DNA of 64,000 nt. It comes from Mucilaginibacter sp. Its GTDB lineage: Bacteria > Bacteroidota > Bacteroidia > Sphingobacteriales > Sphingobacteriaceae. This document shows, piece by piece, positions 1 to 64,000 of the stretch. Location: contig NZ_JBDSCA010000061.1 of the NCBI RefSeq assembly GCF_039921305.1, positions 11,153 to 75,152 of the forward strand, in the 5' to 3' direction. Numbering within the stretch: the stretch's first letter is position 1; the number at the start of each line of letters is the position of its first letter. Under the pieces are notes generated by a model. The model saw nothing but the letters and a program-made list of their open reading frames with translations, had not been told where the DNA came from and did no database searches. The translations under genes were made by a program, and so were the position numbers.

Positions 1-2202
1 GAAGAAACCAAACCTGTGGTTGGCCGCAAAACGCTCGGAACCGTTGTAACCAAAATCAACCTCAAATAGGTAGCGGTTATCGTACCCATAAGTAAACCTG
101 CCCGAAACACCTTCGTTACGTGCCGGCAGCGAAGTTTGCAGATCGGGCGCGTTACCTGTGAGGTAATTCCTGATGGTACCTATCAATAAAGCGCCTACAC
201 TATGCTTAACATTAAAAATGTGCGAGTAATTAAGCGCGGCTTCTGCATAAGTAGTACTGTTAACCTGGGCAGCACCGGGTGTGTAAGTCAAATATTCTGT
301 AGGTGTTACCCCAACACTTCCAGAAGAGCCATCGTTAAGCAGTGTTAAGCCGGTAAATACCCCATCAAGCGAGTTTGAACGGTAAAAATAAGGGCTTACT
401 TGGCGCGATACCGCAAAACTTGCATAGCGTTCGGTATAAGCCATCACCCTTGCCGACAGGCCCGGAGTAACTACGTCAAGGTTTTGTTTAAGGCTCAGTT
501 GTGCTATTAAAGTGCTTGTGTTAGATGTTTGAAAGCCCGATAGTGATTTCGCATAAGGGTTTACATATAACCCTCCGCCGCCCGGAATAAGCGAGTTACC
601 AAATAAAGGGTGCTTTGCATAAGGCAGTAAACCAGCCGGATAAACAGCCGGAAAAGCAACCGGATTGCTCCATAAAGCGTTATAATAAACGCCGCCACCA
701 CCGCCAATAGGTCCGTTATAATCATCAAATTGGCCTTTAAGGCTAACCAGAGCTTCTGTTGTTTTTGTAAGGTTTAAGGTAACGTTTGATAACAACGAAT
801 AAGATTGCAGCTTAATATTATTATTAAAACCATTAAGCGAATTATCTTTCAAATTGCCATTGTCAATATTGTAAGTCATGGCCAAATAGTACTTTGACTT
901 ATCCGAACCTCCGCTGGCATTTAAATTAAATCTTTCGTTATTGGTTTTGTCTTTTATTAACTGCTGTATCCAATTATTGCTTGGATATAATAATGGGTTA
1001 TCGCCATTAGCCGTATGGTCAATTTTATTTTGCAAATAAGGTAAGGCTCCAAGTGGGTTTCTGGTTAAAACGGCCTCGTTGGCAAGTGTCATATAAGTTA
1101 CATTATCAGCCAGGCCAATATTGCGGGTATTTGACGAAGTAGAATTCTCTACCCGTGCGTTAAGTTTCATCTTTCCGGGTGCACCTAATTTGGTATTGAT
1201 CAATATAACACCGTTTGCGCCCCGGGCGCCATATAACGATGTTGCCGTTGCATCTTTTAATACCGAAAAACCGCCAATATCATCGGGCTGTAGCCTTGCT
1301 AGATCGTTGGTGCTTGATTCGATACCATCAATTAAAATAAGAGGATCCACCTTGCCTGCGCCAAATGTGCCAACTCCTCTTATAAAGAACGAAGCATTGT
1401 CTTGTCCAGGCTCACCACTACGTTGGTAAGATATAACCCCACCTATTTTCCCGGCCAGCATGGTGGTAAGATTACTTGAAGGCCCTTTCAACTCAGTTGG
1501 ATCAACAGATGTAACAGCGCTTACCAGGGTTGTTTTTTTCTGAGTGCCATAAGCCACCGTAACATTCACTTCGGTTAGGCTGTTCGCCTTGGTTTTAAGT
1601 TTTAGATTGATAACCGACTTATTGCCAATTGCTATTTCTTGGGTATCATAACCAATGTAGGTGAAAACAAGTATTGCTTTGTCATCCGGTACGGTAAGGG
1701 CATACTTACCATTTAAATCGGTAGTAGTACCAGTTACCGAACCTTTTAGTTTTACAGATACGCCAATAAGCACCTCTCCATTCTCATCAGTAACCTTACC
1801 GGTGACGATTGTTTTTTCAATAACTACGGGCTGAATTGACGGTCTTTTTGTGATTAAGATTGAGGTATTAGTGATGGTATACATCACCGGCTGATTAGAA
1901 AAGCAGATATCAAGCGCTTGTTTTAATCCAGTATTATCTATGTGTAAATTAACCGGTTTGGATGTTTCCAGATCTTTCGCGTTGTACAGAAAATCATAGC
2001 TCGTTTGCTTCCGAATTTGCTCAAACACATCTTTCAGACTGGCGTCTTTAACGTGTATGGTAACTTTTTGGGCATACATTGCAGCCGAAGCTTGTAATAG
2101 AGCTGTCGTTAGCAAGATCATTGTTATCTTCATAATAAGCTGAACTTTATAAATGCAGCGGGTTTGGCTACCGAACTTGAATGCGGTAAAAATTTTATAC
2201 AT
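1..2202 (-). CDS. susC: SusC/RagA-family TonB-dependent transporter with N-terminal extension, 3' end beyond window start
   Basis: Not in the ORF track because the stop is outside the window. Hand translation from ATG 2202 (alternative ATG 2133) gives MYKIFTAF..MKITMILL..QKVTIHVKDASLKDVFEQIRKQ, then the SusC motifs VAYGTQKK, RSGEPG, LIDGIE, VLKDATATSLYGARGANGVILINTK and GYNGSERFAANHRFGFF at the window edge. Confidence 0.93.
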   Translation of the reverse strand, partial: MYKIFTAFKFGSQTRCIYKVQLIMKITMILLTTALLQASAAMYAQKVTIHVKDASLKDVFEQIRKQTSYDFLYNAKDLETSKPVNLHIDNTGLKQALDICFSNQPVMYTITNTSILITKRPSIQPVVIEKTIVTGKVTDENGEVLIGVSVKLKGSVTGTTTDLNGKYALTVPDDKAILVFTYIGYDTQEIAIGNKSVINLKLKTKANSLTEVNVTVAYGTQKKTTLVSAVTSVDPTELKGPSSNLTTMLAGKIGGVISYQRSGEPGQDNASFFIRGVGTFGAGKVDPLILIDGIESSTNDLARLQPDDIGGFSVLKDATATSLYGARGANGVILINTKLGAPGKMKLNARVENSTSSNTRNIGLADNVTYMTLANEAVLTRNPLGALPYLQNKIDHTANGDNPLLYPSNNWIQQLIKDKTNNERFNLNASGGSDKSKYYLAMTYNIDNGNLKDNSLNGFNNNIKLQSYSLLSNVTLNLTKTTEALVSLKGQFDDYNGPIGGGGGVYYNALWSNPVAFPAVYPAGLLPYAKHPLFGNSLIPGGGGLYVNPYAKSLSGFQTSNTSTLIAQLSLKQNLDVVTPGLSARVMAYTERYASFAVSRQVSPYFYRSNSLDGVFTGLTLLNDGSSGSVGVTPTEYLTYTPGAAQVNSTTYAEAALNYSHIFNVKHSVGALLIGTIRNYLTGNAPDLQTSLPARNEGVSGRFTYGYDNRYLFEVDFGYNGSERFAANHRFGFF

Positions 2203-2276
2203 TTGAATGTTAGGTTAAATTGGTTGTTCCTAAATAATTGATCGTATCTAACAAAGTTGTGCTTAAGCACAGATAC

Positions 2277-2300
2277 ATGGGGCGGCTCCAATCGCCCCAT
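2277..2300 (-). promoter_or_regulatory. GC-rich hairpin in the fecR-susC leader
   Basis: ATGGGGCG-gctccaat-CGCCCCAT, 8-bp stem; a perfect 12-bp palindrome GTGCTTAAGCAC lies just beside it at 2259-2270. Confidence 0.5.
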
Positions 2301-2345
2301 TATTTTACTTTGCAGATAAAGAGAAGTATGTTTAACATGTAAGCA

Positions 2346-3572
2346 TTATTTCATAACAATTACCCTCCTTTCTATGATCTTGAAATGAATGTTTCCCACC
2401 TCTTCCATGTAGGATAATAATTCGTTAATACTTTTTGAGCGGTAAAACGTTCCTCCAAATCTTATATCGGCAAAGTCTCCGCGGCACTCTACTTCTACAT
2501 CATACCATCGTGATATTTTTTTCATGATACTTTTCACGTCCTCATCACCAAATATGAAATATCCATTTTTCCAGGCCATAGCTTTTTCAATATCTGCTGG
2601 TGCTACCTTTATCGCATCTGCATTATTATTAACGATGGCTTGTTCTCCTGGTTTAATAAGCGCTAGCCGATCATTCTTTTTCACCTGGACAGAGCCTTCC
2701 AACAAGGTGGTTGTTATGTTATTATCATCTTCATAAGCGCTGATATTGAAATGTGTTCCTAAAACTCTGATCTCAACATTGTTGACACTGACAAAAAATG
2801 GTTTGTTTTTATTTTTTGCAGCTTCAAAATAAGCTTCGCCGGTGAGGGTTACCCGTCTTTCATTTCCGGTAAACTCTGTAGGAAATTTGAGGGAAGATGC
2901 GGAGTTTAACCAAACCTTAGTTCCATCAGGTAATATAACCTCAAATACACCACCTTTGGGTGTAGACAAAATATTATAGGAAGGTGTATTATTTTGTATA
3001 TTGGTAGAAACGCCAACCGTTGGCTGGGCATAGGTAAGTTGTGCTTTATTACTTTTAAAAACTTTGGCTTTTCCCATGCTTGCTATCAATCCGTCATTTG
3101 CTGTATCGAGTGCAATAACCTTTCCGTTTGATAGGGTTAGGGTTGCCTTATTGCCTCCAGGGAGTATAGGCATACTTACCTGATTTTGAACAATATTTGA
3201 ATCCCCCGTTTTATTTTTACTATTGATGATGTATAGACCAACACCCATACAAACAAACAAAACCGCGGCAGCGATTTTTAACCATGTATTTTGATAGAGT
3301 TTAACAACTTTAGGGAGATCATCATGAGGCTTAGGATGTTCATTTGCAAATCTCGGGTCCAACTTGATCTGTTGCAAAACATCATGCTTTCTTGGGCCGC
3401 GAAATTCCGGACCAACTTGTAGTTTGAGCATTTCCTCGTTAATAACATCAACTATGTTATCTGTTTCAGAGGCATTTAAATAATTTAACAACTCAATAGC
3501 ATCAGTTTTGCTTATCGTATCGTCAAAATATTCTTGCAGCAAACGCACAAGTTTGTCTTGGTTCATATTCAA
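2346..3572 (-). CDS. FecR-family anti-sigma factor
   Basis: TM helix, then IxPGGNKATLTL, STPKGG..ILPDGTKVWLNSASSLKFP..F.GNERRV.LTGEAYFE, VLGTHFNISAY, AWKNGYF; lies between an ECF sigma and susC. Confidence 0.95.
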   Translation of the reverse strand: MNMNQDKLVRLLQEYFDDTISKTDAIELLNYLNASETDNIVDVINEEMLKLQVGPEFRGPRKHDVLQQIKLDPRFANEHPKPHDDLPKVVKLYQNTWLKIAAAVLFVCMGVGLYIINSKNKTGDSNIVQNQVSMPILPGGNKATLTLSNGKVIALDTANDGLIASMGKAKVFKSNKAQLTYAQPTVGVSTNIQNNTPSYNILSTPKGGVFEVILPDGTKVWLNSASSLKFPTEFTGNERRVTLTGEAYFEAAKNKNKPFFVSVNNVEIRVLGTHFNISAYEDDNNITTTLLEGSVQVKKNDRLALIKPGEQAIVNNNADAIKVAPADIEKAMAWKNGYFIFGDEDVKSIMKKISRWYDVEVECRGDFADIRFGGTFYRSKSINELLSYMEEVGNIHFKIIERRVIVMK

Positions 3573-3658
3573 TTGGTTTTATAACTACCCGAGAGCTGGG
3601 CTGGTTTATTACTAATAGAACACACAAGTCAACCACTACGGCTAGTCTGTTTTAAAAT

Positions 3659-4234
3659 TTATTTAAAAAAAAAGAAAAAGAGACAAAGCAGTCCGCAATC
3701 GCTTAATCTGGACTTTATAGTTTTAAGCGCCGTACCCATGTGGTTTTTTACGGTATTTGGGGAGATATTTAACTGATCGGCAATTTCTCTATGAGAAAAA
3801 CCTTCAAAACGACTGAGCCTGAATATAATTTGCTGCTGTTTTGGCAAGTCGCCAATTACTTTTTTAGTTAACAACTCAAATTCGTTGGCAAATACAGATT
3901 CTTCTGTAGTATTGACAGTTTCTCTAAAATTAGCGAGCAGGTTTTCGGTATGGATTTTAGATTGGGTTATGTTTCTTAATTCATTTAAAGATAACCTCTT
4001 CCCAATAACATATAGGTAGAGCCAAACATTACCCTCTGAATCAAGCTTCTCTCTGTTTACCCAAAGATTGATAAATGTTTCCTGAACTATTTCTTCACTT
4101 TGCTCTACATCCTTTAAAAAACGGAAAGCCAATCTGAATAGTTTTTCACTGCAAAGGTCATAAATTTTTTCAAACGCGGCTTGATCTCCCATAATCAATC
4201 GCTGCATATCATCACTGCCTATATCCTCATGCAT
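3659..4234 (-). CDS. ECF sigma-70 factor (SusC-locus type)
   Basis: Region 2 SEEIVQETFINLWVNRE and region 4 LPKQQQIIFRLSRFEGFSHREIADQLNISPNTVKNHM. Confidence 0.93.
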   Translation of the reverse strand: MHEDIGSDDMQRLIMGDQAAFEKIYDLCSEKLFRLAFRFLKDVEQSEEIVQETFINLWVNREKLDSEGNVWLYLYVIGKRLSLNELRNITQSKIHTENLLANFRETVNTTEESVFANEFELLTKKVIGDLPKQQQIIFRLSRFEGFSHREIADQLNISPNTVKNHMGTALKTIKSRLSDCGLLCLFFFFFK

Positions 4235-4907
4235 TGCTTAAATTCAATTTATATACAGTTAAATTTTTCTTTCTAAAAAGATTGACATAGCAACCAAGCT
4301 TGTTTACTATAAAAAACACTTTTTGGTATTATGAACTACAATTGGTTATGATTGGTGGATGGTTAATCCTGATACTAATGTAGTAATAATTGTTAAAGCA
4401 ACACTAATTAAAAATGTTACAAATAATTAGCTTTAAAAATTGGTTGGCAGGCTTTATTTGAAATCAAATGAGTTGTATATTTCCATCAAAACAACAATAT
4501 AATATTATAAATATCTATTATACAGATATTTACATAAATAAAATTCAATAAATGAGATGTTTTTATATAATAACATTTTTTAGTGATTGTAATTAATTAC
4601 GTTCTGTTTTCTGCGATATTTCAAAGTGCTTGGTGGTATTCGCGCCGTGTTCCGGCCTCTTTTAGGGCTTTTGATATGCCTTCCAGGGCATAAGATACTG
4701 CCACAGCTTAAGTTAAATATAAAAATAGATAGCCGTTTTGATGTTCAGTCTAAGATTGGATACTCCGGAAGCCTCGCGCAGTGATTCCGTAGGCTTTAGA
4801 CCATCGGGTTGTGTTTGTAATGGTAGAAATTTAATTTGATAGTCATTGCCAAAAAAATCGCATTGGGAGCAGTGAAATGAAAACAATTACAAATGATTGA
4901 AAATAAA

Positions 4908-4925
4908 TTACTTGCCGATACAGAA
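4908..4925 (-). mobile_element. att core: displaced copy of the mnmE 3' end (FCIGK-stop)
   Basis: Minus strand TTC TGT ATC GGC AAG TAA versus mnmE TTC TGT ATT GGC AAA TAG at 37224-37241. Confidence 0.8.
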
Positions 4926-5138
4926 AGTACTTATGTTGTGATTATCAGCAATAATCATATTTTGAGTAACAAATGGAGAACAAAAATTTTGACCTATTTT
5001 TAGGACAATTCTAACCGTTTGGGGTGTAGAAAACTTGCCTTTTAGATGCGTTTTACGAAAAAAAGAATATCTGCAACTTTCAAAAAGGGGTTTTAATAAG
5101 ACACTAAAAGGGATTAAATGTTGCAGCCGGAAGCTCCA

Positions 5139-5825
5139 TTATGTTGGATACCTGAATTCAAAGCCAGTGCCCCGGACAGTTTCCAGGCTGATGTTCGTAT
5201 CGGCAATTAAATACTTACGCAGTTTGCTGACAAAGACATCCAGGCTGCGGCCAGAGAAATAATCATCGCTCTTCCAGATATGCAGGAGCAGTTCATTGCG
5301 CTTGATCAGCCGGTCTCGGTTCGCGCAAAAATACAGTAGCAGCGTAGCCTCTTTTTCCGTCAGCCGGGTATAGCCCGTCTCATGGCGCAGCAGCAGGCTG
5401 GGATGGTCAAAGATATAGCTGCCGATGTGTAATAGTTCGGGAATTACCGTTTCAGGCGGCTCCGTGCGTTTTAAGATGTTCTTCAGCCGCAGGACCAGTT
5501 CTTCTACCTCGAAGGGCTTGACCACATAATCATCGGCACCCAGGCCGAGCCCTTTTAAGCGGTCTTCTTTCTGGTTGCGCGCGGTCAGGAAAATAAAAGG
5601 TATCCCCGGATGGGTCGCGGTGATCTTTTCGGCAAGCGTAAAACCATCCATTACCGGCATCATCACATCCAATACACAGATGTCCGCAGTGTCGGTTTTA
5701 AAAAAGGCCAGGGCATCTGCGCCGTTCGTTTTCCAGCTGACCCGGTAGCCTGCCAGTTCCAGGTATTGTTTGAGGATACCGCCAAAATCCGGATCATCTT
5801 CCGCTAACAGGATGTGTTTATTCAT
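5139..5825 (-). CDS. OmpR-family response regulator
   Basis: Receiver ILLAEDD, CVLDVMMPVMDG, FLTA, KPF; winged helix LTEKE..LL..IW..GRSLDVFVSKLRK..TVRGTGF. Confidence 0.95.
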   Translation of the reverse strand: MNKHILLAEDDPDFGGILKQYLELAGYRVSWKTNGADALAFFKTDTADICVLDVMMPVMDGFTLAEKITATHPGIPFIFLTARNQKEDRLKGLGLGADDYVVKPFEVEELVLRLKNILKRTEPPETVIPELLHIGSYIFDHPSLLLRHETGYTRLTEKEATLLLYFCANRDRLIKRNELLLHIWKSDDYFSGRSLDVFVSKLRKYLIADTNISLETVRGTGFEFRYPT

Positions 5826-7132
5826 CGGGGTAAAATTAAAGTAAAAGTACTTCCCTGCCCGGTGCCGCTTTGCAGCAGAATCTTCCCACCATGGGCCGTG
5901 ATGACCAGTTCACTGTAATAAAGGCCTAAGCCCAAGCCCTTGGTATTATGAATATCGCCCTTTTCAGCGCGGTAGAACTTTTCAAAGATCCGGGCCTGGT
6001 CAGATCCGGTGATACCTATACCATTATCCTTGATGGTGATGCCATAACTATCCGTATCTGCAACCGTGGTAACAATGATCTGCCCCCCGCCGTATTTGAC
6101 GGCATTGTCCAGGATATTGACAATGGCAGTGGTCAGGTGAAAGCGGTCGGCTTTAATTGCAGCTACCTGGCTATCCAATTCGGCCATCAGTTCGATCTGC
6201 GGGCTGCCCAGCTTAAAATCTTCCAGCATTTCGGCGATAAAGGCAGGCATATGGATCAGTTCCCGATGCAGCCGGAGCTGCTGTGGCCCGGCGGTATGCG
6301 AGATCACTTGCCCGATCAGTTTCCGGAGCCTTTGCTGCTGGCGGTCGATGGTGGCGACCGAGTTATCCAATATCGGGTCTGGCTGTCCGGCGAGCCTGTC
6401 TTTTACTGTGCTGAGGGCGACCCCCAGGGTAGCCAGCGGGGTGTTGAACTCATGGGTGATGTTATTGATAAAATCGGTCTGCATATCCGAAATCTTCTTT
6501 TGGGTGACCAGGCTCCTGATCGACAGGTAAAAAAGCAAAATGACCACGCCCAGCAGCAGCACCGAAAAAATCAGCAGGCCCAGCATTTCCCGGAGGATAC
6601 TATTTTCGCCCCCGTTTATCGCGAAGCCCGAGCGGGAGGTAAAGTTCCGGACGAGGCCGCCGCTGATATTGTTGTCCGTGGTCAGGTCATGGATAACCAG
6701 CTGTTCGCCATGCAGCTCACCACTGCCGAACCAGGGCCGATCGGTCAGGGTAACCCTCTGGCCGGAGGGGCTTTCCAACAGGACCTTGTTGATCACGACC
6801 TGGTAAACCGTGCGGTATTGGTGCAGTATCGGGTTGGTATTGATATATTGGGCTACCTTTCTGCTCAATACCGGAGCCCCGGAACTGAAAAAACTTTCGG
6901 CCGCGGTGATTCCCTGCGCGCGCAGCAGGGCGTTGCCATGCACAAACCAGCCATTCCGGACCGAATCGATATTGATCAGGTTCTCCATCCGGATCAGTTC
7001 CAGGCGTACCACGCTCTGCGCTTCTTTCTCTTTGAGGATATAGGTATTGTAAATAAAATAAGACTGGATCGCCGCCAGCGCCGTTATCGCCAGGCTGCAG
7101 CCCCAGATCAGGTATCTTATTTTGCGCTTCAT
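5822..7132 (-). CDS. Membrane sensor histidine kinase
   Basis: Two TM segments; H-box FINNITHEFNTPL, N-box NILDNAVKY, DNGIGI, FEKFYR, GLGLGL; 4-bp overlap with the regulator. Confidence 0.95.
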   Translation of the reverse strand: MKRKIRYLIWGCSLAITALAAIQSYFIYNTYILKEKEAQSVVRLELIRMENLINIDSVRNGWFVHGNALLRAQGITAAESFFSSGAPVLSRKVAQYINTNPILHQYRTVYQVVINKVLLESPSGQRVTLTDRPWFGSGELHGEQLVIHDLTTDNNISGGLVRNFTSRSGFAINGGENSILREMLGLLIFSVLLLGVVILLFYLSIRSLVTQKKISDMQTDFINNITHEFNTPLATLGVALSTVKDRLAGQPDPILDNSVATIDRQQQRLRKLIGQVISHTAGPQQLRLHRELIHMPAFIAEMLEDFKLGSPQIELMAELDSQVAAIKADRFHLTTAIVNILDNAVKYGGGQIIVTTVADTDSYGITIKDNGIGITGSDQARIFEKFYRAEKGDIHNTKGLGLGLYYSELVITAHGGKILLQSGTGQGSTFTLILPR

Positions 7133-7256
7133 GAATTCAAAGATAGCGAGGCCAGTTCATTTAAATGCAGGAAACGGCGGCATTAACATTCCGTTAACCA
7201 AGCATTAACCAAATCCCGTCTTTCGCTAACGGAAGTTTGCAGCAAATTAAAAGATC

Positions 7257-9644
7257 ATGCGCCAACTTATTAAAGTTCTTCTTTACGTTTTCCTCTTCAT
7301 GCCCATTGTCGGGTTCAGCCAGGCGATCCGCTTGTCCGGTCAGCTACAGCACGAAAAGCAACAGCCGGTCCCTTATGCCACCATTACCTTGAGGAATCAG
7401 CCGGATTCCCTGCTTTTTAAAAGCACCCTTGCCGACAAAGACGGTCGGTTCGCCTTCAGCGGAATCAGCAAAGGTAATTATCTTTTACAAGTGAGCGCTG
7501 TCGGTTTCCAGGCGCGGCAGCAAAAGGTTACGCTTTCCGGCGATGCCGTTTTACCGCCCATTATCCTGCAGGAGGAATTGACCCAACTTGGGGAGGTTAC
7601 GGTCGCAGCAAAAAGGCCCACGGTCACCCGGAAGATCGACCGCGTGGAATTTAACGTGGAAAATACCGCGCTGTCCTCCACCAATGCCTGGGAGATCGTT
7701 AAACGCGCTCCGGGGGTGCAGTCGGGCGGCGGAGAGCTGTCCATTCGGGGCAGCAAGGGTATCCTGGTTACCATCAACGATAAAAAAGTGTACCTGTCCG
7801 GCGATGAACTGAAAGCTTACCTCGAAGGCACTAATGGCGGGGATGTAAAATCGGTCGAGGTGATCACCAACCCACCTGCCAGGTATGAAGCCTCGGGCAG
7901 CGCGGTCATTAACATCAAGCTGAGAAAGAATACGAAGTCTGGTTATAAAGGCTCTGTCGGCGGGAGTTATGTACAGGGGATCTACGCGAAAGGAAATATC
8001 AGCACCAGCCAGTATTACAAAACGGAAAAGTTATCGCTTTCCGGCAGTTATACCTTTGGTAGCGGCGTATATTATAATGAGATCAAAGAAGTGACCCGTT
8101 TTACCGCCGGGCAGCAGACCTGGGAGGATGAATTAAAGCGGAAGAACTACCGCGATGCGGAACATACCTACCGTGCGGGTTTGGATTATGCCATCGACAG
8201 CCTTAATAGCCTTAGCCTGGGAACGGACGGCTATATCGCCCGGCAAAACCATGCACAGTACAATGTGCCTACCCGGATCTACGATCAGGATCATCAGTTA
8301 GTCTCCTATTTCGAGACACAGAACAACCGGCTGGCACCCAATAGTAATCATGCTTATAACCTGGGTTATGACCATTTATTCTCTGCCAAAGAAAAGATCA
8401 GCCTAGGGGCTGACTATACCAATTACCGCAGCGAAGCAGACCAGGATGTACGCACGGCCTATTATTTAGTTAACCCGCGCAATGCCCGTTTTACCACTGA
8501 TAACACCCAGCACATCCGCTTATTCAGTACACAGCTGGATTACAGCAAACAAAGCAAATTTTTTGATTTGGAAACGGGCTTTAAATACAGCCGGGTAAAA
8601 GCGGCTAACGGTGTAGCATTCAGCATGGATACCACGGGTGGGTTGGTCAATGATCCGGCGCTGAGCAATACCTTTGCCTATGATGAATCAGTCTCGGCGG
8701 CTTATCTGAGCCTGAACAAAGACCTGAAAAGCTGGAGCCTGAAGGCAGGACTAAGAGGGGAATATACAGCCATTAACAGCCATTCGGTAAGCCCCCCGGA
8801 GCTAAATAGCCAGCATTATTTCAACCTGTTCCCTACCTTGTTTATCCAGGATAAGTTGTCGCCGGATCATCAGCTGGGATTTTCTTATGGCAGACGGATC
8901 AGCCGCCCGCAATACAGGTACCTGAACCCGTCCAGGAGCTACTTTAGCCCCAATTCCTACCTGGTGGGCGATGCCCGGCTGAAACCGGCCACGACCGATC
9001 AGTTTAACCTGAATTATGATTACAAGGGAAATTATCATGCACAGCTGTACTACATCAGCGAGCGCAACCCGACAATACAGCTGCCTTTCCAGGATAATGC
9101 GACCAATACACTGATCCAAAAAGTAACCAATATTCCCGGCAACCATTATTACGGCATTGACCTGAGCACCAGTTTACAGCCCGCATCCTGGTGGTCTGTG
9201 GATGTGCAGGCCGGGCCGGGGCATGTGGAAAGTAGTTTCGGGCTCGCGGATGGTACTGTATTACATAACCGGGCTTTTACCGTCAGCGGCAGCCTGGACA
9301 ACCAGTTGACGGTCAATAAAAAAGCGGATTTTACGGCGGGCGTCAATTTCAGTTTCAACACTGCCGGTGTACAAGGCCCTGCCAAAGTAAGCGGTACGAG
9401 CAGCCTGGGTTTCAGCGCCCGGAAAAAACTATGGCAAAACCGTGCGGAGATCTCCCTGCTGGTATCGGATATCTACAGGGGTGAAAAGATGAAGGTCAGT
9501 TCGGACTATTCCGACCAGCACAATTATTTCACCTATTATGGTGACAGCCAGAACCTGCGCATCAGTTTTAAATACAACCTGGGCAATACCGGCCTAAAAG
9601 CAAAGGCAGCTAAAGAGAAAACGGAAGAACAAAACCGCTTATAA
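7257..9644 (+). CDS. Outer-membrane beta-barrel / TonB-dependent receptor family protein with N-terminal carboxypeptidase-regulatory-like domain
   Basis: Signal peptide, LGEVTVAAKRP, EVITNPPARYEASG..INIKL, GLRGEYT, LFPTLF, SYGRRISRP, C-terminal SFKYNLG; divergent from the two-component pair. Confidence 0.85.
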   Translation: MRQLIKVLLYVFLFMPIVGFSQAIRLSGQLQHEKQQPVPYATITLRNQPDSLLFKSTLADKDGRFAFSGISKGNYLLQVSAVGFQARQQKVTLSGDAVLPPIILQEELTQLGEVTVAAKRPTVTRKIDRVEFNVENTALSSTNAWEIVKRAPGVQSGGGELSIRGSKGILVTINDKKVYLSGDELKAYLEGTNGGDVKSVEVITNPPARYEASGSAVINIKLRKNTKSGYKGSVGGSYVQGIYAKGNISTSQYYKTEKLSLSGSYTFGSGVYYNEIKEVTRFTAGQQTWEDELKRKNYRDAEHTYRAGLDYAIDSLNSLSLGTDGYIARQNHAQYNVPTRIYDQDHQLVSYFETQNNRLAPNSNHAYNLGYDHLFSAKEKISLGADYTNYRSEADQDVRTAYYLVNPRNARFTTDNTQHIRLFSTQLDYSKQSKFFDLETGFKYSRVKAANGVAFSMDTTGGLVNDPALSNTFAYDESVSAAYLSLNKDLKSWSLKAGLRGEYTAINSHSVSPPELNSQHYFNLFPTLFIQDKLSPDHQLGFSYGRRISRPQYRYLNPSRSYFSPNSYLVGDARLKPATTDQFNLNYDYKGNYHAQLYYISERNPTIQLPFQDNATNTLIQKVTNIPGNHYYGIDLSTSLQPASWWSVDVQAGPGHVESSFGLADGTVLHNRAFTVSGSLDNQLTVNKKADFTAGVNFSFNTAGVQGPAKVSGTSSLGFSARKKLWQNRAEISLLVSDIYRGEKMKVSSDYSDQHNYFTYYGDSQNLRISFKYNLGNTGLKAKAAKEKTEEQNRL

Positions 9645-9663
9645 CAGGATACTGAACGCGCAA

Positions 9664-9849
9664 CTACCTGCTGGCTTTCAGCCGTTCCGCGAGTTCCCGG
9701 GTCTGCGCGTTCGGCACCAGCAAATACGCACGTTCCGCCCATTTTCGCGCATCTTTCCGGCCGGGGTCGCCCGGCGGCAGTACTTCGGCAAAAGCCTCAG
9801 CGACGTTGTACAGGGTGGCGGCAGGTTGCCCTGAGTATTCCGCCAACAT
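9664..9849 (-). pseudogene. Orphan 3' fragment of a helical (TPR-like) protein gene
   Basis: TLYNVAEAFAEVLPPGD..KDARKWAERAYLLVPN..ELAERLK reads like a C-terminal helical repeat; its 5' end runs straight into the truncated hydrolase on the opposite strand at about 9845. Confidence 0.45.
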
Positions 9850-10513
9850 TGTTATCGTTCACGGCGCTTTTGCCGATGCCTCTGGTTGGGAAGCGGTGTA
9901 CAATATCCTGAAAAAGGATGGTTACCATGTTACGCTTGTGCAAAACCCACTCAGCTCATTGGAAGACGATGTTTCCGCTACGAGCCGGGCATTAGATAAG
10001 CAGGATGGTCCGGCAATCCTTGTAGGGCATTCCTGGGGAGGGGCGGTGATTACGCAAGCCGGTGTTTCGGAAAAGGTTGTGGGTTTAGTTTATATGGCAG
10101 CCTTTATACCTGACCAAGGAGAAACCGTTATTTCTTTGCTGCAATCGGGACCGCCATTGCCGGTAAACGGGATTTTGCCGCCAGACGAAAAGGGAATGAT
10201 TTATTTTGACAAGGCGAAATTCAGGGAATGCTTCGCCGCCGAACAAAGCGAAAACAAGGCAAATTTCATGGCTGATTCTCAGCAACCTATTACAGTTAAA
10301 TCATTTTTAACTCCATTAACAGAAGCGGCCTGAAAGAGCAAACCCTCATACGCTATCGTAGCAACTGAAGACAAAAGTATCAATCCATCGCTTGAACGAA
10401 CTATGTATAGGCGTGCTGGAGCCATAGTTACCGAACTCAAAGGAAGCCACACTTTATATATGTCGCAGGCGAAAGCTTTAGCTGATGTGATCGAATCTGC
10501 AGCACGAAAATAA
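9845..10513 (+). pseudogene. Alpha/beta hydrolase (Abhydrolase_6-like), 5'-truncated, with an internal TGA
   Basis: NIVIVHGAFADASGW, nucleophile elbow GHSWGG; TGA at 10331-10333 is followed in frame by KSKPSYAIVATEDKSINPSLERTMY..KGSHTLYMSQ..RK-TAA (10513), which carries the remaining catalytic Asp and His. Confidence 0.85.
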
Positions 10514-10670
10514 TAACAGACAGCAGCGTCGGCATTATTAATTGCAAATACGACTCTAAAATATTGCTGGCGCTGACTTTCTTAAATGTAACCGGTCAGT
10601 TAACACTCACCCCAAGAAAATTACCACATAGATATCCGTTGTTGTTTCTCCCTAAATTGTAGTGTTTTGT

Positions 10671-10720
10671 GTGCCATTTAGTATCATTTAGTGCCATTTA
10701 GTTACCGATAGTTACAACGA
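10671..10720. repeat. Five phased 10-bp repeat units
   Basis: gtgccattta gtatcattta gtgccattta gttaccgata gttacaacga; TAGT recurs at 10679, 10689, 10699 and 10709. Confidence 0.75.
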
Positions 10721-10890
10721 TTTATAAGCAACTGAAAAATGAAGGAACAAAAGACAATTTGAGAACCAAAAAAGTAACAGAATTACTTTCCAATAGTAAC
10801 AAAAAGCACAAATATACCGATTGGTTTTATTTACAAAGACCTGATATTATGATATTTATGGAAAAAGATGCAGGTTTTTACGTTTTGTTT

Positions 10891-10935
10891 TAAATTGATA
10901 ACTAATTGATTATAAATCAGTTAGTTATCAATTTA
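10891..10935. repeat. 21-bp inverted repeat abutting the att core
   Basis: TAAATTGATAACTAATTGATT-ata-AATCAGTTAGTTATCAATTTA, one mismatch; a second inverted repeat at 10950-10983 flanks the other side of the core. Confidence 0.8.
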
Positions 10936-10950
10936 TTTGCCGATACAAAA
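10933..10950 (-). mobile_element. att core: displaced copy of the mnmE 3' end (FCIGK-stop)
   Basis: Minus strand TTT TGT ATC GGC AAA TAA. Confidence 0.82.
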
Positions 10951-11320
10951 AGTAACTAACTACTGATTATCAATTAGTTACTTAGTTTCAGTACCAAGAC
11001 AGTAACAAAAAATATTGACCTGATTTTAGGTCGTTTTCTAATAGGGAAATGTGGATAACCACCCTACTAATTAAAGAAAAACTCACAATAATTTTAAGAG
11101 AGAAAGCTAAATTTTGATCGCTAATAGACAATCAATTACCGGACTTGGAAATTTCGGCAGCCTTGACCAGACCATTCCGTGTGCTTTATTGCACTGGTTT
11201 GTGTTAGAGGTTTAGGTGATCGTAATTACTGGTCAACGAATTAACATGGTCAAAGTGTTACGGGATTGTATGTTCGTTGTTTCGGAATAAGGTGATCCAT
11301 GGCCCGGAATATCTACTACA

Positions 11321-11485
11321 GGGATGGATCAAGCCCTTTTGCTTACCTCAGACAAAGGAATATAGACCGATTGTGGTTTCGACATCAAGCAACATTTCCT
11401 TTTTGACCAGGCCGACCGTGTAACTCCGGACAAAATTGAAAACTGGACAACAGCCATCATTAATTCATTTTCAAATCATAATTAA
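11321..11485 (+). pseudogene. 3' fragment of a flavodoxin-fold NAD(P)H-dependent oxidoreductase
   Basis: Hand translation GMDQALLLTSDKGI*TDCGFDIKQHFLFDQADRVTPDKIENWTTAIINSFSNHN* with an in-frame TAG at 11363-11365; resembles the C-terminus of this family (from recall, not searched). Confidence 0.5.
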
Positions 11486-11594
11486 TTCAACAAATATATA
11501 TGAAAAAGTTCCTCTTAAGTGTTATTTCGGTGGCTGTATTAACTACGCTTACCGTTGGGGCATTAGAAACTTTTATATACCGGTTAAAAACGAT

Positions 11595-11874
11595 CTACCT
11601 ATCCAAGGACATATCAAGAAGAAACCCCAGAATTAATGCCTTTCCTTTTTGCCTACTTGCCTTATTGATAGAGATCTTTGCTGTTTAATTGTAAAATATC
11701 TTTCGTGCTTTTTACACCGTAAAATTTCAATCCATTTTTTACTTGTGGTAGGAAAATTTCTATCTGATCAATGGAAAAATGTTTTTTAAGCTGACACTTT
11801 TGTTGCAGCATTTGAAAAAGTAACGCTTCACTTTTCCGGGAAAGAATCTGAATATTGTATGATTTAGCCTCCAT
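11595..11874 (-). pseudogene. Possible frameshifted RNA polymerase alpha-CTD-like (HhH) small protein
   Basis: LPQVKNGLKFYGVKSTKDILQLNSKDL continues after a frameshift as LSIRQVGKK, matching the alpha-CTD pattern N.L..G..T..DL....DLL.I...GKK. Confidence 0.35.
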
Positions 11875-11963
11875 TGTTAAAACGGTTTAATACTTTAAAA
11901 TGATTCCTTATGAACGGTGCGCCAATTGATCGATAGAAGTTACGGCATTACTTCCCTTAACCA

Positions 11964-13637
11964 TTAAGACTGCAGCTTGCGATTTTTATTGATATATCTT
12001 AAAATAAATAATGCAGCTGTGATTATTATAGAGCCTACGATTAAAACAATCATGCCATATTTTTCTGCAACAACACCCAACATGAATATCCCCGCTCCAA
12101 CCACCAGCATGGAGATAGCAATAACGCGGATTCCAAAATTATTTTGTTCTCGGGCGTCATTATCCGCTTGAATTGTGATAAAAGCCGCCGGACTGTCATT
12201 TGTTACTTTATTAATGTAAGTACCTTTACCATAAAAGAAATAATAGCACTCAAAAACTAAAAGTACAGCTATCGGAATACCCATTCCCAAACTTGTTTCA
12301 ACTGTTCTGCTTAATGTTAATAGCAACAATTTTGGCCCTAATACCTTGAAGAACAAGTTAATGGTCAATGCCGTGATTGTAGCCATTACTACAGAAAACC
12401 CTGTTTGTCTGTTTGAAAACAAAGACCAAATTATTGGAGCAAATAATGCCCCGCCGGCAATTGAGGCTGTACTTAAAACAACCTCAACAATACCACCTGC
12501 GCTGGGTATCCAGATAGCTATCAAAATCGTTCCTATCCCAAATATCAAAGTAAACAAACGGGCGATCCAGATCGTTTCTTTTTCTTGAGCAACAGGTCTT
12601 AAAATATTCTTATATATATCTTGAGCAAAAACGGTTGCAGCCATATTAATGGTTGTATTGGCTTTACTTGATGTTGCGGAAACCATACCTGCCAAAACTA
12701 AACCTATCAACCCGGCTGGCATTACCTTTTGTATCAGCATCATATAAGCATCTTCTGTTTGCAAACCTTTTAAATCCGGGTTGATGATGTGGTAAATCAT
12801 TGGCGGGAGCATCCATATAACAGGACAGATAAAATATAGAATTGTAAAAATACCCGCTACTTTTTTTGATTGCTTAGGGCTTGCCACCGTAGTGTAACGC
12901 TGAACATAAGACCAGTTGCCACCTATATAAAAGGTTTGGTAAACAACAAATGCAAGCATAAAGCCGAATGTGTAGTCTGAATTAACAGGTTCGAAAAAGT
13001 GCGGTGGTGCCTTAGAAATTAAATTTTGAAAACCTCCTATTTGCGCCAAAGAGATAGGAATTACTATAACAACAGCAGCCGATAGCACAACAAACTGGAT
13101 AACGTCTGTTACCAGTACAGCCCACAAACCACCTGCTGCAGTATATAAAATTATGATAAGGCCAATAACAATAATACAAGCATTTAAAGAAAATGGAGTA
13201 GCGACATAAACCATTTTCCCTACAGGATACAATACTGCCCCAGTAGTAAATAAACTCAACAACAGCGTTAGATAAGTATAAAATTGCTTGGTTTTGCTCC
13301 CAAATCTGTTTCCGATATATTCTGCCGGTGTACCTGCACCTGATCTTTTCCAACGGGCCGCAATAAAAAAAGTCACAATTAAACCACTAATAGCCATTGT
13401 TAATTGAATGGCGTTAGCTACCAAACCACTTTTGTAAGCAATGGACCCCCAAACAACAAATGTGCCTGCCGAAAAATAACTTATAAATAACGACAATCCG
13501 TTTATCCACCATGGAGTTGCCCCCCCGGCTTCAAAAAAGGCGTTTCCGTTTTTACTGCTAACCCTGGTAAAGGTTAATCCTATGGCGAAGATCAATATGG
13601 CGAATACCGCCATAACAACGAAATCTAATCGCCCCAT
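11964..13637 (-). CDS. Sodium:solute symporter (SSS family)
   Basis: About 14 hydrophobic segments; FFEAGGATPWWINGLSLF.SYFSAGTFV, YTAAGGLWAVLVTDVIQF, GLIGLVLAGMVSATSS. Confidence 0.93.
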   Translation of the reverse strand: MGRLDFVVMAVFAILIFAIGLTFTRVSSKNGNAFFEAGGATPWWINGLSLFISYFSAGTFVVWGSIAYKSGLVANAIQLTMAISGLIVTFFIAARWKRSGAGTPAEYIGNRFGSKTKQFYTYLTLLLSLFTTGAVLYPVGKMVYVATPFSLNACIIVIGLIIILYTAAGGLWAVLVTDVIQFVVLSAAVVIVIPISLAQIGGFQNLISKAPPHFFEPVNSDYTFGFMLAFVVYQTFYIGGNWSYVQRYTTVASPKQSKKVAGIFTILYFICPVIWMLPPMIYHIINPDLKGLQTEDAYMMLIQKVMPAGLIGLVLAGMVSATSSKANTTINMAATVFAQDIYKNILRPVAQEKETIWIARLFTLIFGIGTILIAIWIPSAGGIVEVVLSTASIAGGALFAPIIWSLFSNRQTGFSVVMATITALTINLFFKVLGPKLLLLTLSRTVETSLGMGIPIAVLLVFECYYFFYGKGTYINKVTNDSPAAFITIQADNDAREQNNFGIRVIAISMLVVGAGIFMLGVVAEKYGMIVLIVGSIIITAALFILRYINKNRKLQS

Positions 13638-13695
13638 TAGTTTAATTTAGTTATTAGGTTTATCATCGGTTAAAATATATTGTTGCTGGCCTTTA

Positions 13696-15984
13696 TCAAA
13701 AAAAAGAATAGCACCGGATAGCAAATATTGCAGCTGGAATTTGTTTAGACGGATGCTCAACAAAAAACGTTAATTTATCAACAATCACGGGCTGATCAAA
13801 GGTGATACGATTTATGGACTGATAATTATCTTTTTTTTCATAAATCAAATTCCCAACTCCATCTTTAATTTGATAATTACGAACGCAAAAAGGCATTACA
13901 TCTTCCGGATGCCCCATTAATACGGTTTCCATAGGATGATCGTAATCCGCATCAAAAAAAACATCTATTTTACTGATTTCTTTTTTATCAGGCCATTCTA
14001 ATACAATATGTGGCTTAGCATCACTTAATAACGCCACCCAGGCATTAGGCTGGTTTGTGGGCCTATATATCCCTGTTTTAATATTTGATACCTTGAACGT
14101 TTTTAAAGCAGGCTCCACCTTAATTGCCACATTATGCCCTTCAGGCCGGCGTTGCGGGCACCAAAATTCAAACTCTTCAACACCGATGTCCTCTGGTGGT
14201 GTTTGTTTCCCAAAATTAGAAACAGCTTTATTCACTAAATTAAACACTGAAAGAACCCCTGTTACACGCTGATGTGAAAAGTGAAGTTCTACGTCCGGAT
14301 TTTTATGGACCACAAAAAAAGCATACGAGGGTCTGGAAATGATACTTGTAAAATCAATTTGTAAGCAGTTACGTCCCGGATGAATAGATAATGTATGTTT
14401 CTCTAAGCTAATATCAGGCGTATAATTTTCATGCTTTCCGCTTATTCTAAGTTCAACTACCAATTTAGTATTGCTCTTCGATTCAGCGTGAAAAATAATT
14501 TGAGGCACTTTGCCAGTATTTAACGGGATCATTTGAGCCATCGAAATGTCGACCGGTTTTAAAATATCCGACGATAACTCATTTAATTGATATTCGCTGG
14601 AAGCGGATAGTTTTGCGATTTGTACCAAATCATTTGGATCGTTGTATTCCAAACCTGGAATATGTTGCCCTGTCTTTAATAATTCCCGTTGTAGCTGCGC
14701 TATCAAATTATGTTTTAAAATATCCCTCGGATATAAATCATTTTTTGCTGCCATGTATGCCGCCATTCCAACTGCCTGCCCTACATGCGCCGAGGTAGCC
14801 ATCACCCTGGTTGACGCAAAAGCCACGTGACTGGCACTTATGATACGTCCCGTAAGAAAAAGGTTTTTGATATTCTTGCTATATAAGCACCTATATGGAA
14901 TTTGATATATGCCTTTGCTATGCCATTGATTACAGCCTGGTTTTTCGCTAAACACACCATCAGCCGGGTGAAGATCAATTGACCAGCCACCATACGCTAC
15001 TGCATCATGATGAGTATGTTGCTCAATAATATCCTGTTGTTTAAGCATGTAGTCACCTTCAAATCTACGGCTCTCACGCTTACCCGGAATTGTGCCAACC
15101 CATTCAAGTGTCATGGTATCAGCTTCAGGAAACTTACCGGAGTTTTTAATATAGTCCCAGGCTCCATAAACAACTTTCCATAGTTCCCATTTAATTTTTT
15201 CGGTATCATGTACCGTATCTAACCTGCCGCCGTATTCAAGCCACCACAGTTTACAACCATGTTCTTTAGCGTTAAAGCTTTTAAAGCGCGGTATCTCAGC
15301 GGTAATATTTTTTAGTGCGAAATCAGGAGGAATAAACTTTACAGGTTTACCTGTATCTTTACTGTAGAAATACAAGCTGTGCCCTAACAATTCGCCATAT
15401 TCTGCTGTTGGAGCAAATTTTTCACCAAATTCTTCTTTACTCTCGGCGCCCATTCTGAAAGCAGCTCCTGATAAAAAACCAACAATACCATCTCCTGAAG
15501 CATCACAAAACAACGGCGCTTTAACAACATACTCAACTGAGTTTTGACTACAAAATGCACTTACTGAGGATATGGTTTCTGAATTTGATTTCTTTACCGC
15601 ATTTACCGCTGTATTCAATAACAAAGTTATGTTGGGTTCGCCAACTACCTTATCAAGCAATATTACGTCAAAAAGCAAAGGGTTACCTTCTTTGTTTTTG
15701 TATGTGTTTTCAACAAGTATTTCATCGATCACCCCACCCTCTCTGCTCCATCGGTTATTATTGCCCATATGAGACGTCGCACCTAATATCCACAAACGAA
15801 CTTCGCTGGATGAATTTCCACCAAGCACAGGCCGGTCTTGTATTAAAACAACCTTTAAACCCATACGCGCTGCTGTGATCGCCGCACAAACACCCGAAAG
15901 CCCTCCGCCAACGATAGCATAATCTGTATGGATATCTTCCCTGCGTAAACTTCTTTTTTCTTTATTGTCGTCCTTGAGCATCAA
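13696..15984 (-). CDS. FAD-dependent oxidoreductase (FAD_oxidored family) with C-terminal extension
   Basis: Dinucleotide fold IVGGGLSGVCAAITAAR..VLIQDRPVLGGNSSSE, FCDASGDG, GKRESRRFEGDY, IPYRCLYS..NLFLTGRIISASH; no signal peptide. Confidence 0.88.
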   Translation of the reverse strand: MMLKDDNKEKRSLRREDIHTDYAIVGGGLSGVCAAITAARMGLKVVLIQDRPVLGGNSSSEVRLWILGATSHMGNNNRWSREGGVIDEILVENTYKNKEGNPLLFDVILLDKVVGEPNITLLLNTAVNAVKKSNSETISSVSAFCSQNSVEYVVKAPLFCDASGDGIVGFLSGAAFRMGAESKEEFGEKFAPTAEYGELLGHSLYFYSKDTGKPVKFIPPDFALKNITAEIPRFKSFNAKEHGCKLWWLEYGGRLDTVHDTEKIKWELWKVVYGAWDYIKNSGKFPEADTMTLEWVGTIPGKRESRRFEGDYMLKQQDIIEQHTHHDAVAYGGWSIDLHPADGVFSEKPGCNQWHSKGIYQIPYRCLYSKNIKNLFLTGRIISASHVAFASTRVMATSAHVGQAVGMAAYMAAKNDLYPRDILKHNLIAQLQRELLKTGQHIPGLEYNDPNDLVQIAKLSASSEYQLNELSSDILKPVDISMAQMIPLNTGKVPQIIFHAESKSNTKLVVELRISGKHENYTPDISLEKHTLSIHPGRNCLQIDFTSIISRPSYAFFVVHKNPDVELHFSHQRVTGVLSVFNLVNKAVSNFGKQTPPEDIGVEEFEFWCPQRRPEGHNVAIKVEPALKTFKVSNIKTGIYRPTNQPNAWVALLSDAKPHIVLEWPDKKEISKIDVFFDADYDHPMETVLMGHPEDVMPFCVRNYQIKDGVGNLIYEKKDNYQSINRITFDQPVIVDKLTFFVEHPSKQIPAAIFAIRCYSFF

Positions 15985-16007
15985 ATAAATTACTTAAATA
16001 ATAGTAG

Positions 16008-16022
16008 TCTGGTTTGGTCTGG
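16008..16022. promoter_or_regulatory. Candidate operator TCTGGTTTGGTCTGG upstream of the oxidoreductase-symporter pair
   Basis: Identical 15-mer at 35501-35515 in the gntR/GH3 divergent region. Confidence 0.65.
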
Positions 16023-16106
16023 TCAAATATATTATTATAATTGCTTTCGGAGAAATTATATTTTAGATTTCCCGAAAGCAATTGGATCAATTTGAAAGTA
16101 TCATGG

Positions 16107-19100
16107 TTAATTCTTCAATAACTTAGTGTAGAACACCTTTTCCGTTCCTTCACATTTTAGTTTCACTATGTAGATCCCTTCCATTTGATTACTGATGTTG
16201 ATGTGTATTGAAGTTGTTCCCTTAGGGAGATTTCGATCTACAAGAGTTTTACCGCGCACGTCAATTACTTTAATGTTGTTATTTGTAGCGCTAAAATTTG
16301 AAACATCAATATTAAAATTGCCATTTGATGGATTTGGATATATTTTCAAAACCTTTTGATCTTGCTTGTCTAACTTTAGATGATCCGTATTAAATGGTGC
16401 TTTTATTACGCTGACCGTATCTTTTTCAGTTTTCGAGGTACTCTGCATAGACCTTAGCGACCCCATGTCGGGAACGACTACGGTTAACTGATTAGAGTAA
16501 AGAGATTTGCAGGTAATGGCGTAATCAGCAACCCGGTAAATATATGTACCTGGTGTAGCGGTGGTATCGGTAAATGTGGTTGTACCGGCAGGTAATGTAG
16601 CCAACAAGGTAAAAGGTGAAGAACCTGATTTACGTTCCACAATGAAAGATGTTTCATTGCTCGAAAGGTCAAGCCATTGCAAAGCCACACTGCCCGAAGA
16701 TACCGATGTTGTGTCGAGCGATCCTGGAGCGATGGGATGTTCATCTGATACCTGGATGTAGCCCAATCCATCAAACACCGTTTTAGACGTTGATCCATTA
16801 GCCGAATCATCTAAATATACAGAAAACCCATTCACACCACTTACCCTACCCAATTTGGCTCTGAATAACCGATTCGATGTAGTTGTACCGGTGTAATCAG
16901 GCAATAATACCGCGCCTGCGGTTGTACGGTCAAATAGCTTAAAAGTGGTACTGTCTGCCATGCGCGCACGTGTTTTCCAGGTTTGGGTAGTTGGTGACAG
17001 GTAATATAAATAAACATCATATGTGTTGCATATATCCAATACGCTATCAACCGTCATTTTTATCACCGGCGCATTTTCGGTACCAGCGTTCGAGCGCATA
17101 AAATCTTTATCCACTGTTCCTGTGCCACTGGAGTTTACGAGTGTCCATTTATTGTCTGTAGTAGTTTCAACACTTGCAAAAGCTGTATCCGGCGAACAAT
17201 TAGCATATGTAGCATTCACAAATTTAAATTGATAGTTTGGCGGACTGGTAACCAGCGTTGTAAAACCATTATAATTTACCCAGCTGCTTTCGCTGCCGTA
17301 ACAGCTGTTGCGTACCGCGCATTCATAGTCAGTTGCGCTTTTTAAACTTAACAGCTTAACCGAATCAGCTTGAACATTGTAGGCATATTTCCAGGTTGTA
17401 TCGCTACCAACCGGCCTGTAACGTACATCACTGTTTATACCACCGGTAACACTCCAATGCAAAACAGCCGAAGTGTCTCTAATGGAGCTAATATGCAAAC
17501 TGTCGGGTGCGCCACAAGACCCGGGGGTAACGCAGGCAACGGAATCTACTCTAAACAGCACCACTGATTTGTAGGCAGGCAATGAGAATGTACCACAATA
17601 TGCCTGATTATAAACTGTTGTATATAAGCCAAATGGTAGCGTAATAGGTTGAGAAGACGATGTGTTATTATAATAAAACTTAATAACATTAGCTGGTATA
17701 GTACCCGAAGGGTATTTTTTTACAGCAGGCACGGTACCGTTAACTTGTACAACGCTGGCTTCCCATTCGTAAGGCGTGTAACGTTGAGTTTTAGGCCCAT
17801 CATCCGCCCGGTAATTAAAAGTGATTGCTTTATCATTAAAGGGGTTGATGATATTGTTGTATTTAAACAAGCCTAGTTGTGCGTATGAATAATCATCCGT
17901 ACTAATAGTTTTAAATACATCATGATCAACAGCTAATGAGTTTGAGACCAATATATTACCTGTAATTACAAAACCAGGGGCAGCAAGCGGGTGATAGATC
18001 TGCATTTCATTAAGCCCGCTTTGAAAGGAGGTATTGTTTGAAACCTCGATCCCGGTTTGTACCGAACCGATAAAAAGCCCCTCTCCGTTCACAAATGCAA
18101 CCGTATTGTTTTTTACTGTGACCCCTTGTGAAAAGTTATCGATGTAAATACCATTTGCCAAACTTGTTGCAGCCGGGGCTCCCAGCCTTTCGCCAAAACT
18201 ATTGGTTATGATATTTTCGTCGATCACGGTACCTGTAGTTACACCAATATTCCCATTAGTATATATACCACCATTATCTTCCAAATAGTAGCATGCACTA
18301 TCAATTACGTTGTGTTTTACCAGATTATTTATTCCCGCTGAGATAATACCGGAGTAGCCTGTTCTTGTGATCTTATTATCCTGTATTTGGCAATTAGGTG
18401 AGTTGCAATCTATACCGATAAACGTTTTGCTCTTCCCATTTGCTTCATTCCCGATATGACTTATTGTATTCCCTGTAAAAGCTATGTTATTACAAGTCGC
18501 GTTAGATATGATCCCACTCCAATTCACATCGGTTATTGTGTTATTGCTGAATGTACTGTAAGTAACTCCTGAGAAAGCGACTCCATCAGAACCCGAACGT
18601 GAAATATCTACATTATCAACTAACAAAGACGATCCATTTTTTAAAGAAAGGCAAACAAGGCGGGCATATTTTAGTTGGACATTTTTAACGGTAACATTAT
18701 TGGCATTCTCAATAGATAACGTAGTATCCGTACGTAAAAAAGTAACCGCTGTGCTTGGATTTGAAGTTGAATATAGCAGCACTTTACCAGTAGTAGCTGA
18801 ATAAGACCATTCGCCATCAAGGTCGATAGCATTAACGTTATTGACAAAGAAGTAACCATAACCGTCCCTCAACTGGTCAATTGTTGTAAGTGATGGTATT
18901 GTGATGGTACTGCCGCTATGTGTAGAAACCTTGGTTTTAACAAGACGGAACCTTTCTGCCCTAACTACAACATCTGATCCCGTCCAACTTGGTGTTCCCG
19001 TAAGTTGATTATCTGTAAATTGAGTTATCCCGCTGTGAGATTCAAAGTTCAAATAACCATTGTTTACGCTCTTGTTCGGATAACGGCTGATAGGCAGAGG

Positions 19101-19514
19101 ATTTTCACTTTTATACAACCCCCTGATATCAGCAGGTTTAGTTAATGAAGAAAAAGTGGTTTGCCAGATATTGCCGCTGTAAGTTGTCCAGGTGGTAGTG
19201 ATTTGTTCAGCACCTGTGATTATTGGTTTATTGCCACTTCCATAAGCATCGACAGTTACGCCGGAATATTTGACCCTCAATATCCCTGTAAATTTATCGC
19301 CTCTTTTCAGCAAAATACTATCCCCATTTGATAATGCGGTACCATTCACTTTTGCAAGGGTTTTCCACGCGGTTGCGGTGGAAGTACCTGCCAGGGCATC
19401 ATTCCCGGTTGCAGATACATAATAAGCATGTTGAGCTAATAATGCACTTGCGTTTAAGAAAAACACAGGCAAAAAAATGGCCCAACGAAGGTTAATTCGT
19501 AAAAAAGGTTTCAT
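16107..19514 (-). CDS. Secreted right-handed beta-helix protein with FN3 domains and a T9SS type A C-terminal sorting domain
   Basis: YYVSATGND..AWKTL.KVN..GDSILLKRGDKF, repeated beta-helix coils (DNGGIY, GIYIDNFS..NNT), two FN3-like segments, C-terminal IYPNPSNGNFNI..IDVRGK..GIYIVKL. Confidence 0.82.
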   Translation of the reverse strand: MKPFLRINLRWAIFLPVFFLNASALLAQHAYYVSATGNDALAGTSTATAWKTLAKVNGTALSNGDSILLKRGDKFTGILRVKYSGVTVDAYGSGNKPIITGAEQITTTWTTYSGNIWQTTFSSLTKPADIRGLYKSENPLPISRYPNKSVNNGYLNFESHSGITQFTDNQLTGTPSWTGSDVVVRAERFRLVKTKVSTHSGSTITIPSLTTIDQLRDGYGYFFVNNVNAIDLDGEWSYSATTGKVLLYSTSNPSTAVTFLRTDTTLSIENANNVTVKNVQLKYARLVCLSLKNGSSLLVDNVDISRSGSDGVAFSGVTYSTFSNNTITDVNWSGIISNATCNNIAFTGNTISHIGNEANGKSKTFIGIDCNSPNCQIQDNKITRTGYSGIISAGINNLVKHNVIDSACYYLEDNGGIYTNGNIGVTTGTVIDENIITNSFGERLGAPAATSLANGIYIDNFSQGVTVKNNTVAFVNGEGLFIGSVQTGIEVSNNTSFQSGLNEMQIYHPLAAPGFVITGNILVSNSLAVDHDVFKTISTDDYSYAQLGLFKYNNIINPFNDKAITFNYRADDGPKTQRYTPYEWEASVVQVNGTVPAVKKYPSGTIPANVIKFYYNNTSSSQPITLPFGLYTTVYNQAYCGTFSLPAYKSVVLFRVDSVACVTPGSCGAPDSLHISSIRDTSAVLHWSVTGGINSDVRYRPVGSDTTWKYAYNVQADSVKLLSLKSATDYECAVRNSCYGSESSWVNYNGFTTLVTSPPNYQFKFVNATYANCSPDTAFASVETTTDNKWTLVNSSGTGTVDKDFMRSNAGTENAPVIKMTVDSVLDICNTYDVYLYYLSPTTQTWKTRARMADSTTFKLFDRTTAGAVLLPDYTGTTTSNRLFRAKLGRVSGVNGFSVYLDDSANGSTSKTVFDGLGYIQVSDEHPIAPGSLDTTSVSSGSVALQWLDLSSNETSFIVERKSGSSPFTLLATLPAGTTTFTDTTATPGTYIYRVADYAITCKSLYSNQLTVVVPDMGSLRSMQSTSKTEKDTVSVIKAPFNTDHLKLDKQDQKVLKIYPNPSNGNFNIDVSNFSATNNNIKVIDVRGKTLVDRNLPKGTTSIHINISNQMEGIYIVKLKCEGTEKVFYTKLLKN

Positions 19515-19560
19515 AATAAAAAAGGTTAATGGTTAATAAATAAAACGGAAACGTAGGTTG

Positions 19561-20943
19561 TTAATCGTCTTTAATAAGCTTAAAAACGTGTTTTGTTGGT
19601 TTATTCGTAGTATATATTTGAGTTTGGATAGATAACAATTTGCTTTCTGTAGCAGGTTGCTTGGGCTTGTTAGTTAGGTAACCGTTAAATTGCGACTTGT
19701 AATAATCATAGTGACCACTGTTTTTTAGTTTTTCCAGGTTAACAGCAAGTAACTGTCTTATTTCTGTCGTGTCGTTAAGGTTTTTTAGTTCTCCGAGGTG
19801 ATTGTATTCAACAAATTTCAGACTTCGTAATAATCCCTCTGTTTTACGGTACAGCAAGCACAGATCCATTACCCTTATTGCTTGCTGGTATTGCGGTGTC
19901 TGTTTTTCTGTCGCGAGGTTTATACCCTCTTTTAACTGCGCGGCAGTATATTTACCCACAAGTATGCTATCTATTGATAGTTTATAATAACCAGCGGACA
20001 GGTCAACAACCTGTAAGATCTCCTTGTTAAGCTCGTCCGTAAATGGGACCCACGAAAGCGCTTTAACAGCATCGTCCCAAACAGGAAAGGGCAAGCTATA
20101 TTCAAGACAAGTAAATTCTACTGATCTATTATCGACCTTTTGTGATTCTATCTTACAATTAATACTTTTTCCCCTGCTTGTTTTTACACCCTTATCAACG
20201 ACTATTTTTGAAACAAATTTAGGCGCGCCTGTTTCCTTTAAAAACTGGTAAGCCATAACAAAGTGACCTGCGGGGCCAGGATGTATTCTATCCGGACCGA
20301 TAATGGTTGCGGTTGAATCTACTTTTTGTACGGATCGATTAACTTGTTTCATGATACTCCAGTAATCAACTAATTTAGTTTTATAGATCATGGAGAGATC
20401 TTGCATATGATCGCCACCAAATTTTAGCGCTTCGTTTACACCGATCGCATTTTCTGCCTTTATCGCCGCGGTCTGATCAAAAATGCTTGGTTTTTGCAGT
20501 ATCACTTTGCTCTTCGCAGCAAGTATTTTAACAATAGCTTCGCTATCCTCTTTATACTTAGCCATAGCCTGCGCCCACTTTTGAGGTAGATCAGGATCAG
20601 CTTTGGCAGCAATGGTATATAAATTACGTTTTACATCGTTCATACCGATCATTAAAACCGACCAGTTGGGTTTATGAATAAGTACATCGCTATCCATCCT
20701 TTTTAGTACACCGCCTGATACGTCGCCCGAGATGCCGCAGTTGTAAAACCACAACCGATCATTAGGAAAACGTGTTGCATAGTACAGGTAGACATAATTG
20801 TAAAACTGCCCATTGTTAGTAATGCTATCACCTATCCAACAAACGATGTCCCCATCTTTAAACAAAGGGCTTGATAATGTTTGTGCATAAGCAGCCAGAT
20901 TAAGCTGTAATATGAGCAGGGTTATCAGAAACTTCTTTTTCAT
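19561..20943 (-). CDS. SGNH/GDSL hydrolase (probable carbohydrate O-acetylesterase)
   Basis: Blocks WIGDSIT, NCGISGD, IGMND, DRIHP; signal peptide. Confidence 0.88.
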   Translation of the reverse strand: MKKKFLITLLILQLNLAAYAQTLSSPLFKDGDIVCWIGDSITNNGQFYNYVYLYYATRFPNDRLWFYNCGISGDVSGGVLKRMDSDVLIHKPNWSVLMIGMNDVKRNLYTIAAKADPDLPQKWAQAMAKYKEDSEAIVKILAAKSKVILQKPSIFDQTAAIKAENAIGVNEALKFGGDHMQDLSMIYKTKLVDYWSIMKQVNRSVQKVDSTATIIGPDRIHPGPAGHFVMAYQFLKETGAPKFVSKIVVDKGVKTSRGKSINCKIESQKVDNRSVEFTCLEYSLPFPVWDDAVKALSWVPFTDELNKEILQVVDLSAGYYKLSIDSILVGKYTAAQLKEGINLATEKQTPQYQQAIRVMDLCLLYRKTEGLLRSLKFVEYNHLGELKNLNDTTEIRQLLAVNLEKLKNSGHYDYYKSQFNGYLTNKPKQPATESKLLSIQTQIYTTNKPTKHVFKLIKDD

Positions 20944-20997
20944 ATAATTCGTGTTATTGATATGCTAAATATTGATCAAAGCCAAACTTTTTTAATT

Positions 20998-22395
20998 TCA
21001 TTTTAAAAAAACCTCAATAACCGGCATTTCAGAAACGGGCCTTTGTACTGGCAAATGAAGTATTACATCATTACTTGCAGCTGTTTCGGTAGTGTGGCTA
21101 CCCGGTTTTATTTCTTCGTCAAAGCTAATTTCTGAACCATCTTGTAACAGTTGGGCAAATTTGATTTTGCCCTTATAATTCGGTAAATGCAAAGATTTAA
21201 ATGGCCACTCGATGATATGAATATATAACCTATTCAATTGCGGGTTATAGGTCAAAAAGCAGTTATCCGGTTTAGTAAATTCTTTAGGGGCCTGGGTACA
21301 TCCGTAAATTGCGCGGTTGTTATATTTCATCCAATTACCAATAGCTGCCAAACGTTCAATAGCCCGGCTATCAAACTCACCACGTGCTGTAGGACCCACA
21401 TTTAACAACAGGTTACCACCTTTGCTCACCGTTTCAACCAACATTGATACCAACTGATGCGCACTTTTCCAGGAATATTCATCACGATTATATCCCCACG
21501 AACCGGAAAAAGTCTGGCATGTCTCCCAAGGTACTTTCAGCCCGTTAAGCGTTGGCCACTCGACCGGCATAAACTGCTCCGGAGTTTTATAATCCCAGCC
21601 CCAATCTGTTTGACTTAGATCCAACCTGTCGTTCACGATGATCTGGGGCTGCAGCTTTCTAATCATCTTGAGTAGATTGGATGCATCCCAATCTTTGGCA
21701 CCCTTTCCGTTAGTACCCGGATAAGAATAATCTAGAAATAGTTCGTCAATTTTTCCGTACTGGGTTAGCAGTTCCGTTAACTGATCACGTAAATATTGGC
21801 GGTACTTACTCATATCGCGATTGCTGTTTAGAGCCAAAGCAGACTTATCTTCGCGAAGGGGGTGTAACTGGTCAATGGTAAAATCCGGATGGTGCCAATC
21901 GATCAATGAGTAATAAAACCCAATGCGTAATCCTTCCGCGCGACAAGCATCAACCAACTGTTTTAAAAGATCTCTTCTTGCAGGCGTATTCGTCGCCCTG
22001 TAATCGGTAACCTTACTATCCCACAAACAAAAACCCTCGTGGTGTTTTGTAGTGATTACAATATATTTCATTCCGGCGGCCTTGGCCTGTTTTGCCCATT
22101 GTACCGGATCGTATAAGTCAGGGTTAAAGGCATCAAAATACTTATTATAGTCTTTATCCGATATCATTTCCCTGCTCTTTACCCATTCATGCCGGGCGGG
22201 TACTGAATATAGCCCCCAATGAATAAACAAGCCGAAACGTGCATCCCGCCACCATTCCATTCGTTTATCCTTTTGCTCAAGGGTTTCCGTCGCCCATGTC
22301 GGACGAGTTTCTGCCTGTCCTATCACCTTCGGCTTAAAAGAGATAAGTAAGAGCATAAAACAAAGTAATTTCCTTTTCATGATGATATCTATCAC
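20998..22395 (-). CDS. GH29 alpha-L-fucosidase
   Basis: WWRDARFGLFIHWGLYS, FNPDLYDP..WA..AGMKY..TTKHHEGFCLWD, LFLD nucleophile region, PWETCQT..SWGY, NLLLNVGP. Confidence 0.93.
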   Translation of the reverse strand: MIDIIMKRKLLCFMLLLISFKPKVIGQAETRPTWATETLEQKDKRMEWWRDARFGLFIHWGLYSVPARHEWVKSREMISDKDYNKYFDAFNPDLYDPVQWAKQAKAAGMKYIVITTKHHEGFCLWDSKVTDYRATNTPARRDLLKQLVDACRAEGLRIGFYYSLIDWHHPDFTIDQLHPLREDKSALALNSNRDMSKYRQYLRDQLTELLTQYGKIDELFLDYSYPGTNGKGAKDWDASNLLKMIRKLQPQIIVNDRLDLSQTDWGWDYKTPEQFMPVEWPTLNGLKVPWETCQTFSGSWGYNRDEYSWKSAHQLVSMLVETVSKGGNLLLNVGPTARGEFDSRAIERLAAIGNWMKYNNRAIYGCTQAPKEFTKPDNCFLTYNPQLNRLYIHIIEWPFKSLHLPNYKGKIKFAQLLQDGSEISFDEEIKPGSHTTETAASNDVILHLPVQRPVSEMPVIEVFLK

Positions 22396-23675
22396 TTTAT
22401 TGTTTGTATCGCTTCGTGCATCGTTTCTCTTTGTATCTTATTAACTAAAGTTGACGCGATACCGATCTGCTTTTGCGCATCGGTGTAGTTGGAATGTATA
22501 TGGCTCACCATATTAGCAATTTGAGAAGCCGGTGTCTCATCTATCTCAAATATCCAATCATTAAGGCCAATATCCCTCCACATCTGTCCTTTCCTCGTGT
22601 CTGTAGGTTGTTTTAAATATATTGCCGGTACTTTCTCAGTGAACGCAATTATGGGTGAATGCATTTCATAGCTGATCAGCACCCTTGCTTTGGCATATAT
22701 AGAACGTGCTTCGTCAGGCAACCAAAACGAATCCCGCCATACCACATTTTTTTTTATCTCATCTGGCAACGGGTCAACCAAAACTTCTTTTGATAAGGCA
22801 ACTTGTTGGGTAACTTCCGCACATGCCAAAACTTTTAGGCCTGTATCTTTTACCCATTTTATCATCACCTCGCGTAGTTTGGCCGCATCTATTTCTTTGT
22901 GTTGTAGCGAAATGGCATACTTTCTCTTTTCTTCTACGGTTGGCTCAACACCACGCATCTGCCAGTATGGGGTATATCGTAACCTGGGTATCACGCAAAT
23001 AAATTTACCTCTTTTTAAACCATTAGCGGTTAAGTAAGCTTCGGCCTTTTGTTCATTTTGTAATTTGAGGGCAAAAGTTGCATCCAGGCCTAATTGCTGT
23101 ATCGGGCATTTCAAATTGAGCGAACGTAAATATTTTAACGATTCAGAATCTCTGCAGAAAAAGAACGAAGCATGATCTATCAATTCTTTTAAGGGCTCAT
23201 CTACCTCGTCAAGCGAAACGCCATATACTCCAAATGGTTTTTTGGTATTGTTCCACCAGGCCCTTACATCTTTATAAGCAGCTACATATGGGCCCGAACC
23301 ATGAACCATTAGGTCACATTCGGCAAATGCTTTTTGCAGATCCGTGGTCGCCGGTTTGCCAGAATCATCCAGCCGGCCTTGTATAATATTTAACTTAGGG
23401 AACGATCTCCTCATTAATGCATCTACTTCCACGTCAACGCTAACAGGCCATAATATAATTTCAGCTTCTGGCAAATAGATGTTAAACAATTCGATCAGAC
23501 CGAAGCTATGGCTAATGTCGCCAATGTTAACTACCTGCCATGATGAGCGCAATAATATTTTCGGTTTCTTTTGTGAACCCTTTCCCATAGCTATTGCATT
23601 AATAACAGGCATCATTACAGATGCGGCTGTCAGAAAACCTGTTTGTTTTAAAAAGTCCCTTCGTTGTTGATCCAT
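22392..23675 (-). CDS. Polysaccharide pyruvyl transferase family protein with a twin-arginine signal
   Basis: QRRDFLKQ Tat-like N-terminus; NIGDISH, VHGSGP, FFFCRDSESL, DATF, MHSPIIA motifs typical of the family. Confidence 0.78.
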   Translation of the reverse strand: MDQQRRDFLKQTGFLTAASVMMPVINAIAMGKGSQKKPKILLRSSWQVVNIGDISHSFGLIELFNIYLPEAEIILWPVSVDVEVDALMRRSFPKLNIIQGRLDDSGKPATTDLQKAFAECDLMVHGSGPYVAAYKDVRAWWNNTKKPFGVYGVSLDEVDEPLKELIDHASFFFCRDSESLKYLRSLNLKCPIQQLGLDATFALKLQNEQKAEAYLTANGLKRGKFICVIPRLRYTPYWQMRGVEPTVEEKRKYAISLQHKEIDAAKLREVMIKWVKDTGLKVLACAEVTQQVALSKEVLVDPLPDEIKKNVVWRDSFWLPDEARSIYAKARVLISYEMHSPIIAFTEKVPAIYLKQPTDTRKGQMWRDIGLNDWIFEIDETPASQIANMVSHIHSNYTDAQKQIGIASTLVNKIQRETMHEAIQTIK

Positions 23676-23693
23676 AATTATATATCGTAGATA

Positions 23694-25568
23694 TTACCAG
23701 GCAGATAATGATTGAAATACCGGTACAGTGTTATCGTTTTTTTCTTTAAATAGTACAGTAATGGCAACGTTCCCAATTGCTTTAAAATGAATGACGAGTC
23801 TTTTTATACCTTCATTTGGTGTATTGCCTTTTGATAGGGGTTCGTTTAGTATAGGTATGGCGTCAATAATTTCGAAGGCTGCTTTAGTTGCTGGTTTTAA
23901 GATCTCGACCTTTAATTCATCCACTCCCATTTTTAGTATAGCTGATCTTTTGTCATCCGACAAAGTAATTATCGCAGGGGTATGGATCTGCCAATAAAGA
24001 TCGAGTGGTTTATCAGTCGTTATCTCGTCTTGTATCAAAACCTGTTTTTTATCGATCATAGCGATCCCACGTTTTACAGATCTCCCATTCGGTGCATAAG
24101 CTTCGGTCAAATCCATAATACCGAATGAATTGTTATTATCACTTTTGAACTTTTTTATAAACGTTGAGGCGGCAGCATTTTGATTCGCATCTTGCCCGAC
24201 TTTTACCACCAACGTATTGTGGCCTTCTGTGCTCAACCGATAATAGCTATAGCGTTGAACCGATTTGTTTTTGCCCCCGTTAAAGTATCCCGGTAAATTA
24301 TAAGTATCAGGCCCCAGATCAATTACCCAACGCTTCGCATTTTTTTCCAGAACGAAAGTACCCAGATCCAAATGCCCATGATTAACACCGTTTTCACCGG
24401 CTTTGAATCCAACAAACCAGGCTTTTTCATCGTTCCAGCTACTTCTTAATGAAGCTACCTCTGCAGAGCGAAAATATTGGTCAAGTGGCAATTCAGCGGC
24501 TTTCCGTAATTTCTTGTCAGAATACCATAACATCTCTACCGCCGTTGAATGATCGGTATATTTTTGCTGATAGGCTGCTATTTCCGGGTCATTAAATTTA
24601 TTGGCCAACCACAAAAACTCAGGCATGGTAACAATTCTCAATGGCGCATCCGAGTAATTGAATGTTTGTGCCGTAGCTCCGCTCATCGCCATAACGAATG
24701 AACCTGTTTTTGAAAAGCCTTGTATAGTGCTTAAACCAAAATCCGTTCCTAAAGCCGACTCCAAACAAGCGATAGCGGCCACGTTATAACGCATGGCGAA
24801 AGCAAGATAGGTAGGACCCTCAAACCACGCTCCATCGGGACCATAATGCTTCATAGCCGCCGGAAGTCGCTTTATTGCATTCTTGATCAAGGTATCAGCC
24901 AATTGTGGTTCTTCATCGGCTATAGCTAAAGCGCCTATGATCATACTGCCATTACAAACCTGGTTCCAGTTATGTTCAGCTTTCGCCCAATCAAAACCGG
25001 GGCCTTTGCCTTGATAATACAATAGACCGCCCTCAAGTGCTTTATCTTTTATAGCTGTTTTTATAATTTGTTTTTGAGGATCGGTCCACACGTCATAAAG
25101 CCAATCGTAGGCTATAGCGAAGGCCTGGTCCATTTCTGCAGTGCCCAAAAAATGTTCAATATCCCAATCGGGGAATTTGGCAGCATTGTCTAACTCAAGC
25201 CATAACCTGTCCGCATACTTTTTTTTGCCGGTAAGCCTGTACATCATACTTAAAGTGTAGCTACGATCCAATACGCTACGGCTTGTATTGAGCAAATAAT
25301 TACTCGGGATCATGGTGTATTTATTGAGCGGTTCCGTAAGCATTTTATCTGCTTTAAGCCGCAATGTATTTTCTGCTTTTATCAAAAACTCATTACCGGG
25401 AATACGTTTTTTCAACTGCTCAAAATCAGCTAAAGATGATACCAACAAGCGGGGATGTCCCTTTTTTAAAGTAGCGACCGGGTTATCTGGTACAGTTACC
25501 TGTGCATTGGCCTTCAAACAAGTACAATAGACACAAAGTACTAGTACAAAGAAAGATCTATAGCTCAT
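23694..25568 (-). CDS. Heparinase II/III-like polysaccharide lyase
   Basis: HPRLL, WD..HFLGTAE, HNWNQVC, EGPTY, FNYSDA, HGHLDLGTF, GHNTL; signal peptide. Confidence 0.85.
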   Translation of the reverse strand: MSYRSFFVLVLCVYCTCLKANAQVTVPDNPVATLKKGHPRLLVSSLADFEQLKKRIPGNEFLIKAENTLRLKADKMLTEPLNKYTMIPSNYLLNTSRSVLDRSYTLSMMYRLTGKKKYADRLWLELDNAAKFPDWDIEHFLGTAEMDQAFAIAYDWLYDVWTDPQKQIIKTAIKDKALEGGLLYYQGKGPGFDWAKAEHNWNQVCNGSMIIGALAIADEEPQLADTLIKNAIKRLPAAMKHYGPDGAWFEGPTYLAFAMRYNVAAIACLESALGTDFGLSTIQGFSKTGSFVMAMSGATAQTFNYSDAPLRIVTMPEFLWLANKFNDPEIAAYQQKYTDHSTAVEMLWYSDKKLRKAAELPLDQYFRSAEVASLRSSWNDEKAWFVGFKAGENGVNHGHLDLGTFVLEKNAKRWVIDLGPDTYNLPGYFNGGKNKSVQRYSYYRLSTEGHNTLVVKVGQDANQNAAASTFIKKFKSDNNNSFGIMDLTEAYAPNGRSVKRGIAMIDKKQVLIQDEITTDKPLDLYWQIHTPAIITLSDDKRSAILKMGVDELKVEILKPATKAAFEIIDAIPILNEPLSKGNTPNEGIKRLVIHFKAIGNVAITVLFKEKNDNTVPVFQSLSAW

Positions 25569-25590
25569 GTTATTTCAATTTAATGCTCAT

Positions 25591-26772
25591 TTATTGTTTT
25601 TTTTCGATCGCTGCTAAACGTAACAAAGCCTCCAGATAATAATAATCAGCATACACCAATGGCTTATCAACTTCTTTCCCTAACGTTTTGGCACCGACGC
25701 TATGCTTCAATATAAAATAATTATTTTCACCTAAACCCGCTTTATATTGTGGTGAGGATAGAGATCGAATTATCTTTTTTGCTGACTGTACATAATAAAC
25801 TCGTTTTGTTGGCACGTAGCGTTGCAATTCTAATAAGGCGGATGCTATAACGGCAGCGGCCGAAGCGTCGCGTTCTTCATTAGGAATATTGGGAGCCAAA
25901 TAATCCCAATAGGGTATTTTATCTTTCGGGAGATTCGGGTTATTTAAAATATAAGATGCTGCCTTATTTGCAACCTCCAGGTATTTTTCCTTCCCTGTTT
26001 CGCGGTACATTACCGTAAAACCGTACAAAGCCCATGCCTGCCCCCTGGCCCATGCTGACTCATCCTGAAAGCCCTGATGATTTTTTTTTGCTAAAACCAT
26101 ACCGCTATCACTATAACAAACCACATGATAGCAGCTACCATCTGACCGGAAATGGTTTTGTAAAGTTTTATCTGCGTGAGAGATACAAATTCCTTTATAA
26201 TTATTGGTCGTACCGTGCTTTGATGCCCACATCAAAAATTCGAGGTTCATCATATTATCTATAATAACCGGGAACCGATACTTACCAAAAGTATCCCACG
26301 ATCTGATAAGTCCGACATTTGCATTATATCGTGTAGCTAATGACTTTGCGCCATTTTTTAGTATGTTTTTATAATTTTTGTTTTTAGTGAGTTTGTAACC
26401 GTTACCATAAGAACAGTATAACATAAACCCAAGATCGTGGGTACTGATATTATACTGTTCTTTTTCAAGCATGGCCGTCCAATGTTGTGCCGCCGTTTTC
26501 CATTTAAGGTTCCCTGTGTATTCATATAGCTCCCATAGTATTCCTGGAAAAAAGCCGCTGCACCACCATGAAGAAGGCATATCTTTACGAGTGCCGTTCT
26601 CATTTACAGAAAACGGGAATTGGGTTAGATCGGAATGAGCATTTAACAAGAGTGTTATTTGCTTTTCAGCAAAACCCATTTCCTTTTGTATGTTAATGTT
26701 TTGCGCACCCACATTGCCATTCAGCAATAACAGCTGCCCCAAAAACATCAATATTACTACTCTATATAGCAT
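25591..26772 (-). CDS. GH88 unsaturated glucuronyl hydrolase
   Basis: WWCSGFFPG.LW, THDLGF and IIDNMMNL (both catalytic Asp present), WARGQAWA.YG, RDASAAA, YADYYYLEAL. Confidence 0.92.
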   Translation of the reverse strand: MLYRVVILMFLGQLLLLNGNVGAQNINIQKEMGFAEKQITLLLNAHSDLTQFPFSVNENGTRKDMPSSWWCSGFFPGILWELYEYTGNLKWKTAAQHWTAMLEKEQYNISTHDLGFMLYCSYGNGYKLTKNKNYKNILKNGAKSLATRYNANVGLIRSWDTFGKYRFPVIIDNMMNLEFLMWASKHGTTNNYKGICISHADKTLQNHFRSDGSCYHVVCYSDSGMVLAKKNHQGFQDESAWARGQAWALYGFTVMYRETGKEKYLEVANKAASYILNNPNLPKDKIPYWDYLAPNIPNEERDASAAAVIASALLELQRYVPTKRVYYVQSAKKIIRSLSSPQYKAGLGENNYFILKHSVGAKTLGKEVDKPLVYADYYYLEALLRLAAIEKKQ

Positions 26773-26773
26773 A

Positions 26774-27667
26774 CTATGGTGTTACAACGATATCAAATTC
26801 TTTAATGATACTTTTTTGATCATCAACACTGTTATTAAACCCAACAAATGTTACATGATAGGTACCTGGCTTGGTGTATACGTAACTGTAATTTGTTAAC
26901 GCGTCACTTCCGATATTTTGAATCGATCGGCTGAGATCCGGAGCTATCTTGTTTAGCGTTAAAGGTCTTGTTATTAGCCAGTCTTCGTTATCATCCGAGT
27001 TCGCCACCCCGCCATTTATGGTTATTTGGGTAATTGTCGCCGTATTGGGTATAACCCAAATAGCTGCCGGGTTTTTTATATTAATTGACGACCAGGATGC
27101 GTCCGCAATGGTTGCGATAGGCGCCACCGTACCATCTGGCAATATATTATTAACTAAAAGTGATTTGATGATCCATGTTCTTTGAGCCAGGGTAGCACTT
27201 TTAGTACCAAGATATTTAAAGGCAAGCCAAACCGGTTGTCCGTTATTCTTAAAATCACTCAGATCAATATTGCCCGAGCCAAGTGCCGTACCTGTTGATA
27301 ATACTGAGCGCCCTGTAATATCGGTCCACGTGGCATGTACGACATGCGAGGAGTCGACGACGGAAAGATCTGTAGAGACCATTACCATCAACGAATTGTC
27401 TTGCGCACCGCCACCGCGTGTACTGTTAAAAGAGAACTGCGGGGTTCCGTCTGCTGTTAGCCTGGTTCTGTTCGCATAAGTAAAACCCTGTTCTCCTGAA
27501 TAAAATAAGATGTTACCCGCATTACCAGAGATGTTAAACCTCACAGTATCATTTATCTTATAGGTTAATTTCACGGTTTGAACATCAAATAATGGCGAAG
27601 CCACCTCCAATTTTTTACAACCTCCGATGATCAACGAGACCAATAAAAGCACATATATATTTTTCAT
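26774..27667 (-). CDS. PUL surface lipoprotein (DUF5017-like, C-terminal PKD-like segment)
   Basis: Lipobox IGGC; FYSGEQG, NEDWLIT, YVYTKPGTYHVTFVGFN; immediately follows susD. Confidence 0.65.
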   Translation of the reverse strand: MKNIYVLLLVSLIIGGCKKLEVASPLFDVQTVKLTYKINDTVRFNISGNAGNILFYSGEQGFTYANRTRLTADGTPQFSFNSTRGGGAQDNSLMVMVSTDLSVVDSSHVVHATWTDITGRSVLSTGTALGSGNIDLSDFKNNGQPVWLAFKYLGTKSATLAQRTWIIKSLLVNNILPDGTVAPIATIADASWSSINIKNPAAIWVIPNTATITQITINGGVANSDDNEDWLITRPLTLNKIAPDLSRSIQNIGSDALTNYSYVYTKPGTYHVTFVGFNNSVDDQKSIIKEFDIVVTP

Positions 27668-27686
27668 GTTTTTTTTATGATAATAA

Positions 27687-29528
27687 TTAATAGCCCGGAT
27701 TTTGAACCAAAGCTTTGTTTAAAGACATTTCATGAATAGGTATCGGAAAATAAATATTGCGCGAAGAAAGCCTTGTCGCCGGTGTGGTGATAACCGTTGC
27801 CGTTCCTCCGTTTGCTGAAGCGTAAGCTAAAAAGTCTTTGATATCACCAACATAATTCCCCCACCTGATCAAATCGTTGCGCCTAAAGGCCTCGAAACAT
27901 AATTCTCTTAAACGCTCGTCTTTAATGGCCTGGCGTAAACTTTCCTTACTAGCGGTCTGTGTTGCAGAAAGATCGGCATCTGTAGATTTAGATATGGTTG
28001 CCGTGGCAGCGGCACCTGTGCCTGCTGTTGCGGTAAATGTTATAGTTGGAGCCGAAGTATAATACGGCCCTGCAACTGTCAATGTTCCCGGATTAATGAT
28101 ACTGATACTTGTTATCTTTCCGGCCGCCACGGTAGCGGTGGCAGTAGCGCCGGAACCTCCTCCGCCAACGATATTTACGGTTGGAGCTGTTGTGTATCCC
28201 GAACCCGCATTAGTGATCGCAATATTGCGAACTACGTTACCATATAAGATGCCGTACCCTCGCTGTCTTACCTGGTTTACGAACGGATAAGCTTTGGTAG
28301 GCCCGTTTAATTCATTCTCGGCCTCGGCCATCATAAGTAAAATGTCAGAATACCTAATTACAGCGTAATTTTCATTGGTATAGTTCTTATCCTTGGTGGC
28401 TGTTGTTTCATATTCTCTCCTCCATTTACCGCTATTCATGATCCATGTGTTGGTAACCGGTGTGTAAGTAGCAGTTGTCGTTTCACTCCAGGTGTAATTA
28501 GCGCAATTCCAATCTCTCCTTATGTCGAACGATGTTTTGTTTGGCGATGCTGTGTTTAAGGTATTCAACTCATATGCATCGTATAATTTTTTTGTCGCGT
28601 TTAAATACCCGGCGCTAAAGCCTTTGGTTTCGTCAACACAACGGATACCACAATAGCGGCCGGTATAGGTAGTCCCCAGGTTTTTACCTGATACCAATCC
28701 TTCAAATTCAATTTCGAATAAATTTTCTTTAATATCATATTTATCCTGCGCGTAGTTGATAAATACCTGTTTATAATCAGGATTTAAAGCATGCTCTTTA
28801 GTATCGATAATTTTTTGGCACCATGATATAACCTCCGGATAACGGGATACATCATATAGAGGAAAACCAGCCATATAAAGATTTACACGGGCAAGTAAGC
28901 CCATTACCGCTGTGTGATTAGCCTTACCACTATAGCCTAAAGAAGTAATAGTTTGAGTTTTCAATAAGGTTTCGGCAGATGTGAGATCGTTAATAATTTG
29001 CAGATATACCTGTTTCATTGGGGCACGTGCTATATTAACATCAGTTATCGAGCCTGTGGGATCGATAACAAGCGGCACATCGCCATAGTTGCTCACCAGC
29101 ATAAAATAAAAGTAAGACCTTAAAAACAATGTTTCTCCCCTGATCACATCCTTTTGTGATTGTGTTGCGGTTACGCCGTCAATACTTGCAAGTAATAAGT
29201 TAGCATTACCTATCCCGGCATACATTTGCTGCCAAAAATTAGAAACATTTACGTTTTCGGCTCCAAACAAGAAAGATGGAGTATCCTCAGTTGCCCTGCC
29301 GTAAGACTCATCGCTATTTGTATTAAAGTTATAGAGATAATTATTACCGAACGCGCCAATATTCCCCATAGTGGCGTATACGCCAATTAAGGCGTTTTGT
29401 AGCTGGTAGGGAGTTTTATAATAAGCGGCCGGCGTGATAAAATCAGTTGGGTTGGTATCAAGCATTTTGTTGCACGCTGTTGCGGTTAAAATCAGCGTTG
29501 TTAAAAGAGTGTATTTTAATATTTTCAT
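27687..29528 (-). CDS. susD: SusD/RagB-family lipoprotein with a Gly/Thr-rich insertion
   Basis: Lipobox TAC; GETLFLRSYFYF.LV..YGDVP, IRYSDILLMMAEA.NE, ERLRELCFEAFRRNDLIRWG, FPIP..QNPGY. Confidence 0.93.
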   Translation of the reverse strand: MKILKYTLLTTLILTATACNKMLDTNPTDFITPAAYYKTPYQLQNALIGVYATMGNIGAFGNNYLYNFNTNSDESYGRATEDTPSFLFGAENVNVSNFWQQMYAGIGNANLLLASIDGVTATQSQKDVIRGETLFLRSYFYFMLVSNYGDVPLVIDPTGSITDVNIARAPMKQVYLQIINDLTSAETLLKTQTITSLGYSGKANHTAVMGLLARVNLYMAGFPLYDVSRYPEVISWCQKIIDTKEHALNPDYKQVFINYAQDKYDIKENLFEIEFEGLVSGKNLGTTYTGRYCGIRCVDETKGFSAGYLNATKKLYDAYELNTLNTASPNKTSFDIRRDWNCANYTWSETTTATYTPVTNTWIMNSGKWRREYETTATKDKNYTNENYAVIRYSDILLMMAEAENELNGPTKAYPFVNQVRQRGYGILYGNVVRNIAITNAGSGYTTAPTVNIVGGGGSGATATATVAAGKITSISIINPGTLTVAGPYYTSAPTITFTATAGTGAAATATISKSTDADLSATQTASKESLRQAIKDERLRELCFEAFRRNDLIRWGNYVGDIKDFLAYASANGGTATVITTPATRLSSRNIYFPIPIHEMSLNKALVQNPGY

Positions 29529-29539
29529 CGTTTTATTAA

Positions 29540-32500
29540 TTAAAATGATACGTTCAATCCGAATACGATAGTTTTGGCTCTTGGATACGCGGAAAAATCG
29601 TAGCCCGGTGTTAATGTTGAATTCCTGTTGGATACTTCAGGGTCTGGACCTGTATATTTTGTCCATGTATATAAATTTTGAGCCGATGCGTAAATTCTCA
29701 GGCTTTTGATACTCACTTTTGCTAATATTTTTGTCGGGATAGTGTAACCTAATGACAGCGTTTTTAATCGTAAGTATGAGCCATCTTCTACTACCCTGCT
29801 CGAATAATTAATTAGGCCTTGGCCACCTGCTCTGAATAGGGTATTGCTTGGATTATCAGGCTCCCAACGATCTGCATAACTTGCAAATTGATTTAAGTAT
29901 TTTGCGCCTTTTGCATTTCCTTCAAACAATAATCGATTGGCATTAATGATATCGTTTCCGTATGACCATTGGAAAAGAATATTCAGATCAAAGCCATTAT
30001 AGGTGAAGTTATTCGTAAAACCGCCTACACTAATAGGCAAGCCTCTGCCGATCACCGTGAAGTCCTTAGCGTCTATCACCCCGTCGCCATTGATATCCCT
30101 GTATTTGATAGAGCCCGGCTGCGTTGATGTTCCGTTATTGGGTATACCATTTTTCAGCACATATTTGCCTTGTGGTGTAACATCAAAGTCGCTGTATTGA
30201 TAAACCCCATCCCATATCAATCCATACATTTGCCCTACGGGTTGGCCCACTGTAGCAATATAAGCCGGCAGTGTATTTAATTTCAAGTCGACATTAACAG
30301 TTGATAACAGAGATTGTTGATTTTCAGTTAAAGCAATTACCTGATTTCGATTAAAACTGATATTGAAATTTGAACCCCATGTAAATGTTTTGTTGTGAAC
30401 ATTTACAGTATTTAGTGTAAACTCAAGACCTTGATTTCTGATACTGCCAATATTTTTAAATGCCTGTGATAAACCCGTTGTGTAAGGCAGCTGGGCATTT
30501 AACAATAGGTCGCGTGTTGTTTTAGAATACAGATCGACGGTGATGTCTATCCTGCTGTTGAACAGGCTTAGGTCATATCCCAAATTCGTTTGGATAGCCG
30601 TTTCCCATTTTAGATCTGGGTTTCCGTAAGCGGTAACAACAGCGCCATTTAAGGGAATAGAGTTATTAAACGAATAGAGTACCGAGGCCGGCAAGTTGAT
30701 CTGCGATAGGTACGCAAAGTCCGACACCCTGTTATTTCCCGTTTGACCGTAACTAAACCGAAGTTTTGAATCGGAGATAAAGGTTAAGCCTTGCATAAAC
30801 TTTTCGTTGCTCATTCGCCATGCCACTGAAGCCGACGGGAAATACCCCCATTTTTTTCCACTGGCAAACTTTGATGAACCATCAGCACGAAAGGATGCCG
30901 TAAACAGGTATTTTGATCTGTAGCTGTAAGTTGCTCTGCTCAAAAAAGACATCAGCGCCCATCTGGAACTCAACGAAACAGGCGTTATGGCCGTTGATTG
31001 ATCTAAACCATCTATTCCCAGAGATTCGTTTGGGACTAATATGGCACCGAAACCATAATTTTCGGATGTGTTACCTTGCTGGCTAAATCCACCTAATATG
31101 GTAATATCGTGATCTTTGTTAAAAGTGTTTTTATAGGTTATGGTATTTTCGTTAAGCCACGTGGAGTTATTAGCATTATAAATTGATCCGTTTACACCCG
31201 TTGATGTATTTAATTTATTTCCCCTGGCGGTTAATGAATTATAAAAGGATTCCACTTTACTATCATTTGTTGTAATACCTCCTGTTACTCTTAGCGTAAA
31301 ATGAGGAACCAACAGATATTCTAAATAACCATTTGCCTGTAAGCTTTTTACTATGGTTTGGCGTAGTTGATTTTGCGCGTCTATTATAGGGTTAACCCTA
31401 TAATCAGATGTGGTAACGGCGTCGAATCCAGGGTCAAAGAGTTGATCTTGAAGATCAAGGTCGTTATCTGATGATCCGCCCGAAACCGGTCGCCACCCCC
31501 ATACGGCATATAAAAGATTAGTACTTGCAGAAGAAATGGTTGAAGGGTCTGATGCTACCAGGCCGTTATAGCTACTTTTGCTGTAGTTAATATTCGCGCC
31601 GACCTTAAGTTTTTTATTCACATTTTGATCAAGGGTAAACCTACCTTGAGCACGATTAAAACCTGAGTTTATAATTATACCATCCTGATCTATGATTCCG
31701 CCTGAAATGGAATACTTTGTTTTATCATTACCACCCCGAATAGATATCGTATGGTTTTGCATGGGAGCAGTACGGTACAATTGCTTTTGCAGATCTATAC
31801 CATTGATGTTTTTGTAATCATCTAACGTACGCCCGTTCAGATAGATCGACGCCGCGGCCGGATCATAATCAAGTTGGTAACGCACAAATTCATACGCGCT
31901 CATTAATGGTATGGTTTTGCTGTTTTTCTGTAAGCCATAATATCCATTATAATTGATAACCGGATCGCCTTTACCGCCGCGTTTCGTTGTAATTACGATA
32001 ACGCCGTTAGCTCCTCTGGCACCATAAATAGCGGTGGCCGACGCATCTTTAAGAACGTCGATAGATTCGATATCTGCCGGATTTATTGAATTGGGATCAG
32101 CATTTTCAACCGGGAACCCATCTATGATATACAGCGGAGATATATCTTGTGTTATTGATCCGGCACCACGGATCGTAATATTAGAATTAGACCCCGGTTG
32201 CCCATCATTCCCAGCAACTTGTACACCTGCCGCTCGTCCCGCCAAAGCTTCATCGAATGATTTTATAGGAGCCTTTTCAAAACTTTTCATATCTACCGAG
32301 GCGATAGCACTGGTTAACTCTTTTTTAGTGGTTTGACCATAACCGATCACAACTATTTCGTTTAAGTTCTTAGCTGATTCCTTGAGCTGCACATTAATAC
32401 TGTTTTTATTTGCTATCGGCACTTCGATAGGCGAATAACCTATAAAACTAAATATTAAGGTTCCGCTGAGATTTGGAACAGTAATTTTATAGCCTCCATC

Positions 32501-32755
32501 CTGATCTGAAGATGCGGAAATATCGCTGTTTTTAAGTTTGACGGTTACCCCTGGCAGTGATGAACCATTGACCGCGTCAGTGACTTTCCCTGTGATTACC
32601 ACAGATGCTTTTACTTTAGCTTGAAAGATACCGCCAAAAGAGCTGGTTGATATTGTACAGAAAAAGATCAGAAGCGTGCTCATTGATCGCAGCCGAACAC
32701 GATATAACCACGGATAGTAATTTGTTTGGGTTAGTAAAGTAATAGGTATACTCAT
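29540..32755 (-). CDS. susC: SusC/RagA-family TonB-dependent transporter
   Basis: [73 protein letters not shown]. Confidence 0.96.
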   Translation of the reverse strand: [1071 protein letters not shown]

Positions 32756-32795
32756 ATAGTTGGTTTATTTATTGGTTATCAAGAACAAAGTGAGT

Positions 32796-35333
32796 CTATT
32801 TTATGTTAATCGTGTTTTTTAAAGATATATCAGCAGATGATGACCCGATCAATAGTTCAAACATTCCCGGATCGTGCTTGAATTTCTTTTCCTGCGCACT
32901 GTAATATTCAAAGGCAGAACGGTTGAGGCGAATATTGATATCCTTACTTTCACCTTTTTTAATAAACGTTTTAGCAAATGCCTTCAATTCTTTATAAGGC
33001 CTGAGTACCGGACAATTAATTTGCCTCACATAAACCTGTGAAACTTCAGCCCCATCATATTTGCCTGTATTTTTAATTGTAAAGTGAATATCAACAGTTG
33101 TTGAATCGGTAACTTTTACATTCAAGTTATCATAGGAAAAATTAGTGTACGACAATCCGTATCCAAATGGAAAAAGTGGCTTAGTGATATTACTGTCGTA
33201 AAAACGGTAGCCTAAAAATACTCCTTCTTTATAATTGATTCTCTTACTACCTGTAGTATCGTAGTAGTTTTTGTAGACAGGATTATTGCTCCATGATTTT
33301 TCAATACTGATAGGTAAATGGCCACTGGGATTTGTTTTGCCAAAGATAATATCCGCGATCACCTCTCCACCCTCTTGACCTGGATACCATGGGTACAATA
33401 TACTTTTGACATTGGTTATCCATTTTGCCATACTAACACCTCCGCCAGCATTTAAAACAACCACCGTGTTACGGTTGGCTTTAGCTATAGCCGAAATAAG
33501 TTCATCCTGTCCTGCAGGTAATCCAAAGGTTCTGTCAACAGATTCTTTCTCTGTTGATTCATTAAAACCAGCACATACAAATGCGATGTCAGCTTTTTTT
33601 GCTGCCTTTATAGCATCTTGATAATTTATTTTTTCAATACCCCACGCAAAACTGATATCAACGGGGTGAGTATTTGCATAGTATTCCAATTTTATGGCAT
33701 ACGGTTTATTTCCATCTAAAAGCATAGACGCACTTTTAGATGTAATACCCTGATCTTGCCAGGCATCAATGATTTTTTTATCGTTTATCCAAAGTCTAAA
33801 TCCATCAAATCCTCGTACTGTAAATTGATACCTCCCACTTAATTTAGGTTTTACATACCCCGTCCAACGGATAGATGTATGATCATAAGGAACCCCTTTA
33901 TTTTCGGCCACGACACCCCAACCATTATGGATATTTACATTTTGTTCCTCTGCTACTTTTACCGGTATTCCATCAAGTTTGCTGTTGTTAAAATAGGTTG
34001 CTTTTAATCCCGTACGACGAAAATTCTTATCAATATAGAATTTTGAGTTAGAAACCAGATCGCTAAATGGAGGTATCCCAGGTACGTAAACCACTTTGAC
34101 ACCGTTGGCATTCTTCTTAATTCCCTGTAAAGCAGTAATAAATGAAAATGGAAATGTATATGAACTTCCACCTCCGGCTATGTATGTGTTGGCATTGGGT
34201 CCGATAACTGCAATGGTTTTTACTGTTTTTGATAAGGGTAATAGTTTCCCCTGATTCTTTAGCAATACTATTCCACCTTTCGCTAATTCCAGAGCAACCT
34301 TTTGTCCATCCGGATTATTTTTAGGTATCGTATTGTCTTTTTGTTGGTGATCATAAAAACCATTCTTAAATACTAAACGAAGTATCCTGGCAACCTTATC
34401 GTCGATCACACTCTGTTTTACTTCACCTTTATTTAAGGCGGACAACAAGTTTGCCGAGCTCATAAATTTAGCGTATGGCATCTCCAGATCCAGGCCAGCG
34501 TTTGCTGCAGCGCGCCCATCGTAAGTTGCATCCCAGTCCGACATTAAAACACCATCGAAATGCCAGTCCTTTTTAAGTACCACATTGTTTAAATAATTAC
34601 TTTGGGTGGCATGTTGCCCGTTAATAAGGTTGTAACTATTCATTACCGCTCCCACGTGCGCTTCCATTACTGCGGCTTTAAATGCCGGAAAGTAGATCTC
34701 TTGTAACGTTCTTTCATCAATATCAGAGCTGATATTGTTTCTATCCCATTCCTGGTTATTAGCAGCAAAATGTTTTACCGTTGCGACCACACCCGCTTGT
34801 TGTACACCTTTGATGTAATTGACGGCCAGCCTTGAAACCAGGTATGGATCCTCGCCCATATATTCAAAACTACGACCGGCCATGGGGGCCCTGTAAATAT
34901 TAACTCCCGGCGCTAAAAGAATATGAGCGCCGCGCGCTCTGGCATCACGGCCCAATTGATAACCAAGTTGATTAACCAGGCTTGTATCCCACGTTGCCGC
35001 GGTAAGGATAGTTGCCGGATAAGCTATTGCCCTGCCATCTTTATGAACTCCGACAGGTCCATCTGTCAATTTAATTTCAGGTAGGCCAAGTCTGCTTATA
35101 CCCCGTATATAAAATCCATTGTAGCCGCCTATGTAATTTAATTTTTCATCCAATGTCATATTGGAAAGCATATCACTAACACGATCTTCAACGGGTTTCT
35201 TTGGATCTTTGTAAACCTGTGCAAACGCACCGCTTGAAATTGCAGCGCAGAAAATGCATGCACAGAACTTCACTAAGATCTTTTTCAAATGAGCCATTGT
35301 ATTTATCAAAGTCTTTATCGTTTTAGAGATCAC
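32796..35333 (-). CDS. GH3 beta-glucosidase with PA14 and FN3 domains (likely start ATG 35297)
   Basis: LTDGPVGV, LAPGVNIYR, FEYMGEDP, VKHFAAN, nucleophile MSDWDA, PA14 insert, FPFGYGLSYT, KELKAF. Confidence 0.93.
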   Translation of the reverse strand: MISKTIKTLINTMAHLKKILVKFCACIFCAAISSGAFAQVYKDPKKPVEDRVSDMLSNMTLDEKLNYIGGYNGFYIRGISRLGLPEIKLTDGPVGVHKDGRAIAYPATILTAATWDTSLVNQLGYQLGRDARARGAHILLAPGVNIYRAPMAGRSFEYMGEDPYLVSRLAVNYIKGVQQAGVVATVKHFAANNQEWDRNNISSDIDERTLQEIYFPAFKAAVMEAHVGAVMNSYNLINGQHATQSNYLNNVVLKKDWHFDGVLMSDWDATYDGRAAANAGLDLEMPYAKFMSSANLLSALNKGEVKQSVIDDKVARILRLVFKNGFYDHQQKDNTIPKNNPDGQKVALELAKGGIVLLKNQGKLLPLSKTVKTIAVIGPNANTYIAGGGSSYTFPFSFITALQGIKKNANGVKVVYVPGIPPFSDLVSNSKFYIDKNFRRTGLKATYFNNSKLDGIPVKVAEEQNVNIHNGWGVVAENKGVPYDHTSIRWTGYVKPKLSGRYQFTVRGFDGFRLWINDKKIIDAWQDQGITSKSASMLLDGNKPYAIKLEYYANTHPVDISFAWGIEKINYQDAIKAAKKADIAFVCAGFNESTEKESVDRTFGLPAGQDELISAIAKANRNTVVVLNAGGGVSMAKWITNVKSILYPWYPGQEGGEVIADIIFGKTNPSGHLPISIEKSWSNNPVYKNYYDTTGSKRINYKEGVFLGYRFYDSNITKPLFPFGYGLSYTNFSYDNLNVKVTDSTTVDIHFTIKNTGKYDGAEVSQVYVRQINCPVLRPYKELKAFAKTFIKKGESKDINIRLNRSAFEYYSAQEKKFKHDPGMFELLIGSSSADISLKNTINIK

Positions 35334-35382
35334 TAAACCTTTAATTTAATAGCTATTCCTCAAAGAAAGTCTATTAATTAAA

Positions 35383-35403
35383 TCTGGTCTGGTTTAGTCT
35401 GGT
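35383..35403. promoter_or_regulatory. Candidate operator (TCTGG pentamer array)
   Basis: TCTGG TCTGG TTTAG TCTGG T upstream of GH3. Confidence 0.6.
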
Positions 35404-35500
35404 TTATACTTACAATGATATGGCGTTTATTTTAGATTTCAAAATTTATTTATTCAGTATGCCGATTTATTTTTTTCGCTTCACATCATATGGGTTAAAA

Positions 35501-35515
35501 TCTGGTTTGGTCTGG
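35501..35515. promoter_or_regulatory. Candidate operator TCTGGTTTGGTCTGG upstream of gntR
   Basis: Identical to 16008-16022. Confidence 0.62.
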
Positions 35516-35566
35516 AATACTATGCGAAAAATTCTTACTTTGCAAGCACTTACTGATTAAATTCCC

Positions 35567-36592
35567 GTGAAAAAAAGCAACGAAACTTCGACTGATCTGC
35601 CTAATATTAATCATCGCATGAAATATCTGCAGTTAGTTGAGCATGTGAACAGCCTGATAGAAAACGATAAATTACAGATCAACGATCGTCTTCCTTCACT
35701 CAATGAGCTCACAAGTCAATTAAAAATGAGTAAAGAAACAGCCTTAAAGGGTCTCAATTACCTCTCTGAAAAAGGTATTATTGAGGCCGAATACCGCAAA
35801 GGCTATTACGTAAAAAAGAAAGCACAGTATCGTCCCTACCGGGTTTGTTTAATACTTGATAAGATGAATGTCCTGAGAGATAGGATCTACCATTCCTTTT
35901 TAGAAGTCATAAAAGACCAAGCGGATGTTGATGTATATTTCCACCATCATAATTTTAAAGTATTTGAAAAATTGATCGATGAGAACCTGAATAATTATAC
36001 CCACTTTGTGGTCATCACCTTTTTCAGAGAAGATCCGGCAGAGATCTTAAACCATATCCCTCCTCATAAAAGAATTATTTTAGACTTTGAAGAAAAGAAT
36101 TTGACGGGCGACTATACATGTATATATCAAGATTACAGATCAGATATTATAGATAAACTGACCGAACTACAACCAAGATTAGATAAATACGATCGTCTTA
36201 TATTAGTAGCTCCTTTGGAAGCTTTCCATGCTAAAGCCGTTATTGAGGGATTTGAAACATTTGCCAAAAAATACTCCAAAATTTATAAGGTTATTAACGC
36301 CTTAGATGAAGCACAAGCTAAAAAGGGAGATGCTTATATTACTTTCAGCAGATACGACCAGGACGATGTTTCGATTATAAAGCTAAGTCGAAAAAACAAT
36401 TGGCAGTTAGGCAAGGACATTGGTTTGCTTTCGTACAATGATACAGCAGTTAAAGAGGTTCTGGAAAATGGAATTACTGTTATTACTACAGACTTTAATA
36501 AGATGGGGGAAGAAGCAGGCAGAGCAATTATAAATAAGGAAATCATAAAGATGCGTGACCCGGCCAAAGTGATCTTAAGAAATTCATTATAA
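35567..36592 (+). CDS. GntR-family regulator with a C-terminal periplasmic-binding-fold sugar sensor
   Basis: KYLQL..DRLPSLNEL..MSKETALK.L..L..GII....KGYYV wHTH; C-terminal IGLLSYNDT..ITVITTDF..MGEEA; divergent from the PUL. Confidence 0.9.
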   Translation: MKKSNETSTDLPNINHRMKYLQLVEHVNSLIENDKLQINDRLPSLNELTSQLKMSKETALKGLNYLSEKGIIEAEYRKGYYVKKKAQYRPYRVCLILDKMNVLRDRIYHSFLEVIKDQADVDVYFHHHNFKVFEKLIDENLNNYTHFVVITFFREDPAEILNHIPPHKRIILDFEEKNLTGDYTCIYQDYRSDIIDKLTELQPRLDKYDRLILVAPLEAFHAKAVIEGFETFAKKYSKIYKVINALDEAQAKKGDAYITFSRYDQDDVSIIKLSRKNNWQLGKDIGLLSYNDTAVKEVLENGITVITTDFNKMGEEAGRAIINKEIIKMRDPAKVILRNSL

Positions 36593-36595
36593 TTA

Positions 36596-36728
36596 AACCG
36601 GATACTGATCCGTCAATGGTAGCACGGGTCGCACCGTTTATCGCGCCAGTTTGCTCATCCTGTAACAGGCCGATGATCTCCCAGTCATGAGCATTAAAAC
36701 CAGCAGGCATTACGATCTGCTGAGTGCC
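36596..36728 (-). pseudogene. 3' fragment of a probable DUF1223-type thioredoxin-like gene
   Basis: Hand translation [36 protein letters not shown]; resembles DUF1223 C-termini (recall, not searched); no 5' part. Confidence 0.45.
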
Positions 36729-36822
36729 TTAAGCTACTGCAAAACCTCGTAACGGTGGTTTTTGCTACAAATACGTTTCCGCATTGTTCACATAATCGGT
36801 TTACTGTGAAATTTGAACTCAT
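36694..36822 (-). pseudogene. 5' fragment of an excisionase-like HTH gene of Bacteroidetes integrative elements
   Basis: [30 protein letters not shown] (CxxC..C zinc motif), then out-of-family sequence and a stop after 42 aa; sits next to the att arm. Confidence 0.7.
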
Positions 36823-36985
36823 AAATAATCTCAATCAAAAATATAATCAGCGAAATTTTGGCAAAGCAATTCCCTGCGATAATATCTCCACTTTTAAAAT
36901 ACTAAATATCAGATTATTACACCACTCTGGGAAGATAACCACCGATGTCTTAACCCGGCATCATCAGTCGTAATTGCCCCGAATT

Positions 36986-37040
36986 TAAGCCATTCTAAGC
37001 ACATCTAAGGCTTAATAAGCGTAAATAAGGGTTTATAAGT
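36986..37040. repeat. Six TAAG motifs at exact 10-bp spacing
   Basis: gaattTAAGc cattcTAAGc acatcTAAGg cttaaTAAGc gtaaaTAAGg gtttaTAAGt. Confidence 0.8.
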
Positions 37041-37223
37041 GACTTAATTTTCCCCCAAAATCTTGATCGCAAAAAAAATCATTTTTGAGTAACAACTTAG
37101 TACCAAATATAAGAAATACAATGCCAATTATCCAAGAATTTGGACAAGCGAATAATTATAACTTACTAACAATGAACTATTTAATTGTAGTAAATTGTCG
37201 TTAGTTTTGGGTATTTGTCGGCA

Positions 37224-38630
37224 CTATTTGCCAATACAGAACTTAGAAAATATATTATCGAGCAAATCATCAGTAGTAACGGCTCCGGTGATCTCGCCTA
37301 AGTAGTAGAGGGATTGTTTGATATCCATGGCCAGAAAATCGGAGGTTACGGGGTGTTCTATTCCGTTGAGGACGCGGATTAGGGCTTGCTCTGTTTTTTG
37401 GAGGGCTTCGAGGTGGCGAATATTGGTTACCAGGGTTTCGTTGCCAGTGAGTTGGCCCTGTACGGAGCTGTTGTATATGGTTTGTTTCAGTTCATCAATG
37501 TGCTGCTTTTCGCGAGCGGATACGGTGATGAGCTTTACATCTTCGGGCAGATTAAAACTGGCGGCGAGCTTACTATCTGCTAACAGATCTATTTTGTTGG
37601 CTATGGCTATGATGGGGATGCCTGGGTGAATCAGGTTTTTCAGGTCTTGGGCTACGTCTTCGCCAGTCATGGTTTCTGCATCGAATACATACAGTAGTAA
37701 CGCGCTTTGGCTGATCTTTTCGAGGGTTTTTTGTACGCCTATGGCTTCGATAGTATCGGTGGCTTCACGTAGTCCGGCTGTATCTACTAAACGGAAATTT
37801 ATTCCGTTGATGTTGAGGATCTCTTCGATAGTATCACGTGTTGTACCTGCTATGTGACTTACAATGGCACGATCTTCATTTAACAATGCATTGAGCAGAG
37901 TGGATTTACCGGCGTTTGGCCGCCCGGCTATTACTGTGTTTACACCTTGTTTTATAGCATTACCCAATTCAAAAGATTGGATGAGTTTGCTTATCATGTT
38001 ACTGATATCAACTACCAGTTGCTTTAATTGTATGCGGTTGGCAAACTCTACATCTTCTTCCGAAAAATCGAGTTCTAACTCAATTAATGATGCAAAGGTT
38101 ACCAGTTGATCACGCAGTTGTTGTAGCTGATTGCTATAGCCGCCACGTAATTGCTGCATGGCTACCTGTTGCGATGCTTTTGAGTTTGAGGCTATCAAAT
38201 CGGCAACGGCTTCGGCCTGACTTAGATCAAGCTGACCGTTGACAAACGCGCGTAGTGTGAACTCACCGGGTTTGGCTGAGCGTGCCCCTTGTTTGATAAA
38301 AAGCTTGATGATAGACTCCATAATGTATGCCGAGCCATGGCAGGATACTTCGACCACGTTTTCGCGGGTGTACGAGCGTGGGGCTATGAATACGGATGCC
38401 AATACTTCGTCTAACACAATGCCCTCACCAACTATATTACCGAAGTGAATAGTATGGGATGCCTGTTTCTCCAGATCTTTACCTTTAAAAACACTGTTGG
38501 CTATCGCGATGGCATCCGGACCGGAAAGCCTGATAACGCCAATGGCTCCTATGCCGTTTGGCGTGGCCAGGGCAACAATGGTATCTTCCTTTTGAGAGAT
38601 TTGAGATTTTAGATTTGAGATTTGAGACAT
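37224..38630 (-). CDS. mnmE: tRNA modification GTPase MnmE (TrmE)
   Basis: ATPNGIGAIGVIRLSG, GEFTLRAF.NG.LDL.QAEA, GRPNAGKSTLLN, GTTRD, DTAG, NKID, terminal FCIGK. Confidence 0.98.
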   Translation of the reverse strand: MSQISNLKSQISQKEDTIVALATPNGIGAIGVIRLSGPDAIAIANSVFKGKDLEKQASHTIHFGNIVGEGIVLDEVLASVFIAPRSYTRENVVEVSCHGSAYIMESIIKLFIKQGARSAKPGEFTLRAFVNGQLDLSQAEAVADLIASNSKASQQVAMQQLRGGYSNQLQQLRDQLVTFASLIELELDFSEEDVEFANRIQLKQLVVDISNMISKLIQSFELGNAIKQGVNTVIAGRPNAGKSTLLNALLNEDRAIVSHIAGTTRDTIEEILNINGINFRLVDTAGLREATDTIEAIGVQKTLEKISQSALLLYVFDAETMTGEDVAQDLKNLIHPGIPIIAIANKIDLLADSKLAASFNLPEDVKLITVSAREKQHIDELKQTIYNSSVQGQLTGNETLVTNIRHLEALQKTEQALIRVLNGIEHPVTSDFLAMDIKQSLYYLGEITGAVTTDDLLDNIFSKFCIGK

Positions 38631-38805
38631 TAATGCAAAGGTGCGGATTTGGGGGGAATGTTCCTATATATCAAAATTAGTGGCGTGTCATTTTCTTATC
38701 GGTCACAAAAAACATTAGTAAAAAACTGGGTACTAAAAACGTTGCGGGCCTGATATCGAAAATTAGTGGGTTAAAATGATTAGAGATTTGAGACTATATT
38801 TCATA

Positions 38806-39405
38806 TTAAACCATAGTTCTGAAGGTTAGGTTTACACGTGGCGTTGTTACCTTTTTTGTTTTGGGGAGCGAGTGCAGCCAATTGGTTTGGGTTGTGCCTT
38901 TCATTACGAGCAGGCTGCCGGTTTCTAATAATAGCGAGCGTGACTCTTTTGACGATCTGTGTTTGAGGGCGAATTTGCGTTCGGCGCCAAAGCTTAGTGA
39001 GGCTATGGTGGTGTTTTTACCGAGGGATTTTTCATCGTCGCTGTGCCAGGCCATGCCTTCGTCTCCGTTGTGATAGAGGTTGAGCAGGCAGGAGTTGAAT
39101 TGATCGCCGGTTATGGTTTCTACTAATTGTTTGAGTTGGAGCAGTTCGGGTGTCCAGTCCAGAGCATGTTTGGTTGTGCCGGAGTATTTGTAGGAGAAGC
39201 CGGCGTTGCCATACCAGGCTACTTTGCGTTTGGTGATGATGTGGCGGCCAAAGATGATGGCTTCGTCGTTCTTCCATTCGATGGTATTGAGCAGGGTGTG
39301 TAAATAATGATCGGCGGTGTGCAGATCGAGCACGCGCCCGTAGTAATTTACTTCGCCATCAAAGGGCAATATGTTGGTTAGCATTTCGGTATTAAACAAA
39401 TCCAT
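38806..39405 (-). CDS. AlkB-family 2OG-Fe(II) dioxygenase
   Basis: NSCLLNLY..G..GMAWHSDDE, H(SLPK), RVNLTFR. Confidence 0.92.
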   Translation of the reverse strand: MDLFNTEMLTNILPFDGEVNYYGRVLDLHTADHYLHTLLNTIEWKNDEAIIFGRHIITKRKVAWYGNAGFSYKYSGTTKHALDWTPELLQLKQLVETITGDQFNSCLLNLYHNGDEGMAWHSDDEKSLGKNTTIASLSFGAERKFALKHRSSKESRSLLLETGSLLVMKGTTQTNWLHSLPKTKKVTTPRVNLTFRTMV

Positions 39406-39583
39406 AACACAAAAGTATGGCAGTTAGCGGTGAATAAAAATCTGATTGTTGCTATTTTAACATAGCTAAAAATATGGCGTATTGTATAAAACGGACGTTT
39501 TTTGTATATTTGTGTATAGTAGGCTTAACCAAAAAGAAAGCCGAAAATTGTTATTTAAATTTCTTACTATTTCCCCCTCTCTT

Positions 39584-39648
39584 CGCGTTAGCGATTGCAG
39601 TGGAAAGCCCGGAACCGCTTCTATCGGCGGTGAGGACTTGTAACGCCC
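39584..39648 (+). ncRNA. Structured repeat / candidate ncRNA resembling the Flavo-1 class
   Basis: GCGTTAGCGATTGCAGTGGAAAGCCCGG, hairpin ACCGC..GCGGT, then GAGGACTTGTAACG; a TATATTTG promoter-like motif lies at 39505-39512. Resemblance is from recall, not a covariance-model hit. Confidence 0.35.
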
Positions 39649-39779
39649 AAAAGAAGAAGCAAGAATCAAGACTTCAATATCCATACCCATCAAAAGTGTT
39701 CAAATATTAATTCTCTCCCATTTTATTAACACAAAGTATTTGCTTTACTTTATATGTAAACCTAACCAGTGCTTAAAAC

Positions 39780-40568
39780 ATGAATATCACTAAATTAACT
39801 AAACATTTTATTTGTTTTTTACTGTTGCTAACGGGTATTTTACCGGCTAAGGCACAGATATTCCGTATCAATACCATCAATTGTAAATTGAGTAATGCCG
39901 ATACTGCCCTGCTTAATAAAATGGGAAGGTTTGAGGCTAATTTTTACAACCAGGTGTTTAAAACTACCCGGAACGACACAGTTACTATCGATATTAATTT
40001 ATATGGCAAAAAGCGTGAATTTAATGACCTGCAAAATGGTGCTACGGCTAATGCTACTTTTGCAGACGGATATTACATGCCGGCTAAAAACAAGATTTTT
40101 ATCTACAAAACGGATAATTACATGCGCACGCTTTTCCATGAATCGAGCCATAACCTGTTGCGTTATAATTATACAAACCCGCCTAAGTGGCTTAACGAGG
40201 GTATTGCAACTTTGTTAGGTTATTTGGTTGAAACTACCGACAACCGGATATTGTATATGCCACAGGCAGGGATTGTAAAGATGGTAAAGGATAGTATAAG
40301 GGCACGTACTTTTAACCTGAATAACTTTTTCAAGACCCCAAACTCAGATTGGTACATCAAAAAGAAGGCCGATATGCTTTATGCGACATCGTACTGTATC
40401 ATCTATTTTTTGATCAATCAGGATAAGGATTACCTGGCGCCGATACTTGTGCTGATGCAAAAAGGATATTCAACCGATAGGGCTATTAAAGAAGCTTTTG
40501 GGAGCCTGAATAATTTCGCGGAGGAATTTTATGATTTTTATTTGCGCGGTGCGGGAATCAAGATTTAG
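39780..40568 (+). CDS. Exported HExxH metalloprotease-like protein (peptidase MA / DUF1570-like)
   Basis: Signal peptide; LFHESSHNLL..PKWLNEGIA gluzincin pattern; YATSY..IYFL. Confidence 0.7.
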   Translation: MNITKLTKHFICFLLLLTGILPAKAQIFRINTINCKLSNADTALLNKMGRFEANFYNQVFKTTRNDTVTIDINLYGKKREFNDLQNGATANATFADGYYMPAKNKIFIYKTDNYMRTLFHESSHNLLRYNYTNPPKWLNEGIATLLGYLVETTDNRILYMPQAGIVKMVKDSIRARTFNLNNFFKTPNSDWYIKKKADMLYATSYCIIYFLINQDKDYLAPILVLMQKGYSTDRAIKEAFGSLNNFAEEFYDFYLRGAGIKI

Positions 40569-40574
40569 ATATTG

Positions 40575-40707
40575 AAAGAAGAATCAAGAGGCAAGAGTCA
40601 GGAATCAAGACTTTTGAAAACACCCATATTTACCCATGTGCAAAGAAGAATCAAGAGGTGATAATCAGGAATCAAGCCTTTTGATAATACCCATATTTAC
40701 CCATGTG
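40575..40707. repeat. Tandem duplication, two ~66-bp units (period 67)
   Basis: AAAGAAGAATCAAGAGG..CAGGAATCAAG.CTTTTGA.AA.ACCCATATTTACCCATGTG at 40575-40640 and 40642-40707. Confidence 0.85.
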
Positions 40708-40714
40708 TTGTTAA

Positions 40715-41590
40715 TTAAAACTTCTCTTCTATACCCAGGCCGAAGAGGGCAAAATCGTACTTAACGGGGTCAATTGGATCGAAATCGCGGAGTTTTTGGG
40801 TGAGTTCGACGGCGGTTTGCCAATCGGTTTGTTTACGGGTAATGAGTTTGAGTTTACGGGCCACACGGTCTACATGTAAATCGCAGGGCATAATAAGATC
40901 GGCGGGTTTAATGTGATTCCAAATGCCGAAGTCTACTCCGTTATCATCTTTACGCACCATCCAGCGAAGAAACATATTCAGGCGTTTACAAGTTGATTTC
41001 TGCTCGGGCGAGGATACGTGTTTTTTGGTGCGGTGCGGAAAATCGGGCAGGGAGAAGAAGTAGCGGCGGAAATAGTTGAGCGACTGCTCAGCCCCCCAGC
41101 CCGCTAAAGGTGGAGCTAATTTGCTACCGGCTCTTGCCTTAGCTAATTCTATTATTTGTTCGCCCTTTAGGGGATTAGGGGGCATGAATGCGGCTTCGAG
41201 CGATTCGTGCCTTTCGTAATGGTAGCGGAAGAAGCTGATGAAATATAGGGTGTCGATATCGTTAAAGGTACGGTGTTTGAAATGGAGCAACTTTTTGAGG
41301 TCGATCTCTTGGTGGTTCATGATGAAATCGTGCGGTGCGCCATCCATCAAACTGATGAGTTGTTTACATTTATTGATGATGGTTACGCGTTGCCCCCAGG
41401 CTAAAGTTGCCGCCCAGAAGCCCATGATCTCGATGTCTTCCTTTTTGGTGAACAGGTGCGGGATGACGATAGGGTCGTTTTTGATGAAATCGGGGCGATT
41501 GTATTGGGCTACTTTGGCATCGAGAAAATGCTTCAGGGCCCCTTCCATCCCCTGAAGGGGAAACTCATAATCAAATTTGTTCTTAACCAT
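40715..41590 (-). CDS. TIGR02757 / DUF2400 family protein (HhH-GPD-like) containing REP-derived segments
   Basis: FIKNDPI.IPH, LAWGQR..II, FKHRTFN..D, STCKRLNMFLRWMVR..GVDFGIW, PCDLHV.RVAR, DPVKYDFALFGLG. Confidence 0.9.
   Translation of the reverse strand: MVKNKFDYEFPLQGMEGALKHFLDAKVAQYNRPDFIKNDPIVIPHLFTKKEDIEIMGFWAATLAWGQRVTIINKCKQLISLMDGAPHDFIMNHQEIDLKKLLHFKHRTFNDIDTLYFISFFRYHYERHESLEAAFMPPNPLKGEQIIELAKARAGSKLAPPLAGWGAEQSLNYFRRYFFSLPDFPHRTKKHVSSPEQKSTCKRLNMFLRWMVRKDDNGVDFGIWNHIKPADLIMPCDLHVDRVARKLKLITRKQTDWQTAVELTQKLRDFDPIDPVKYDFALFGLGIEEKF
41091..41182. repeat. REP-like doublet located inside the TIGR02757 coding sequence
   Basis: GCCCCCCAGCCCGCTAAAGGTGGAGC (41091-41116) facing GTTCGCCCTTTAGGGATTAGGGGGC (41158-41182). 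Confidence 0.75.
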
Positions 41591-41620
41591 AGTTTGTTCC
41601 CCCTTTAGGGGGTAGGGGGC
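41538..41620. repeat. REP-like doublet spanning the TIGR02757 start codon
   Basis: GCCCCTTCCATCCCCTGAAGGGGAAAC (41538-41564) and GTTCCCCCTTTAGGGGGTAGGGGGC (41596-41620). Confidence 0.72.
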
Positions 41621-41621
41621 T

Positions 41622-42767
41622 TTATCCTAAAGCTTGTTTCAGGTCCTCTAATAAATCTTCAATATCCTCCACTCCTACGCTTAGGCGTAAAAGACTATCA
41701 ACAACGCCGGCTTTTTCACGGAGTTCTTTCGGGATGGAGCCATGAGTCATGCTTACGGGGTGGTTGATCAATGATTCTACACCGCCTAATGATTCGGCAA
41801 GGGTAAATACTTTGAATGAGCCTGCAAGCTTGTAGGTATCTTCTAAGGTTGCACCCTTTACGGTGAAGGATATCATGCCACCAAAATCGCGCATTTGCTT
41901 TTTGGCGATATCGTGGTTAGGATGATCTTCGAAACCGGGCCAATAGAGTTTATCGATCTTGGGATGTGTTTTTAGGTATTGAGCTATTTGGCGACCGTTT
42001 TCGCAATGGGCTTTCATACGCAGGTGCAGGGTTTTAATACCTCGCAGCACTAAAAAGCTATCCTGCGGACCAGGGGTTGCGCCCGTTGCGTTGTAAATGA
42101 ACCAGAGCTTTTTGTAAAGTTCATCGTCGTTCAGCATCAACGCTCCCATTACCACATCGGAGTGACCGCCGAGGTATTTGGTTGCAGAGTGCATCACAAT
42201 ATCGGCACCCAGATCGATAGGGTTTTGCAGGAATGGTGAGGCAAAGGTGTTATCTACACAAAGCAGGATATTCTTTGCTTTCGCTATTTTGGCTACGGCC
42301 TCAATATCGATGATCTTCATCGTTGGATTGGTTGGTGTTTCTATCCAGATGAGTTTGGTTTTATCGTTAATGTAGGGTACAATATTTTCTGGTTTGGACA
42401 TATCCAGAAAATGGAACTTAATACCAAAGTTGGCAAATATTTTGGTGAACATGCGGTATGAACCGCCGTACAGATCGTCGCCGGTTATTACTTCGTCTCC
42501 GGGTAAAAGTAGTTTCATTACGGCATCGGTAGCGCCTAATCCGCTGGAAAAAGCGAGGCCGTGTTTGGCGTTTTCGAGCGCTGCCAAACAATCTTCCAAT
42601 GCCTTACGGGTTGGATTTGTACCACGCGAATACTCATACCCCTTATTATCGCCCGGCGTTTTTTGCCAATAGGTTGATGTTTGGTATATGGGCGTCATTA
42701 CGGCACCGGTTGTTGGGTCGGGCTCCTGCCCCGCGTGTATTGCTTTTGTTCCGAATTTCATGAGCAT
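41622..42767 (-). CDS. Cys/Met metabolism PLP enzyme (cystathionine gamma-synthase/lyase)
   Basis: [39 protein letters not shown] lysine [32 protein letters not shown]. Confidence 0.93.
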
Positions 42768-42775
42768 GTAGTTGA

Positions 42776-42868
42776 GCCCCCCAGCCCCCTAAAGGGGGAG
42801 CAATTATAAACGACCGATTTCCTTTAGGGAAAGGAAACTCCTGTTCCCCCTTTAGGGGGTTAGGGGGC
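42776..42868. repeat. Intergenic REP-like doublet (93 bp)
   Basis: GCCCCCCAGCCCCCTAAAGGGGGAGC facing GTTCCCCCTTTAGGGGGTTAGGGGGC; touches the proS stop codon. Confidence 0.8.
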
Positions 42869-44340
42869 TAATACGCCCTCGCAAATAGCACACGTTGGGT
42901 ACTTGGTTTGCCGGTTAATATACACGTTCCGGCTTCCTGTTTATTGTCTAAGGGGATACAGCGGATTGTTGCTTTGGTTTCTTGTTTGATGCGTTCTTCG
43001 GTTTCTGGCGTACCATCCCAATGTGCTGAGATGAAGCCCGGAGTTTCGTCGAGGGTACGTTTGAAATCTTCGTAAGTATCTACTTCGCGTGTGTTTTCTG
43101 CACGGAACTTGAATGCTTTTTGGAAGATGTTATCCTGGATCTCAACCAGTAGGTTTTCGATCAAATCAGTTAAACCTTCTTGCTGAACGGTTTCTTTGGT
43201 TTTGGTATCGCGGCGAGCTAACTCTACAGTACCGTTAGCCAGGTCACGGCCACCGATGGCTACCCTTAACGGGATACCTTTTAGTTCGTATTCGGCAAAC
43301 TTAAAGCCTGGGCGTTGTGTATCGCGGTTGTCGTATTTAATGCGAATATTCTTTGATTTTAACTCTTTGGATAGCGTAGCTACATATTCGCTGATCTGTG
43401 CCAACTCTTCATCGCTGCGGAAGATAGGCACGATAACAACCTGTATTGGTGCCAGTTTTGGTGGCAAAACCAACCCTGAATCATCAGAATGGGCCATTAC
43501 CAAGGCGCCCATTAAGCGGGTTGATACCCCCCATGATGTTGCCCATACAAACTCTTGTTTGCCTTCTTTACTGGTGAACTTTACATCAAAAGCTTTGGCA
43601 AAGTTTTGACCTAAGAAGTGTGATGTACCGGCTTGCAGAGCTTTACCATCCTGCATTAAAGCCTCGATGCAATAGGTATCCAATGCTCCGGCGAAGCGTT
43701 CGTTGGCTGTTTTTTTACCACGAACTACTGGTAATGCTAACCAGTTTTCGGCAAAGTCGGCATATACGTGGAGCATTTGCTCGGTTTCGGCAATGGCTTC
43801 TTCTGGCGTGGCGTGGGCGGTGTGGCCCTCTTGCCACAAAAACTCCGTGGTGCGTAAAAACAGGCGTGTGCGCATTTCCCAGCGCACTACATTGGCCCAT
43901 TGGTTTATTAAAAGTGGCAGATCACGGTAGGATTGGATCCATCCTTTATAGGTATTCCAGATAATGGTTTCGGATGTTGGGCGAACGATCAGTTCTTCCT
44001 CTAATTTTGCAGTTTCATCCACAATAATATTGCCATTGCCATCGTTCTTTAGGCGGTAATGTGTTACAACCGCGCATTCCTTAGCAAAACCTTCTACGTG
44101 GCTTGCCTCTTTTGAGAAGAATGATTTTGGTATAAAGAGCGGAAAATACGCGTTACTATGCCCTGTATCTTTAAACATTTGATCTAATACGGCCTGCATC
44201 TTTTCCCAAATGGAATATCCATATGGTTTAATTACCATACATCCTTTAACGGCAGAATGTTCGGCCAGATCGGCTTTAACAACTAAATCATTAAACCATT
44301 GCGAGTAATCTTCGTCTTTACTAACGATCCCTTTGCTCAT
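42868..44340 (-). CDS. proS: Proline--tRNA ligase (eukaryote/archaeal type)
   Basis: [70 protein letters not shown], terminal FARAY. Confidence 0.97.
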
Positions 44341-44442
44341 ATATATTGTGGTATAAAATTTGACTATTCAATTATGTTATTATTGCCGCCAAATTTATAA
44401 ATTTATACTTTATTTAAACTTTTACTTTAACCAATTATAAAA

Positions 44443-45339
44443 ATGAAACGGAACATACTTAAGGGAATGATTCTAATCGGCGCTATAGCGTTGAGTTCCT
44501 GTTCTACTCAAAATAAGTTAGCATCGTCACAAGTACCTGATGATGATGTATATTACACCAAGGCTAAAGCCGGCGACCAGCCTGTTTATGCAGTCCAGCA
44601 AAATACGTATCGCAGCGATGATAATTATAACAATCGTTACAACAACCAGGACGATTATTACTATTATGATAGCTATTCGGCACGCTTAAATCGCTTTTAT
44701 AATTACTCGCCGTTCTTATCATCGTATTATGAAGACCTATACTACGGACAATACAGCCCATATTACAACGGATACAGCTTTGGCGTTGGATTAGGATTTG
44801 GCGGTTATGGTGGTGGTTATTTTGGCTACAGTCCTTATAGCTATTATGGATATAACTATGGGTACAACCCGTACTTTGGCTATAGCAATTATGGCTATTA
44901 CGGTAATACTATAGGTTATGGTTACTCACCTTACTGGGGAGCGGTATCTTATTATAATGTTGCACGCACATATAATAACCCAAGGCCTTACCGTGGATCG
45001 GGAATGCCTGCTAACTCTAACACTGCTGGTGTATCTTATGGTAACAGAGGTAGTGGTATATCTTATAACAATGGCAACAACAGCGGCGTTTACACACAGC
45101 GTGGTTCAAGGGGATCTGGTTCGGCAAGTGTAGCTACCAATAGTACAAACGGCAATAATGGTAGTAACAACAATAGTGGCGCAAGGCCGGTTCGTCAGGA
45201 TGCACAGCCACAGCAACAACGCCCGCAACCAACTTACCAACCACAGCCACAAACACAATCGCAGCCAGCTTCTTCATCTTCGGGTTCAAGTAGCTCAGGT
45301 TCATCATCATCAGGTGGTGGCAGGCCGGTTAGACCATAA
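44443..45339 (+). CDS. Tyr/Gly-rich lipoprotein of unknown function
   Basis: Lipobox LSSC, DDVYY motif, Tyr-rich middle, low-complexity Ser/Gln tail. Confidence 0.8.
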   Translation: MKRNILKGMILIGAIALSSCSTQNKLASSQVPDDDVYYTKAKAGDQPVYAVQQNTYRSDDNYNNRYNNQDDYYYYDSYSARLNRFYNYSPFLSSYYEDLYYGQYSPYYNGYSFGVGLGFGGYGGGYFGYSPYSYYGYNYGYNPYFGYSNYGYYGNTIGYGYSPYWGAVSYYNVARTYNNPRPYRGSGMPANSNTAGVSYGNRGSGISYNNGNNSGVYTQRGSRGSGSASVATNSTNGNNGSNNNSGARPVRQDAQPQQQRPQPTYQPQPQTQSQPASSSSGSSSSGSSSSGGGRPVRP

Positions 45340-45343
45340 TTAA

Positions 45344-46876
45344 TTGTACGCAGACAATCTATCTTACATGAAAACCAAACATATACTAACCGTAGTGGCT
45401 ATAGTAGCCATTACACAAACCTCTTACGCTCAATATTCGCAGGATGCTATCCGGTTTTCTACTTCCCAAACCGGATCAACGGCCAGAATAAAGGCTATTG
45501 GTAACGCTCAAACCGCTGTTGGCGGCGATATGAGTAACATTAGTGGTAACCCTGCTGGTTTAGGTTTTTTTACCAAATCGGAATTAAGCATTACTCCCGA
45601 GTTTAACAAGTTTGGTGCAAGTACTTATTACTTAGGGCAAGGTTCAGAATCAAATACAAGTAATTTAAATTTCAACAATGCCTCAGCGGTTTTATATTCC
45701 AGATTAAATACCCCATCGGGAGGTAATAAAGAACAAGGGTGGTTGAGTTTTAATGTTGGTGCATCATATAACCGCACTAATGATTTTTATCAAACCATTA
45801 ATTATAACGGTAATAATACGGCCAATTCTATTTCAAATTATTACGCAAACCTGGCTAATGGCCAAGGGGTAGATGTGAATAACCCATATACTTTGCAGGA
45901 TTGGGCTTATGTACATAACCTGATAGACCAGTACAGCAATGGCGGGCCTACTTATCAAAGTAACGTATTCCCTTACAATTCGGCAGCGGGTAGTAAAACT
46001 GTTAATCAAACCAACAGCATTACGCGCGAAGGCGGACAAACCGAATTCAGTATTTCGGGAGGAGCCAATTACAGTAACACATTTTACCTCGGTTTTGGCA
46101 TAGGTATAACCAGTTTGCGTTACAATTCTATTAATACTTTCACAGAAACAGGTACTGCTTCGGTGCTTAATTCAAGCAATGTGCCCACAAACTCTAATTA
46201 CGTATCATCATACTCACAAAACCAGGCCACTACAGGTTCGGGCTTTAATGCCCGTTTAGGTTTTATATACAAACCAGACCCGGCGGTACGTATTGGAGCT
46301 ACTTTAACTACACCAACCTGGTATACTATTGACGATGATTACTCTGAAGGATTAAATACTAATTACAAAACGGGTGTGATTGCCACTTATGCAAATGGCC
46401 CGGCAGATTATCCACTAACTTATAATTTTCATACCCCATTAAAAGTTAGCGGTGGTGTAGCTGTGTTTTTAGGCACCGTTGGCTTTATTACCGGCGATGT
46501 TGAATACCTTGACTACTCAAGCACCAGGTTAACCAATGCTGATGGCTATGATGCAAGTAATGATAACCATGACATTAAAAGCCTGTACCGCTCAACAGTT
46601 AACGCGCATGCTGGTGCCGAGGTCAAATTAGACCAACTTTACCTGCGTGGAGGATATGGCATCCAGGGTAACCCGCAACGTAACTATGGCAGCGATTTGA
46701 AAACCATTAGTGGTGGTTTGGGGTATAGGTTTATGAATTATTATATTGATGCAACCTATACCAATGTGCAAGGAACACAAAGTATATTCCCTTATACAAC
46801 CACTACTTTAAGTCCGCAGGCTGATGTGAGCAAAACATACGACAATGTTTTTGTGACGTTTGGTTTGAGATTCTAA
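45344..46876 (+). CDS. FadL/OmpP1-like outer-membrane transport protein
   Basis: Signal peptide, GSTARIKAIGNA..A.GGD.S....NPAGL, terminal GLRF. Confidence 0.82.
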   Translation: MYADNLSYMKTKHILTVVAIVAITQTSYAQYSQDAIRFSTSQTGSTARIKAIGNAQTAVGGDMSNISGNPAGLGFFTKSELSITPEFNKFGASTYYLGQGSESNTSNLNFNNASAVLYSRLNTPSGGNKEQGWLSFNVGASYNRTNDFYQTINYNGNNTANSISNYYANLANGQGVDVNNPYTLQDWAYVHNLIDQYSNGGPTYQSNVFPYNSAAGSKTVNQTNSITREGGQTEFSISGGANYSNTFYLGFGIGITSLRYNSINTFTETGTASVLNSSNVPTNSNYVSSYSQNQATTGSGFNARLGFIYKPDPAVRIGATLTTPTWYTIDDDYSEGLNTNYKTGVIATYANGPADYPLTYNFHTPLKVSGGVAVFLGTVGFITGDVEYLDYSSTRLTNADGYDASNDNHDIKSLYRSTVNAHAGAEVKLDQLYLRGGYGIQGNPQRNYGSDLKTISGGLGYRFMNYYIDATYTNVQGTQSIFPYTTTTLSPQADVSKTYDNVFVTFGLRF

Positions 46877-46906
46877 TAAGCCAAACAGATTATCCAACTT
46901 AAGTAT

Positions 46907-46945
46907 ATTAAAGAAGCCTGCTTGTTCAAAGCAGGCTTCTTTAAT
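46907..46945. terminator. Intrinsic terminator
   Basis: 17-bp stem ATTAAAGAAGCCTGCTT / AAGCAGGCTTCTTTAAT, 5-nt loop. Confidence 0.8.
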
Positions 46946-46964
46946 TAATGCGACTAGCCAATAC

Positions 46965-47726
46965 ATGATAATATTAAAGCCATCCATACAACAGCAATTT
47001 GCGGGGCAGATATGGCGAATGCTGATCGACCCGCAAAAGGAGTTGTTGTTTACTGAAACACGTGATGTAGAAAGCAGGCAAGTTTCCTTTTCGGGATTTG
47101 ATCTGAATAGTGGTAAAGTTACTTTTATTGATTTTATTCCGGATGAAAGCTGGCTAACCGGAATGGAAGGCTGCTTTGAAGGTGTTTTGTTTTTACATGG
47201 ATATGAATCGGCACAAAGCCCGGTACACAAAGGCATTACTGCTATAGACGGAGCCACAGGAAATATTTTATGGAAGAATTTCACCTACGCCATTCAACAT
47301 ATCAGCGCAAGCGGACCTATAGCCTACAATACCCAGATACAGCCGCCTAAATTATTTGTATTAAACGCTCAAACTGGTGCAGCTTTACGCGGTTTTGATG
47401 TATCTGTTGATATAGATCAGGATCAAAACATGAAGGTTCCACATCTTATAGACACGCTGGATGATAACTTTAAAGCACATATTGAGGGCGAGGTAGTTGG
47501 TAATATCCATTACATTGAGCACAATAGTTTTAGAATTGTATCTTTGCACGCCTTAGTTAAAACTAACCTTAGCCAAATTTTGCTGATAATGCAAGGTGAA
47601 GAATTGGTTTACGAGGATTTATTACTTGATGAGATACAAAAACTGCAACCCGAGGCGTTTATAATGCAACAAAACCGGTTGATCTACATCAAAAACAGAA
47701 TTGAACTAAAGGTTTTAAATTTATAA
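46965..47726 (+). CDS. Conserved hypothetical protein (DUF4905-like)
   Basis: ORF track; GQIWRM..D, WLTG, P.HKGI.A.D..TG..LW pattern; operon-like position. Confidence 0.65.
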   Translation: MIILKPSIQQQFAGQIWRMLIDPQKELLFTETRDVESRQVSFSGFDLNSGKVTFIDFIPDESWLTGMEGCFEGVLFLHGYESAQSPVHKGITAIDGATGNILWKNFTYAIQHISASGPIAYNTQIQPPKLFVLNAQTGAALRGFDVSVDIDQDQNMKVPHLIDTLDDNFKAHIEGEVVGNIHYIEHNSFRIVSLHALVKTNLSQILLIMQGEELVYEDLLLDEIQKLQPEAFIMQQNRLIYIKNRIELKVLNL

Positions 47727-47742
47727 ATGCGTTTAAAAAACA

Positions 47743-48762
47743 ATGATGAAATTTAAATTTTTATTAATAACCATCTTATTATCATCACTTTCTATTTCTT
47801 TATTTGCCAATGGCCTGATAGATTCTACAGGGGTTGAAAATCAGAATGGCAAAAAAGTTATCCTGCATAAAGTTGAACCTCACGAGAGCTTTTACTCCAT
47901 AGCCCGAAAATATAAAGTTGAACCAAAAGTGCTTATCGCTTTTAATAACAATGCACCAACGTTAAGTATCGGTCAGGTTATTAAAGTACCTACAGAGTTA
48001 GCTTTCGCGGAAATGCCTGCTCCCAAAAAAACCGGCATTGCCGCTCACAATGATTTTAGTATAAGAAGCTCTCCGGCTATGGAGCCCAAAGCTACGGTTC
48101 AAAACCCAACTGCAACTACGCCAATACCTACTTCAGAAACACAGGCATCTACCACCCAATACAAAGTTGCTGCCGGCGAAACGCTGTACGCGATATCAAA
48201 ACGCTTTAATACTACCGTTGCTGATATTACCAGTTTAAATAATTTAAAATCCACTAACCTTACTCCCGGTCAAATCATATTGGTTAGATCGGTGCCGCCA
48301 ACCACATCTGCGGTTAAACAAGTGGTAACTCCAACTGTGGTTGCTCCAAAGCAAGTTACTCAGCAAATCCCTGTACAGCAGCCTCCTATTCCTACTGCCA
48401 AACGTGATACAACATTGGTTGCAACATCAGACAGTATTGAGTTGAGCCATCGGAATGTTCCGGCTAACCGCTATGGCTTACAGGAAAAGAACGAGAAAGG
48501 TTTGGCTGTTTGGATGGATAACGATAACCTTGACCCTACCAAGAAATGGGTACTGCACAAAACCGCTCCAATTGGTACCGTAATTAAAATTACAAACCCG
48601 ATGACAAACCGTACAACTTTTGCAAAAGTTGTTGGTACATTTACTGATAATGAAAATACCAAAGATGCCCTGATGGTGATGACGAAAAGTGTTGCAGAAT
48701 CAATAGGCGCCATGGATAAACGTTTTCACGTAATTATAAGCTACGGAACTCCGAATGAATAA
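47743..48762 (+). CDS. LysM peptidoglycan-binding protein with C-terminal DPBB/RlpA-like domain
   Basis: Two LysM domains (HKVEPHESFYSIARKY; YKVAAGETLYAISKRF) and LHKTAPIGTVIKITNPMT..FAKVVG. Confidence 0.88.
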   Translation: MMKFKFLLITILLSSLSISLFANGLIDSTGVENQNGKKVILHKVEPHESFYSIARKYKVEPKVLIAFNNNAPTLSIGQVIKVPTELAFAEMPAPKKTGIAAHNDFSIRSSPAMEPKATVQNPTATTPIPTSETQASTTQYKVAAGETLYAISKRFNTTVADITSLNNLKSTNLTPGQIILVRSVPPTTSAVKQVVTPTVVAPKQVTQQIPVQQPPIPTAKRDTTLVATSDSIELSHRNVPANRYGLQEKNEKGLAVWMDNDNLDPTKKWVLHKTAPIGTVIKITNPMTNRTTFAKVVGTFTDNENTKDALMVMTKSVAESIGAMDKRFHVIISYGTPNE

Positions 48763-49390
48763 ACCTTTTATTATTGGTATTGCCGGCGGAAGCGGATCGG
48801 GCAAAACCTTTTTTTTGAAATGCTTTTTAGAACACTTTAAAGCCGACGAAGTGTGTTTAGTATCGCAGGATGATTACTACATCCCGGTAGCGGATAACAT
48901 GACTCCGTTAGAGAATAAACTTTACAATTTCGATTTGCCGCACACTATTGATAAAGCCCATTTTATGGCCGATATTGATAAACTGATGCACGGTGAAAGT
49001 TTCACTAAAAAGGAATACACCTTTGGCAACCCAAATGCCACACCTAAAATGCTTGAGATTAAACCTGCCCCTATTGTTATTGTAGAAGGTTTGTTTATTC
49101 TGCATTTTAAGGAAATAGCGGATGTATTGGATATGAAGATATTCATTGATGTAGAAGAAGACATAGCCCTGCAACGCCGCTTAAAACGCGACCTGCTGGA
49201 ACGCGGCTACTCACACGATGATGTGATGTACAAATGGGAAAATCATGTTGTACCGGCTTATAAAGAGTTTTTATTGCCTTATAAAAATGAATGCCATAAG
49301 ATCATCATTAACAATACCCAGGTTGCCGATGACATTATTGCGATAACGGATACCATTAGCGAAGAATTGAGGGAAAAATTGGAAATGTAA
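48755..49390 (+). CDS. udk: Uridine kinase family protein
   Basis: IGIAGGSGSGKT, SQDDYY, NFDLP, IVEGLF, RRLKRD..ERG. Confidence 0.85.
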   Translation: MNKPFIIGIAGGSGSGKTFFLKCFLEHFKADEVCLVSQDDYYIPVADNMTPLENKLYNFDLPHTIDKAHFMADIDKLMHGESFTKKEYTFGNPNATPKMLEIKPAPIVIVEGLFILHFKEIADVLDMKIFIDVEEDIALQRRLKRDLLERGYSHDDVMYKWENHVVPAYKEFLLPYKNECHKIIINNTQVADDIIAITDTISEELREKLEM

Positions 49391-49406
49391 TTACTACTCT
49401 CTATCA

Positions 49407-49500
49407 TGTCATTGCGACGTACGAAGCAATCGCGAACAATACAAGACCAATTGACATGGTCGCTTTTTTCCGTGCGATTGCTTCGTACCTCGCAATGGCA
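49407..49500. repeat. Palindromic REP/RPE-like element between convergent genes
   Basis: 27-bp arms TGTCATTGCGACGTACGAAGCAATCGC / GCGATTGCTTCGTACCTCGCAATGGCA, two mismatches. Confidence 0.85.
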
Positions 49501-49505
49501 AACTT

Positions 49506-50162
49506 TTAAATTACCATCTCGGGCACATCACCATCAATAATTAGTTTACCCGCTGTAGCCGCTATTATTTCTTCGATACTTACACCGGGCGCGCGCTCTA
49601 ATAGTTTGAAACCGCCTTCGGGCAAAACATCCAATACGGCCAATTCAGTTACTATTTTTTTAACACAACCTACACCAGTTAAGGGCAATGTACATTGGGG
49701 TAAGAGTTTAGATTCGCCTGCTTTATTTACGTGCTGCATAGCTACGATGATATTTTCGGCAGAAGCTACCAGATCCATCGCGCCACCCATACCCTTAACC
49801 ATTTTGCCGGGGATTTTCCAGTTGGCTATATCTCCGTTTTCCGAAACTTCCATAGCACCTAAAATAGTAAGGTTAACTTTTTTGGCCCGTATCATACCAA
49901 AACTCATAGCCGAATCAAATATGGCCGAGCCCGGCAGCATTGTAATAGTTTGCTTACCCGCGTTAATGGTATCTGCATCTTCTTCTCCTGCAAAAGGAAA
50001 TGGCCCCATACCTAACAAGCCGTTTTCGGATTGCAGCACTACATCCAGATCTTTCGGAATGTAATTGGCAACCAATGTTGGGATACCGATGCCCAGGTTT
50101 ACATAAAAGCCATCCTTTACTTCGCGGGCTATGCGTTTGGCAATATCGTTTTTATCGAGCAT
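49506..50162 (-). CDS. scoB: 3-oxoacid CoA-transferase subunit B (start reassigned to ATG 50162)
   Basis: MLDKNDIAKRIARE, YVNLGIGIPTLV, LQSENGLLG, GDIANW, VKGMGGAMDLV. Confidence 0.92.
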   Translation of the reverse strand: MLDKNDIAKRIAREVKDGFYVNLGIGIPTLVANYIPKDLDVVLQSENGLLGMGPFPFAGEEDADTINAGKQTITMLPGSAIFDSAMSFGMIRAKKVNLTILGAMEVSENGDIANWKIPGKMVKGMGGAMDLVASAENIIVAMQHVNKAGESKLLPQCTLPLTGVGCVKKIVTELAVLDVLPEGGFKLLERAPGVSIEEIIAATAGKLIIDGDVPEMVI

Positions 50163-50391
50163 GGGGTTATAGTTGGTAATACAAAGGTAGCAGAAAAGAA
50201 TCAAGAGGTAAGATTCAAGAATCAAGAATTTACAGTCTAAAAAATTACCCCACTTGCACATTCAACAATTGTTACTTATCTTTACAGCAAGCAATCGCTT
50301 TAATTCAAAACCAGGCTCGCGCCGGAGTATCTCAGCCTTCCCATTCCGGGAAATAAATACTAAGCGATCCTCAACAAACATTAAATTTTAT

Positions 50392-51141
50392 ATGGTACAA
50401 CCAACTTTTGATTATAACTCAACAAGGAGCAAATTGCTTTTGAGTGAGTATGGCCGTAATGTTCAAAACATGGTCAAATATATAGTTGCCCTCCCTACAA
50501 AGGAAGAACGCAACAAGTACGCCGCTGTGGTGATAGACCTGATGGGTTTTTTAAACCCGCACCTGCGTGATGTAGCTGATTTTAAACACAAACTGTGGGA
50601 TCACCTGCATATCATCTCTAACTTCCAGATCGATGTGGATTCACCCTATCCACCACCCGATCCTGAAAAGATACATGAGAAACCAGAACCTTTAAAGTAT
50701 CCGCACCAGCGTATCAAATACAAGCATTATGGCAAAACCATTGAGCTGATGATAAGCAAGGCTAAAAGCATACAAGAGCCGGATCGTCGTAACCATATGG
50801 TGCAGGCTATCGCTAACTTTATGAAAATGGCTTATGTGCAATGGAATAAAGATTCGGTTGCTGATGAAACCATTTTAAACCACTTATACGAACTATCTGG
50901 TGGTGAGTTAAAGCTTGATGAGAACGTTAACCTGGCTAAAGTTGAGTACCGTGCAAACACCCATACACAAAGCAAAGGTGGTACTGGTGGGCGTACTAAC
51001 AATACCCAAAACCGTGGTGGCGGAAGCAGCGGTGGTGGGCGTACTAACAACACCCAAAACAACAGGAACAATAACAACAACCAAAACCGTGGCCGCAGTA
51101 ATAATAGCGGTGGCAGCGGCGGCGGTGGACGCAAATATTAA
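50392..51141 (+). CDS. DUF4290 family protein (start reassigned to ATG 50392)
   Basis: FDYNSTR..L...EYGRNVQNMV, HKLWDHL, HYGK.IE.MI, MK..Y..WNKDSV; Asn/Gly-rich tail; precedes murA. Confidence 0.85.
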   Translation: MVQPTFDYNSTRSKLLLSEYGRNVQNMVKYIVALPTKEERNKYAAVVIDLMGFLNPHLRDVADFKHKLWDHLHIISNFQIDVDSPYPPPDPEKIHEKPEPLKYPHQRIKYKHYGKTIELMISKAKSIQEPDRRNHMVQAIANFMKMAYVQWNKDSVADETILNHLYELSGGELKLDENVNLAKVEYRANTHTQSKGGTGGRTNNTQNRGGGSSGGGRTNNTQNNRNNNNNQNRGRSNNSGGSGGGGRKY

Positions 51142-51271
51142 TTAGATATGAGTATTGAGATATCAGATGTGAGATAAAAGATTCATATCTGATATACAAA
51201 ATTTGGCTATCATTGTATAAACCAAAATCAATCTCAAATCTATTATCTAACATCTCATATCTAAACAAAAC

Positions 51272-52579
51272 ATGGGTGCATTTGAAATAAAGGGTGGTAA
51301 ACCATTAAAAGGCGAGATCATTCCGCAAGGTGCAAAAAACGAGGCCTTACAGGTAATATCGGCTGTATTGCTTACCGAAGATAAAGTGACTATCAGCAAT
51401 ATCCCGAACATTGTGGATGTAAATAAGCTGATCGAATTATTAGGCGATATGGGCGTTTCTATTACACAGGATGCTCCCGATACTTATACTTTTGAGGCAA
51501 AGAATATCGATCTGGATTTTTTCCAGTCGCCGGTATTTAAAGCTAAAGGTGGTAGCTTGCGCGGATCTATCATGATAGTAGGCCCCTTGCTTGCGCGTTT
51601 TGGTAAAGCGGCTATCCCTAAACCAGGTGGCGATAAAATAGGACGCCGCCGATTAGATACCCACTTTTTAGGTTTCGAAAAATTAGGCGCACGCTTTGAT
51701 TATAACCCCGAAAACGGGTTTTTTAATGTAGATGCCTCTAATTTGAAGGGGACCTATATTCTATTAGACGAAGCATCCGTTACCGGCACAGCCAATGTAG
51801 TAATGGCCGCTGTATTAGCTAAAGGAACTACAACGTTATACAATGCCGCTTGCGAACCATACCTGCAACAGCTATGCAAGATGCTTAACCGCATGGGTGC
51901 AAAAATTAGCGGTATAGGTAGTAACCTGCTAACTATTGAAGGCGTAACTAAATTAGGCGGCACAACACACCGCATGTTACCAGATATGATCGAGATTGGT
52001 TCATTCATTGGCCTTGCGGCGATGACAGGCTCTGAGATCACGATCAAAGATGTTCAATATGATGAACTGGGTATGATACCTGATATTTTTAAACGTTTAG
52101 GTATTAAACTGGAACGCCGTGGCGATGATATCTTTATCCCCGCGCAAGAGCATTACGAGATAGAAACCTTCATTGATGGCTCGATTATGACCATAGCTGA
52201 TGCGCCATGGCCCGGCTTTACGCCCGACCTATTAAGCATTGTATTGGTAGTAGCCACACAATCAAAAGGTTCGGTACTGATACACCAGAAGATGTTTGAG
52301 AGCCGTTTATTCTTTGTTGATAAGCTGATTGAAATGGGTGCTCAGATCATTCTTTGCGATCCGCATCGTGCTACGGTGATTGGTTTGGATAAACAAATGT
52401 CATTAAGAGGCATCAAAATGACATCTCCGGATATTCGTGCCGGGGTTTCGTTGCTGATTGCAGCGCTATCCGCACACGGCACATCAACCATTTATAACAT
52501 TGAGCAAATTGAACGCGGTTATCAATATATCGACCAAAGGCTGATCGCTTTAGGTGCTGATATTAAGAGAGTTGAATAA
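51272..52579 (+). CDS. murA: UDP-N-acetylglucosamine 1-carboxyvinyltransferase
   Basis: GAKNEAL, LRGSI, PGGDKIGRRRLDTH, ASVTGTAN, PDMIE.GS, WPGFTPD, MFESR, SPDIRAG, IERGY. Confidence 0.97.
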   Translation: MGAFEIKGGKPLKGEIIPQGAKNEALQVISAVLLTEDKVTISNIPNIVDVNKLIELLGDMGVSITQDAPDTYTFEAKNIDLDFFQSPVFKAKGGSLRGSIMIVGPLLARFGKAAIPKPGGDKIGRRRLDTHFLGFEKLGARFDYNPENGFFNVDASNLKGTYILLDEASVTGTANVVMAAVLAKGTTTLYNAACEPYLQQLCKMLNRMGAKISGIGSNLLTIEGVTKLGGTTHRMLPDMIEIGSFIGLAAMTGSEITIKDVQYDELGMIPDIFKRLGIKLERRGDDIFIPAQEHYEIETFIDGSIMTIADAPWPGFTPDLLSIVLVVATQSKGSVLIHQKMFESRLFFVDKLIEMGAQIILCDPHRATVIGLDKQMSLRGIKMTSPDIRAGVSLLIAALSAHGTSTIYNIEQIERGYQYIDQRLIALGADIKRVE

Positions 52580-52592
52580 GTATACTATTAAG

Positions 52593-52637
52593 TTTTTAAA
52601 TAAGAAAGCGGCTTATGGCCGCTTTCTTATTTAAAAA
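52593..52637. terminator. Bidirectional intrinsic terminator
   Basis: 20-bp stem TTTTTAAATAAGAAAGCGGC / GCCGCTTTCTTATTTAAAAA between convergent genes. Confidence 0.85.
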
Positions 52638-52643
52638 CTATTG

Positions 52644-53249
52644 CTAAACCGTTGGGTCTAAACCCTCATCGGGATCTAAACCCTCCACCGCTAATGGTTT
52701 TTCCTTTTTAAAGAAAGCTGCGTATATCAATGCGATTACAAAATCAATAATGATAGCTATGCCAAGCCCTTTGGCTAATTTGCCAGGCGTACGATTATCT
52801 TCAAATTTCGACTCCATATCGGCAGTTTGCTTATCAATCTTTTCCTGATCAACACCTTGTTTCTTCATATAATCACTTGTAGCACTTGCATACACAGTTT
52901 TCATTTTACTCATTTGGTCTGGCTCTATAAAAGTTCCAAAACCAAGGCTACCAATTGTTGAAAGCAAGTAGCTAACAAAAAACATAATAAATATCCCTGT
53001 TGTAGCTTGTCTGAAATTCCAAAAACCACCTATCTTTTTACGCAGATCAAAACATAACCAAATAGATATCGCTAATGGGATCAAAAAAGTTATTCCAATT
53101 GGACCAACAATGGTTATCATCCAAAAATTGTTAGTCATAGAGGTCACAAAATAAAATAAGAATATACCCAGCACTAAAAATATAACGCCAAATATCAGAC
53201 CGTTAGTAACGGCATTTTTTCTAATTTTTTGCTCTAACGTTTCCATCAT
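52644..53249 (-). CDS. DUF4199-like membrane protein
   Basis: Four hydrophobic helices; GGFWNFRQA..GIF pattern. Confidence 0.75.
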   Translation of the reverse strand: MMETLEQKIRKNAVTNGLIFGVIFLVLGIFLFYFVTSMTNNFWMITIVGPIGITFLIPLAISIWLCFDLRKKIGGFWNFRQATTGIFIMFFVSYLLSTIGSLGFGTFIEPDQMSKMKTVYASATSDYMKKQGVDQEKIDKQTADMESKFEDNRTPGKLAKGLGIAIIIDFVIALIYAAFFKKEKPLAVEGLDPDEGLDPTV

Positions 53250-53254
53250 TAATT

Positions 53255-53923
53255 TTAATTAAATTTCTCTAATATACTAAACACCGCCATATCAAAATCT
53301 TTGGCTACCGATTTTTTCTCAATCGATTTCTTCAGCTCGTCCGATGGTTGTACATCATAAAAGAAGCACATTATCGGGTAGAACAACTCTTTCAGTTCCG
53401 ATTTATCGTTAACCGTAGTAGCCGTTTTGGCTATTTCTTCTACCGATGTTTCCATCAATATCTGGTTCGCAATTATCGGCTCATAAATACGGTATTCATC
53501 CTGAAACTCATCTTCATCAACTAATAAAAACTCCTTTAAAAAGTCTTCTAATTCGGGTTCAATATCTTCGTCTTTACATTCGTTAAGATATAATAGCACA
53601 TTTAAAAGCTCGGTTCCTCGGTCAAGCGTATCCTCCTCTATTTGCTCCCATTCCTCCGAATCCAAGTAATCTTCTTCCAATTTAATTACATCCGCGCTAA
53701 AAAAATTCATCAGCAACAGATCAAAGAAAACCTCGCGCAAAGCTTCCATTTGTGGATAATCGTCAAACACAGCATCCAACAGGTCAACTTTTGATAAAAA
53801 GTCTTCCTCGCTCGAAAATGCTTTGATCAGATCATCCTGAATAGCTTTGGTATTAAGCTCGTTCTTTTCGGCAAAAACCGCTACCGCGCTTGTTAAAGCC
53901 GCCTGAATTTTGGGGTCCATCAT
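53255..53923 (-). CDS. Acidic conserved hypothetical protein
   Basis: ORF track; Asp/Glu-rich; tightly packed in the pyrC operon. Confidence 0.75.
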   Translation of the reverse strand: MMDPKIQAALTSAVAVFAEKNELNTKAIQDDLIKAFSSEEDFLSKVDLLDAVFDDYPQMEALREVFFDLLLMNFFSADVIKLEEDYLDSEEWEQIEEDTLDRGTELLNVLLYLNECKDEDIEPELEDFLKEFLLVDEDEFQDEYRIYEPIIANQILMETSVEEIAKTATTVNDKSELKELFYPIMCFFYDVQPSDELKKSIEKKSVAKDFDMAVFSILEKFN

Positions 53924-53927
53924 AATT

Positions 53928-55181
53928 TTAGGATTTAAATACCTGGTTATTGTTACAAGTTAACAAAACTTTCCCGGTTAATTGCTTGTCAATAAAAGGG
54001 GAATTATATGATTTGGATTGGTTATTCTGTTTAGTATAGGTCCACTCGGCTGTGGCGTCAAATACCACCAAATTAGCTTTCTGCTTTTCAGTAATGCTTG
54101 GCACATTGATATTCAATATCTGGCGAGGTGCAACCGATAGTTTCTGAATAATCAGTTGAGGTGTTAAACCAGCTTGCAAGGCCAGCGATAAAGCAGTTTG
54201 CAAACCTATCATACCAAATTCGGCTACCTCAAATTCCACATCTTTAAACTCAATTTCGTGAGGGGTGTGTTGCGATACAATGGCATCAATAGTACCATCT
54301 TTCAAGCCATTTATCAATGCCGTAACATCAGCATCGGTACGCAAAGGCGGCTTAACCTTATATTGTGAGTCAAAACCTAACAAGTCTTTATGTGTAAGTA
54401 CCAAATGGTGTGCCGCAACATCGCAGGTAACCTGCAAGCCTTTAATCTTAGCCTGGCGGATCAGATCAACCGAACGCTCGGTAGATACCGTACTGAAATG
54501 AACCTTTGAGCCTGTATACTCAGCCAGGTAAAGGTCGCGTGCTATCATCAACTCTTCGGCTAATGCTGGGATACCTTTCATGCCCAACAAGGTGCTGATC
54601 ACACCTTCGTGAACTTTAGCCTTACCGGCGATGGCTTTATCTTCAGGATATGAAAAAACCAGGCCACCAAAGCCCTGCACATATAACATGGCGCGTTCCA
54701 TCAACCCGGCATCTTGTATCGGGTACTTGCCATCCGTAAAAGCTTTCGCTCCGCTTTGATGCATATCATACATCTCGGCCATGTCCTTACCCTCGCATTT
54801 GTGTGAGATAGTGCCCAACGGAAATATATCAACCAAATTACCTTTAGCTTTATTAAGGATGAATTCTACTTCCGATTTTGAATGCACCGGCGGCTGTGTG
54901 TTCGGCATTAAAGCCAAACCTGTAAAACCACCTGCCATGGCCGCTTTGCTACCACTTTGCAGGTCTTCCTTAGTTTCAAGGCCCAATTCGCCAATGTTAC
55001 AGTTCAGGTCAAAAAAGCCTGGAGCAACCTGTTTGCCTTTCGCGTCAAATGCCTCTACATCACTTTTAATATCCGTTGCTATTTGAACAATAACACCATC
55101 TTCAATTAAAATATCGGCAATTTGCTGGTTAAAGGCAGAGTTCGGGTCGGTAATGGTTGCAGATCTGATGAGCAAATTCAT
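53928..55181 (-). CDS. pyrC: Dihydroorotase-family amidohydrolase
   Basis: PGFFDLNC..GE.G.E.KED..SG..AA.AGGFT...MPNT.P, KVKPPLR, SQHTPH; the metal-binding HxH appears replaced (DLNC), so it may be a non-catalytic PyrC'-type subunit. Confidence 0.82.
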   Translation of the reverse strand: MNLLIRSATITDPNSAFNQQIADILIEDGVIVQIATDIKSDVEAFDAKGKQVAPGFFDLNCNIGELGLETKEDLQSGSKAAMAGGFTGLALMPNTQPPVHSKSEVEFILNKAKGNLVDIFPLGTISHKCEGKDMAEMYDMHQSGAKAFTDGKYPIQDAGLMERAMLYVQGFGGLVFSYPEDKAIAGKAKVHEGVISTLLGMKGIPALAEELMIARDLYLAEYTGSKVHFSTVSTERSVDLIRQAKIKGLQVTCDVAAHHLVLTHKDLLGFDSQYKVKPPLRTDADVTALINGLKDGTIDAIVSQHTPHEIEFKDVEFEVAEFGMIGLQTALSLALQAGLTPQLIIQKLSVAPRQILNINVPSITEKQKANLVVFDATAEWTYTKQNNQSKSYNSPFIDKQLTGKVLLTCNNNQVFKS

Positions 55182-55206
55182 TGGAGAGGTGCTTTTATAT
55201 GGGTTT

Positions 55207-57261
55207 CTAATTTATCGGAACCACTTGTTTTTCAGGTTGATAAAACCTGATCAGCAATATTTCGGCCGCCAGACTTATCAGCGCCAAAATTATACAAAGT
55301 TTCCATAATTCTAAGCCAATATTTGTTTTGGCAACAGTATCTTTTAATGATGCCACTCCGGCTTGTATAATATTGCTCTCTTTACCGCTGGTTTGCGCCT
55401 TTAATTCAGCATCGTCCGGGTAACTTAAGTCCGACTCACTCCTGCTGTTATTAAATGCCAGCACAGCCATCAAACTATCCTGCTTTTGTAACCTATAGTT
55501 TCCTGGCTCACGCACCTGGTCGCTCAGGTAAAGCACTGTACTCCCCTCCTGCTGCCGCACATCCGGAATAATGACCTGCTGATCTTTATGTAGTTTCAAA
55601 ACCTGCTTATCTGTTGATTGTACAGGTAAAGTTTCTACTGCTTCATCTTCACCAATAGTATAAAACAAAGCCGGATCGTGTCCGCTCAATAAAGCTATCC
55701 TGAACAAAGTTGGCACCAACAAAGCATGGTGTGCTAAATTACTGTAAGCATCATCCAAAGGTACCGCCGAAACATAAGTTCGCCCCCTTCCAAAAGGATA
55801 AACACCAAAGAACGTTTTACCACCCGGCAGATCCATCAGGCTTTCACGACCGCTATGCGACGAGCCTACCAGGTCATAATATTTAGAAACCACCGGCAGA
55901 TTAGGATTTTGAGGTAATTGCTCAAACGTATTTTTAAATACCGGATTTTGCAGATTTATACGCGATACCTTACCACCCTGAACTATCACCTTATCGGGAT
56001 AATCAGCCGCAATAGGTTGTAATAGCAATTTATAACTTGACACATCAGCGCCATCCGCCGGGAAAACCAATAACGAACCACCTTTGCTCACATAGGTTTT
56101 TAACTGCTGCGCCAATCCTGTCGAAATAGCCTTCACATCGCTCAACACCACTAATGGGTAAGCGGCTAAGCCCGCATAATCAACATTTCCATCATGTACA
56201 GCTTGCACTTTAAAAAATGGGTCGGTATTAAATACAGCCTGTATATATTTATTAGGCGTACCACCATCAACCAGTAAAAGGGGCATTTGCTGCTGTACTT
56301 TAAAGGTGAAATAAAACTGATTATCAAAGCTTACGGGATTATCCTGCAAGTCAATTTCGGCTTGTTGCCAGCCTGCTTTAAGTCCCGAAAAGCTCAACGT
56401 ATCTGTTTGTATACCTCTCGCTTTTAAAGTAAAGCTACCTAATGCCTTTTGCTCACCATTAACCAATAGCTTAAGCGGAACTTTCTCGGCTTGCTGATCG
56501 GCATAGTTATGCAGTTGCACTACCAGTTTTTCACTCTCGCCGGGGCGATGCACCGCGCTCAGCAACCAAACCGAATCAACCGCGATATTAGCCAGCAGGT
56601 TTGATTTTAATCTCACCAAGCTTAAAGCAGCCAAAGTATCGGTTTTAATGGCTTTTTGCGAGAACATGTTCTTCTGAAAATCAGATATCACATATAAAGC
56701 CTTATCCCCATTAACCTGCGTATTCAGCAGGCTTTGCTGGCGGTTAACTATCTGCTGCAATTGTCTGCTCTGCGGACTAACCCTGATCTTATCCACTTCA
56801 TCATCAAACTCATCCCGGCTCAACAAACGCTGGTGCCTGCCTTCAAAATCCTGTGTCAGCAACTGAAACCTATCGTTTATACTATAACCAGAAGCTATCT
56901 CTTTAGCACGCCTGCGTGCCTCATCCAGCAAACTCCCCTCGCGGTTAAGCGTTAGCATCGAGTACGAATTATCAACAAACACACTCACCAAGTGCATTTT
57001 ACCAATGCTGATGTTCTTCCTTGCGGGGATAAATGGCCTCGCGAAAGCCAGCACCAAAAAAAACAGCGCCAGCAAACGGGGAATGAGTATCAGGAGCTTT
57101 TTAAGATTCTTTCGGGATGATTGCTGTTGCTGAATATTCTTCAAAAACTGCACATTACTAAAATACACCTTTTTGTACTGCCTGAAATGGAACAGGTGTA
57201 TGATAATTGGTATGGCTAATGATAAAAGCCCGAATAAAAATGCAGGATATACAAATTGCAT
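55207..57261 (-). CDS. BatA-domain / vWA membrane protein
   Basis: MQFVYPAFLFGLL.LAIPIIIHLF BatA motif, VFVDNSYSM, ISDFQ, C-terminal LWKLCIILAL..L.AEILL. Confidence 0.88.
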   Translation of the reverse strand: MQFVYPAFLFGLLSLAIPIIIHLFHFRQYKKVYFSNVQFLKNIQQQQSSRKNLKKLLILIPRLLALFFLVLAFARPFIPARKNISIGKMHLVSVFVDNSYSMLTLNREGSLLDEARRRAKEIASGYSINDRFQLLTQDFEGRHQRLLSRDEFDDEVDKIRVSPQSRQLQQIVNRQQSLLNTQVNGDKALYVISDFQKNMFSQKAIKTDTLAALSLVRLKSNLLANIAVDSVWLLSAVHRPGESEKLVVQLHNYADQQAEKVPLKLLVNGEQKALGSFTLKARGIQTDTLSFSGLKAGWQQAEIDLQDNPVSFDNQFYFTFKVQQQMPLLLVDGGTPNKYIQAVFNTDPFFKVQAVHDGNVDYAGLAAYPLVVLSDVKAISTGLAQQLKTYVSKGGSLLVFPADGADVSSYKLLLQPIAADYPDKVIVQGGKVSRINLQNPVFKNTFEQLPQNPNLPVVSKYYDLVGSSHSGRESLMDLPGGKTFFGVYPFGRGRTYVSAVPLDDAYSNLAHHALLVPTLFRIALLSGHDPALFYTIGEDEAVETLPVQSTDKQVLKLHKDQQVIIPDVRQQEGSTVLYLSDQVREPGNYRLQKQDSLMAVLAFNNSRSESDLSYPDDAELKAQTSGKESNIIQAGVASLKDTVAKTNIGLELWKLCIILALISLAAEILLIRFYQPEKQVVPIN

Positions 57262-57341
57262 AGACTAATCAAATATAGATATTATATATGCAAATGAGTA
57301 AATGTGCAGGTATGCAAATGATTTTACTTGAGATTTCTTAA

Positions 57342-57374
57342 AGTCTCCCCTTTCGGGGGAGATTTAGAGGGGGC
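57342..57374. repeat. REP-like element overlapping a stop codon
   Basis: AGTCTCCCCTTTCGGGGGAGATTTAGAGGGGGC, related to the 41091-42868 family. Confidence 0.65.
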
Positions 57375-58809
57375 TAATCTTTATCCCAAACACATCCTTC
57401 AAAGCCCGCTTTGCCGAGTAATACCCGCACATGCCATGCACACCACCACCTGGTGGGGTCGACGATGAGCAGATATACAAACCCTTTGCCGAAGTACGGT
57501 AAGGCGAGCTTCGCAATACCGGCCGGGTAAACAACTGGCCAATATCAATCACGCCTCCATTAATATCACCACCAACATAATTAGGGTTATATTCTTCTAT
57601 CTGCTCAGTATTCATCGTATGGCGCGCCAATATCCTATCTTTAAAGCCGGGCGCGAAACGCTCAACCTGCTGCTCAATAATTGCCGTCATATCTTTGGTT
57701 GAACCATTCGGAACGTGGCAATATCCCCACACAGCCTGCTTCCCTTCGGGTGCCCGGCTACTATCAAACAAGCCTTGCTGGGCCAGCAGCACATAAGGCT
57801 TTTCGCTATGCTGTCCTTTCCATACCTCTTTTTCAGATAGTGCTATCTCCTCAAAACTGCCGCCTATATGTACCGTTCCGGCTTGCGAACATTCGGGTGC
57901 AGTAAATGGCACATTACCATCAATGGCCCAATCTACTTTAAAAACACCCATACCATAGCGGTAACGCTCCAGTTGCCATTTATAAAGCGGGCTCAATTTA
58001 TAACCTGCAATTTGCAGTAACTGCTTAGGGGTAACATCAAACAGTACCGCATGTGCCGATGGTAGCTGATCTAAACGTTTCACATAAAAACCAGTCTCTA
58101 TCTTACCACCTATCGAAGCAAAATATCCTGCCAAAGCATCTGCAATTGAGCTCGAACCACCTTTCGGGATAGGCCAGCCATACAAGTGCCCTGCCGACAT
58201 TAATACCAAACCAATAGCAGCCGTAGCAATATTCGACAACGGCTGAATAGCATGTGCTGCCATCCCGCCAAACAAAGCCTGGGCCTCCGCGGTTTTAAAG
58301 TGTTTAGCCAAAGTAGCAGCAGGCTTTAACCCCTGCAAACCAAACTGAGCCATAGCTATAGGGTGTTTCGGATAATGCAAGGGCCCTAAAACATCTGCGG
58401 CAATTAACGGCCAATTTTTAACAACCGGCTCCATCAAATCCAGGTAATTCTGCCTGTCGGCACCCAGTAATTCGGCCGTTCCGGTTAGTGATCTTTTCAA
58501 TACTACCGCGGTACCATTATCTAACGGATGCGCCACGGGCAAATCTGGCTGTATAAATTCCAATCCAAATTGAGCCAAAGGCAAAGTCTTAAAAAATGGC
58601 GAACCAACTGCCAGTGGGTGTATCGCCGAACAAACATCATGCACAAAGCCCGGCAACGTTAACTCTGCCGATCGCAAACCGCCACCAATCGAACCCTTGC
58701 CCTCCACCAGCAAAACCGATAAGCCCGATTGTTGCATAGCAATAGCAGCCGCAAGCCCATTAGGCCCAGAGCCAACCACTATAGCATCATAATCGCGCTT
58801 GTCCAACAT
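57364..58809 (-). CDS. Phytoene desaturase family FAD-dependent oxidoreductase
   Basis: IVVGSGPNGLAAA, IGGG.RS.ELTLPGFVHDVCSAIHP, YICSSSTPPGGGVHGMCG. Confidence 0.9.
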   Translation of the reverse strand: MLDKRDYDAIVVGSGPNGLAAAIAMQQSGLSVLLVEGKGSIGGGLRSAELTLPGFVHDVCSAIHPLAVGSPFFKTLPLAQFGLEFIQPDLPVAHPLDNGTAVVLKRSLTGTAELLGADRQNYLDLMEPVVKNWPLIAADVLGPLHYPKHPIAMAQFGLQGLKPAATLAKHFKTAEAQALFGGMAAHAIQPLSNIATAAIGLVLMSAGHLYGWPIPKGGSSSIADALAGYFASIGGKIETGFYVKRLDQLPSAHAVLFDVTPKQLLQIAGYKLSPLYKWQLERYRYGMGVFKVDWAIDGNVPFTAPECSQAGTVHIGGSFEEIALSEKEVWKGQHSEKPYVLLAQQGLFDSSRAPEGKQAVWGYCHVPNGSTKDMTAIIEQQVERFAPGFKDRILARHTMNTEQIEEYNPNYVGGDINGGVIDIGQLFTRPVLRSSPYRTSAKGLYICSSSTPPGGGVHGMCGYYSAKRALKDVFGIKISPL

Positions 58810-58815
58810 TTAGAT

Positions 58816-59012
58816 TTGGGTATTGAGATGGGAGTTTTAAGGCAATAACTTTAATAACAAGACTAACAAATTATGGGTATTTATGGGTATGCTTAATTAC
58901 AAATTATGGGTATTTTTCCTTGTTTTTTTGATACTCAATTATCAAATCCGCAACAAATCCATCAATAGTAACTGTAATTACCTCAATAATTTAAATAACA
59001 AAATATGGGTAT
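58816..59012. repeat. Five TGGGTAT copies upstream of the desaturase-family gene
   Basis: TTATGGGTAT in tandem at 58871-58890, again at 58904-58913, variants near 58816 and 59004. Confidence 0.6.
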
Positions 59013-59280
59013 AAAGGTTGTAAACTATTTGTGCAATATTGATCAACATCCTATCGCCCATTCGGGCGTCACACCTGAATACAAACAGTTTCAGCGTCCA
59101 CGCTTACGTGTGCATTTGGATCCGATAAACTATTGTTACTATTTAGGTTTCAAAGCATTGCGCTTAGTTCTAATACAAAAATACGAAAAATCAACGGCAT
59201 AGTCAGTACAGCATTTCAATGCTGGCAAATTAAACGCCATCAAAAAAACTCATTTGTTATCCAAAATTTTAGGGAATCCT

Positions 59281-59345
59281 GCCCCGGCGGGGCTACATAT
59301 TTGTAGAAAACAAAAGTAATTAGCTTTGTGCCTCGTAGAGGCTAC
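59281..59345. repeat. REP pair of a third family
   Basis: GCCCCGGCGGGGCTACATATTTGTAGAAA and GCCTCGTAGAGGCTAC short palindromes. Confidence 0.6.
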
Positions 59346-59371
59346 CCTTCCGGGGAGCTAAGCCCCCACAA

Positions 59372-59402
59372 AAAAAGCCCCACAATAAATTGCGAGGCTT
59401 TT
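59372..59402 (-). terminator. Probable terminator after lipoprotein A
   Basis: AAAAGCC..GGCTTTT imperfect stem with an A-tract on the plus strand. Confidence 0.55.
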
Positions 59403-59423
59403 CCTTTTCTAAAAAAAATAGAA

Positions 59424-59633
59424 TTACATTTTTTTAGCTACTGAGTCTTTTTTAACTACAGTGTCAGCTTTAGAAATTGAAGTGTCTTTTTTAGCTGTTG
59501 TGTCAGCAGCCATTTTAGCTGAATCTGCTTTTGCAGCTGAATCAGCAGCAGAAGTTTTTTTCGGACCACCGCAAGAAGCGAATGCTACTGCTACTACTAA
59601 CGCTAATGCGCTTAATTTGATAGAGTTTTTCAT
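59424..59633 (-). CDS. Small lipoprotein A (69 aa)
   Basis: MKNSIKLSALALVVAVAFAS-C21; mature part with DSA, DSA, DTT, DTV, DSV. Confidence 0.88.
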   Translation of the reverse strand: MKNSIKLSALALVVAVAFASCGGPKKTSAADSAAKADSAKMAADTTAKKDTSISKADTVVKKDSVAKKM

Positions 59634-59666
59634 GTTAGTTTTTTAAAAGTGATTAATAGTTTAGGC

Positions 59667-59695
59667 TTAATACCTAAAACGAAAAAAGGTAACCC
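59667..59695 (-). promoter_or_regulatory. ECF-type promoter GGGTTACC-N14-GTATTAA (gene A)
   Basis: Plus strand TTAATAC 59667-59673 and GGTAACCC 59688-59695. Confidence 0.8.
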
Positions 59696-59752
59696 AATTA
59701 TTTTGAAAAAAATAATTAAGCTACCCTTTTGTTATTAATTACTTAATAAAAA

Positions 59753-59962
59753 TTACTTTTTAGTGGTGCTATCAACAGTAGTAGTTGTTGTAGTTGTTGT
59801 AGCAGTGCTATCTTTCTTAGCAGCTGTATCAACTTTAGCAGTTGAATCTACAGTTGTAGTTTTAGTTGAATCTACAGTGCTGGTTGATTTGTTACCACCA
59901 CAAGCAACAACTGATAATGACAATACTAATGCTAAAGCGCCTAATTTGAATGAATTTTTCAT
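59753..59962 (-). CDS. Small lipoprotein B (69 aa)
   Basis: MKNSFKLGALALVLSLSVVA-C21; DST x4, DTA, poly-Thr. Confidence 0.88.
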   Translation of the reverse strand: MKNSFKLGALALVLSLSVVACGGNKSTSTVDSTKTTTVDSTAKVDTAAKKDSTATTTTTTTTVDSTTKK

Positions 59963-59987
59963 GTTTGAAGTTTTTATTATTTTAAGC

Positions 59988-60016
59988 TTAATACTAGCTT
60001 ATAAAGAAGGTAACCC
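59988..60016 (-). promoter_or_regulatory. ECF-type promoter GGGTTACC-N14-GTATTAA (gene B)
   Basis: TTAATAC 59988-59994, GGTAACCC 60009-60016. Confidence 0.8.
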
Positions 60017-60055
60017 TAAAAATTAAAATTAATTTCAGGGTTACGCTTCATCAAA

Positions 60056-60277
60056 TTACATTTTTTTAGTCTCTGTCTTTTTAGTTTCAGTTGTAACTGT
60101 AGTATCCTTTTGTACTGGAGCAGTAACAGATGTATCTTTCTTAACTGTATCAGTTACAATTGTAGATGAATCAGTTTTGGTTGTATCAGAACCTGTAGAA
60201 GTTTTGTTACCACCACAAGCAACAACTGATAATGATAATACTAAAGCTAAGGCACCTAATTTGAATGAGTTTTTCAT
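60056..60277 (-). CDS. Small lipoprotein C (73 aa)
   Basis: First 25 aa identical to B; DTT, DTV, DTT. Confidence 0.88.
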   Translation of the reverse strand: MKNSFKLGALALVLSLSVVACGGNKTSTGSDTTKTDSSTIVTDTVKKDTSVTAPVQKDTTVTTETKKTETKKM

Positions 60278-60300
60278 GATTTAATGTTTTTAATTTTAAC

Positions 60301-60329
60301 TTAATACAGATAACTTGAAAAGGTAACCC
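60301..60329 (-). promoter_or_regulatory. ECF-type promoter GGGTTACC-N14-GTATTAA (gene C)
   Basis: TTAATAC 60301-60307, GGTAACCC 60322-60329. Confidence 0.8.
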
Positions 60330-60375
60330 AATTATTTTAAAGAAAATATAAATCGTATCAGGATATTATATTTTA

Positions 60376-60648
60376 TTACTGCTTAGTAACTTTCTTTGTT
60401 GTAGTGGTAGTCTTCTTCTTTTCAACTTTGTTAGATACCGTATCAATAGGTTGCTTTAAACTTTTGTTTGATACCGTGTCAATAGGTTGCTTTAAGCTCT
60501 TGTTTGATACCGTGTCAAAAGGTTGCTTTAAACTCTTGTTTGATACTGTATCCTTACCTTGTTCTGTTGATTTTCCTTTTGGATCACAAGCTACAATGCT
60601 TGATGCTATTACCAAACCTAAAGCGGCTAATTTAAATGAATTTTTCAT
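60376..60648 (-). CDS. Small lipoprotein D (90 aa) with a 12-aa tandem repeat
   Basis: MKNSFKLAALGLVIASSIVA-C21; (DTVSNKSLKQPF/I) x3 plus DTVSNK. Confidence 0.88.
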   Translation of the reverse strand: MKNSFKLAALGLVIASSIVACDPKGKSTEQGKDTVSNKSLKQPFDTVSNKSLKQPIDTVSNKSLKQPIDTVSNKVEKKKTTTTTKKVTKQ

Positions 60649-60674
60649 GATGGGTTTTTTGGTTTAATTTACCC

Positions 60675-60703
60675 TTAATACCTTATTATGAATAAGGTAA
60701 CCC
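60675..60703 (-). promoter_or_regulatory. ECF-type promoter GGGTTACC-N14-GTATTAA (gene D)
   Basis: TTAATAC 60675-60681, GGTAACCC 60696-60703. Confidence 0.8.
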
Positions 60704-60899
60704 TATACATTATGCACTATATTTCGACTATCATAAGCATCTGCTCTTAATGTTTAAAAAATAGCTGACAACTATTCAGCATGTTAAATAATTAAACACG
60801 GCCATTGGTATAAATAAGTGCTTTGGTAAGCATATTTGCACTATTTTTGATTTTGTGACAATGCACCAACACCCCATCAAACTTATTTATATAATTGTT

Positions 60900-60928
60900 G
60901 GGTTACCATTTGAAAATAAACGTATTAA
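60900..60928 (+). promoter_or_regulatory. Same promoter motif in front of the sigma gene (autoregulation)
   Basis: GGGTTACC 60900-60907, GTATTAA 60922-60928, spacer 14. Confidence 0.8.
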
Positions 60929-60931
60929 GTA

Positions 60932-61501
60932 GTGAATAATAATGTGAACAATCCGGCACCGGCAGATAACGAAGCTATTTTAGGCATCCTGAATAACTCG
61001 GAGGCCATGCTTAAACGGATTTATTTAGCATACTTCCCCATGGTACTCCAACTGGTTATCACCAATAATGGTAACGAAGACGATGCCAAGGACATTTACC
61101 AGGAAGCTATTATCGTTCTTTATAATAAGGTTAGGGCAGGCAATTTTGAACTAAGCAGCAAGCTTAAAACATTTATCTACTCTGTTTGTCGAAGGTTATG
61201 GCTCAAAAGGTTAACCCAACTGAGCCGTTACGGTGGCGACATTCACGACCTGCAGGAGTATTTACCCGTAGAAGAAGATATAGCCAACCACGAAGAGAAA
61301 GATATACAGTTCAACAAAATGACTGGTGCATTAGGTTTGTTAGGCGAACCCTGCAAAACCATTATTGAAGACTTTTATATAAACGACAGATCGATGCAGG
61401 AGATCTGCGAAAAATTTGGCTATACCAATGCGGATAATGCCAAAACACAAAAATACAAATGCCTGCAACGCTTAAAGAAACTATTCTTTCAGCAAAAATA
61501 A
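60932..61501 (+). CDS. ECF sigma-70 factor
   Basis: Region 2 DAKDIYQEAIIVLY..LKTFIYSVCRRLWLKRL; region 4 LGEPCKTIIEDFY..SMQEICEKFGYTNADNAKTQKYKCLQRLKK. Confidence 0.92.
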   Translation: MNNNVNNPAPADNEAILGILNNSEAMLKRIYLAYFPMVLQLVITNNGNEDDAKDIYQEAIIVLYNKVRAGNFELSSKLKTFIYSVCRRLWLKRLTQLSRYGGDIHDLQEYLPVEEDIANHEEKDIQFNKMTGALGLLGEPCKTIIEDFYINDRSMQEICEKFGYTNADNAKTQKYKCLQRLKKLFFQQK

Positions 61502-61514
61502 AAGGAGTAAAAAG

Positions 61515-62618
61515 ATGAGTGATATTGAATTAATGGCAGTAGTTGAACGGTACCTTAACGGCGAAATGAATGCCGATGAGCGTATCCGCTTTGAAATGCT
61601 TCGCCGCGAAAACGCCGAGGTTGATAATACAGTTAAAGAACACCAGGAATTTACCGGCCGCCTAAAACAATATGGCGAACGCCTGGCGTTCGAAAACTTA
61701 TTGAACGATATCCATAACGAAATTGATGTTCAGGCCCTGAAAGATGAGTTTGTACATCACCCATCATTAATAGTTCGTTTATGGAGAAACCACCACTCAA
61801 AAATATCTGTAGCGGCATCAATTACCATTTTCGCGGTTTTAGGTACTTTATTCCTTACGGGATATTTGAAAAGCCAGAAACAAGAGAATGATGTAATTTA
61901 CCTTAAGCACGAAATTGCCCAGGTTAAGCATAAAAACGATGTGATATCGCAGTCTATTAATACCTTAAATATACGGCCAAAACAAATGGCGCCATCAAAC
62001 TATCATGGCACCGGAACAGGTTTCGCTATATCTTCCGACGGTTACCTGGCAACTAATTTCCACGTAATAAACGGAGCCGATTCTGTATACATCCAAAACG
62101 CTGATGGTACTGCCTATCACGCCAAAATTGTATCTACCGATCCGGCAAATGATATCGCTATCCTAAAAATAACCGACCCATCTTTCAAATCATTTGGTGC
62201 ATTACCTTATGGGTTCAAAAGAAGTAAGTCAGATTTAGGCGAAGATGTATATACTTACGGTTACTCAAAAGATGATGGTTTTTATTCAAAAGGCTATATA
62301 AGTTCCGGTAATGGCTTTAAAGGTGATACCGTAAAATATCAACTCAGCATGGATGTTGACTTTGGTAACAGTGGTGGTCCGTTGTTAGATGCTAAAGGCA
62401 ATGTAATAGCCATTATAAGCAGTAAACAAGCCCATACCGATGGCGCCTTCGCTATCAAATCAAAATATTTATATAAAGCCATTCAGGCCATTGCTCCCGA
62501 TTCGTTAAGATCAGACAAAATTGTACTAAGCTCTAAAAGCAAGTTTGCCAACCTGGGCCGTACACAGCAATTGAATAAATTACAGAATTACGTATTCATG
62601 GTAAAGGTTTACAATTAA
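61515..62618 (+). CDS. Anti-sigma-like N-terminus + TM helix + trypsin-like (S1C) serine protease, no PDZ
   Basis: VERYLNGEM..ER..FE, TM ISVAASITIFAVLGTLFLTGYL, intact triad ATNFHV / NDIAIL / GNSGGP. Confidence 0.88.
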   Translation: MSDIELMAVVERYLNGEMNADERIRFEMLRRENAEVDNTVKEHQEFTGRLKQYGERLAFENLLNDIHNEIDVQALKDEFVHHPSLIVRLWRNHHSKISVAASITIFAVLGTLFLTGYLKSQKQENDVIYLKHEIAQVKHKNDVISQSINTLNIRPKQMAPSNYHGTGTGFAISSDGYLATNFHVINGADSVYIQNADGTAYHAKIVSTDPANDIAILKITDPSFKSFGALPYGFKRSKSDLGEDVYTYGYSKDDGFYSKGYISSGNGFKGDTVKYQLSMDVDFGNSGGPLLDAKGNVIAIISSKQAHTDGAFAIKSKYLYKAIQAIAPDSLRSDKIVLSSKSKFANLGRTQQLNKLQNYVFMVKVYN

Positions 62619-62637
62619 ACCAAACACATACTTTTAT

Positions 62638-62679
62638 AAACCAAAAAGGGATAGCAATTGTGCTATCCCTTTTTGGTTT
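62638..62679 (+). terminator. Intrinsic terminator of the sigma-protease operon
   Basis: 19-bp stem AAACCAAAAAGGGATAGCA / TGCTATCCCTTTTTGGTTT. Confidence 0.85.
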
Positions 62680-62779
62680 TAACGAAATTCCATTTTGTTA
62701 AATAATGTTAAGCCCTTAACCTTTCATCAAATTTTCATGTCTACCCAATAGTTTAGTATCAACAAAAACTTAAAACGCC

Positions 62780-62857
62780 ATGAAAAAACTATCCCGCCTA
62801 AATTACCTCATCATTCGTATTGGTTGCCCGCTGTTAGGTTTAAATCCTAAAAAGTAA
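62780..62857 (+). CDS. Candidate 25-aa small protein
   Basis: MKKLSRLNYLIIRIGCPLLGLNPKK; A-rich leader (AACAAAAACTTAAAACGCC) typical of Bacteroidetes starts; below the ORF-track cutoff. Confidence 0.35.
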   Translation: MKKLSRLNYLIIRIGCPLLGLNPKK

Positions 62858-62886
62858 TTGATTTTCACAATTTCAAACCTATCGCT

Positions 62887-63006
62887 ATGAATACCAACTT
62901 CGTCAACTTTTTAACCCGCTTGGGCGTATTTCTATCTATATTAATGATATTCGCTTTAATGCTTTGGTTATTTGTAGGCTCACGCATACACTACATGCCC
63001 TACTAA
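62887..63006 (+). CDS. Candidate 39-aa single-pass membrane protein
   Basis: MNTNFVNFLTRLGVFLSILMIFALMLWLFVGSRIHYMPY; one clear hydrophobic helix. Confidence 0.45.
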   Translation: MNTNFVNFLTRLGVFLSILMIFALMLWLFVGSRIHYMPY

Positions 63007-63012
63007 TAGTGA

Positions 63013-63597
63013 TCAGGATAAGTTCCTGTCTTTAAACCAAACCTCATCAGGCTCAGCGCTAAAGTTCTGCATCAGGCTAACCAACTCAGTAGCATCGCCC
63101 GATGTGAGTACAAGTTCTCTGTTAGTTGGCTTCAAAAACCGCTGCTCAACCATCACATCCATCTGTTTCAGCAAAAAATCGTAAAAGCCATTCACATTCA
63201 ATATCCCTATCGGCTTTTTATGCAGTCCCAATTGCAACCAGGTTAATACTTCAAAAAATTCTTCCAAAGTACCAAAACCACCAGGCAGGGTAATAATGCC
63301 ATCGCACAAATCATTCATTAGCTGCTTCCGCTGATGCATGTTTTCAACCACATGCATTTGGGTTAAACCCGTATGTCCAACCTCTTTATCCATCAAAAAA
63401 CTGGGGATAACGCCAATGGCTTTACCACCACGCTCCAAAACAGCATCGGCCATTAAACCCATCACGCCTACCTTACCTCCGCCAAATACAAGCGCAATAT
63501 CCCTGCTAACCATTACATCGGCCAATAGTTCAACAGCTTGTTTCAAATTAGGGTCGCCATTAAAATTGGCTCCGCAGAATACGCAAATAGATTTCAT
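63013..63597 (-). CDS. LOG family (TIGR00730) nucleotide phosphoribohydrolase
   Basis: ICVFCGA, LVFGGG.VG.MG, MHQRK, PGGFGTLEEFFE..TW.QLG.H.KP. Confidence 0.93.
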   Translation of the reverse strand: MKSICVFCGANFNGDPNLKQAVELLADVMVSRDIALVFGGGKVGVMGLMADAVLERGGKAIGVIPSFLMDKEVGHTGLTQMHVVENMHQRKQLMNDLCDGIITLPGGFGTLEEFFEVLTWLQLGLHKKPIGILNVNGFYDFLLKQMDVMVEQRFLKPTNRELVLTSGDATELVSLMQNFSAEPDEVWFKDRNLS

Positions 63598-63733
63598 TGG
63601 TTCACTTGTTCATTAGTTCATTGGTGCCTTCATAAAGAAAACAAATCTATTCTTCTTATCAAAATAATAACAAATAAAAGGCCCCACCAACAACAAGACC
63701 AATGAACCAATGGCAAATAAACTAATGAACCAC

Positions 63734-64000
63734 TTAATTCAGCGCCGGGTTCTCTGGAAAGTTAGCGATATGCGCATATTTATTCCCCAAACTTATCACC
63801 ACTTCCTTCCAAAGCGTTTCTTCGTTATGGTTAAATAAAATATCGGGATTAAACTTGTTGGCTACAATCCAGGTATCTTCGTCCAGTTCGCGGTCCAATT
63901 GGTCTTCACTCCATCCTGAGTATCCTACAAAAAAGCGGATCTCATCGTCGGTTAACTGATAATTATTAACCAACTCTTTCACCTGTTCAAAATCTCCGCC
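63734..64000 (-). CDS. YqgE/AlgH family protein, 5' end beyond window
   Basis: GGDFEQVKE..IRFFVGYSGWSEDQLDREL..W..PALN. Confidence 0.9.
   Translation of the reverse strand, partial: GGDFEQVKELVNNYQLTDDEIRFFVGYSGWSEDQLDRELDEDTWIVANKFNPDILFNHNEETLWKEVVISLGNKYAHIANFPENPALN

Follow-up and report, generated by a model that had tools for sequence, protein, structure and literature searches.

We found that the 64-kb stretch of DNA analyzed here (the window) contains three synonymous versions of the last 18 bp of mnmE and that the DNA between them is best read as two genomic islands, both devoid of an integrase, that inserted in tandem in this gene end. We put the probability of this reading at about 85%. 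The host, a Mucilaginibacter-like soil bacterium, belongs to the Sphingobacteriaceae, and the array accounts for 32 kb of accessory DNA in its genome (Table 1). The initial annotation had proposed successive integrations of ~26 kb and ~6 kb stacked at the 3′ end of mnmE. This is supported by the att-type arms at each core, by arm homology, by a break in synteny, and by the foreign composition of island B. As genome scars go, the array is genuine but fairly commonplace, and it reveals no new mechanism.

Table 1. Positions of the cores, arms, and genes of the array in the window
Feature	Position	Strand	Remarks
Flank beyond the array: ECF sigma factor, FecR anti-sigma, STN-SusC transducer	1-4234	-	Pfam
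Core 3, attR-type junction	4908-4925	-	TTCTGTATCGGCAAGTAA
Island B (6.0 kb)	4926-10932		Between cores 2 and 3
Island B distal arm	4926-5035	-	TACT abuts core; TGATAATCA at 4939-4947; TTGTTACT at 4965-4972
Island B cargo overall	5139-10513
OmpR-type response regulator, island B	5139-5825	-	Pfam
Histidine kinase, island B	5822-7132	-	Pfam
OMP_b-brl_3 outer-membrane barrel, island B	7257-9644	+	Pfam
Alpha/beta-hydrolase pseudogene, island B	9806-10513	+	In-frame stop at 10331-10333
Island B proximal arm	10600-10932	-	TGTTACT repeats at 10773-10779 and 10795-10802
Hairpin, island B proximal arm	10891-10935		21-nt arms
Core 2, attP-like	10933-10950	-	TTTTGTATCGGCAAATAA; joins island A distal arm to island B proximal arm
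Island A (26.3 kb), PUL bearing	10951-37223		Between cores 1 and 2
Island A distal arm	10951-11060	-	TACT abuts core; TGATAATCA at 10965-10973
Paired repeats, island A distal arm	10990-11008		TTGTTACT/TTGGTACT
Island A cargo, polysaccharide utilization locus (PUL)	11964-36592		Pfam
SusD	27687-29528		Pfam; adjacent to SusC
SusC	29540-32755		Pfam
Island A proximal arm	36715-37223	-	DNA alignment with arms of HTH_17-plus-integrase elements (loci L012 and L004)
Remnant of the element's first gene (HTH_17/zinc-ribbon, Xis-like)	36730-36822	-	tblastn; 31 codons left
Paired direct repeats, island A proximal arm	37088-37106		TTGGTACT/TTGTTACT, 11 bp apart
Palindrome, island A proximal arm	37131-37144		TCCAAATTCTTGGA; common to elements of genomes G005 and G006
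Core 1, attL-type junction	37224-37241	-	TTCTGTATTGGCAAATAG; last 18 nt of live mnmE
Live mnmE, full length (468 aa)	37224-38630	-	Pfam TrmE_N, MMR_HSR1, MnmE_helical

Cores and synteny at the 3′ end of mnmE

Using a degenerate pattern, we found three 18-mers in the 64-kb window that encode FCIGK-stop (cores), all on the same strand and starting at 4908, 10933, and 37224. The initial annotation had described three synonymous cores in one orientation that differ at third codon positions. Reading all three on the minus strand confirmed the description, and we found that the differences are confined to core positions 3, 9, 15, and 18, each a wobble position or the last base of the stop codon. Selection at the protein level on the cores of incoming attP sites is plausible; since the collecting pattern itself demands FCIGK-stop, the core set is not an independent test of it.

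Three such 18-mers could also be a chance coincidence. However, 100 shuffles of the window gave an expectation of 0.00 matches versus the 3 observed. A search of the whole 5.66-Mb genome, which had been suggested earlier, returned the same three only, on one strand of one contig and all within 32 kb. A similar frequency of these 18-mers in random intergenic DNA, which the initial annotation had named as evidence against islands, was thus not seen, and we regard chance as extremely improbable. A fuzzy search of the contig for further core-like sites in the same orientation with up to 4 mismatches returned none; the search for more cores that the initial annotation had recommended thus gave no further one.

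The MnmE protein encoded in the window is 76 to 78% identical to Mucilaginibacter MnmE and 85% identical to that of genome G807 (amino acid identities). An exact-protein look-up returned no identical MnmE in other assemblies. Upstream of mnmE, we found synteny in 25 to 30 relatives at 77 to 86% amino acid identity; downstream, we found none. The synteny breaks exactly at the mnmE stop codon. None of 40 relatives was colinear across the junction at 10933, where only arm-sized matches were found. Colinearity across both cores, the other observation that had been said to count against islands, was therefore not seen in these relatives.

The initial annotation had further stated that integration explains all the accessory DNA left of mnmE. 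We found that this holds only for positions 4926 to 37223. Left of 4908, the contig has no orthologous synteny with relatives by which the flank could be recognized as native. Four related loci (L007, L011, L022, and L025), in which mnmE is directly followed by ECF sigma factor, FecR, and SusC genes resembling positions 1 to 4234, were considered as the empty site. Reciprocal searches showed that these clusters are not orthologues. Because of this, and because nothing left of 4908 is syntenic, we dropped the claim of an empty site, and the proposed comparison with relatives having one yielded no orthologue. There were no Rfam matches in the window.

Attachment arms and related elements at mnmE

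We found that the distal arms of islands A and B have collinear blocks of ~95 nt in common; the block TTGACCT..TTTAGG is present in both. The layout of the distal junction is the same in both window arms and in all 10 intact elements of relatives: a pair of TTTGTWAC repeats with a spacing of 11 bp, TGATAATCA, and an ACT directly preceding the core. In the window, the paired repeats lie ~40 to 60 nt from the core and TGATAATCA lies ~21 nt away, with ACT abutting. The distal arms of both islands keep paired TTGKTACT repeats. A motif search with TTGKTACT gave 13 matches in the 64 kb, and 6 of these lie on the strand of the cores and no more than 170 bp from one. Genome-wide there are 7 occurrences of paired repeats, 2 of which are in the window. 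Arms homologous to the distal arm of island A occur in four genomes (G034, G027, G028, and G037); in the first of these, one 119-kb stretch is bounded by arms like the proximal and the distal arm of island A. This readable att architecture (core, paired arm repeats, and palindromes) could serve automatic island annotation.

Both proximal arms align with arms of integrase-bearing elements at mnmE in Mucilaginibacter spp. For island A, ~510 nt align with the arms of L012 and L004 at 72.5 to 73% pairwise identity (81% mean column identity). For island B, ~335 nt align with the L014 element of Mucilaginibacter sp. UR6-11 at 82.6% identity. The corresponding nucleotide identity of mnmE is 70 to 71%. 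Copies of the mnmE end might instead have arisen by local duplication or gene conversion, or might be a regulatory or terminator repeat, with no site-specific recombination involved. The copies are short and there is no recombinase locally, as such an origin would have it. However, the DNA that flanks them is not mnmE and is homologous to att arms of integrase-bearing elements, and the same core pairs bound the 10 intact elements. We therefore give this explanation almost no weight.

From the relatives, we defined a family of HTH_17-plus-tyrosine-integrase islands at the 3′ end of mnmE in Bacteroidota. In 20 of 80 related loci, mnmE is followed at a distance of 0.3 to 1.3 kb by a homologous tyrosine integrase with Arm-DNA-bind_5, SAM_5, and Phage_integrase domains, and an HTH_17 gene often precedes the integrase. 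Roughly one in four of the related loci that we sampled thus has an integrase here, which marks the 18-bp end of mnmE as a much-used insertion target in Sphingobacteriaceae. The intact elements (n = 10; 7.4 to 34.9 kb) have the FCIGK-stop core as a direct repeat on either side, the proximal repeat being the live gene end, and have the integrase at the proximal end. The elements of relatives are without conjugation genes and have D5-primase or Rep-type replication modules. Arrays also occur among them. In G807, a 28.6-kb element with an integrase is followed by one of 3.1 kb without an integrase, and in G008, a proximal arm and a fragment of an HTH_17 gene come after an 18.9-kb element.

The anatomy of the junctions suggests how the array could have formed. 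Circular elements of one Bacteroidota family would have an attP in which the core matches the end of mnmE that encodes FCIGK-stop. A tyrosine integrase, encoded right behind the proximal arm and usually after an HTH_17 Xis-like gene, would recombine attP with the gene end, the crossover probably falling inside TGTATYGG. The end of mnmE would still encode the same residues, and a second core would mark the distal boundary of the island. Two integrations, whichever island came first, would give mnmE, core 1, island A, core 2, island B, and core 3. Later, internal deletions removed the HTH_17 and integrase modules from both islands. In island A, the deletion cuts into the HTH_17 gene at codon ~31; in island B, it begins where that gene starts.

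Loss of the integrase and origin of the cargo

Using Pfam and homology searches, we found no integrase, excisionase, or replication gene in island A or island B, so the case for delivery by an integrase comes from the junction anatomy. The initial annotation had recommended looking for an integrase left of the window. We found no integrase of the mnmE-site family there on the contig, in the array, or elsewhere in the genome. Twelve tyrosine-integrase homologues of the genome were considered as helpers and rejected, as they form a long-branched clade separate from the mnmE-site integrases. What remains of the module is the 31-codon HTH_17 remnant in island A. The window islands are thus decayed derivatives and not autonomous members of the family. 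In a genome that has no family integrase, both are fixed unless a related element arrives.

When we compared all proteins of 23 related element regions with the window by tblastn, we found the HTH_17 remnant and arm-level DNA similarity only. The remnant is 93.5% identical over 31 aa to the HTH_17 proteins of L012 and L004 (E = 1.7e-14). Its homology stops near 36730, which is also where the alignment at the DNA level ends. The break is the scar of the deletion that took out the integrase module of island A. The remnant is now part of a chimeric 46-aa open reading frame (36694 to 36834). In island B, the homology of the proximal arm ends near 10600, where the HTH_17 gene of the intact relative begins.

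The cargo of island A has the makeup of a PUL. Neighboring SusC and SusD genes are accompanied by a GntR regulator, carbohydrate-active enzymes (GH3, GH88, a GH29 fucosidase, and a heparinase II/III-like lyase), DUF5017, a pyruvyl-transferase-family protein, a GDSL esterase, a T9SS-sorted beta-helix protein, an FAD oxidoreductase, and an SSF symporter. We looked for this PUL in other genomes, both within intact elements and at mnmE, and did not find it. The syntenic PUL that matches best belongs to another genus and lies away from mnmE.

The PUL probably came in as cargo of the element. Alternatively, the cores and arms may be att scars of small elements, such as the 7-kb element of locus L075, and the large gene blocks, above all the PUL, may have been brought in afterward, through homologous recombination or through deletion and fusion, in place of the original interiors. 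The GC content of the PUL (0.38 to 0.41) resembles that of the genome (mean, 0.416), and its homologues elsewhere are not at mnmE. The junction at ~36730 fuses the HTH_17 remnant to the tail of an unrelated gene, so the interior of island A could be a replacement made after integration. Since the flanks are nonorthologous in all relatives, the site is also a general zone of flux. In contrast, two SusC/SusD PULs lie between the cores of a 32-kb element that is intact in Pedobacter sp. PLR, the largest intact elements are 35 kb long, and we found no transposase, further repeats, or other mobility signature at the block edges. The GC-rich block of island B also fills the gap between its two arms almost exactly. 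Taken together, we consider later entry unlikely and prefer arrival of the PUL within the element.

Island B is compositionally foreign, at 50 to 55% GC (genome mean, 41.6%). The GC content of its cargo is 0.48 to 0.57, and fewer than 0.6% of the 2-kb windows of the genome reach 0.50. The best relative of its barrel protein is 47% identical and belongs to another family; within its own family, identity is at most 31%.

Comparison with islands in other bacteria

Previous work demonstrated that the last 18 bp of trmE (the same gene as mnmE) are the target of SGI1-related and other islands in Gammaproteobacteria, where several island families use the hotspot, attL and attR are imperfect 18-bp repeats, and tandem arrays of two have been described (PMC9035990). 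The SGI1 literature thus bears out the initial annotation, which had named trmE ends as integration hotspots in other phyla (PMC9035990). Members of the SGI1 family have a backbone of SGI1-type int and xis, mobilization genes, and AcaCD-binding sites (PMC9035990/PMC6414798), depend on an IncA/C helper plasmid, and live in a gammaproteobacterial host. By Pfam annotation, we found no SGI1 backbone genes in the window or in the related intact elements.

Like the SGI1 relatives, the window islands use the last 18 bp of the gene and stand as a tandem of two. Unlike them, they are in a host of a different phylum, they carry a PUL and a two-component system and not resistance integrons, and they lack an integrase. 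The integrases of their mnmE-site relatives are of a Bacteroidota type, a contrast that we draw from domain architecture. A limited literature search, which cannot establish the family as undescribed, returned gammaproteobacterial SGI1 work only and no description of mnmE-targeting islands in Bacteroidota.

Cis-mobilizable elements (CIMEs) and site-specific accretion have reportedly been described for ICESt1 and ICESt3 at the 3′ end of fda in Streptococcus thermophilus. Like CIMEs, the window islands keep functional-looking att sites on both sides, have lost the recombination and transfer modules, and are stacked at the 3′ end of a housekeeping gene. In contrast, mobilization by a helper has been demonstrated for CIMEs, whereas for the window islands it is hypothetical, and the integrase family and host phylum are unrelated. 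It is possible, if doubtful, that the integrase-less islands are live cassettes of the CIME type, mobilizable in cis or in trans, that the mnmE end serves as an integron-like exchange platform for glycan degradation loci, and that the same 18-bp target was taken up independently by unrelated integrases in two phyla. If the islands are such cassettes, with arms at least as conserved across species as the mnmE coding sequence and with all the arm repeats kept, any incoming element of the family could excise A, B, or A and B together, and a complete 26-kb PUL could move between soil Bacteroidota.

In Bacteroides, PULs for porphyran and agarose are carried on ICEs, which are large conjugative elements commonly found at tRNA genes. 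Island A resembles these in having a complete SusC/SusD-based PUL within an integrase-type island. Unlike the ICEs, the mnmE-targeting elements have no conjugation genes and have replication modules of the D5-primase or Rep type. Elements at the mnmE site can carry whole PULs and defense genes, and this gives a testable route for the exchange of PULs among soil Bacteroidota.

Three cores and the mnmE 3' end

We found that the degenerate pattern for an FCIGK-stop 18-mer matched exactly three times in the window, against 0.00 expected from shuffled sequence. The initial annotation had reported three such 18-mers in the same orientation, and reading the sequence at 37224, 10933, and 4908 confirmed all three. 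A search of the whole 5.66-Mb assembly, in which the window spans C61:11153-75152, with the same pattern, a check proposed at that stage, returned these three cores only, which excludes chance. The cores differ from one another solely at core positions 3, 9, 15, and 18. Core 1 belongs to mnmE, whose product is 76 to 78% identical to Mucilaginibacter proteins, placing the host in the Sphingobacteriaceae as a Mucilaginibacter-like bacterium; an exact-protein look-up placed no identical MnmE on record in other assemblies. We refer to the DNA between cores 1 and 2 as island A and to that between cores 2 and 3 as island B; the proximal arm of an island is its end on the mnmE side, and the distal arm is its far end.

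Features of the window around the three FCIGK-stop cores (PUL, polysaccharide utilisation locus)
Feature	Position	Strand	Description
mnmE	37224-38630	minus	Full-length, 468 aa; Pfam TrmE_N, MMR_HSR1, MnmE_helical
Core 1	37224-37241	minus	TTCTGTATTGGCAAATAG; end of mnmE
Core 2	10933-10950	minus	TTTTGTATCGGCAAATAA
Core 3	4908-4925	minus	TTCTGTATCGGCAAGTAA
Island A cargo	core 1 to core 2	minus (PUL)	GntR regulator and long PUL (Pfam)
Chimeric ORF	36694-36834	minus	46 aa; first 31 HTH_17/zinc-ribbon codons plus unrelated sequence
Polysaccharide pyruvyl-transferase-family gene	22392-23675	minus	Within the degradative PUL
Island B cargo	core 2 to core 3		Alpha/beta-hydrolase pseudogene, OMP_b-brl_3 barrel, histidine kinase, OmpR-type response regulator (Pfam)
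Left flank	left of core 3		ECF sigma factor, FecR, STN-SusC transducer (Pfam)

The region upstream of mnmE (window 40.7 to 50 kb) is syntenic in 25 to 30 relatives, with 77 to 86% amino acid identity. Downstream of the mnmE stop codon, nothing is shared with relatives, and none of 40 relatives was colinear across the core 2 junction, where only arm-sized pieces matched. The DNA left of 4908 is a putative native neighbour of mnmE; the ECF-sigma/FecR/SusC clusters that lie behind mnmE in several relatives are not orthologues of the window cluster. Between core 3 and the ECF sigma gene, positions 4301 to 4600 are very AT-rich (GC, 0.21). A near-perfect hairpin (10891 to 10935; 21-nt arms, 95% complementary, 3-nt loop) begins within the core 2 stop codon and looks like a terminator or insulator from the island B proximal arm.

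Integrase-bearing elements at mnmE in relatives

We sampled 80 mnmE loci from related genomes and found a second FCIGK-stop core within 10 kb in 4 of them. One of these, from Pedobacter sp. BS3, has 7.4 kb between its cores, with genes for a tyrosine integrase (Arm-DNA-bind_5, Phage_int_SAM_5, and Phage_integrase domains), an HTH_17 protein, a D5_N/DUF5906 primase-helicase, and a DUF6371 protein. In 20 of the 80 loci, a homologue of this integrase (38 to 50% identity) follows mnmE at a distance of 0.3 to 1.3 kb and in the same orientation, often preceded by an HTH_17 gene. When we searched 20 of the integrase-bearing genomes in full, we found ten core pairs on the same contig and strand, 7.4 to 34.9 kb apart, and in all ten the integrase was at the mnmE-proximal end. 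Taken together, these data show that integration at the mnmE 3' end is frequent in this lineage.

The cargo varies between elements. The 32.2-kb element of Pedobacter sp. PLR carries ECF sigma/FecR/SusC/SusD/GH95/GH88 genes and a second SusC/SusD PUL. Another (L091:8099-11540, the element of locus L023 in genome G016) encodes an OLD-family ATPase/TOPRIM protein and, next to it, a UvrD-type helicase, a Gabija-like defence pair, along with a Phage_CRI-type Rep. Island sizes of 6 and 26 kb, and PUL cargo, are thus within the range of the family. The intact mnmE island in L091 also has five tandem paralogous genes of ~130 aa. In a Pedobacter metagenome-assembled genome (L079:13518-13670), the distal copy retains more of the true mnmE reading frame (ADDLLENIFSKFCIGK-stop) and brackets a 2.3-kb insert with one 546-aa ORF that has no Pfam match.

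The initial annotation had suggested looking for an integrase left of the window. We found none there or elsewhere on the contig, including between the cores. The genome encodes 12 tyrosine-integrase homologues, which group in a clade of their own, well apart from the mnmE-site integrases. The islands would therefore be immobile here unless a related element arrives.

Ends and cargo of islands A and B

On their island sides, cores 2 and 3 are each flanked by about 110 nt that contain collinear blocks common to both, and these distal arms have the same architecture as 10 of 10 distal junctions of intact elements: two direct TTTGT(T/A)AC-type repeats, 11 bp apart and 40 to 60 nt from the core, then TGATAATCA ~21 nt from the core, and (A/T/C)ACT abutting it. 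Of the 13 copies of TTGKTACT in the 64 kb, six are no more than 170 bp from a core and share its strand, and pairs with the 11-bp spacing are at 10990/11001 and 37088/37099. A loose regular expression for the paired repeats matched seven times genome-wide, twice in the window. Because the integrases carry an arm-binding domain, it is reasonable to regard the repeats as putative arm-type integrase sites.

The island A proximal arm (36715 to 37223) aligns to the DNA directly behind mnmE in Mucilaginibacter sp. MD40 (L012) and in a second locus, L004, with 72.5 to 73% pairwise identity and a three-way mean column identity of 81%. The alignment extends into the first 31 codons of the HTH_17 gene of both loci (93.5% amino acid identity; E, 1.7e-14; window 36822 down to 36730). 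The island B proximal arm (10600 to 10932) is 82.6% identical to that of an element in Mucilaginibacter sp. UR6-11 and stops aligning at the start of its HTH_17 gene. Conservation of the arms between species is no lower than that of the mnmE coding sequence (70 to 71% nucleotide identity), which is compatible with either retained function or more recent common ancestry. In another Mucilaginibacter genome (G034), A-like proximal and distal arms occur on one contig, where two FCIGK-stop cores behind mnmE bound 119 kb (G034:C3:67573-186811; L134, L135). Its integrase seems to be truncated (157 aa matched), and the stretch is one very large element or else an unresolved array; the co-occurrence suggests that the two arms of island A are a matched pair of ends.

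The PUL of island A encodes GH3, GH88, a heparinase II/III-like lyase, a GH29 fucosidase, a GDSL esterase, and an FAD oxidoreductase (Pfam), together with SusC, SusD, DUF5017, a pyruvyl-transferase-family protein, a T9SS-sorted beta-helix protein, and an SSF symporter. Its GC content is native-like (genome, 0.416). The best syntenic PUL is in another genus and not at mnmE (fucosidase, 72%; SusC, 57%). The pyruvyl-transferase marker is rare in the genus (one other genome among those sampled) and, in a different genus (G105), has the same PUL genes beside it. The PUL probably arrived on island A or, less likely, replaced its interior after integration: arm homology ends abruptly at ~36730, where the HTH_17 remnant is fused to an unrelated gene tail. 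A 55-aa ORF (36543 to 36710; no Pfam match) adjoins the chimeric ORF and may be the tail of the fused-in gene. The 950-bp non-coding gap between the distal arm and the SSF gene contains a ~170-nt sequence (11145 to 11316) with weaker copies in the same genome (C65:35814-35982 and C22:71328-71445) and several in other genomes of the genus (67 to 74% identity). It has no Rfam match and could be a small repeat element or leader sequence.

Island B genes have a GC content of 0.48 to 0.57 versus 0.416 (SD, 0.03) for the genome, in which <0.6% of 2-kb windows attain 0.50. The barrel protein shares 47% identity with one from another family and no more than 31% with those of its own. The hydrolase gene (9656 to 10516, plus strand) has a single in-frame stop at 10331 to 10333, followed by 59 more in-frame codons with a typical C terminus that includes the GSH motif. 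The gene resembles a recent nonsense pseudogene, and its broken state indicates that island B is in decay.

Probable history of the array and comparison with known systems

We concluded that the tandem array in the window is real and well delimited, and that it consists of two decayed islands from a family common in Bacteroidota. The earlier proposal of stacked integrations at the mnmE 3' end holds, as the arms at the junctions match integrase-bearing elements in relatives. Most likely, two circular elements, each with an attP core that imitates the FCIGK-stop end, integrated site specifically. Either could have come first, since the same three hybrid cores are expected whichever the order. 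In 8 of the 10 intact elements, both cores are identical at positions 4 to 11 (TGTATYGG) and differ at position 12, which would place the crossover inside TGTATYGG. Internal deletions would later have taken out the modules with the HTH_17 and integrase genes.

Tandem islands that lack an integrase, are flanked by att sites, and follow a housekeeping gene are described by the CIME/accretion concept from Streptococcus thermophilus. The anatomy of the window islands matches; their mobilisation is putative. That trmE/mnmE ends are hotspots in other phyla, as the initial annotation stated, is documented for SGI1-related elements of Gammaproteobacteria, which integrate into the 18-bp 3' end of trmE (= mnmE), have imperfect 18-bp attL/attR sites, and form tandem arrays; several island families use the site (PMC9035990). 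The target and logic are shared, but the window elements differ in phylum, backbone, and, judging by Pfam architecture, integrase type, and we rejected membership in the SGI1 family on these grounds. A limited literature search turned up no account of islands that target mnmE in Bacteroidota. The array is of moderate interest for its PUL cargo and for the use of one 18-bp target in different phyla.

Other arrays occur at the site. In G807, the genome with the closest MnmE seen (85%), mnmE is followed by a core, HTH_17 and integrase genes (28.6 kb total), a second core, 3.1 kb with HTH_17-like, SDR, and AraC genes and without an integrase, and a third core. M. gossypiicola has an intact 18.9-kb element and then a B-like proximal arm with an HTH_17 fragment, without an integrase. 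In G029, a core has a distal arm upstream and HTH_17 and integrase genes downstream, with mnmE absent within 10 kb. The "TACT + core" distal signature is present in 21 of 121 genomes of the genus, and two such signatures are found only in the window genome and G807.

Follow-up and report, generated by a model that had tools for sequence, protein, structure and literature searches.

What would an exported member of the ketal-pyruvyltransferase family do inside an operon for polysaccharide degradation? The question is raised by a minus-strand gene at positions 22392-23675 of the window (the whole stretch of DNA analyzed here, 64,000 nucleotides long). The host is a soil Mucilaginibacter. Pyruvate ketals are present on xanthan, colanic acid, succinoglycan and many Klebsiella and E. 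coli capsules, and also on agars, carrageenans, Gram-positive secondary cell-wall polymers and fission-yeast N-glycans; they block exo-glycosidases. The ketal is, to our knowledge, a bond without a known dedicated enzyme. The original prediction likewise knew of no well-characterized depyruvylating enzyme, and none was found in the literature examined. The answer argued for below is that the gene probably encodes a periplasmic pyruvate-ketal hydrolase ("depyruvylase").

According to the ORF list and its translation, the ORF encodes a protein of 427 aa. Its assignment to the pyruvyltransferase family, put forward in the original prediction, is borne out by Pfam: residues 50-354 match PF04230 (PS_pyruv_trans) over model positions 1-276 of 280, scoring 64.5 bits (E = 1.9e-17) with the threshold at 25.3. 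The AF2 model (pLDDT 91.2) has a GT-B fold with two Rossmann-like domains, and Foldseek ranks GT-B glycosyltransferases highest together with UDP-GlcNAc 2-epimerases (E about 1e-9 to 1e-10), Pvg1p being absent from the top 50. Sequence comparison with the known enzymes gave the following: (i) the best canonical BLAST match is WcaK, with about 20% identity over 409 aa (E = 1.7e-4); (ii) the cut-off of the CsaB equivalog (NCBIfam TIGR03609) is missed, with 25.9 vs 213.1 bits; and (iii) sequence search detects no solved structure. It is the sole PF04230 match in the 99.97%-complete genome, where no second gene of the family was found.

The gene and its neighborhood comprise the following features:

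35567..36592, plus strand: divergent regulator with a GntR-HTH and a periplasmic-binding fold (Pfam)
32796..35333, minus strand: GH3 with a PA14 insert, first gene of the operon (Pfam)
29540..32755, minus strand: SusC-like TonB-dependent transporter (Pfam)
27687..29528, minus strand: SusD-like lipoprotein (Pfam)
26774..27667, minus strand: DUF5017 lipoprotein, likely a surface glycan-binding protein (Pfam; lipobox N-terminus)
25591..26772, minus strand: GH88 unsaturated glucuronyl hydrolase with a Sec signal (PDB 3wiw, 7.9e-108; Pfam GH88)
23694..25568, minus strand: heparinase II/III-type polysaccharide lyase, PL35-like, with a Sec signal (Pfam Hepar_II_III_C and DUF4962)
22392..23675, minus strand: PS_pyruv_trans-family protein, predicted to be Tat-exported, candidate pyruvate-ketal hydrolase (ORF, PF04230, AF2 model)
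20998..22395, minus strand: GH29 alpha-L-fucosidase (Pfam, 2.5e-97); likely true start ATG at 22378-22380
19561..20943, minus strand: GDSL/SGNH esterase, probable O-acetyl esterase (Pfam; GDSL recurs beside or fused to the clade described below)
16107..19514, minus strand: beta-helix protein with fn3 and a T9SS C-terminal sorting domain, candidate secreted endo-depolymerase (Pfam, NCBIfam)
13696-15984, minus strand: cytoplasmic FAD_oxidored protein without a signal, within the unit 11964..15984
11964-13637, minus strand: SSF sodium:solute symporter, within the same unit

The SusC/SusD pair lies on one strand together with the GH3, GH88, PL35-like, GH29 and GDSL genes, with gaps of -4 to 54 bp, and the cluster is thus a PUL. 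The FAD_oxidored protein and the symporter may form a downstream uptake and catabolism unit, but a gap of 122 bp makes it uncertain whether they are part of the operon. The gene does sit between a lyase and a fucosidase, as originally described: the lyase, whose PDB matches include 8khw (1.9e-78) and 9o3q, a "PL35 chondroitinase" (2.5e-73), ends 18 nt upstream, and GH29 follows downstream. The 4-bp overlap also claimed with GH29 holds only if translation begins at the GTG within GTGA; the ATG 15 nt further on, which gives a better signal peptide (MKRKLLCF...), leaves an 11-nt spacer instead. The two genes are tightly linked under either start. The stated lack of biosynthetic neighbors stands as well, since no glycosyltransferase, flippase (Wzx), Wzy or export genes occur within about 10 kb on either side.

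The protein begins with MDQQRRDFLKQTGFLTAASVMMPVINAIAMG, and its signal was located as follows:

23583..23675, minus strand: twin-arginine signal peptide, residues 1-31 (sequence; conserved in the clade), with QRRDFLK at 23646-23666, its RR at 23658-23663, and A-I-A just before residue 30

QRRDFLK agrees with the Tat consensus S/T-R-R-x-F-L-K at six of seven positions; a hydrophobic region and an A-x-A site come after it, and a lipobox Cys is absent. Chance does not account for the motif, since it recurs across homologs (100 of 120 in the database, and about 73 of the 78 from fetched loci when RRxW variants are included); one clade member (P0107) passes Pfam TAT_signal PF10518, with 26.8 bits against 22.7. 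The genome encodes Tat machinery (one TatC and five TatA/B/E), so that the Tat-like RRDFLK signal first read from this gene is well supported. The remaining secreted enzymes of the operon have only Sec or lipoprotein signals. The product is therefore predicted to be a Tat-exported, soluble periplasmic protein, and export appears to be a conserved trait of this PF04230 clade, whose members are almost always exported to judge from their N-termini. Members without a signal (Victivallaceae) adjoin LacI, a sugar-isomerase-like protein and GH36, and hence seem to be catabolic even in the cytoplasm.

The clade comprises 197 representatives (50% identity) at E <= 1e-30, spread over several phyla of glycan degraders, Verrucomicrobiota included (e.g., an Akkermansiaceae MAG). 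Phylogeny, one of the checks originally proposed, sets its members apart from the canonical ones as a separate, tight group: 75 clade sequences and 17 canonical sequences are split by a single branch (SH-aLRT 99), with short internal branches. Writing X for the clade gene, its loci include SusC-SusD-DUF5017-lyase-like-GH29-GDSL-X in Pedobacter heparinus, SusC-SusD-GH106-X-GH36 in Mangrovibacterium and GH88 ... BcGHD-X-MFS-X in Hymenobacter; elsewhere, PL8 stands directly upstream of X, or the order is SusD-GH88-GH5-X-X-GH27. A minimal PUL consists of sigma/anti-sigma-SusC-SusD-X-X, with two clade copies and no other enzymes. Partner enzymes differ among loci, with a modular spread over PULs that have different glycosidase sets, and some loci in other phyla contain no recognizable CAZymes. 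The commonest partners are lyases (PL8, PL35-like and heparinase II/III-like). In tallies of neighboring Pfam families (96 Bacteroidota and 157 other neighbors), the leading entries are SusC/SusD or TonB-dependent receptors, GDSL, lyases and GHs, and the top 25 include no family for biosynthesis; wcaK in the wca cluster was the positive example for the test of biosynthetic association.

Metagenome gene calls also contain predicted fusion proteins. In these, the clade domain is joined three times, in both orders, to Hepar_II_III_C lyase domains, once with an added DUF4962, which is the architecture of the neighboring lyase at 23694-25568; one fusion partner set is Golvesin_C, CBM6 and GDSL, and another is a fragment of GH106. 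Of the fusions that were checked, those with lyase, GDSL and Golvesin_C have Sec signals and keep the acidic motif described below; in the GH106-fragment fusion, neither motif was seen. A degradative context is supported for the clade across several phyla.

The active-site motifs were placed by alignment to enzymes in which the PEP site has been outlined. Docking and mutagenesis assign PEP binding to R217/R148, R337/R306, H339/H308 and K361/K328 in Pvg1p/CsaB (PMC4872226; PMC10435577); this site was derived by docking, with an apo crystal structure and an AlphaFold model as the receptors, and by limited mutagenesis, and R337/R306 was never successfully tested by mutation (PMC4872226; PMC10435577). 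D106A inactivates Pvg1p (PMC4872226), and the activity of CsaB is abolished by R148K and R148Q (PMC10435577). The corresponding elements of the 427-aa protein are:

23517..23528, minus strand: N50-I-G-D53, equivalent to Pvg1p N103..D106 with the acceptor-hydroxyl Asp; invariant in the clade (MAFFT; hhalign against WcaK and canonical members)
23139..23153, minus strand: R175-D-S-E-S179, R175 being equivalent to Pvg1p R217 and CsaB R148, a PEP ligand; invariant in the clade
22656..22667, minus strand: E337-M-H339-S340, replacing the canonical R-x-H (Pvg1p R337-L-H339, CsaB R306-x-H308); the Glu that stands for Arg is invariant in the clade, and the His is retained
22590..22601, minus strand: D359-T-R-K362, K362 probably being equivalent to Pvg1p K361 and CsaB K328; K362 invariant

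Clade and canonical members align with confidence (hhalign probability 98.8%, E = 1.4e-16), and both MAFFT and hhalign keep N-x-G-D, R-D-x-x-S and the His in register and turn the canonical R-x-H into E-x-H. H339, the counterpart of Pvg1p H339 and CsaB H308, is invariant in the clade. At the position of E337, homologs from the loci have Glu in 67 of 78 cases and Asp in 3, and diverse representatives have Glu in 57 of 75 and Asp in 10; canonical members have Arg or Lys there in 16 of 20 (MAFFT). The canonical PEP Lys aligns with K362 in MAFFT but with D359 in hhalign, an ambiguity of 2-3 residues. Three of the four PEP-contacting residues (R175, H339 and, less surely, K362) are thus kept, and the second Arg has become a Glu, which homology to the transferases would place in the cleft. 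About 60 positions, among them a full set of polar residues in the cleft, are invariant across phyla. Because the invariant polar residues lie at the C-terminal beta-strand ends of both Rossmann-like halves, the active site seems to have been preserved.

With the donor-binding Arg replaced by an acid, the enzyme probably removes pyruvate. We infer that a pyruvate ketal is the substrate group and is hydrolyzed, what E337 does and which polysaccharide is involved; the course of events would be as follows. The enzyme would descend from PEP-dependent ketal-pyruvyltransferases, keeping their GT-B fold and the sugar-hydroxyl Asp (D53), and the Tat pathway would deliver it folded and soluble to the periplasm. 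Oligosaccharides from what is presumably an acidic, acetylated bacterial exopolysaccharide would enter via the adjacent SusC/SusD, and 4,6- or other pyruvate ketals (1-carboxyethylidene groups) would be stripped from them. The retained basic residues would bind the ketal carboxylate, and E337, at the site of the transferases' anionic donor, would act as general acid/base, protonating a ketal oxygen and/or activating water. Ring opening would then give an oxocarbenium ion or hemiketal, which would collapse to free pyruvate and an unblocked diol. The terminal sugar would thereby be freed for exo-enzymes (the PL35-like lyase with GH88, GH29 and GH3), a role parallel to the removal of acetyl groups by the GDSL esterase of the operon. 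A reversed transferase reaction (ketal + Pi -> PEP) is uphill by roughly 50 kJ/mol, and hydrolysis is permitted. The original prediction had allowed for either removal or transfer of pyruvate: removal is what export, context, the Arg-to-Glu exchange and the fusions suggest, and transfer is less likely than hydrolysis.

The relationship to WcaK (E. coli), CsaB (Paenibacillus alvei) and Pvg1p (S. pombe, PDB 5AX7) is one of common architecture and divergent setting. PF04230 and the GT-B fold are common to all of them, as are the N-x-G-D Asp, the R-D/E-x-x-S Arg, the R-x-H His and probably a downstream Lys. But while these three enzymes are cytoplasmic or Golgi-anchored, have the second PEP Arg and belong to biosynthetic loci, the clade protein is predicted to be exported by Tat, has a Glu instead, belongs to catabolic loci and falls in its own clade; the presumed direction of its reaction is opposite, with water instead of phosphate as partner.

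Among enzymes that degrade pyruvylated glycans, the PL8 xanthan lyase releases pyruvylated mannose, whose further route the xanthan papers examined do not describe, and a Bacillus beta-galactosidase releases PvGal (PMC6090015). Unlike the reaction proposed here, both cut glycosidic bonds and leave the ketal intact. Carbohydrate esterases and sulfatases, which remove other decorations in PULs, resemble the clade in their modular spread and periplasmic location, and the clade is often beside or fused to GDSL esterases; however, their fold is unrelated and the bond proposed as target of the clade is a ketal. A looser analogy is offered by GH15 glucoamylase, which has a carboxylate in the phosphate site of GH65 maltose phosphorylase: the logic is the same, an anion-binding site exchanged for a catalytic carboxylate, but fold and bond type differ and the comparison is an analogy only.

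The closest experimental parallel comes from a 2026 proteomics study of Luteolibacter sp. VK1, in which VK1_2210, a "pyruvyltransferase" with a predicted Tat signal, was detected only on pyruvylated EPS (PMC13750104). Depyruvylated oligosaccharides accumulated during growth on this EPS, but the cell lysate yielded no depyruvylated products (PMC13750104), an outcome unexpected for a simple periplasmic hydrolase. The authors called the enzymatic basis of depyruvylation unclear and raised VK1_2210 as a possible candidate (PMC13750104). Its likeness to the clade is by published description: annotation, Tat prediction and proteomic correlation.

The alternative that survives best, though we judge it fairly unlikely, is a PUL enzyme with a catabolic role in the periplasm that acts on another group, such as a lactyl (1-carboxyethyl) ether or other carboxyalkyl decoration, or that catalyzes an unrelated hydrolysis or elimination on an acidic oligosaccharide; the old pocket would then serve for carboxylate recognition only. 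Context, export and fusions would suit any decoration-removing or accessory catabolic enzyme equally, and recognition of a uronate carboxylate is conceivable because the tightest partners are uronate-specific lyases and GH88. Nevertheless, the Asp and three of the four pyruvyl/PEP-site residues of the ketal-pyruvyltransferases (the Lys less surely) are kept, and therefore the simplest functional change stays on the same chemical group; moreover, one experimental hint ties a Tat "pyruvyltransferase" to pyruvylated EPS and depyruvylated products (PMC13750104).

A non-catalytic periplasmic protein that binds or senses pyruvylated or acidic oligosaccharides, for instance handing them on to a transporter or regulator, is very improbable. 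It would fit the loss of one PEP ligand and the loci in which the clade gene lies by regulators or transporters with few enzymes, but not the roughly 60 positions that are invariant across phyla, nor a Glu that is invariant instead of drifting; the fusions with catalytic lyase or esterase modules include separate CBMs, so that a binding role would be redundant, and the minimal SusC-SusD-X-X PUL would then have no enzyme. Slightly more improbable still is a pyruvyl "transketalase" that moves the ketal from an imported oligosaccharide to an acceptor other than water: its ancestors are transferases with an acceptor site, and the acceptor-hydroxyl ligand D53 is kept, but no catabolic benefit is apparent, a candidate acceptor or partner is absent, and hydrolysis, at the limit of the same chemistry, supplies carbon that the cell can use.

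The premise that the periplasm lacks PEP stands in part: no candidate PEP exporter or transporter is apparent in the locus, but Pvg1p is active in a Golgi lumen that transporters Pet1p/Pet2p supply with PEP (PMC4872226). Despite this lumenal precedent, PF04230 membership and the presence of most catalytic motifs, a transferase still dependent on PEP and decorating the cell's own surface polysaccharide after export is the least credible reading, given a bacterial periplasm with no known PEP source, the clade-wide exchange of the PEP-binding Arg for Glu, the absence of glycosyltransferase, flippase and polymerase neighbors from the surveyed loci, the tight SusC/SusD operon and the fusions to lyases, esterases and CBMs.

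Beyond the periplasmic ketal hydrolase preferred here, a broader proposition is, by a small measure, favored: that in this clade we have the first family of enzymes whose dedicated task is to take pyruvate ketals off glycans, arisen from PEP-dependent pyruvyltransferases by export and the change of an Arg to a catalytic Glu, and a habitual partner of heparinase II/III-type and PL8 lyases on acidic bacterial or algal polysaccharides across Bacteroidota, Verrucomicrobiota, Acidobacteriota, Planctomycetota and other phyla. What is new here is (i) the Arg-to-Glu switch; (ii) the fusions to lyases, GDSL, CBM6 and GH106; and (iii) a PUL of SusC/SusD and two clade copies only. Microbial removal of pyruvate ketals is an acknowledged gap, for which the clade is a concrete, widespread candidate with a testable residue, E337. 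If the proposal is true, it would define a new class of carbohydrate-active enzymes, supply a mild enzymatic means to tailor xanthan and other industrial gums or to analyze pyruvylated glycans, offer a clean case of a transferase turned into a hydrolase through a single substitution in its pocket, and explain a missing step in the turnover of EPS in soil, in water and possibly in the gut.

The gene at positions 22392-23675 (hereafter, gene X) lies in a degradative operon, and the leading hypothesis for it is that of the original prediction, namely an exported enzyme that removes pyruvate ketals from sugars. The support added here comes from: (i) a switch in the active site; (ii) domain fusions; (iii) a minimal polysaccharide utilisation locus (PUL); and (iv) conservation across phyla.

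Assignment of the ORF to the PF04230 family (PS_pyruv_trans) is confirmed: it lies on the minus strand, and the Pfam model matches residues 50-354 at 64.5 bits (cut-off, 25.3 bits). The translated N-terminus is MDQQRRDFLKQTGFLTAASVMMPVINAIAMG, in which QRRDFLK agrees at six of seven positions with the twin-arginine consensus S/T-R-R-x-F-L-K; next come a run of hydrophobic residues and an A-I-A site, and a lipobox cysteine is absent. The Tat-like signal read from the sequence is well founded, and the source genome, 99.97% complete, encodes TatC and five TatA/B/E paralogues. No PF04230 match other than gene X was found in that genome. AF2 predicts the structure with high confidence (pLDDT 91.2). 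When this model was compared with the PDB by Foldseek, it returned generic GT-B matches only (TM about 0.5-0.6), with Pvg1p absent from the top 50; this comparison settles the fold class of the predicted structure as GT-B and discriminates no further. Sequence searches of PDB chains with the gene X protein or a 26-sequence profile found no pyruvyltransferase, and neither did a search with WcaK; therefore, gene X was compared with Pvg1p and CsaB by way of WcaK, the canonical members found in genomes and residue correspondences taken from publications.

Genes of the operon are co-oriented, with gaps of -4 to 54 bp:

Co-oriented run of genes that includes gene X (window positions)
32796-35333, minus strand: GH3
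29540-32755, minus strand: SusC
27687-29528, minus strand: SusD
26774-27667, minus strand: DUF5017 lipoprotein
25591-26772, minus strand: GH88 (PDB 3wiw at 8e-108)
23694-25568, minus strand: heparinase II/III-type lyase, nearest to PL35 structures (8khw at 2e-78)
22392-23675, minus strand: gene X, candidate pyruvate-ketal hydrolase (single 427-codon ORF; PF04230)
20998-22395, minus strand: GH29
19561-20943, minus strand: GDSL esterase
16107-19514, minus strand: T9SS-sorted beta-helix protein

Gene X does lie between a lyase (23694-25568) and a fucosidase (GH29, 20998-22395), and the reported absence of glycosyltransferase and export genes extends to flippases within about 10 kb. The 4-bp overlap claimed for gene X and GH29 stands if the latter starts at a GTG, which overlaps the upstream TGA (GTGA), and disappears if it starts at an ATG 15 nt downstream. 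This ATG gives a better, canonical signal peptide (MKRKLLCFMLLL...) and leaves an 11-nt spacer; of the two candidates (22378-22397), it is more likely the true start. Among the secreted proteins of the operon, gene X alone carries a twin-arginine motif, all others having Sec or lipoprotein signals. The beta-helix/fn3 product of 16107-19514 (minus strand; 1135 aa), which has a T9SS C-terminal sorting domain and is the sole T9SS cargo of the PUL, could be the secreted endo-depolymerase that attacks the target exopolysaccharide (EPS). A gap of 122 bp separates the PUL from 13696-15984 (minus strand), which lies directly downstream and encodes a PF12831 FAD_oxidored protein of 762 aa that lacks a signal peptide; an SSF symporter gene comes next (11964-13637, minus strand). 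Neither the beta-helix nor the FAD protein gave an informative match in the PDB.

Pvg1p touches the acceptor hydroxyl through D106, and its D106A mutant is inactive; R217 and R337 are modelled in contact with PEP (PMC4872226). Docking of CsaB places R148 (= R217), R306 (= R337), H308 (= H339) and K328 (= K361) at the PEP site; mutants R148K/Q and H308A/R are inactive, and K328R has a reduced kcat (PMC10435577). The exported relatives of gene X from degradative loci (the clade) were aligned by MAFFT with Escherichia coli WcaK and with 18 canonical PF04230 members encoded by related genomes. Profile-profile comparison of clade and canonical members by hhalign gave a probability of 98.8% (E = 1.4e-16, 327 columns); against WcaK alone, the match was weak (62%) and had a one-column ambiguity at the key motif, which MAFFT and the profile-profile alignment resolved. 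Gene X keeps N50-x-G-D53, R175-D-x-x-S179 and H339 in the alignment, and K362, which is invariant, is probably the counterpart of the canonical Lys, within an ambiguity of 2-3 residues. The Arg of the R-x-H motif (T-R-L-H-S in WcaK), on the other hand, is replaced by E337 (S-Y-E-M-H-S). At this position, 16 of 20 canonical sequences have Arg or Lys; the clade has Glu (67/78) or Asp (3/78) in the locus homologues and, likewise, Glu in 57 and Asp in 10 of 75 diverse representatives. In the predicted structure, all invariant polar residues lie at the C-terminal ends of beta-strands of both Rossmann-like halves, the usual location of a GT-B active site; the placement of E337 relative to the other site residues rests on homology. 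Separately, canonical PF04230 proteins of related genomes (L087, L089 and L099) include a cytoplasmic subgroup in which two motif residues are missing: N-x-G-D has no Asp (N-Y-G-Q/S) and R-x-H no Arg (N-[SF]-F-H-G). This subgroup may likewise depart from the classical PEP-dependent transfer of ketals.

A word-indexed protein search returned 4199 relatives of gene X, the best 120 of which share 47-76% identity. The RR motif is present in 100 of these 120; most of the remaining 20 are called from a late start, inside the conserved mature N-terminus or shortly upstream of it, and RK variants occur in three. Scanning one genome per species gave at least 577 clade loci, distributed over Bacteroidota, Verrucomicrobiota, Acidobacteriota, Planctomycetota, Lentisphaerota, Spirochaetales and Abditibacteriaceae; in an exhaustive 50%-identity representative library, E <= 1e-30 is reached by 197 members and E <= 1e-10 by 503. 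The phylogeny proposed for PUL-linked and biosynthetic-type members was run, and a single branch (SH-aLRT 99) separates 75 clade from 17 canonical sequences; since the groups were preset by similarity to the query, the tree mainly demonstrates the coherence of the clade, whose internal branches are short (median 0.23), those of canonical members being very long. Canonical proteins came from a Pfam-model search of 61 Sphingobacteriales genomes; a WcaK-seeded homologue search returned just near-identical enterobacterial WcaKs. Only two of the 61 Sphingobacteriales genomes sampled (the source genome and 60 others) have the Tat-type gene, and the closest relative of gene X, by identity among the matches listed, belongs to another genus (a Mangrovibacterium MAG, 61-63%). 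Such a patchy spread, together with a closest relative outside the genus, is consistent with PUL mobility.

The clade context is catabolic at every locus surveyed, and is looser in phyla other than Bacteroidota. Gene orders (X, clade gene) are SusC-SusD-DUF5017-(lyase-like)-GH29-GDSL-X in Pedobacter heparinus, SusC-SusD-GH106-X-GH36 in Mangrovibacterium and GH88 ... BcGHD-X-MFS-X in Hymenobacter (annotated contigs), as well as PL8-X in Pedobacter arcticus, SusD-GH88-GH5-X-X-GH27 in Niabella and alginate-lyase-like-GH63-like-X-beta-helix-SusC-SusD in Desertivirga. Beside the clade gene, Desertivirga and Telluribacter also encode homologues of the window's beta-helix protein (48% and 38% identity, respectively), and two loci outside Bacteroidota have a PF12831 protein next to a clade member. 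When 96 Bacteroidota neighbours are tallied by Pfam domain, SusD (10), SusC-type domains (about 10) and GDSL (7) come first, then PL8, GH5 and melibiase; among 157 neighbours in other phyla, TonB-dependent receptors lead (Plug domain in 13), with GDSL, beta-helix, FAD_oxidored and GH42 also present. No biosynthetic family appears in the top-25 list of either set. The simplest arrangement is a metagenomic locus (L109:1-9305; JGI contig Ga0209906_100001) with the order ECF sigma-FecR anti-sigma-SusC (with STN domain)-SusD-X-X, in which two tandem Tat-type PS_pyruv_trans paralogues are the sole candidate enzymes.

Eight Bacteroidota loci have, beside the clade gene, a secreted family of about 640 aa without Pfam match (L002:5209-7134; L007:6649-8583; L006:9605-11548 and 5171-9376; L003:13448-15376; L013:8061-9989; L008:14949-16850; L009:15849-17765). 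By hhalign (97.1%, E = 5.7e-11), this family is distantly related to heparinase II/III/PL35-like proteins and retains an H-x-H-x-D-x-G block; it is probably an undescribed lyase subfamily, and, with its inclusion, lyases of the heparinase II/III/PL35 superfamily become the most constant partner of the clade. This partnership resembles, by way of suggestion, xanthan lyase, which frees a terminal pyruvylated sugar from uronic acid.

Few clade members lack a signal (two from Victivallaceae and one from Chthoniobacter), and these are also catabolic. Signal-less loci that keep the Glu motif are L014:3201-4355 and L016:9995-11155, both from Victivallaceae MAGs, and L073:6480-7739. The L016 member adjoins a LacI regulator, a xylose-isomerase-like TIM barrel (sugar-isomerase-like protein) and GH36, an arrangement that hints at the same catabolic step being carried out in the cytoplasm.

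Fusions were found among the representative-library matches (P0244, P0265, P0279, P0286, P0298 and P0353; all metagenome gene calls). Three join the clade domain, at either end, to Hepar_II_III_C lyase domains, and one of them (P0279), with DUF4962 and Hepar_II_III_C, has the same architecture as the lyase adjoining gene X. P0286 combines Golvesin_C, CBM6 and a GDSL esterase; P0298, Golvesin_C alone; and P0353, a GH106 fragment. Of the fusions checked, those with lyase, GDSL and Golvesin_C modules carry a Sec signal in place of Tat and keep the acidic motif of the clade, whereas P0353 has neither motif; export therefore appears constant and Tat itself not obligatory. These Sec signals argue against a cofactor that needs cytoplasmic loading, and the idea of an obligatory cofactor loaded for Tat export was set aside as unlikely.

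The statement that no pyruvate-ketal-removing enzyme has been characterised agrees with literature searches on depyruvylation and on PUL/SusD-linked pyruvyltransferases, which found none; the xanthan studies consulted leave the fate of pyruvylated mannose open, and the enzymes that degrade pyruvylated glycans are poorly known (PMC6090015). In Luteolibacter sp. VK1 growing on pyruvylated EPS, a Tat-predicted 'pyruvyltransferase', VK1_2210, is uniquely expressed and depyruvylated oligosaccharides build up in the culture supernatant; the cell lysate has no depyruvylating activity, and the authors call the enzymatic basis of depyruvylation unclear (2026, PMC13750104). VK1_2210, likened to gene X by annotation and Tat prediction and with that inactive lysate, supports the depyruvylation idea independently.

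Hydrolysis of pyruvate ketals is, on balance, the probable activity of gene X. It is proposed because: (i) the active site is strictly maintained while one anion-binding Arg has become a carboxylate; (ii) the protein is exported to a compartment without known PEP supply and has no biosynthetic partner; and (iii) linkage to lyases, esterases and CBMs is tight, even to the point of fusion. Gene X would still recognise the pyruvyl group on a sugar diol, having lost PEP binding, and would hydrolyse the ketal with E337 as general acid/base. Within the same catabolic surroundings, another catabolic reaction, on an acidic decoration, is unlikely; a non-catalytic binding protein, to be set beside that maintained active site, is very doubtful; and a transketalisation enzyme is most improbable. 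A true PEP-dependent transferase, the activity of canonical members, is hardly tenable for an exported protein with Glu in place of the Arg modelled to contact PEP. Reversal of the transferase reaction to PEP costs about +50 kJ/mol, and reverse phosphorolysis (ketal + Pi -> PEP) was rejected on these energetics and on the loss of the anion-binding Arg.

For the hydrolase proposed here, the substrate is probably an acetylated bacterial EPS with fucose, glucose and glucuronate. Colanic acid resembles it, and GH29, GH3, the lyase with GH88, the esterase and the proposed depyruvylase all fit, although the locus has no beta-galactosidase; as a specific substrate it was set aside as a suggestion only, and no colanic-acid PUL is described in the literature. 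The minimal PUL of L109 would offer an ideal minimal system for the function of the clade which, if biochemically confirmed, would be the first depyruvylase family.

Follow-up and report, generated by a model that had tools for sequence, protein, structure and literature searches.

A candidate ECF sigma factor module of Mucilaginibacter with a predicted anti-sigma/DegS-like protease fusion and four small lipoproteins

Introduction

The nearest precedents for the locus described here are the sigmaE-RseA-DegS pathway and RsgI9. The E. coli sigmaE-RseA-DegS-RseP and P. aeruginosa AlgU-MucA-AlgW pathways pair an ECF sigma factor with a single-pass membrane anti-sigma factor, and the sigmaE pathway further comprises a periplasmic DegS-type S1C protease, a site-2 protease and an autoregulated sigma promoter. 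The ectodomain of Clostridium thermocellum RsgI9 (PDB 7sjy, S1C-NTF2) is alone among those solved for anti-sigma factors in showing an S1C peptidase fold. RsgI9 has an RsgI-type N-domain, belongs to a Firmicutes sigmaI system and, as an orphan, has no known sigma partner. RsgI factors undergo autoproteolysis, followed by the action of RseP and ClpXP (PMC12203970, PMC10328401). In the case of RsgI9, autocleavage occurs in a separate periplasmic domain, and the S1C domain is reported to bind cellulose and to serve as a binding module, not as a protease (PMC12203970).

Here we describe a compact gene switch of a soil Mucilaginibacter, consisting of an ECF sigma factor, a fusion of an apparent membrane inhibitor with a DegS-like protease, and four lipoproteins. 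It lies within a 64,000-nucleotide stretch of DNA that was analysed as a whole (the window). As judged from models and sequence, all elements of the sigmaE pathway listed above have likely counterparts here: the fusion would act as a single-pass anti-sigma factor with a class-I-like cytoplasmic domain, and its two modelled domains best match MucA/RslA and DegS. In contrast to the sigmaE pathway, protease and putative anti-sigma factor form one polypeptide, an RseB-like gene is absent, and the predicted regulon is tiny (the module's own operon and small lipoproteins, versus some 100 envelope-biogenesis genes). The protease also lacks the PDZ domain of DegS, and hence DegS-style activation by the C-terminal peptides of outer membrane proteins cannot apply as such. 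Unlike RsgI9, the fusion is paired with an ECF sigma factor, has a class-I-like N-domain and retains a conserved catalytic triad.

The most probable reading, to which we assign a probability of about 0.7, is that of an autoregulated ECF sigma/anti-sigma module in which the anti-sigma factor carries its own DegS-like protease, the regulon is essentially the module itself, and the lipoproteins are the output. A preliminary description of this DNA did not recognise a characterised system. That view stands insofar as no description of the module was found in the searchable literature, but it needs qualification, given that a named family (PG1828) lies close to the lipoproteins and RsgI9 is a partial precedent. 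Protease-fused anti-sigma factors are absent from the main text of the 2021 ECF classification of Casas-Pastor (PMC7826278).

Results and discussion

Gene organisation and the sigma factor

The sigma gene is divergent from four tandem lipoprotein genes, and the fusion gene is located downstream of the sigma gene. A check of the open reading frames placed all of them at the positions given below, confirming the arrangement in the preliminary description of four tandem Cys21 lipoprotein genes divergent from an ECF sigma gene that is followed by a membrane-anchored protease.

59370..59404, minus strand: intrinsic terminator after the last lipoprotein gene, hairpin AGCCTCGCAA/TTGTGGGGCT then T7 (read from the sequence)
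59424-59633, minus strand: lipoprotein 1, 69 aa, Cys21 lipobox, 5 D-[ST]-[AILMTV] sequons
59753-59962, minus strand: lipoprotein 2, 69 aa, Cys21 lipobox, 5 sequons, mature part 39% Thr
60056-60277, minus strand: lipoprotein 3, 73 aa, Cys21 lipobox, 3 sequons
60376-60648, minus strand: lipoprotein 4, 90 aa, Cys21 lipobox, 4 sequons
60932-61501, plus strand: ECF-type sigma factor, 189 aa (TIGR02937, Sigma70_r2)
61515-62618, plus strand: fusion protein, 367 aa, with N-terminal helical domain, one membrane helix and trypsin-like protease
62640..62679, plus strand: hairpin and T-run (ACCAAAAAGGGATAGCA/TGCTATCCCTTTTTGGT) after the fusion gene, operon end (read from the sequence)

The hairpin at 62640..62679 is missing from the output of the terminator scan, while a sub-threshold hairpin match is the only Rfam signal at 59370..59404.

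The sigma factor consists of sigma2 and sigma4 domains only and matches ECF family models, in keeping with an ECF (group 4) sigma-70 protein. The NCBIfam model TIGR02937 (sigma70-ECF) aligns to residues 28-183 of 189 at 61.1 bits (cut-off 42.9), and Pfam Sigma70_r2 scores 30.2 bits (cut-off 24); no subfamily NCBIfam model reached its cut-off. Orthologues in Chitinophagaceae and Hymenobacteraceae are 38-54% identical. At every locus the fusion gene starts 13 nt after the sigma stop codon, which is the canonical anti-sigma position, and the single membrane helix of the fusion is present in all loci. No other anti-sigma gene was found in any locus examined, nor does the locus contain a second conserved protease gene. 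The genome does encode a single Peptidase_M50 site-2 protease, as well as other HtrA-like proteases of 512-520 aa.

A shared bipartite motif

The motif GGGTTACC-N14-GTATTAA, earlier noted as common to the four lipoprotein genes and the sigma gene, has five exact matches in the window (0.00 expected, 100 shuffles), one in front of each of the five transcription units (four lipoprotein genes and the sigma operon). No further exact match occurs elsewhere in the 5.66 Mb genome, and a position-weight-matrix scan of the genome yielded one further strong site as a candidate sixth, which supports a nearly self-contained regulon.

59667..59695, minus strand: motif for lipoprotein 1, ends 33 nt before the ATG
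59988..60016, minus strand: motif for lipoprotein 2, ends 25 nt before the ATG
60301..60329, minus strand: motif for lipoprotein 3, ends 23 nt before the ATG
60675..60703, minus strand: motif for lipoprotein 4, ends 26 nt before the ATG
60900..60928, plus strand: motif for the sigma/anti-sigma operon, ends 3 nt before the sigma GTG

The four minus-strand copies are thus found 23-33 nt upstream of the lipoprotein ATGs; the -35 box of lipoprotein 1 falls in the 3' arm of a hairpin (59683-59730) that follows the lipoprotein 2 gene. The lipoprotein genes collected comprise 76 from Sphingobacteriaceae, all with a motif-to-ATG distance of 17-47 nt, and 20 from Chitinophagaceae and Hymenobacteraceae, of which 19 have a distance of 19-42 nt; both orientation and distance fit promoters. 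The layout is that of an ECF-style bipartite element (-35 GGGTTAC(C) with T-tract, -10 GTATTAA), with a spacer that is fixed in length and variable in sequence across the loci compared. The autoregulatory bipartite promoter common to target genes that characterises ECF systems was found in silico in the window and in three orders, and the sigma gene and the four lipoprotein genes appear to be under one private promoter motif.

Very improbable alternatives are that the motif serves a different regulator as its operator, or that tandem duplication has spread it as a repeat. Four of the five window copies could indeed stem from duplication of one gene unit, and GGTTACC is nearly palindromic. However, the fixed spacing and variable spacer recur before single-copy and unlinked lipoprotein genes and before the sigma gene in three orders, and a -35 box with T-tract combined with a -10 box containing GTA is an ECF-like layout.

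At the sigma operon, the GTATTAA box supplies an in-frame stop (TAA) with the GTG start 3 nt further on, which suggests that the mRNA is leaderless or near-leaderless. Across Sphingobacteriaceae the sigma GTG is only 2-3 nt past the box, implying either that the mRNA is leaderless and its discriminator unusually short, or that the box is a non-standard -10 element. This close spacing counts against our preferred explanation of an autoregulated module.

The cytoplasmic half of the fusion protein

The fusion protein can be divided into five segments.

61515..61799, plus strand: residues 1-95, cytoplasmic anti-sigma-like helical domain (AF2, Foldseek, zf-HC2)
61803..61868, plus strand: residues 97-118, single transmembrane helix (ISVAASITIFAVLGTLFLTGYL; read from the sequence)
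61875..61970, plus strand: residues 121-152, long periplasmic stalk helix (structure model, conservation)
62007..62504, plus strand: residues 165-330, S1C (DegS/HtrA-like) protease domain (Trypsin_2, Foldseek)
62505..62618, plus strand: residues 331-367 and stop codon, conserved C-terminal tail

The AF2 model of residues 1-95 has a pLDDT of 89, and the transmembrane region is modelled as a helix at 99-114. A Foldseek search with the N-domain model returned MucA (cytoplasmic part and MucA-AlgU complex), RslA and RsiW as top matches, with weak E-values (1.2-6.7) and an rmsd of 2.2 Å over 40-44 residues; class I anti-sigma cytoplasmic domains account for eight of the 12 best fold matches. A zf-HC2 match was detected in 12 of 24 homologues (best 2.6e-4), and no anti-sigma match was obtained in a PDB sequence-profile search. 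Residues 1-95 contain no Cys and hence no HxxxCxxC zinc motif of the ZAS subclass, so that the N-domain, if an anti-sigma domain (ASD), would be a non-zinc ASD. Nor does the fusion belong with the RsgI proteins: it has no RsgI_N match and its partner is an ECF sigma factor, not sigmaI. The anti-sigma assignment draws on fold and profile matches that are weak but consistent. The complete signalling unit (sensor-protease, sigma factor and local regulon) proposed in the preliminary description is largely supported by comparative genomics.

We give little credence to a reading in which the N-domain is not an anti-sigma domain, the gene encodes a membrane-anchored HtrA-like protease co-transcribed as a regulon member, and the sigma factor is controlled by other means. 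An analogue exists in mycobacteria, where htrA/pepD is found near sigE; the anti-sigma domain has weak statistical support throughout, and public annotation names the fusion only as a serine protease. Set against this are the predominance of class I anti-sigma folds among the best matches, the conservation of the N-domain and its restriction to the fusion architecture, the position of the gene directly behind the sigma gene at every locus, and the lack of an alternative anti-sigma gene in the loci.

The periplasmic half and the proposed mechanism

The protease domain matches Pfam Trypsin_2 (2.7e-25), and its best Foldseek matches are DegS, DegS-deltaPDZ, MucD and HtrA1 (E ~1e-11), with RsgI9 7sjy ranked 16th. 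The catalytic triad (H183, D213, S286) is kept in 56 of 57 alignment rows, the remaining row being a mis-extracted fragment of 20 residues. This chymotrypsin-fold domain with a His-Asp-Ser triad agrees with MEROPS family S1C. The C-terminal PDZ domain, at least one of which is associated with S1C, is lacking: Pfam and NCBIfam gave no PDZ match, and only ~37 residues follow the protease domain, forming a tail with the pattern QQ-x-KK-x3-Y-V-F-M-V-K-V-Y (a helix and a final beta-strand). All NCBIfam equivalog models scored far below their cut-offs for the fusion. The stalk (121-152) is the least conserved segment of the fusion, and we infer, as a proposal only, that it is the cleavage region.

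In the proposed mechanism, the cytoplasmic N-domain (residues 1-95) would sequester the sigma factor at rest. An envelope signal would activate the periplasmic S1C domain (intact triad, no PDZ), which would cut the periplasmic stalk of its own or a neighbouring molecule and so take over the part played in the sigmaE pathway by a separate site-1 protease. Sigma release would then be completed by the one RseP-type site-2 protease together with cytoplasmic proteases, and the freed sigma factor would transcribe its own operon, giving both positive and negative feedback, together with the lipoprotein genes. The latter encode disordered lipoproteins that are tethered to the membrane and carry the Bacteroidota O-glycosylation sequon in arrays, the output gene having been amplified to four copies in the species studied.

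Self-cleavage of the fusion is purely conjectural, and by analogy the RsgI9 S1C ectodomain, a reported binding module, would count against it. It is possible, if unlikely, that the fusion is a true anti-sigma factor whose S1C domain is a ligand sensor or a quality-control protease for other substrates and does not cut its own chain, with site-1 cleavage carried out by a separate protease. The cellulose binding reported for the S1C-like ectodomain of RsgI9 sets a precedent, and other HtrA-like proteases of 512-520 aa are encoded in the genome. However, triad and GNSGGP motif are retained in all full-length sequences from three orders (31-100% identity), which argues for catalysis, and the locus lacks any other conserved protease gene.

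Conservation and linkage

Of 24 Mucilaginibacter genomes, 23 carry the fusion, and ~25 of 37 Sphingobacteriaceae genera have it at full length. All 57 Mucilaginibacter loci with full flanks have the motif before the sigma gene, and four of these have no neighbouring motif-bearing lipoprotein gene by the criteria used. In 17 of the 20 other Sphingobacteriaceae genera sampled, the motif precedes the sigma gene as well as a small lipoprotein gene nearby, and the same is true of all 18 Chitinophagaceae and Hymenobacteraceae loci. The set of sigma factor, fusion, motif and lipoprotein hence spans the Bacteroidota orders Sphingobacteriales, Chitinophagales and Cytophagales. Absent linkage in relatives had been named beforehand as a refuting result, and the survey found linkage to be kept in three orders. 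Genera g44 and g46 carry the lipoprotein gene at an unlinked position, as far as 2.6 Mb away, with the motif still in front; genomes with such an unlinked site contain exactly two sites, one at the sigma gene and one at a lipoprotein gene of the same kind.

Lipoproteins as sequon arrays

The lipoprotein genes are tandem paralogues with a period of 315-371 nt, and their number (four) is at the top of the range seen in Mucilaginibacter. Lipoproteins 2 and 3 are 90% identical in DNA over the signal peptide and start region, the mature part of lipoprotein 1 is rich in K, A, D, S and T, and lipoprotein 4 contains three to four 36-nt tandem repeats (60392-60561) encoding DTVSNKSLKQP(I/F).

Bacteroidota O-glycosylation occurs at the sequon D-(S/T)-(A/I/L/V/M/T) (PMC8550257, PMC8729774), mainly on periplasmic, inner-membrane and lipoprotein substrates (PMC8729774). 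The module lipoproteins agree with this profile, having lipoprotein signal peptides and 3-5 sequons each in the window (0-8 in relatives), and their mature parts should face the periplasm. Sequon density is 5.7-10.2 per 100 aa versus 0.28 in a proxy proteome (20 to 36 times), and exceeds that of composition-matched shuffles (P from <0.0005 to 0.04). In 96 lipoproteins, 81-95% of all Asp are followed by Ser or Thr. The sequon is the only conserved feature of the mature lipoproteins, net charge and length drifting between genera. These statistics support the earlier suggestion that the lipoproteins are probably glycosylated. Known Bacteroidota O-glycoproteins carry few sites on folded proteins, whereas the module lipoproteins are little more than sequon arrays (5.7-11.6 sequons per 100 aa) with predicted glycosylation. 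Their likely role would be to furnish the envelope with O-glycan on its periplasmic side. A regulon yielding only small lipoproteins is odd for a stress system, and this counts against the preferred explanation.

Alternatively, the lipoproteins could serve the protease domain as regulatory partners or sentinel substrates and not be the output of the module, comparable to RseB/MucB or to the lipoprotein sensors RcsF and NlpE; we regard this as distinctly unlikely. Correctly matured, glycosylated lipoprotein would quiet the protease, while under-glycosylated or mislocalised tails would bind and activate it. Such a role would suit the conservation of the sequon alone and the near absence of other visible regulon members. 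Disordered tails are typical ligands of the HtrA family, and rseB and similar regulators belong to the regulon of their own sigma factor; both points favour a sentinel. Yet the circuit would then produce only its own components without evident benefit, the lipoprotein gene is unlinked in g44 and g46, the four Mucilaginibacter loci show no motif-bearing lipoprotein gene nearby by the criteria used, and 2-4 lipoprotein copies fit a bulk output better than a sensor. Doubtful to a somewhat greater degree is the specific version in which the module surveys O-glycosylation or lipoprotein maturation, with under-glycosylated sentinel tails activating the fused protease, which destroys its own anti-sigma half. 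If true, glycosylation status would for the first time be the readout of an envelope-stress pathway, and an ECF system would for the first time have its site-1 protease and anti-sigma factor in one self-cleaving molecule.

The lipoproteins resemble the PG1828 family (NCBIfam NF050142), whose members are likewise small and share a comparable signal peptide and a tail rich in D, S and T; P. gingivalis PG1828 itself is a triacylated, TLR2-activating lipoprotein. Three window lipoproteins score 35.8, 31.5 and 17.1 bits against NF050142 and one has no match, all below the 50-bit cut-off. The model matches 34 of 40 module lipoproteins from relatives at E <=0.01 (best 2.9e-15). In other Bacteroidota families, the relatives of PG1828 have no motif and no module sigma gene within 1.5 kb. 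Above-cut-off matches in a whole-genome NF050142 survey include tandem module-type copies beside the sigma-fusion pair in one Sphingobacteriaceae genome. As a literature lead, the ECF sigma factor PG1827 of P. gingivalis and PG1828 bear consecutive locus tags.

Organisation of the module and its promoter motif

Four tandem lipoprotein genes lie divergent from an ECF sigma gene, which is followed by a gene encoding a protein (hereafter the fusion) that joins an N-terminal helical anti-sigma-like domain to a single membrane helix, a stalk and an S1C (DegS-like) protease domain. The preliminary description had proposed this arrangement, with all four lipoproteins carrying Cys21, and both the ORF listing and direct reading of the sequence bear it out.

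59424-59633, minus strand, lipoprotein gene 1
59753-59962, minus strand, lipoprotein gene 2
60056-60277, minus strand, lipoprotein gene 3
60376-60648, minus strand, lipoprotein gene 4
60932-61501, plus strand, sigma gene (189 aa)
61515-62618, plus strand, fusion gene (367 aa), after a 13-nt gap

All four lipoproteins start MKNS(F/I)KL, followed by a hydrophobic stretch and a lipobox with the Cys at residue 21. The units are tandem paralogues with a period of 315-371 nt, and units 2 and 3 share 90% DNA identity across the signal peptide and start region.

The motif GGGTTACC-N14-GTATTAA, read as a -35 box and a GTATTAA box, was said to precede the sigma gene and every lipoprotein gene. It is found at exactly these five places in the window (contig C61:11153-75152; 0.00 expected), and the 5.66 Mb genome has no other exact match. 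The layout is that of an ECF-like promoter (GGTTAC, a C and T-tract, about 14 nt, GTATTAA), for which sigmaE (GGAACTT) and sigmaW (TGAAAC-N16-CGTATA) promoters offer a comparison. The distance from the box to the ATG of the lipoprotein genes is 17-47 nt in all 76 genes collected from Sphingobacteriaceae; of the 20 genes from Chitinophagaceae and Hymenobacteraceae, 19 have a distance of 19-42 nt.

The sigma gene is spaced differently. Within 60922-60946 its GTG lies 3 nt past the GTATTAA box, the TAA of which is an in-frame stop. A start codon (GTG; TTG in one) is located 2-3 nt past the box in 40 of the 43 Sphingobacteriaceae loci analysed, with the same in-frame TAA wherever the gap is 3 nt, while the first in-frame start codon of the Chitinophagaceae genes, almost always GTG, is 7-12 nt past the box. 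The 100 nt after the GTG are under coding constraint (third-position diversity 0.60 versus 0.17 at the second), contain zero stops and zero indels in 34 sequences, and encode an xDxE-[VI]-I-x-G-I-L-N-N-S helix that precedes region 2.1 of ECF sigma factors. Hence, sigma translation most likely starts at that GTG, from an mRNA predicted to be leaderless or nearly so. Given the proximity of the GTG, the discriminator would be short, which weighs somewhat against a textbook -10 reading of GTATTAA. It could be argued that the motif is not a promoter at all, an explanation to be set beside its ECF-like layout and the distances observed at the lipoprotein genes.

At two lipoprotein promoters, the -35 box doubles as the 3' arm of a hairpin located just past the stop codon of the preceding paralogue, so that terminator and following promoter overlap. 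These hairpins were located by terminator scan, repeat analysis and sequence reading:

59683-59730, hairpin sharing a -35 box
around 60010-60047, hairpin sharing a -35 box (GTAACCCT/AGGGTTAC)

A search of 58700-63100 for known RNA families gave sub-threshold matches only, on the terminator hairpins. A second motif copy, oriented like the sigma gene and with no ORF behind it, precedes the sigma promoter by 40-125 nt in some relatives; this may represent a tandem promoter or a short transcript.

L038, 4264-4292, plus-oriented locus copy
L039, 4265-4293, plus-oriented locus copy
L024, 4255-4283, plus-oriented locus copy
L196, 2130-2159, plus-oriented locus copy
L192, 1370-1399, minus strand

Conservation across three orders

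A full-length fusion is encoded in 23 of 24 Mucilaginibacter genomes. We fetched the 23 loci (one of them ending at a contig end) and found the sigma-gene motif, in the form GGGTTAC[C/A/T]-N14-GTATTAA, in 22; in the same 22 it also precedes 2-4 divergent lipoprotein genes of 59-87 aa. The sigma-gene motif is likewise present in 57/57 named Mucilaginibacter loci with full flanks. Lipoprotein copy number in these 57 is 0 (4 loci), 1 (10), 2 (24), 3 (18) or 4 (1), placing the window, with its four output genes, at the top of the Mucilaginibacter range as the most expanded form of the module.

Among 200 Sphingobacteriaceae genomes, about 25 of 37 genera possess a full-length fusion. Twenty genera other than Mucilaginibacter were sampled, and every one carries the motif at the sigma gene. 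A survey of 400 genomes across the phylum revealed full-length homologues in two more families, identified by exact-sequence look-up as Chitinophagaceae (Phnomibacter, Puia) and Hymenobacteraceae (Hymenobacter). The sigma (38-54% identical) and fusion (31-39% identical) genes are adjacent in all 18 loci from these families, with the same motif throughout. The preliminary description had made its reading depend on conserved linkage in relatives. Linkage to lipoprotein genes is indeed conserved in the genus, in 17 of the 20 other genera (1-3 neighbouring small lipoprotein genes preceded by the motif) and in 18/18 loci of the two further families (a divergent small lipoprotein gene).

In two Sphingobacteriaceae genera (g44 and g46) no lipoprotein gene adjoins the sigma gene. 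For these, the prediction is that the motif occurs elsewhere in the genome, before an unlinked lipoprotein gene, and six genomes were searched in what is the most informative test. In four of them the motif occurs exactly twice, at the sigma gene and before an unlinked lipoprotein gene (loci L218, L221, L222 and L224), whose product is of the same kind (69-72 aa) and whose distance from the sigma gene on the chromosome reaches 2.6 Mb; using the exact pattern, the other two contain the sigma-gene site only. Because the unlinked genes keep the motif, it follows the genes and not the locus, as predicted for a regulon and contrary to a local duplication artefact. We regard the module as a genuine ECF signalling system, deeply conserved and apparently uncharacterised. 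That conservation, across three orders of soil and freshwater Bacteroidota, is one reason the module would matter.

Extent of the regulon

A position-weight matrix derived from 82 Mucilaginibacter sites was scanned over the genome. It recovers the five module sites (scores 30.8-46.2) and a sixth outside the window, AGGTTACC-N14-GTATTAA (contig C39:6198-6242, minus strand; score 31.6), below which the next best scores 20.3. The sixth site is found 20 nt ahead of the ATG of a gene, located upstream of lysS, whose product is a membrane protein of 114 aa with four helices. Since an off-locus motif in two relatives precedes homologous small membrane proteins (94-106 aa), this gene is a possible extra regulon member. 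Beyond it, relaxed patterns and the matrix scan yielded no further convincing members in this genome, and the description of the module as self-contained seems fair. With the shortened pattern GGTTAC-N15-GTATTAA, 15 genomes of the genus have 0-5 sites each, nearly all of them in the module. About one site per genome is off-locus; these are heterogeneous, one preceding another lipoprotein gene and two the homologous small membrane proteins, and the remainder are probably due to chance. A private motif with 2-6 sites per genome means the regulon can be read from sequence alone, making its predictions unusually easy to test.

A putative anti-sigma factor fused to an S1C protease

The sigma factor scores 61 bits against the ECF superfamily model TIGR02937 (cut-off 42.9) and also matches Pfam Sigma70_r2. 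It reached no specific subfamily model, and its numbered ECF group may already be catalogued.

Trypsin_2 (2.7e-25) is the sole Pfam domain in the fusion; similarity to DegP, DegS, MarP and HhoA models is weak, with every score far under cut-off, and no PDZ domain was found using Pfam and NCBIfam models. Public records name the protein 'serine protease Do', 'S1C family serine protease' or 'trypsin-like peptidase domain-containing protein'. On a rival reading the gene would encode a plain co-transcribed protease; public annotation misses the proposed signalling role. The AF2 model of the whole protein (pLDDT 70) displays three N-terminal helices, a membrane helix (99-114) and a stalk helix (121-152), followed by a domain with the chymotrypsin fold and a tail made up of a short helix and a beta-strand. 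Its best PDB fold matches are DegS, DegS-deltaPDZ, MucD, HtrA1 and Deg1 (E about 1e-11), and at rank 16 stands the S1C-NTF2 ectodomain of the C. thermocellum anti-sigma RsgI9.

As the protease domain dominates this search, the N-domain (residues 1-97) was modelled on its own (pLDDT 89). The fold search places the cytoplasmic domains of MucA (with AlgU), RslA and RsiW first, with 40-44 residues superposed at an rmsd of about 2.2 Å; the weak E-values (1.2-6.7) are expected for a 45-residue helical unit. Among 24 homologues, the family matched most often is zf-HC2, the Pfam anti-sigma N-terminal model (12/24, best 2.6e-4), and three match NCBIfam anti-sigma models. These matches argue for an anti-sigma role over a plain protease. 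A profile search of 1.84 billion representative proteins with the N-domain returned 320 clusters, and as full-length members all measure 353-394 aa, the domain is essentially confined to the fusion architecture. A sequence-profile search of the PDB gave only spurious helical matches, e.g. PPAR. A zinc-binding anti-sigma identity was ruled out by the lack of any Cys in the domain.

The catalytic triad (H183, D213 and S286) is intact: it does not vary among 14 Mucilaginibacter sequences and is retained in 56 of 57 rows of a three-order alignment, the exception being a mis-extracted 20-residue fragment. The same alignment reveals a conserved C-terminal tail, QQ-x-KK...YVFMVKVY.

Proposed mechanism and comparison to known systems

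Every functional step of the proposed mechanism is inferred from sequence, structure prediction and comparative genomics. The N-domain would sequester the sigma factor until an envelope signal activates the periplasmic protease. The latter would cut the stalk in cis or within an oligomer, standing in for a separate DegS or AlgW, with RseP (the genome encodes one RseP-type site-2 protease, at contig C59:8804-10057) and cytoplasmic proteases then releasing the sigma factor. Freed sigma would transcribe its own operon and the lipoprotein genes. We assign a probability of about 0.7 to the reading as ECF sigma factor, anti-sigma factor and regulon; self-cleavage of the fusion is a more tentative proposal, at somewhat less than even odds. 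The protease domain might instead act as sensor only, as reported for RsgI9 (PMC12203970), a precedent to be weighed with the retention of H183, D213 and S286.

The proposed working scheme is that of sigmaE-RseA-DegS-RseP and AlgU-MucA-AlgW, but with two components fused and the PDZ sensor missing. Lacking a PDZ domain, the fusion is no member of the HtrA family as defined, nor does it belong to the RsgI family, from which it differs in both N-domain and sigma class. That an anti-sigma can carry an S1C fold is shown by RsgI9, although its autocleavage takes place in another domain and its S1C region is described as binding cellulose (PMC12203970). An anti-sigma fused to a trypsin/S1C protease is not described in the searchable literature, RsgI9 being the nearest relevant case, in agreement with the earlier remark that this was not recognised as a characterised system. 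The main texts of the ECF reclassification paper and of the ECF family-evolution paper mention no protease-fused anti-sigma. A sensor protease merged with the anti-sigma that is normally its target would let regulated proteolysis be studied in a minimal system amenable to genetics, and might serve synthetic biology as a compact orthogonal switch.

Lipoproteins as candidate O-glycan carriers

The mature lipoproteins are of low complexity, with T, K, D, S and A abundant. D-[ST]-[AILMTV] is the established sequon of the Bacteroidota general O-glycosylation system (PMC8550257, PMC8729774). The window lipoproteins contain 3-5 sequons each, above the count in composition-matched shuffles and equivalent to 5.7-10.2 per 100 aa, compared to 0.28 (99.9th percentile 2.7) in a proxy proteome. 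Across three orders, 81-95% of all Asp residues in 96 module lipoproteins directly precede a Ser/Thr and 72-85% belong to a full sequon, while net charge and other residues drift (Lys-rich in Mucilaginibacter, acidic elsewhere). In lipoprotein 4, DTVSNKSLKQP(I/F) is encoded by three to four tandem repeats of 36 nt (60392-60561), each with one sequon, so that O-glycosylation sites appear to be gained as the repeats expand.

Bacteroidota lipoproteins bound for the cell surface carry acidic export signals. Past Cys+1, the module lipoproteins have G, K, S or N followed by G/S/N/K, unlike such signals, which suggests that they face the periplasm. In P. gingivalis, O-glycosylation chiefly affects lipoproteins and other substrates of the periplasm and inner membrane, sparing abundant surface proteins (PMC8729774). 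The module lipoproteins would populate the periplasmic face of the envelope in O-glycosylated form, a glycan-carrier output that we consider evenly poised; a rival explanation has these small proteins, encoded under the same motif as the sigma gene, acting as regulatory ligands or sentinels. As an output, membrane-anchored arrays of O-glycosylation sites would suggest an unexplored envelope-stress role for the phylum-wide system.

NF050142 ('PG1828 family lipoprotein') is matched by 34 of 40 module lipoproteins (best E 2.9e-15), with the four window lipoproteins below its cut-off. PG1828 itself is an abundant TLR2-activating lipoprotein (PMC13466725), and its locus-tag neighbour PG1827 is an ECF sigma (PMC9862357). 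In Bacteroidota families other than the three that bear the module, neither the motif nor a module sigma gene lies close to the PG1828 family genes, hence the NCBIfam family is broader than the regulon.

Two further sequence features adjoin the lipoprotein array. TATGGGTAT occurs 5 times in the window (0.9 expected), with four copies clustered within 140 nt (58872-59012) between an oxidoreductase gene (57364-58809) and the array. Downstream of the array, 59230-59345 is GC- and palindrome-rich (ccccggcgggg...ccttccgggg) and may be a REP-like element.
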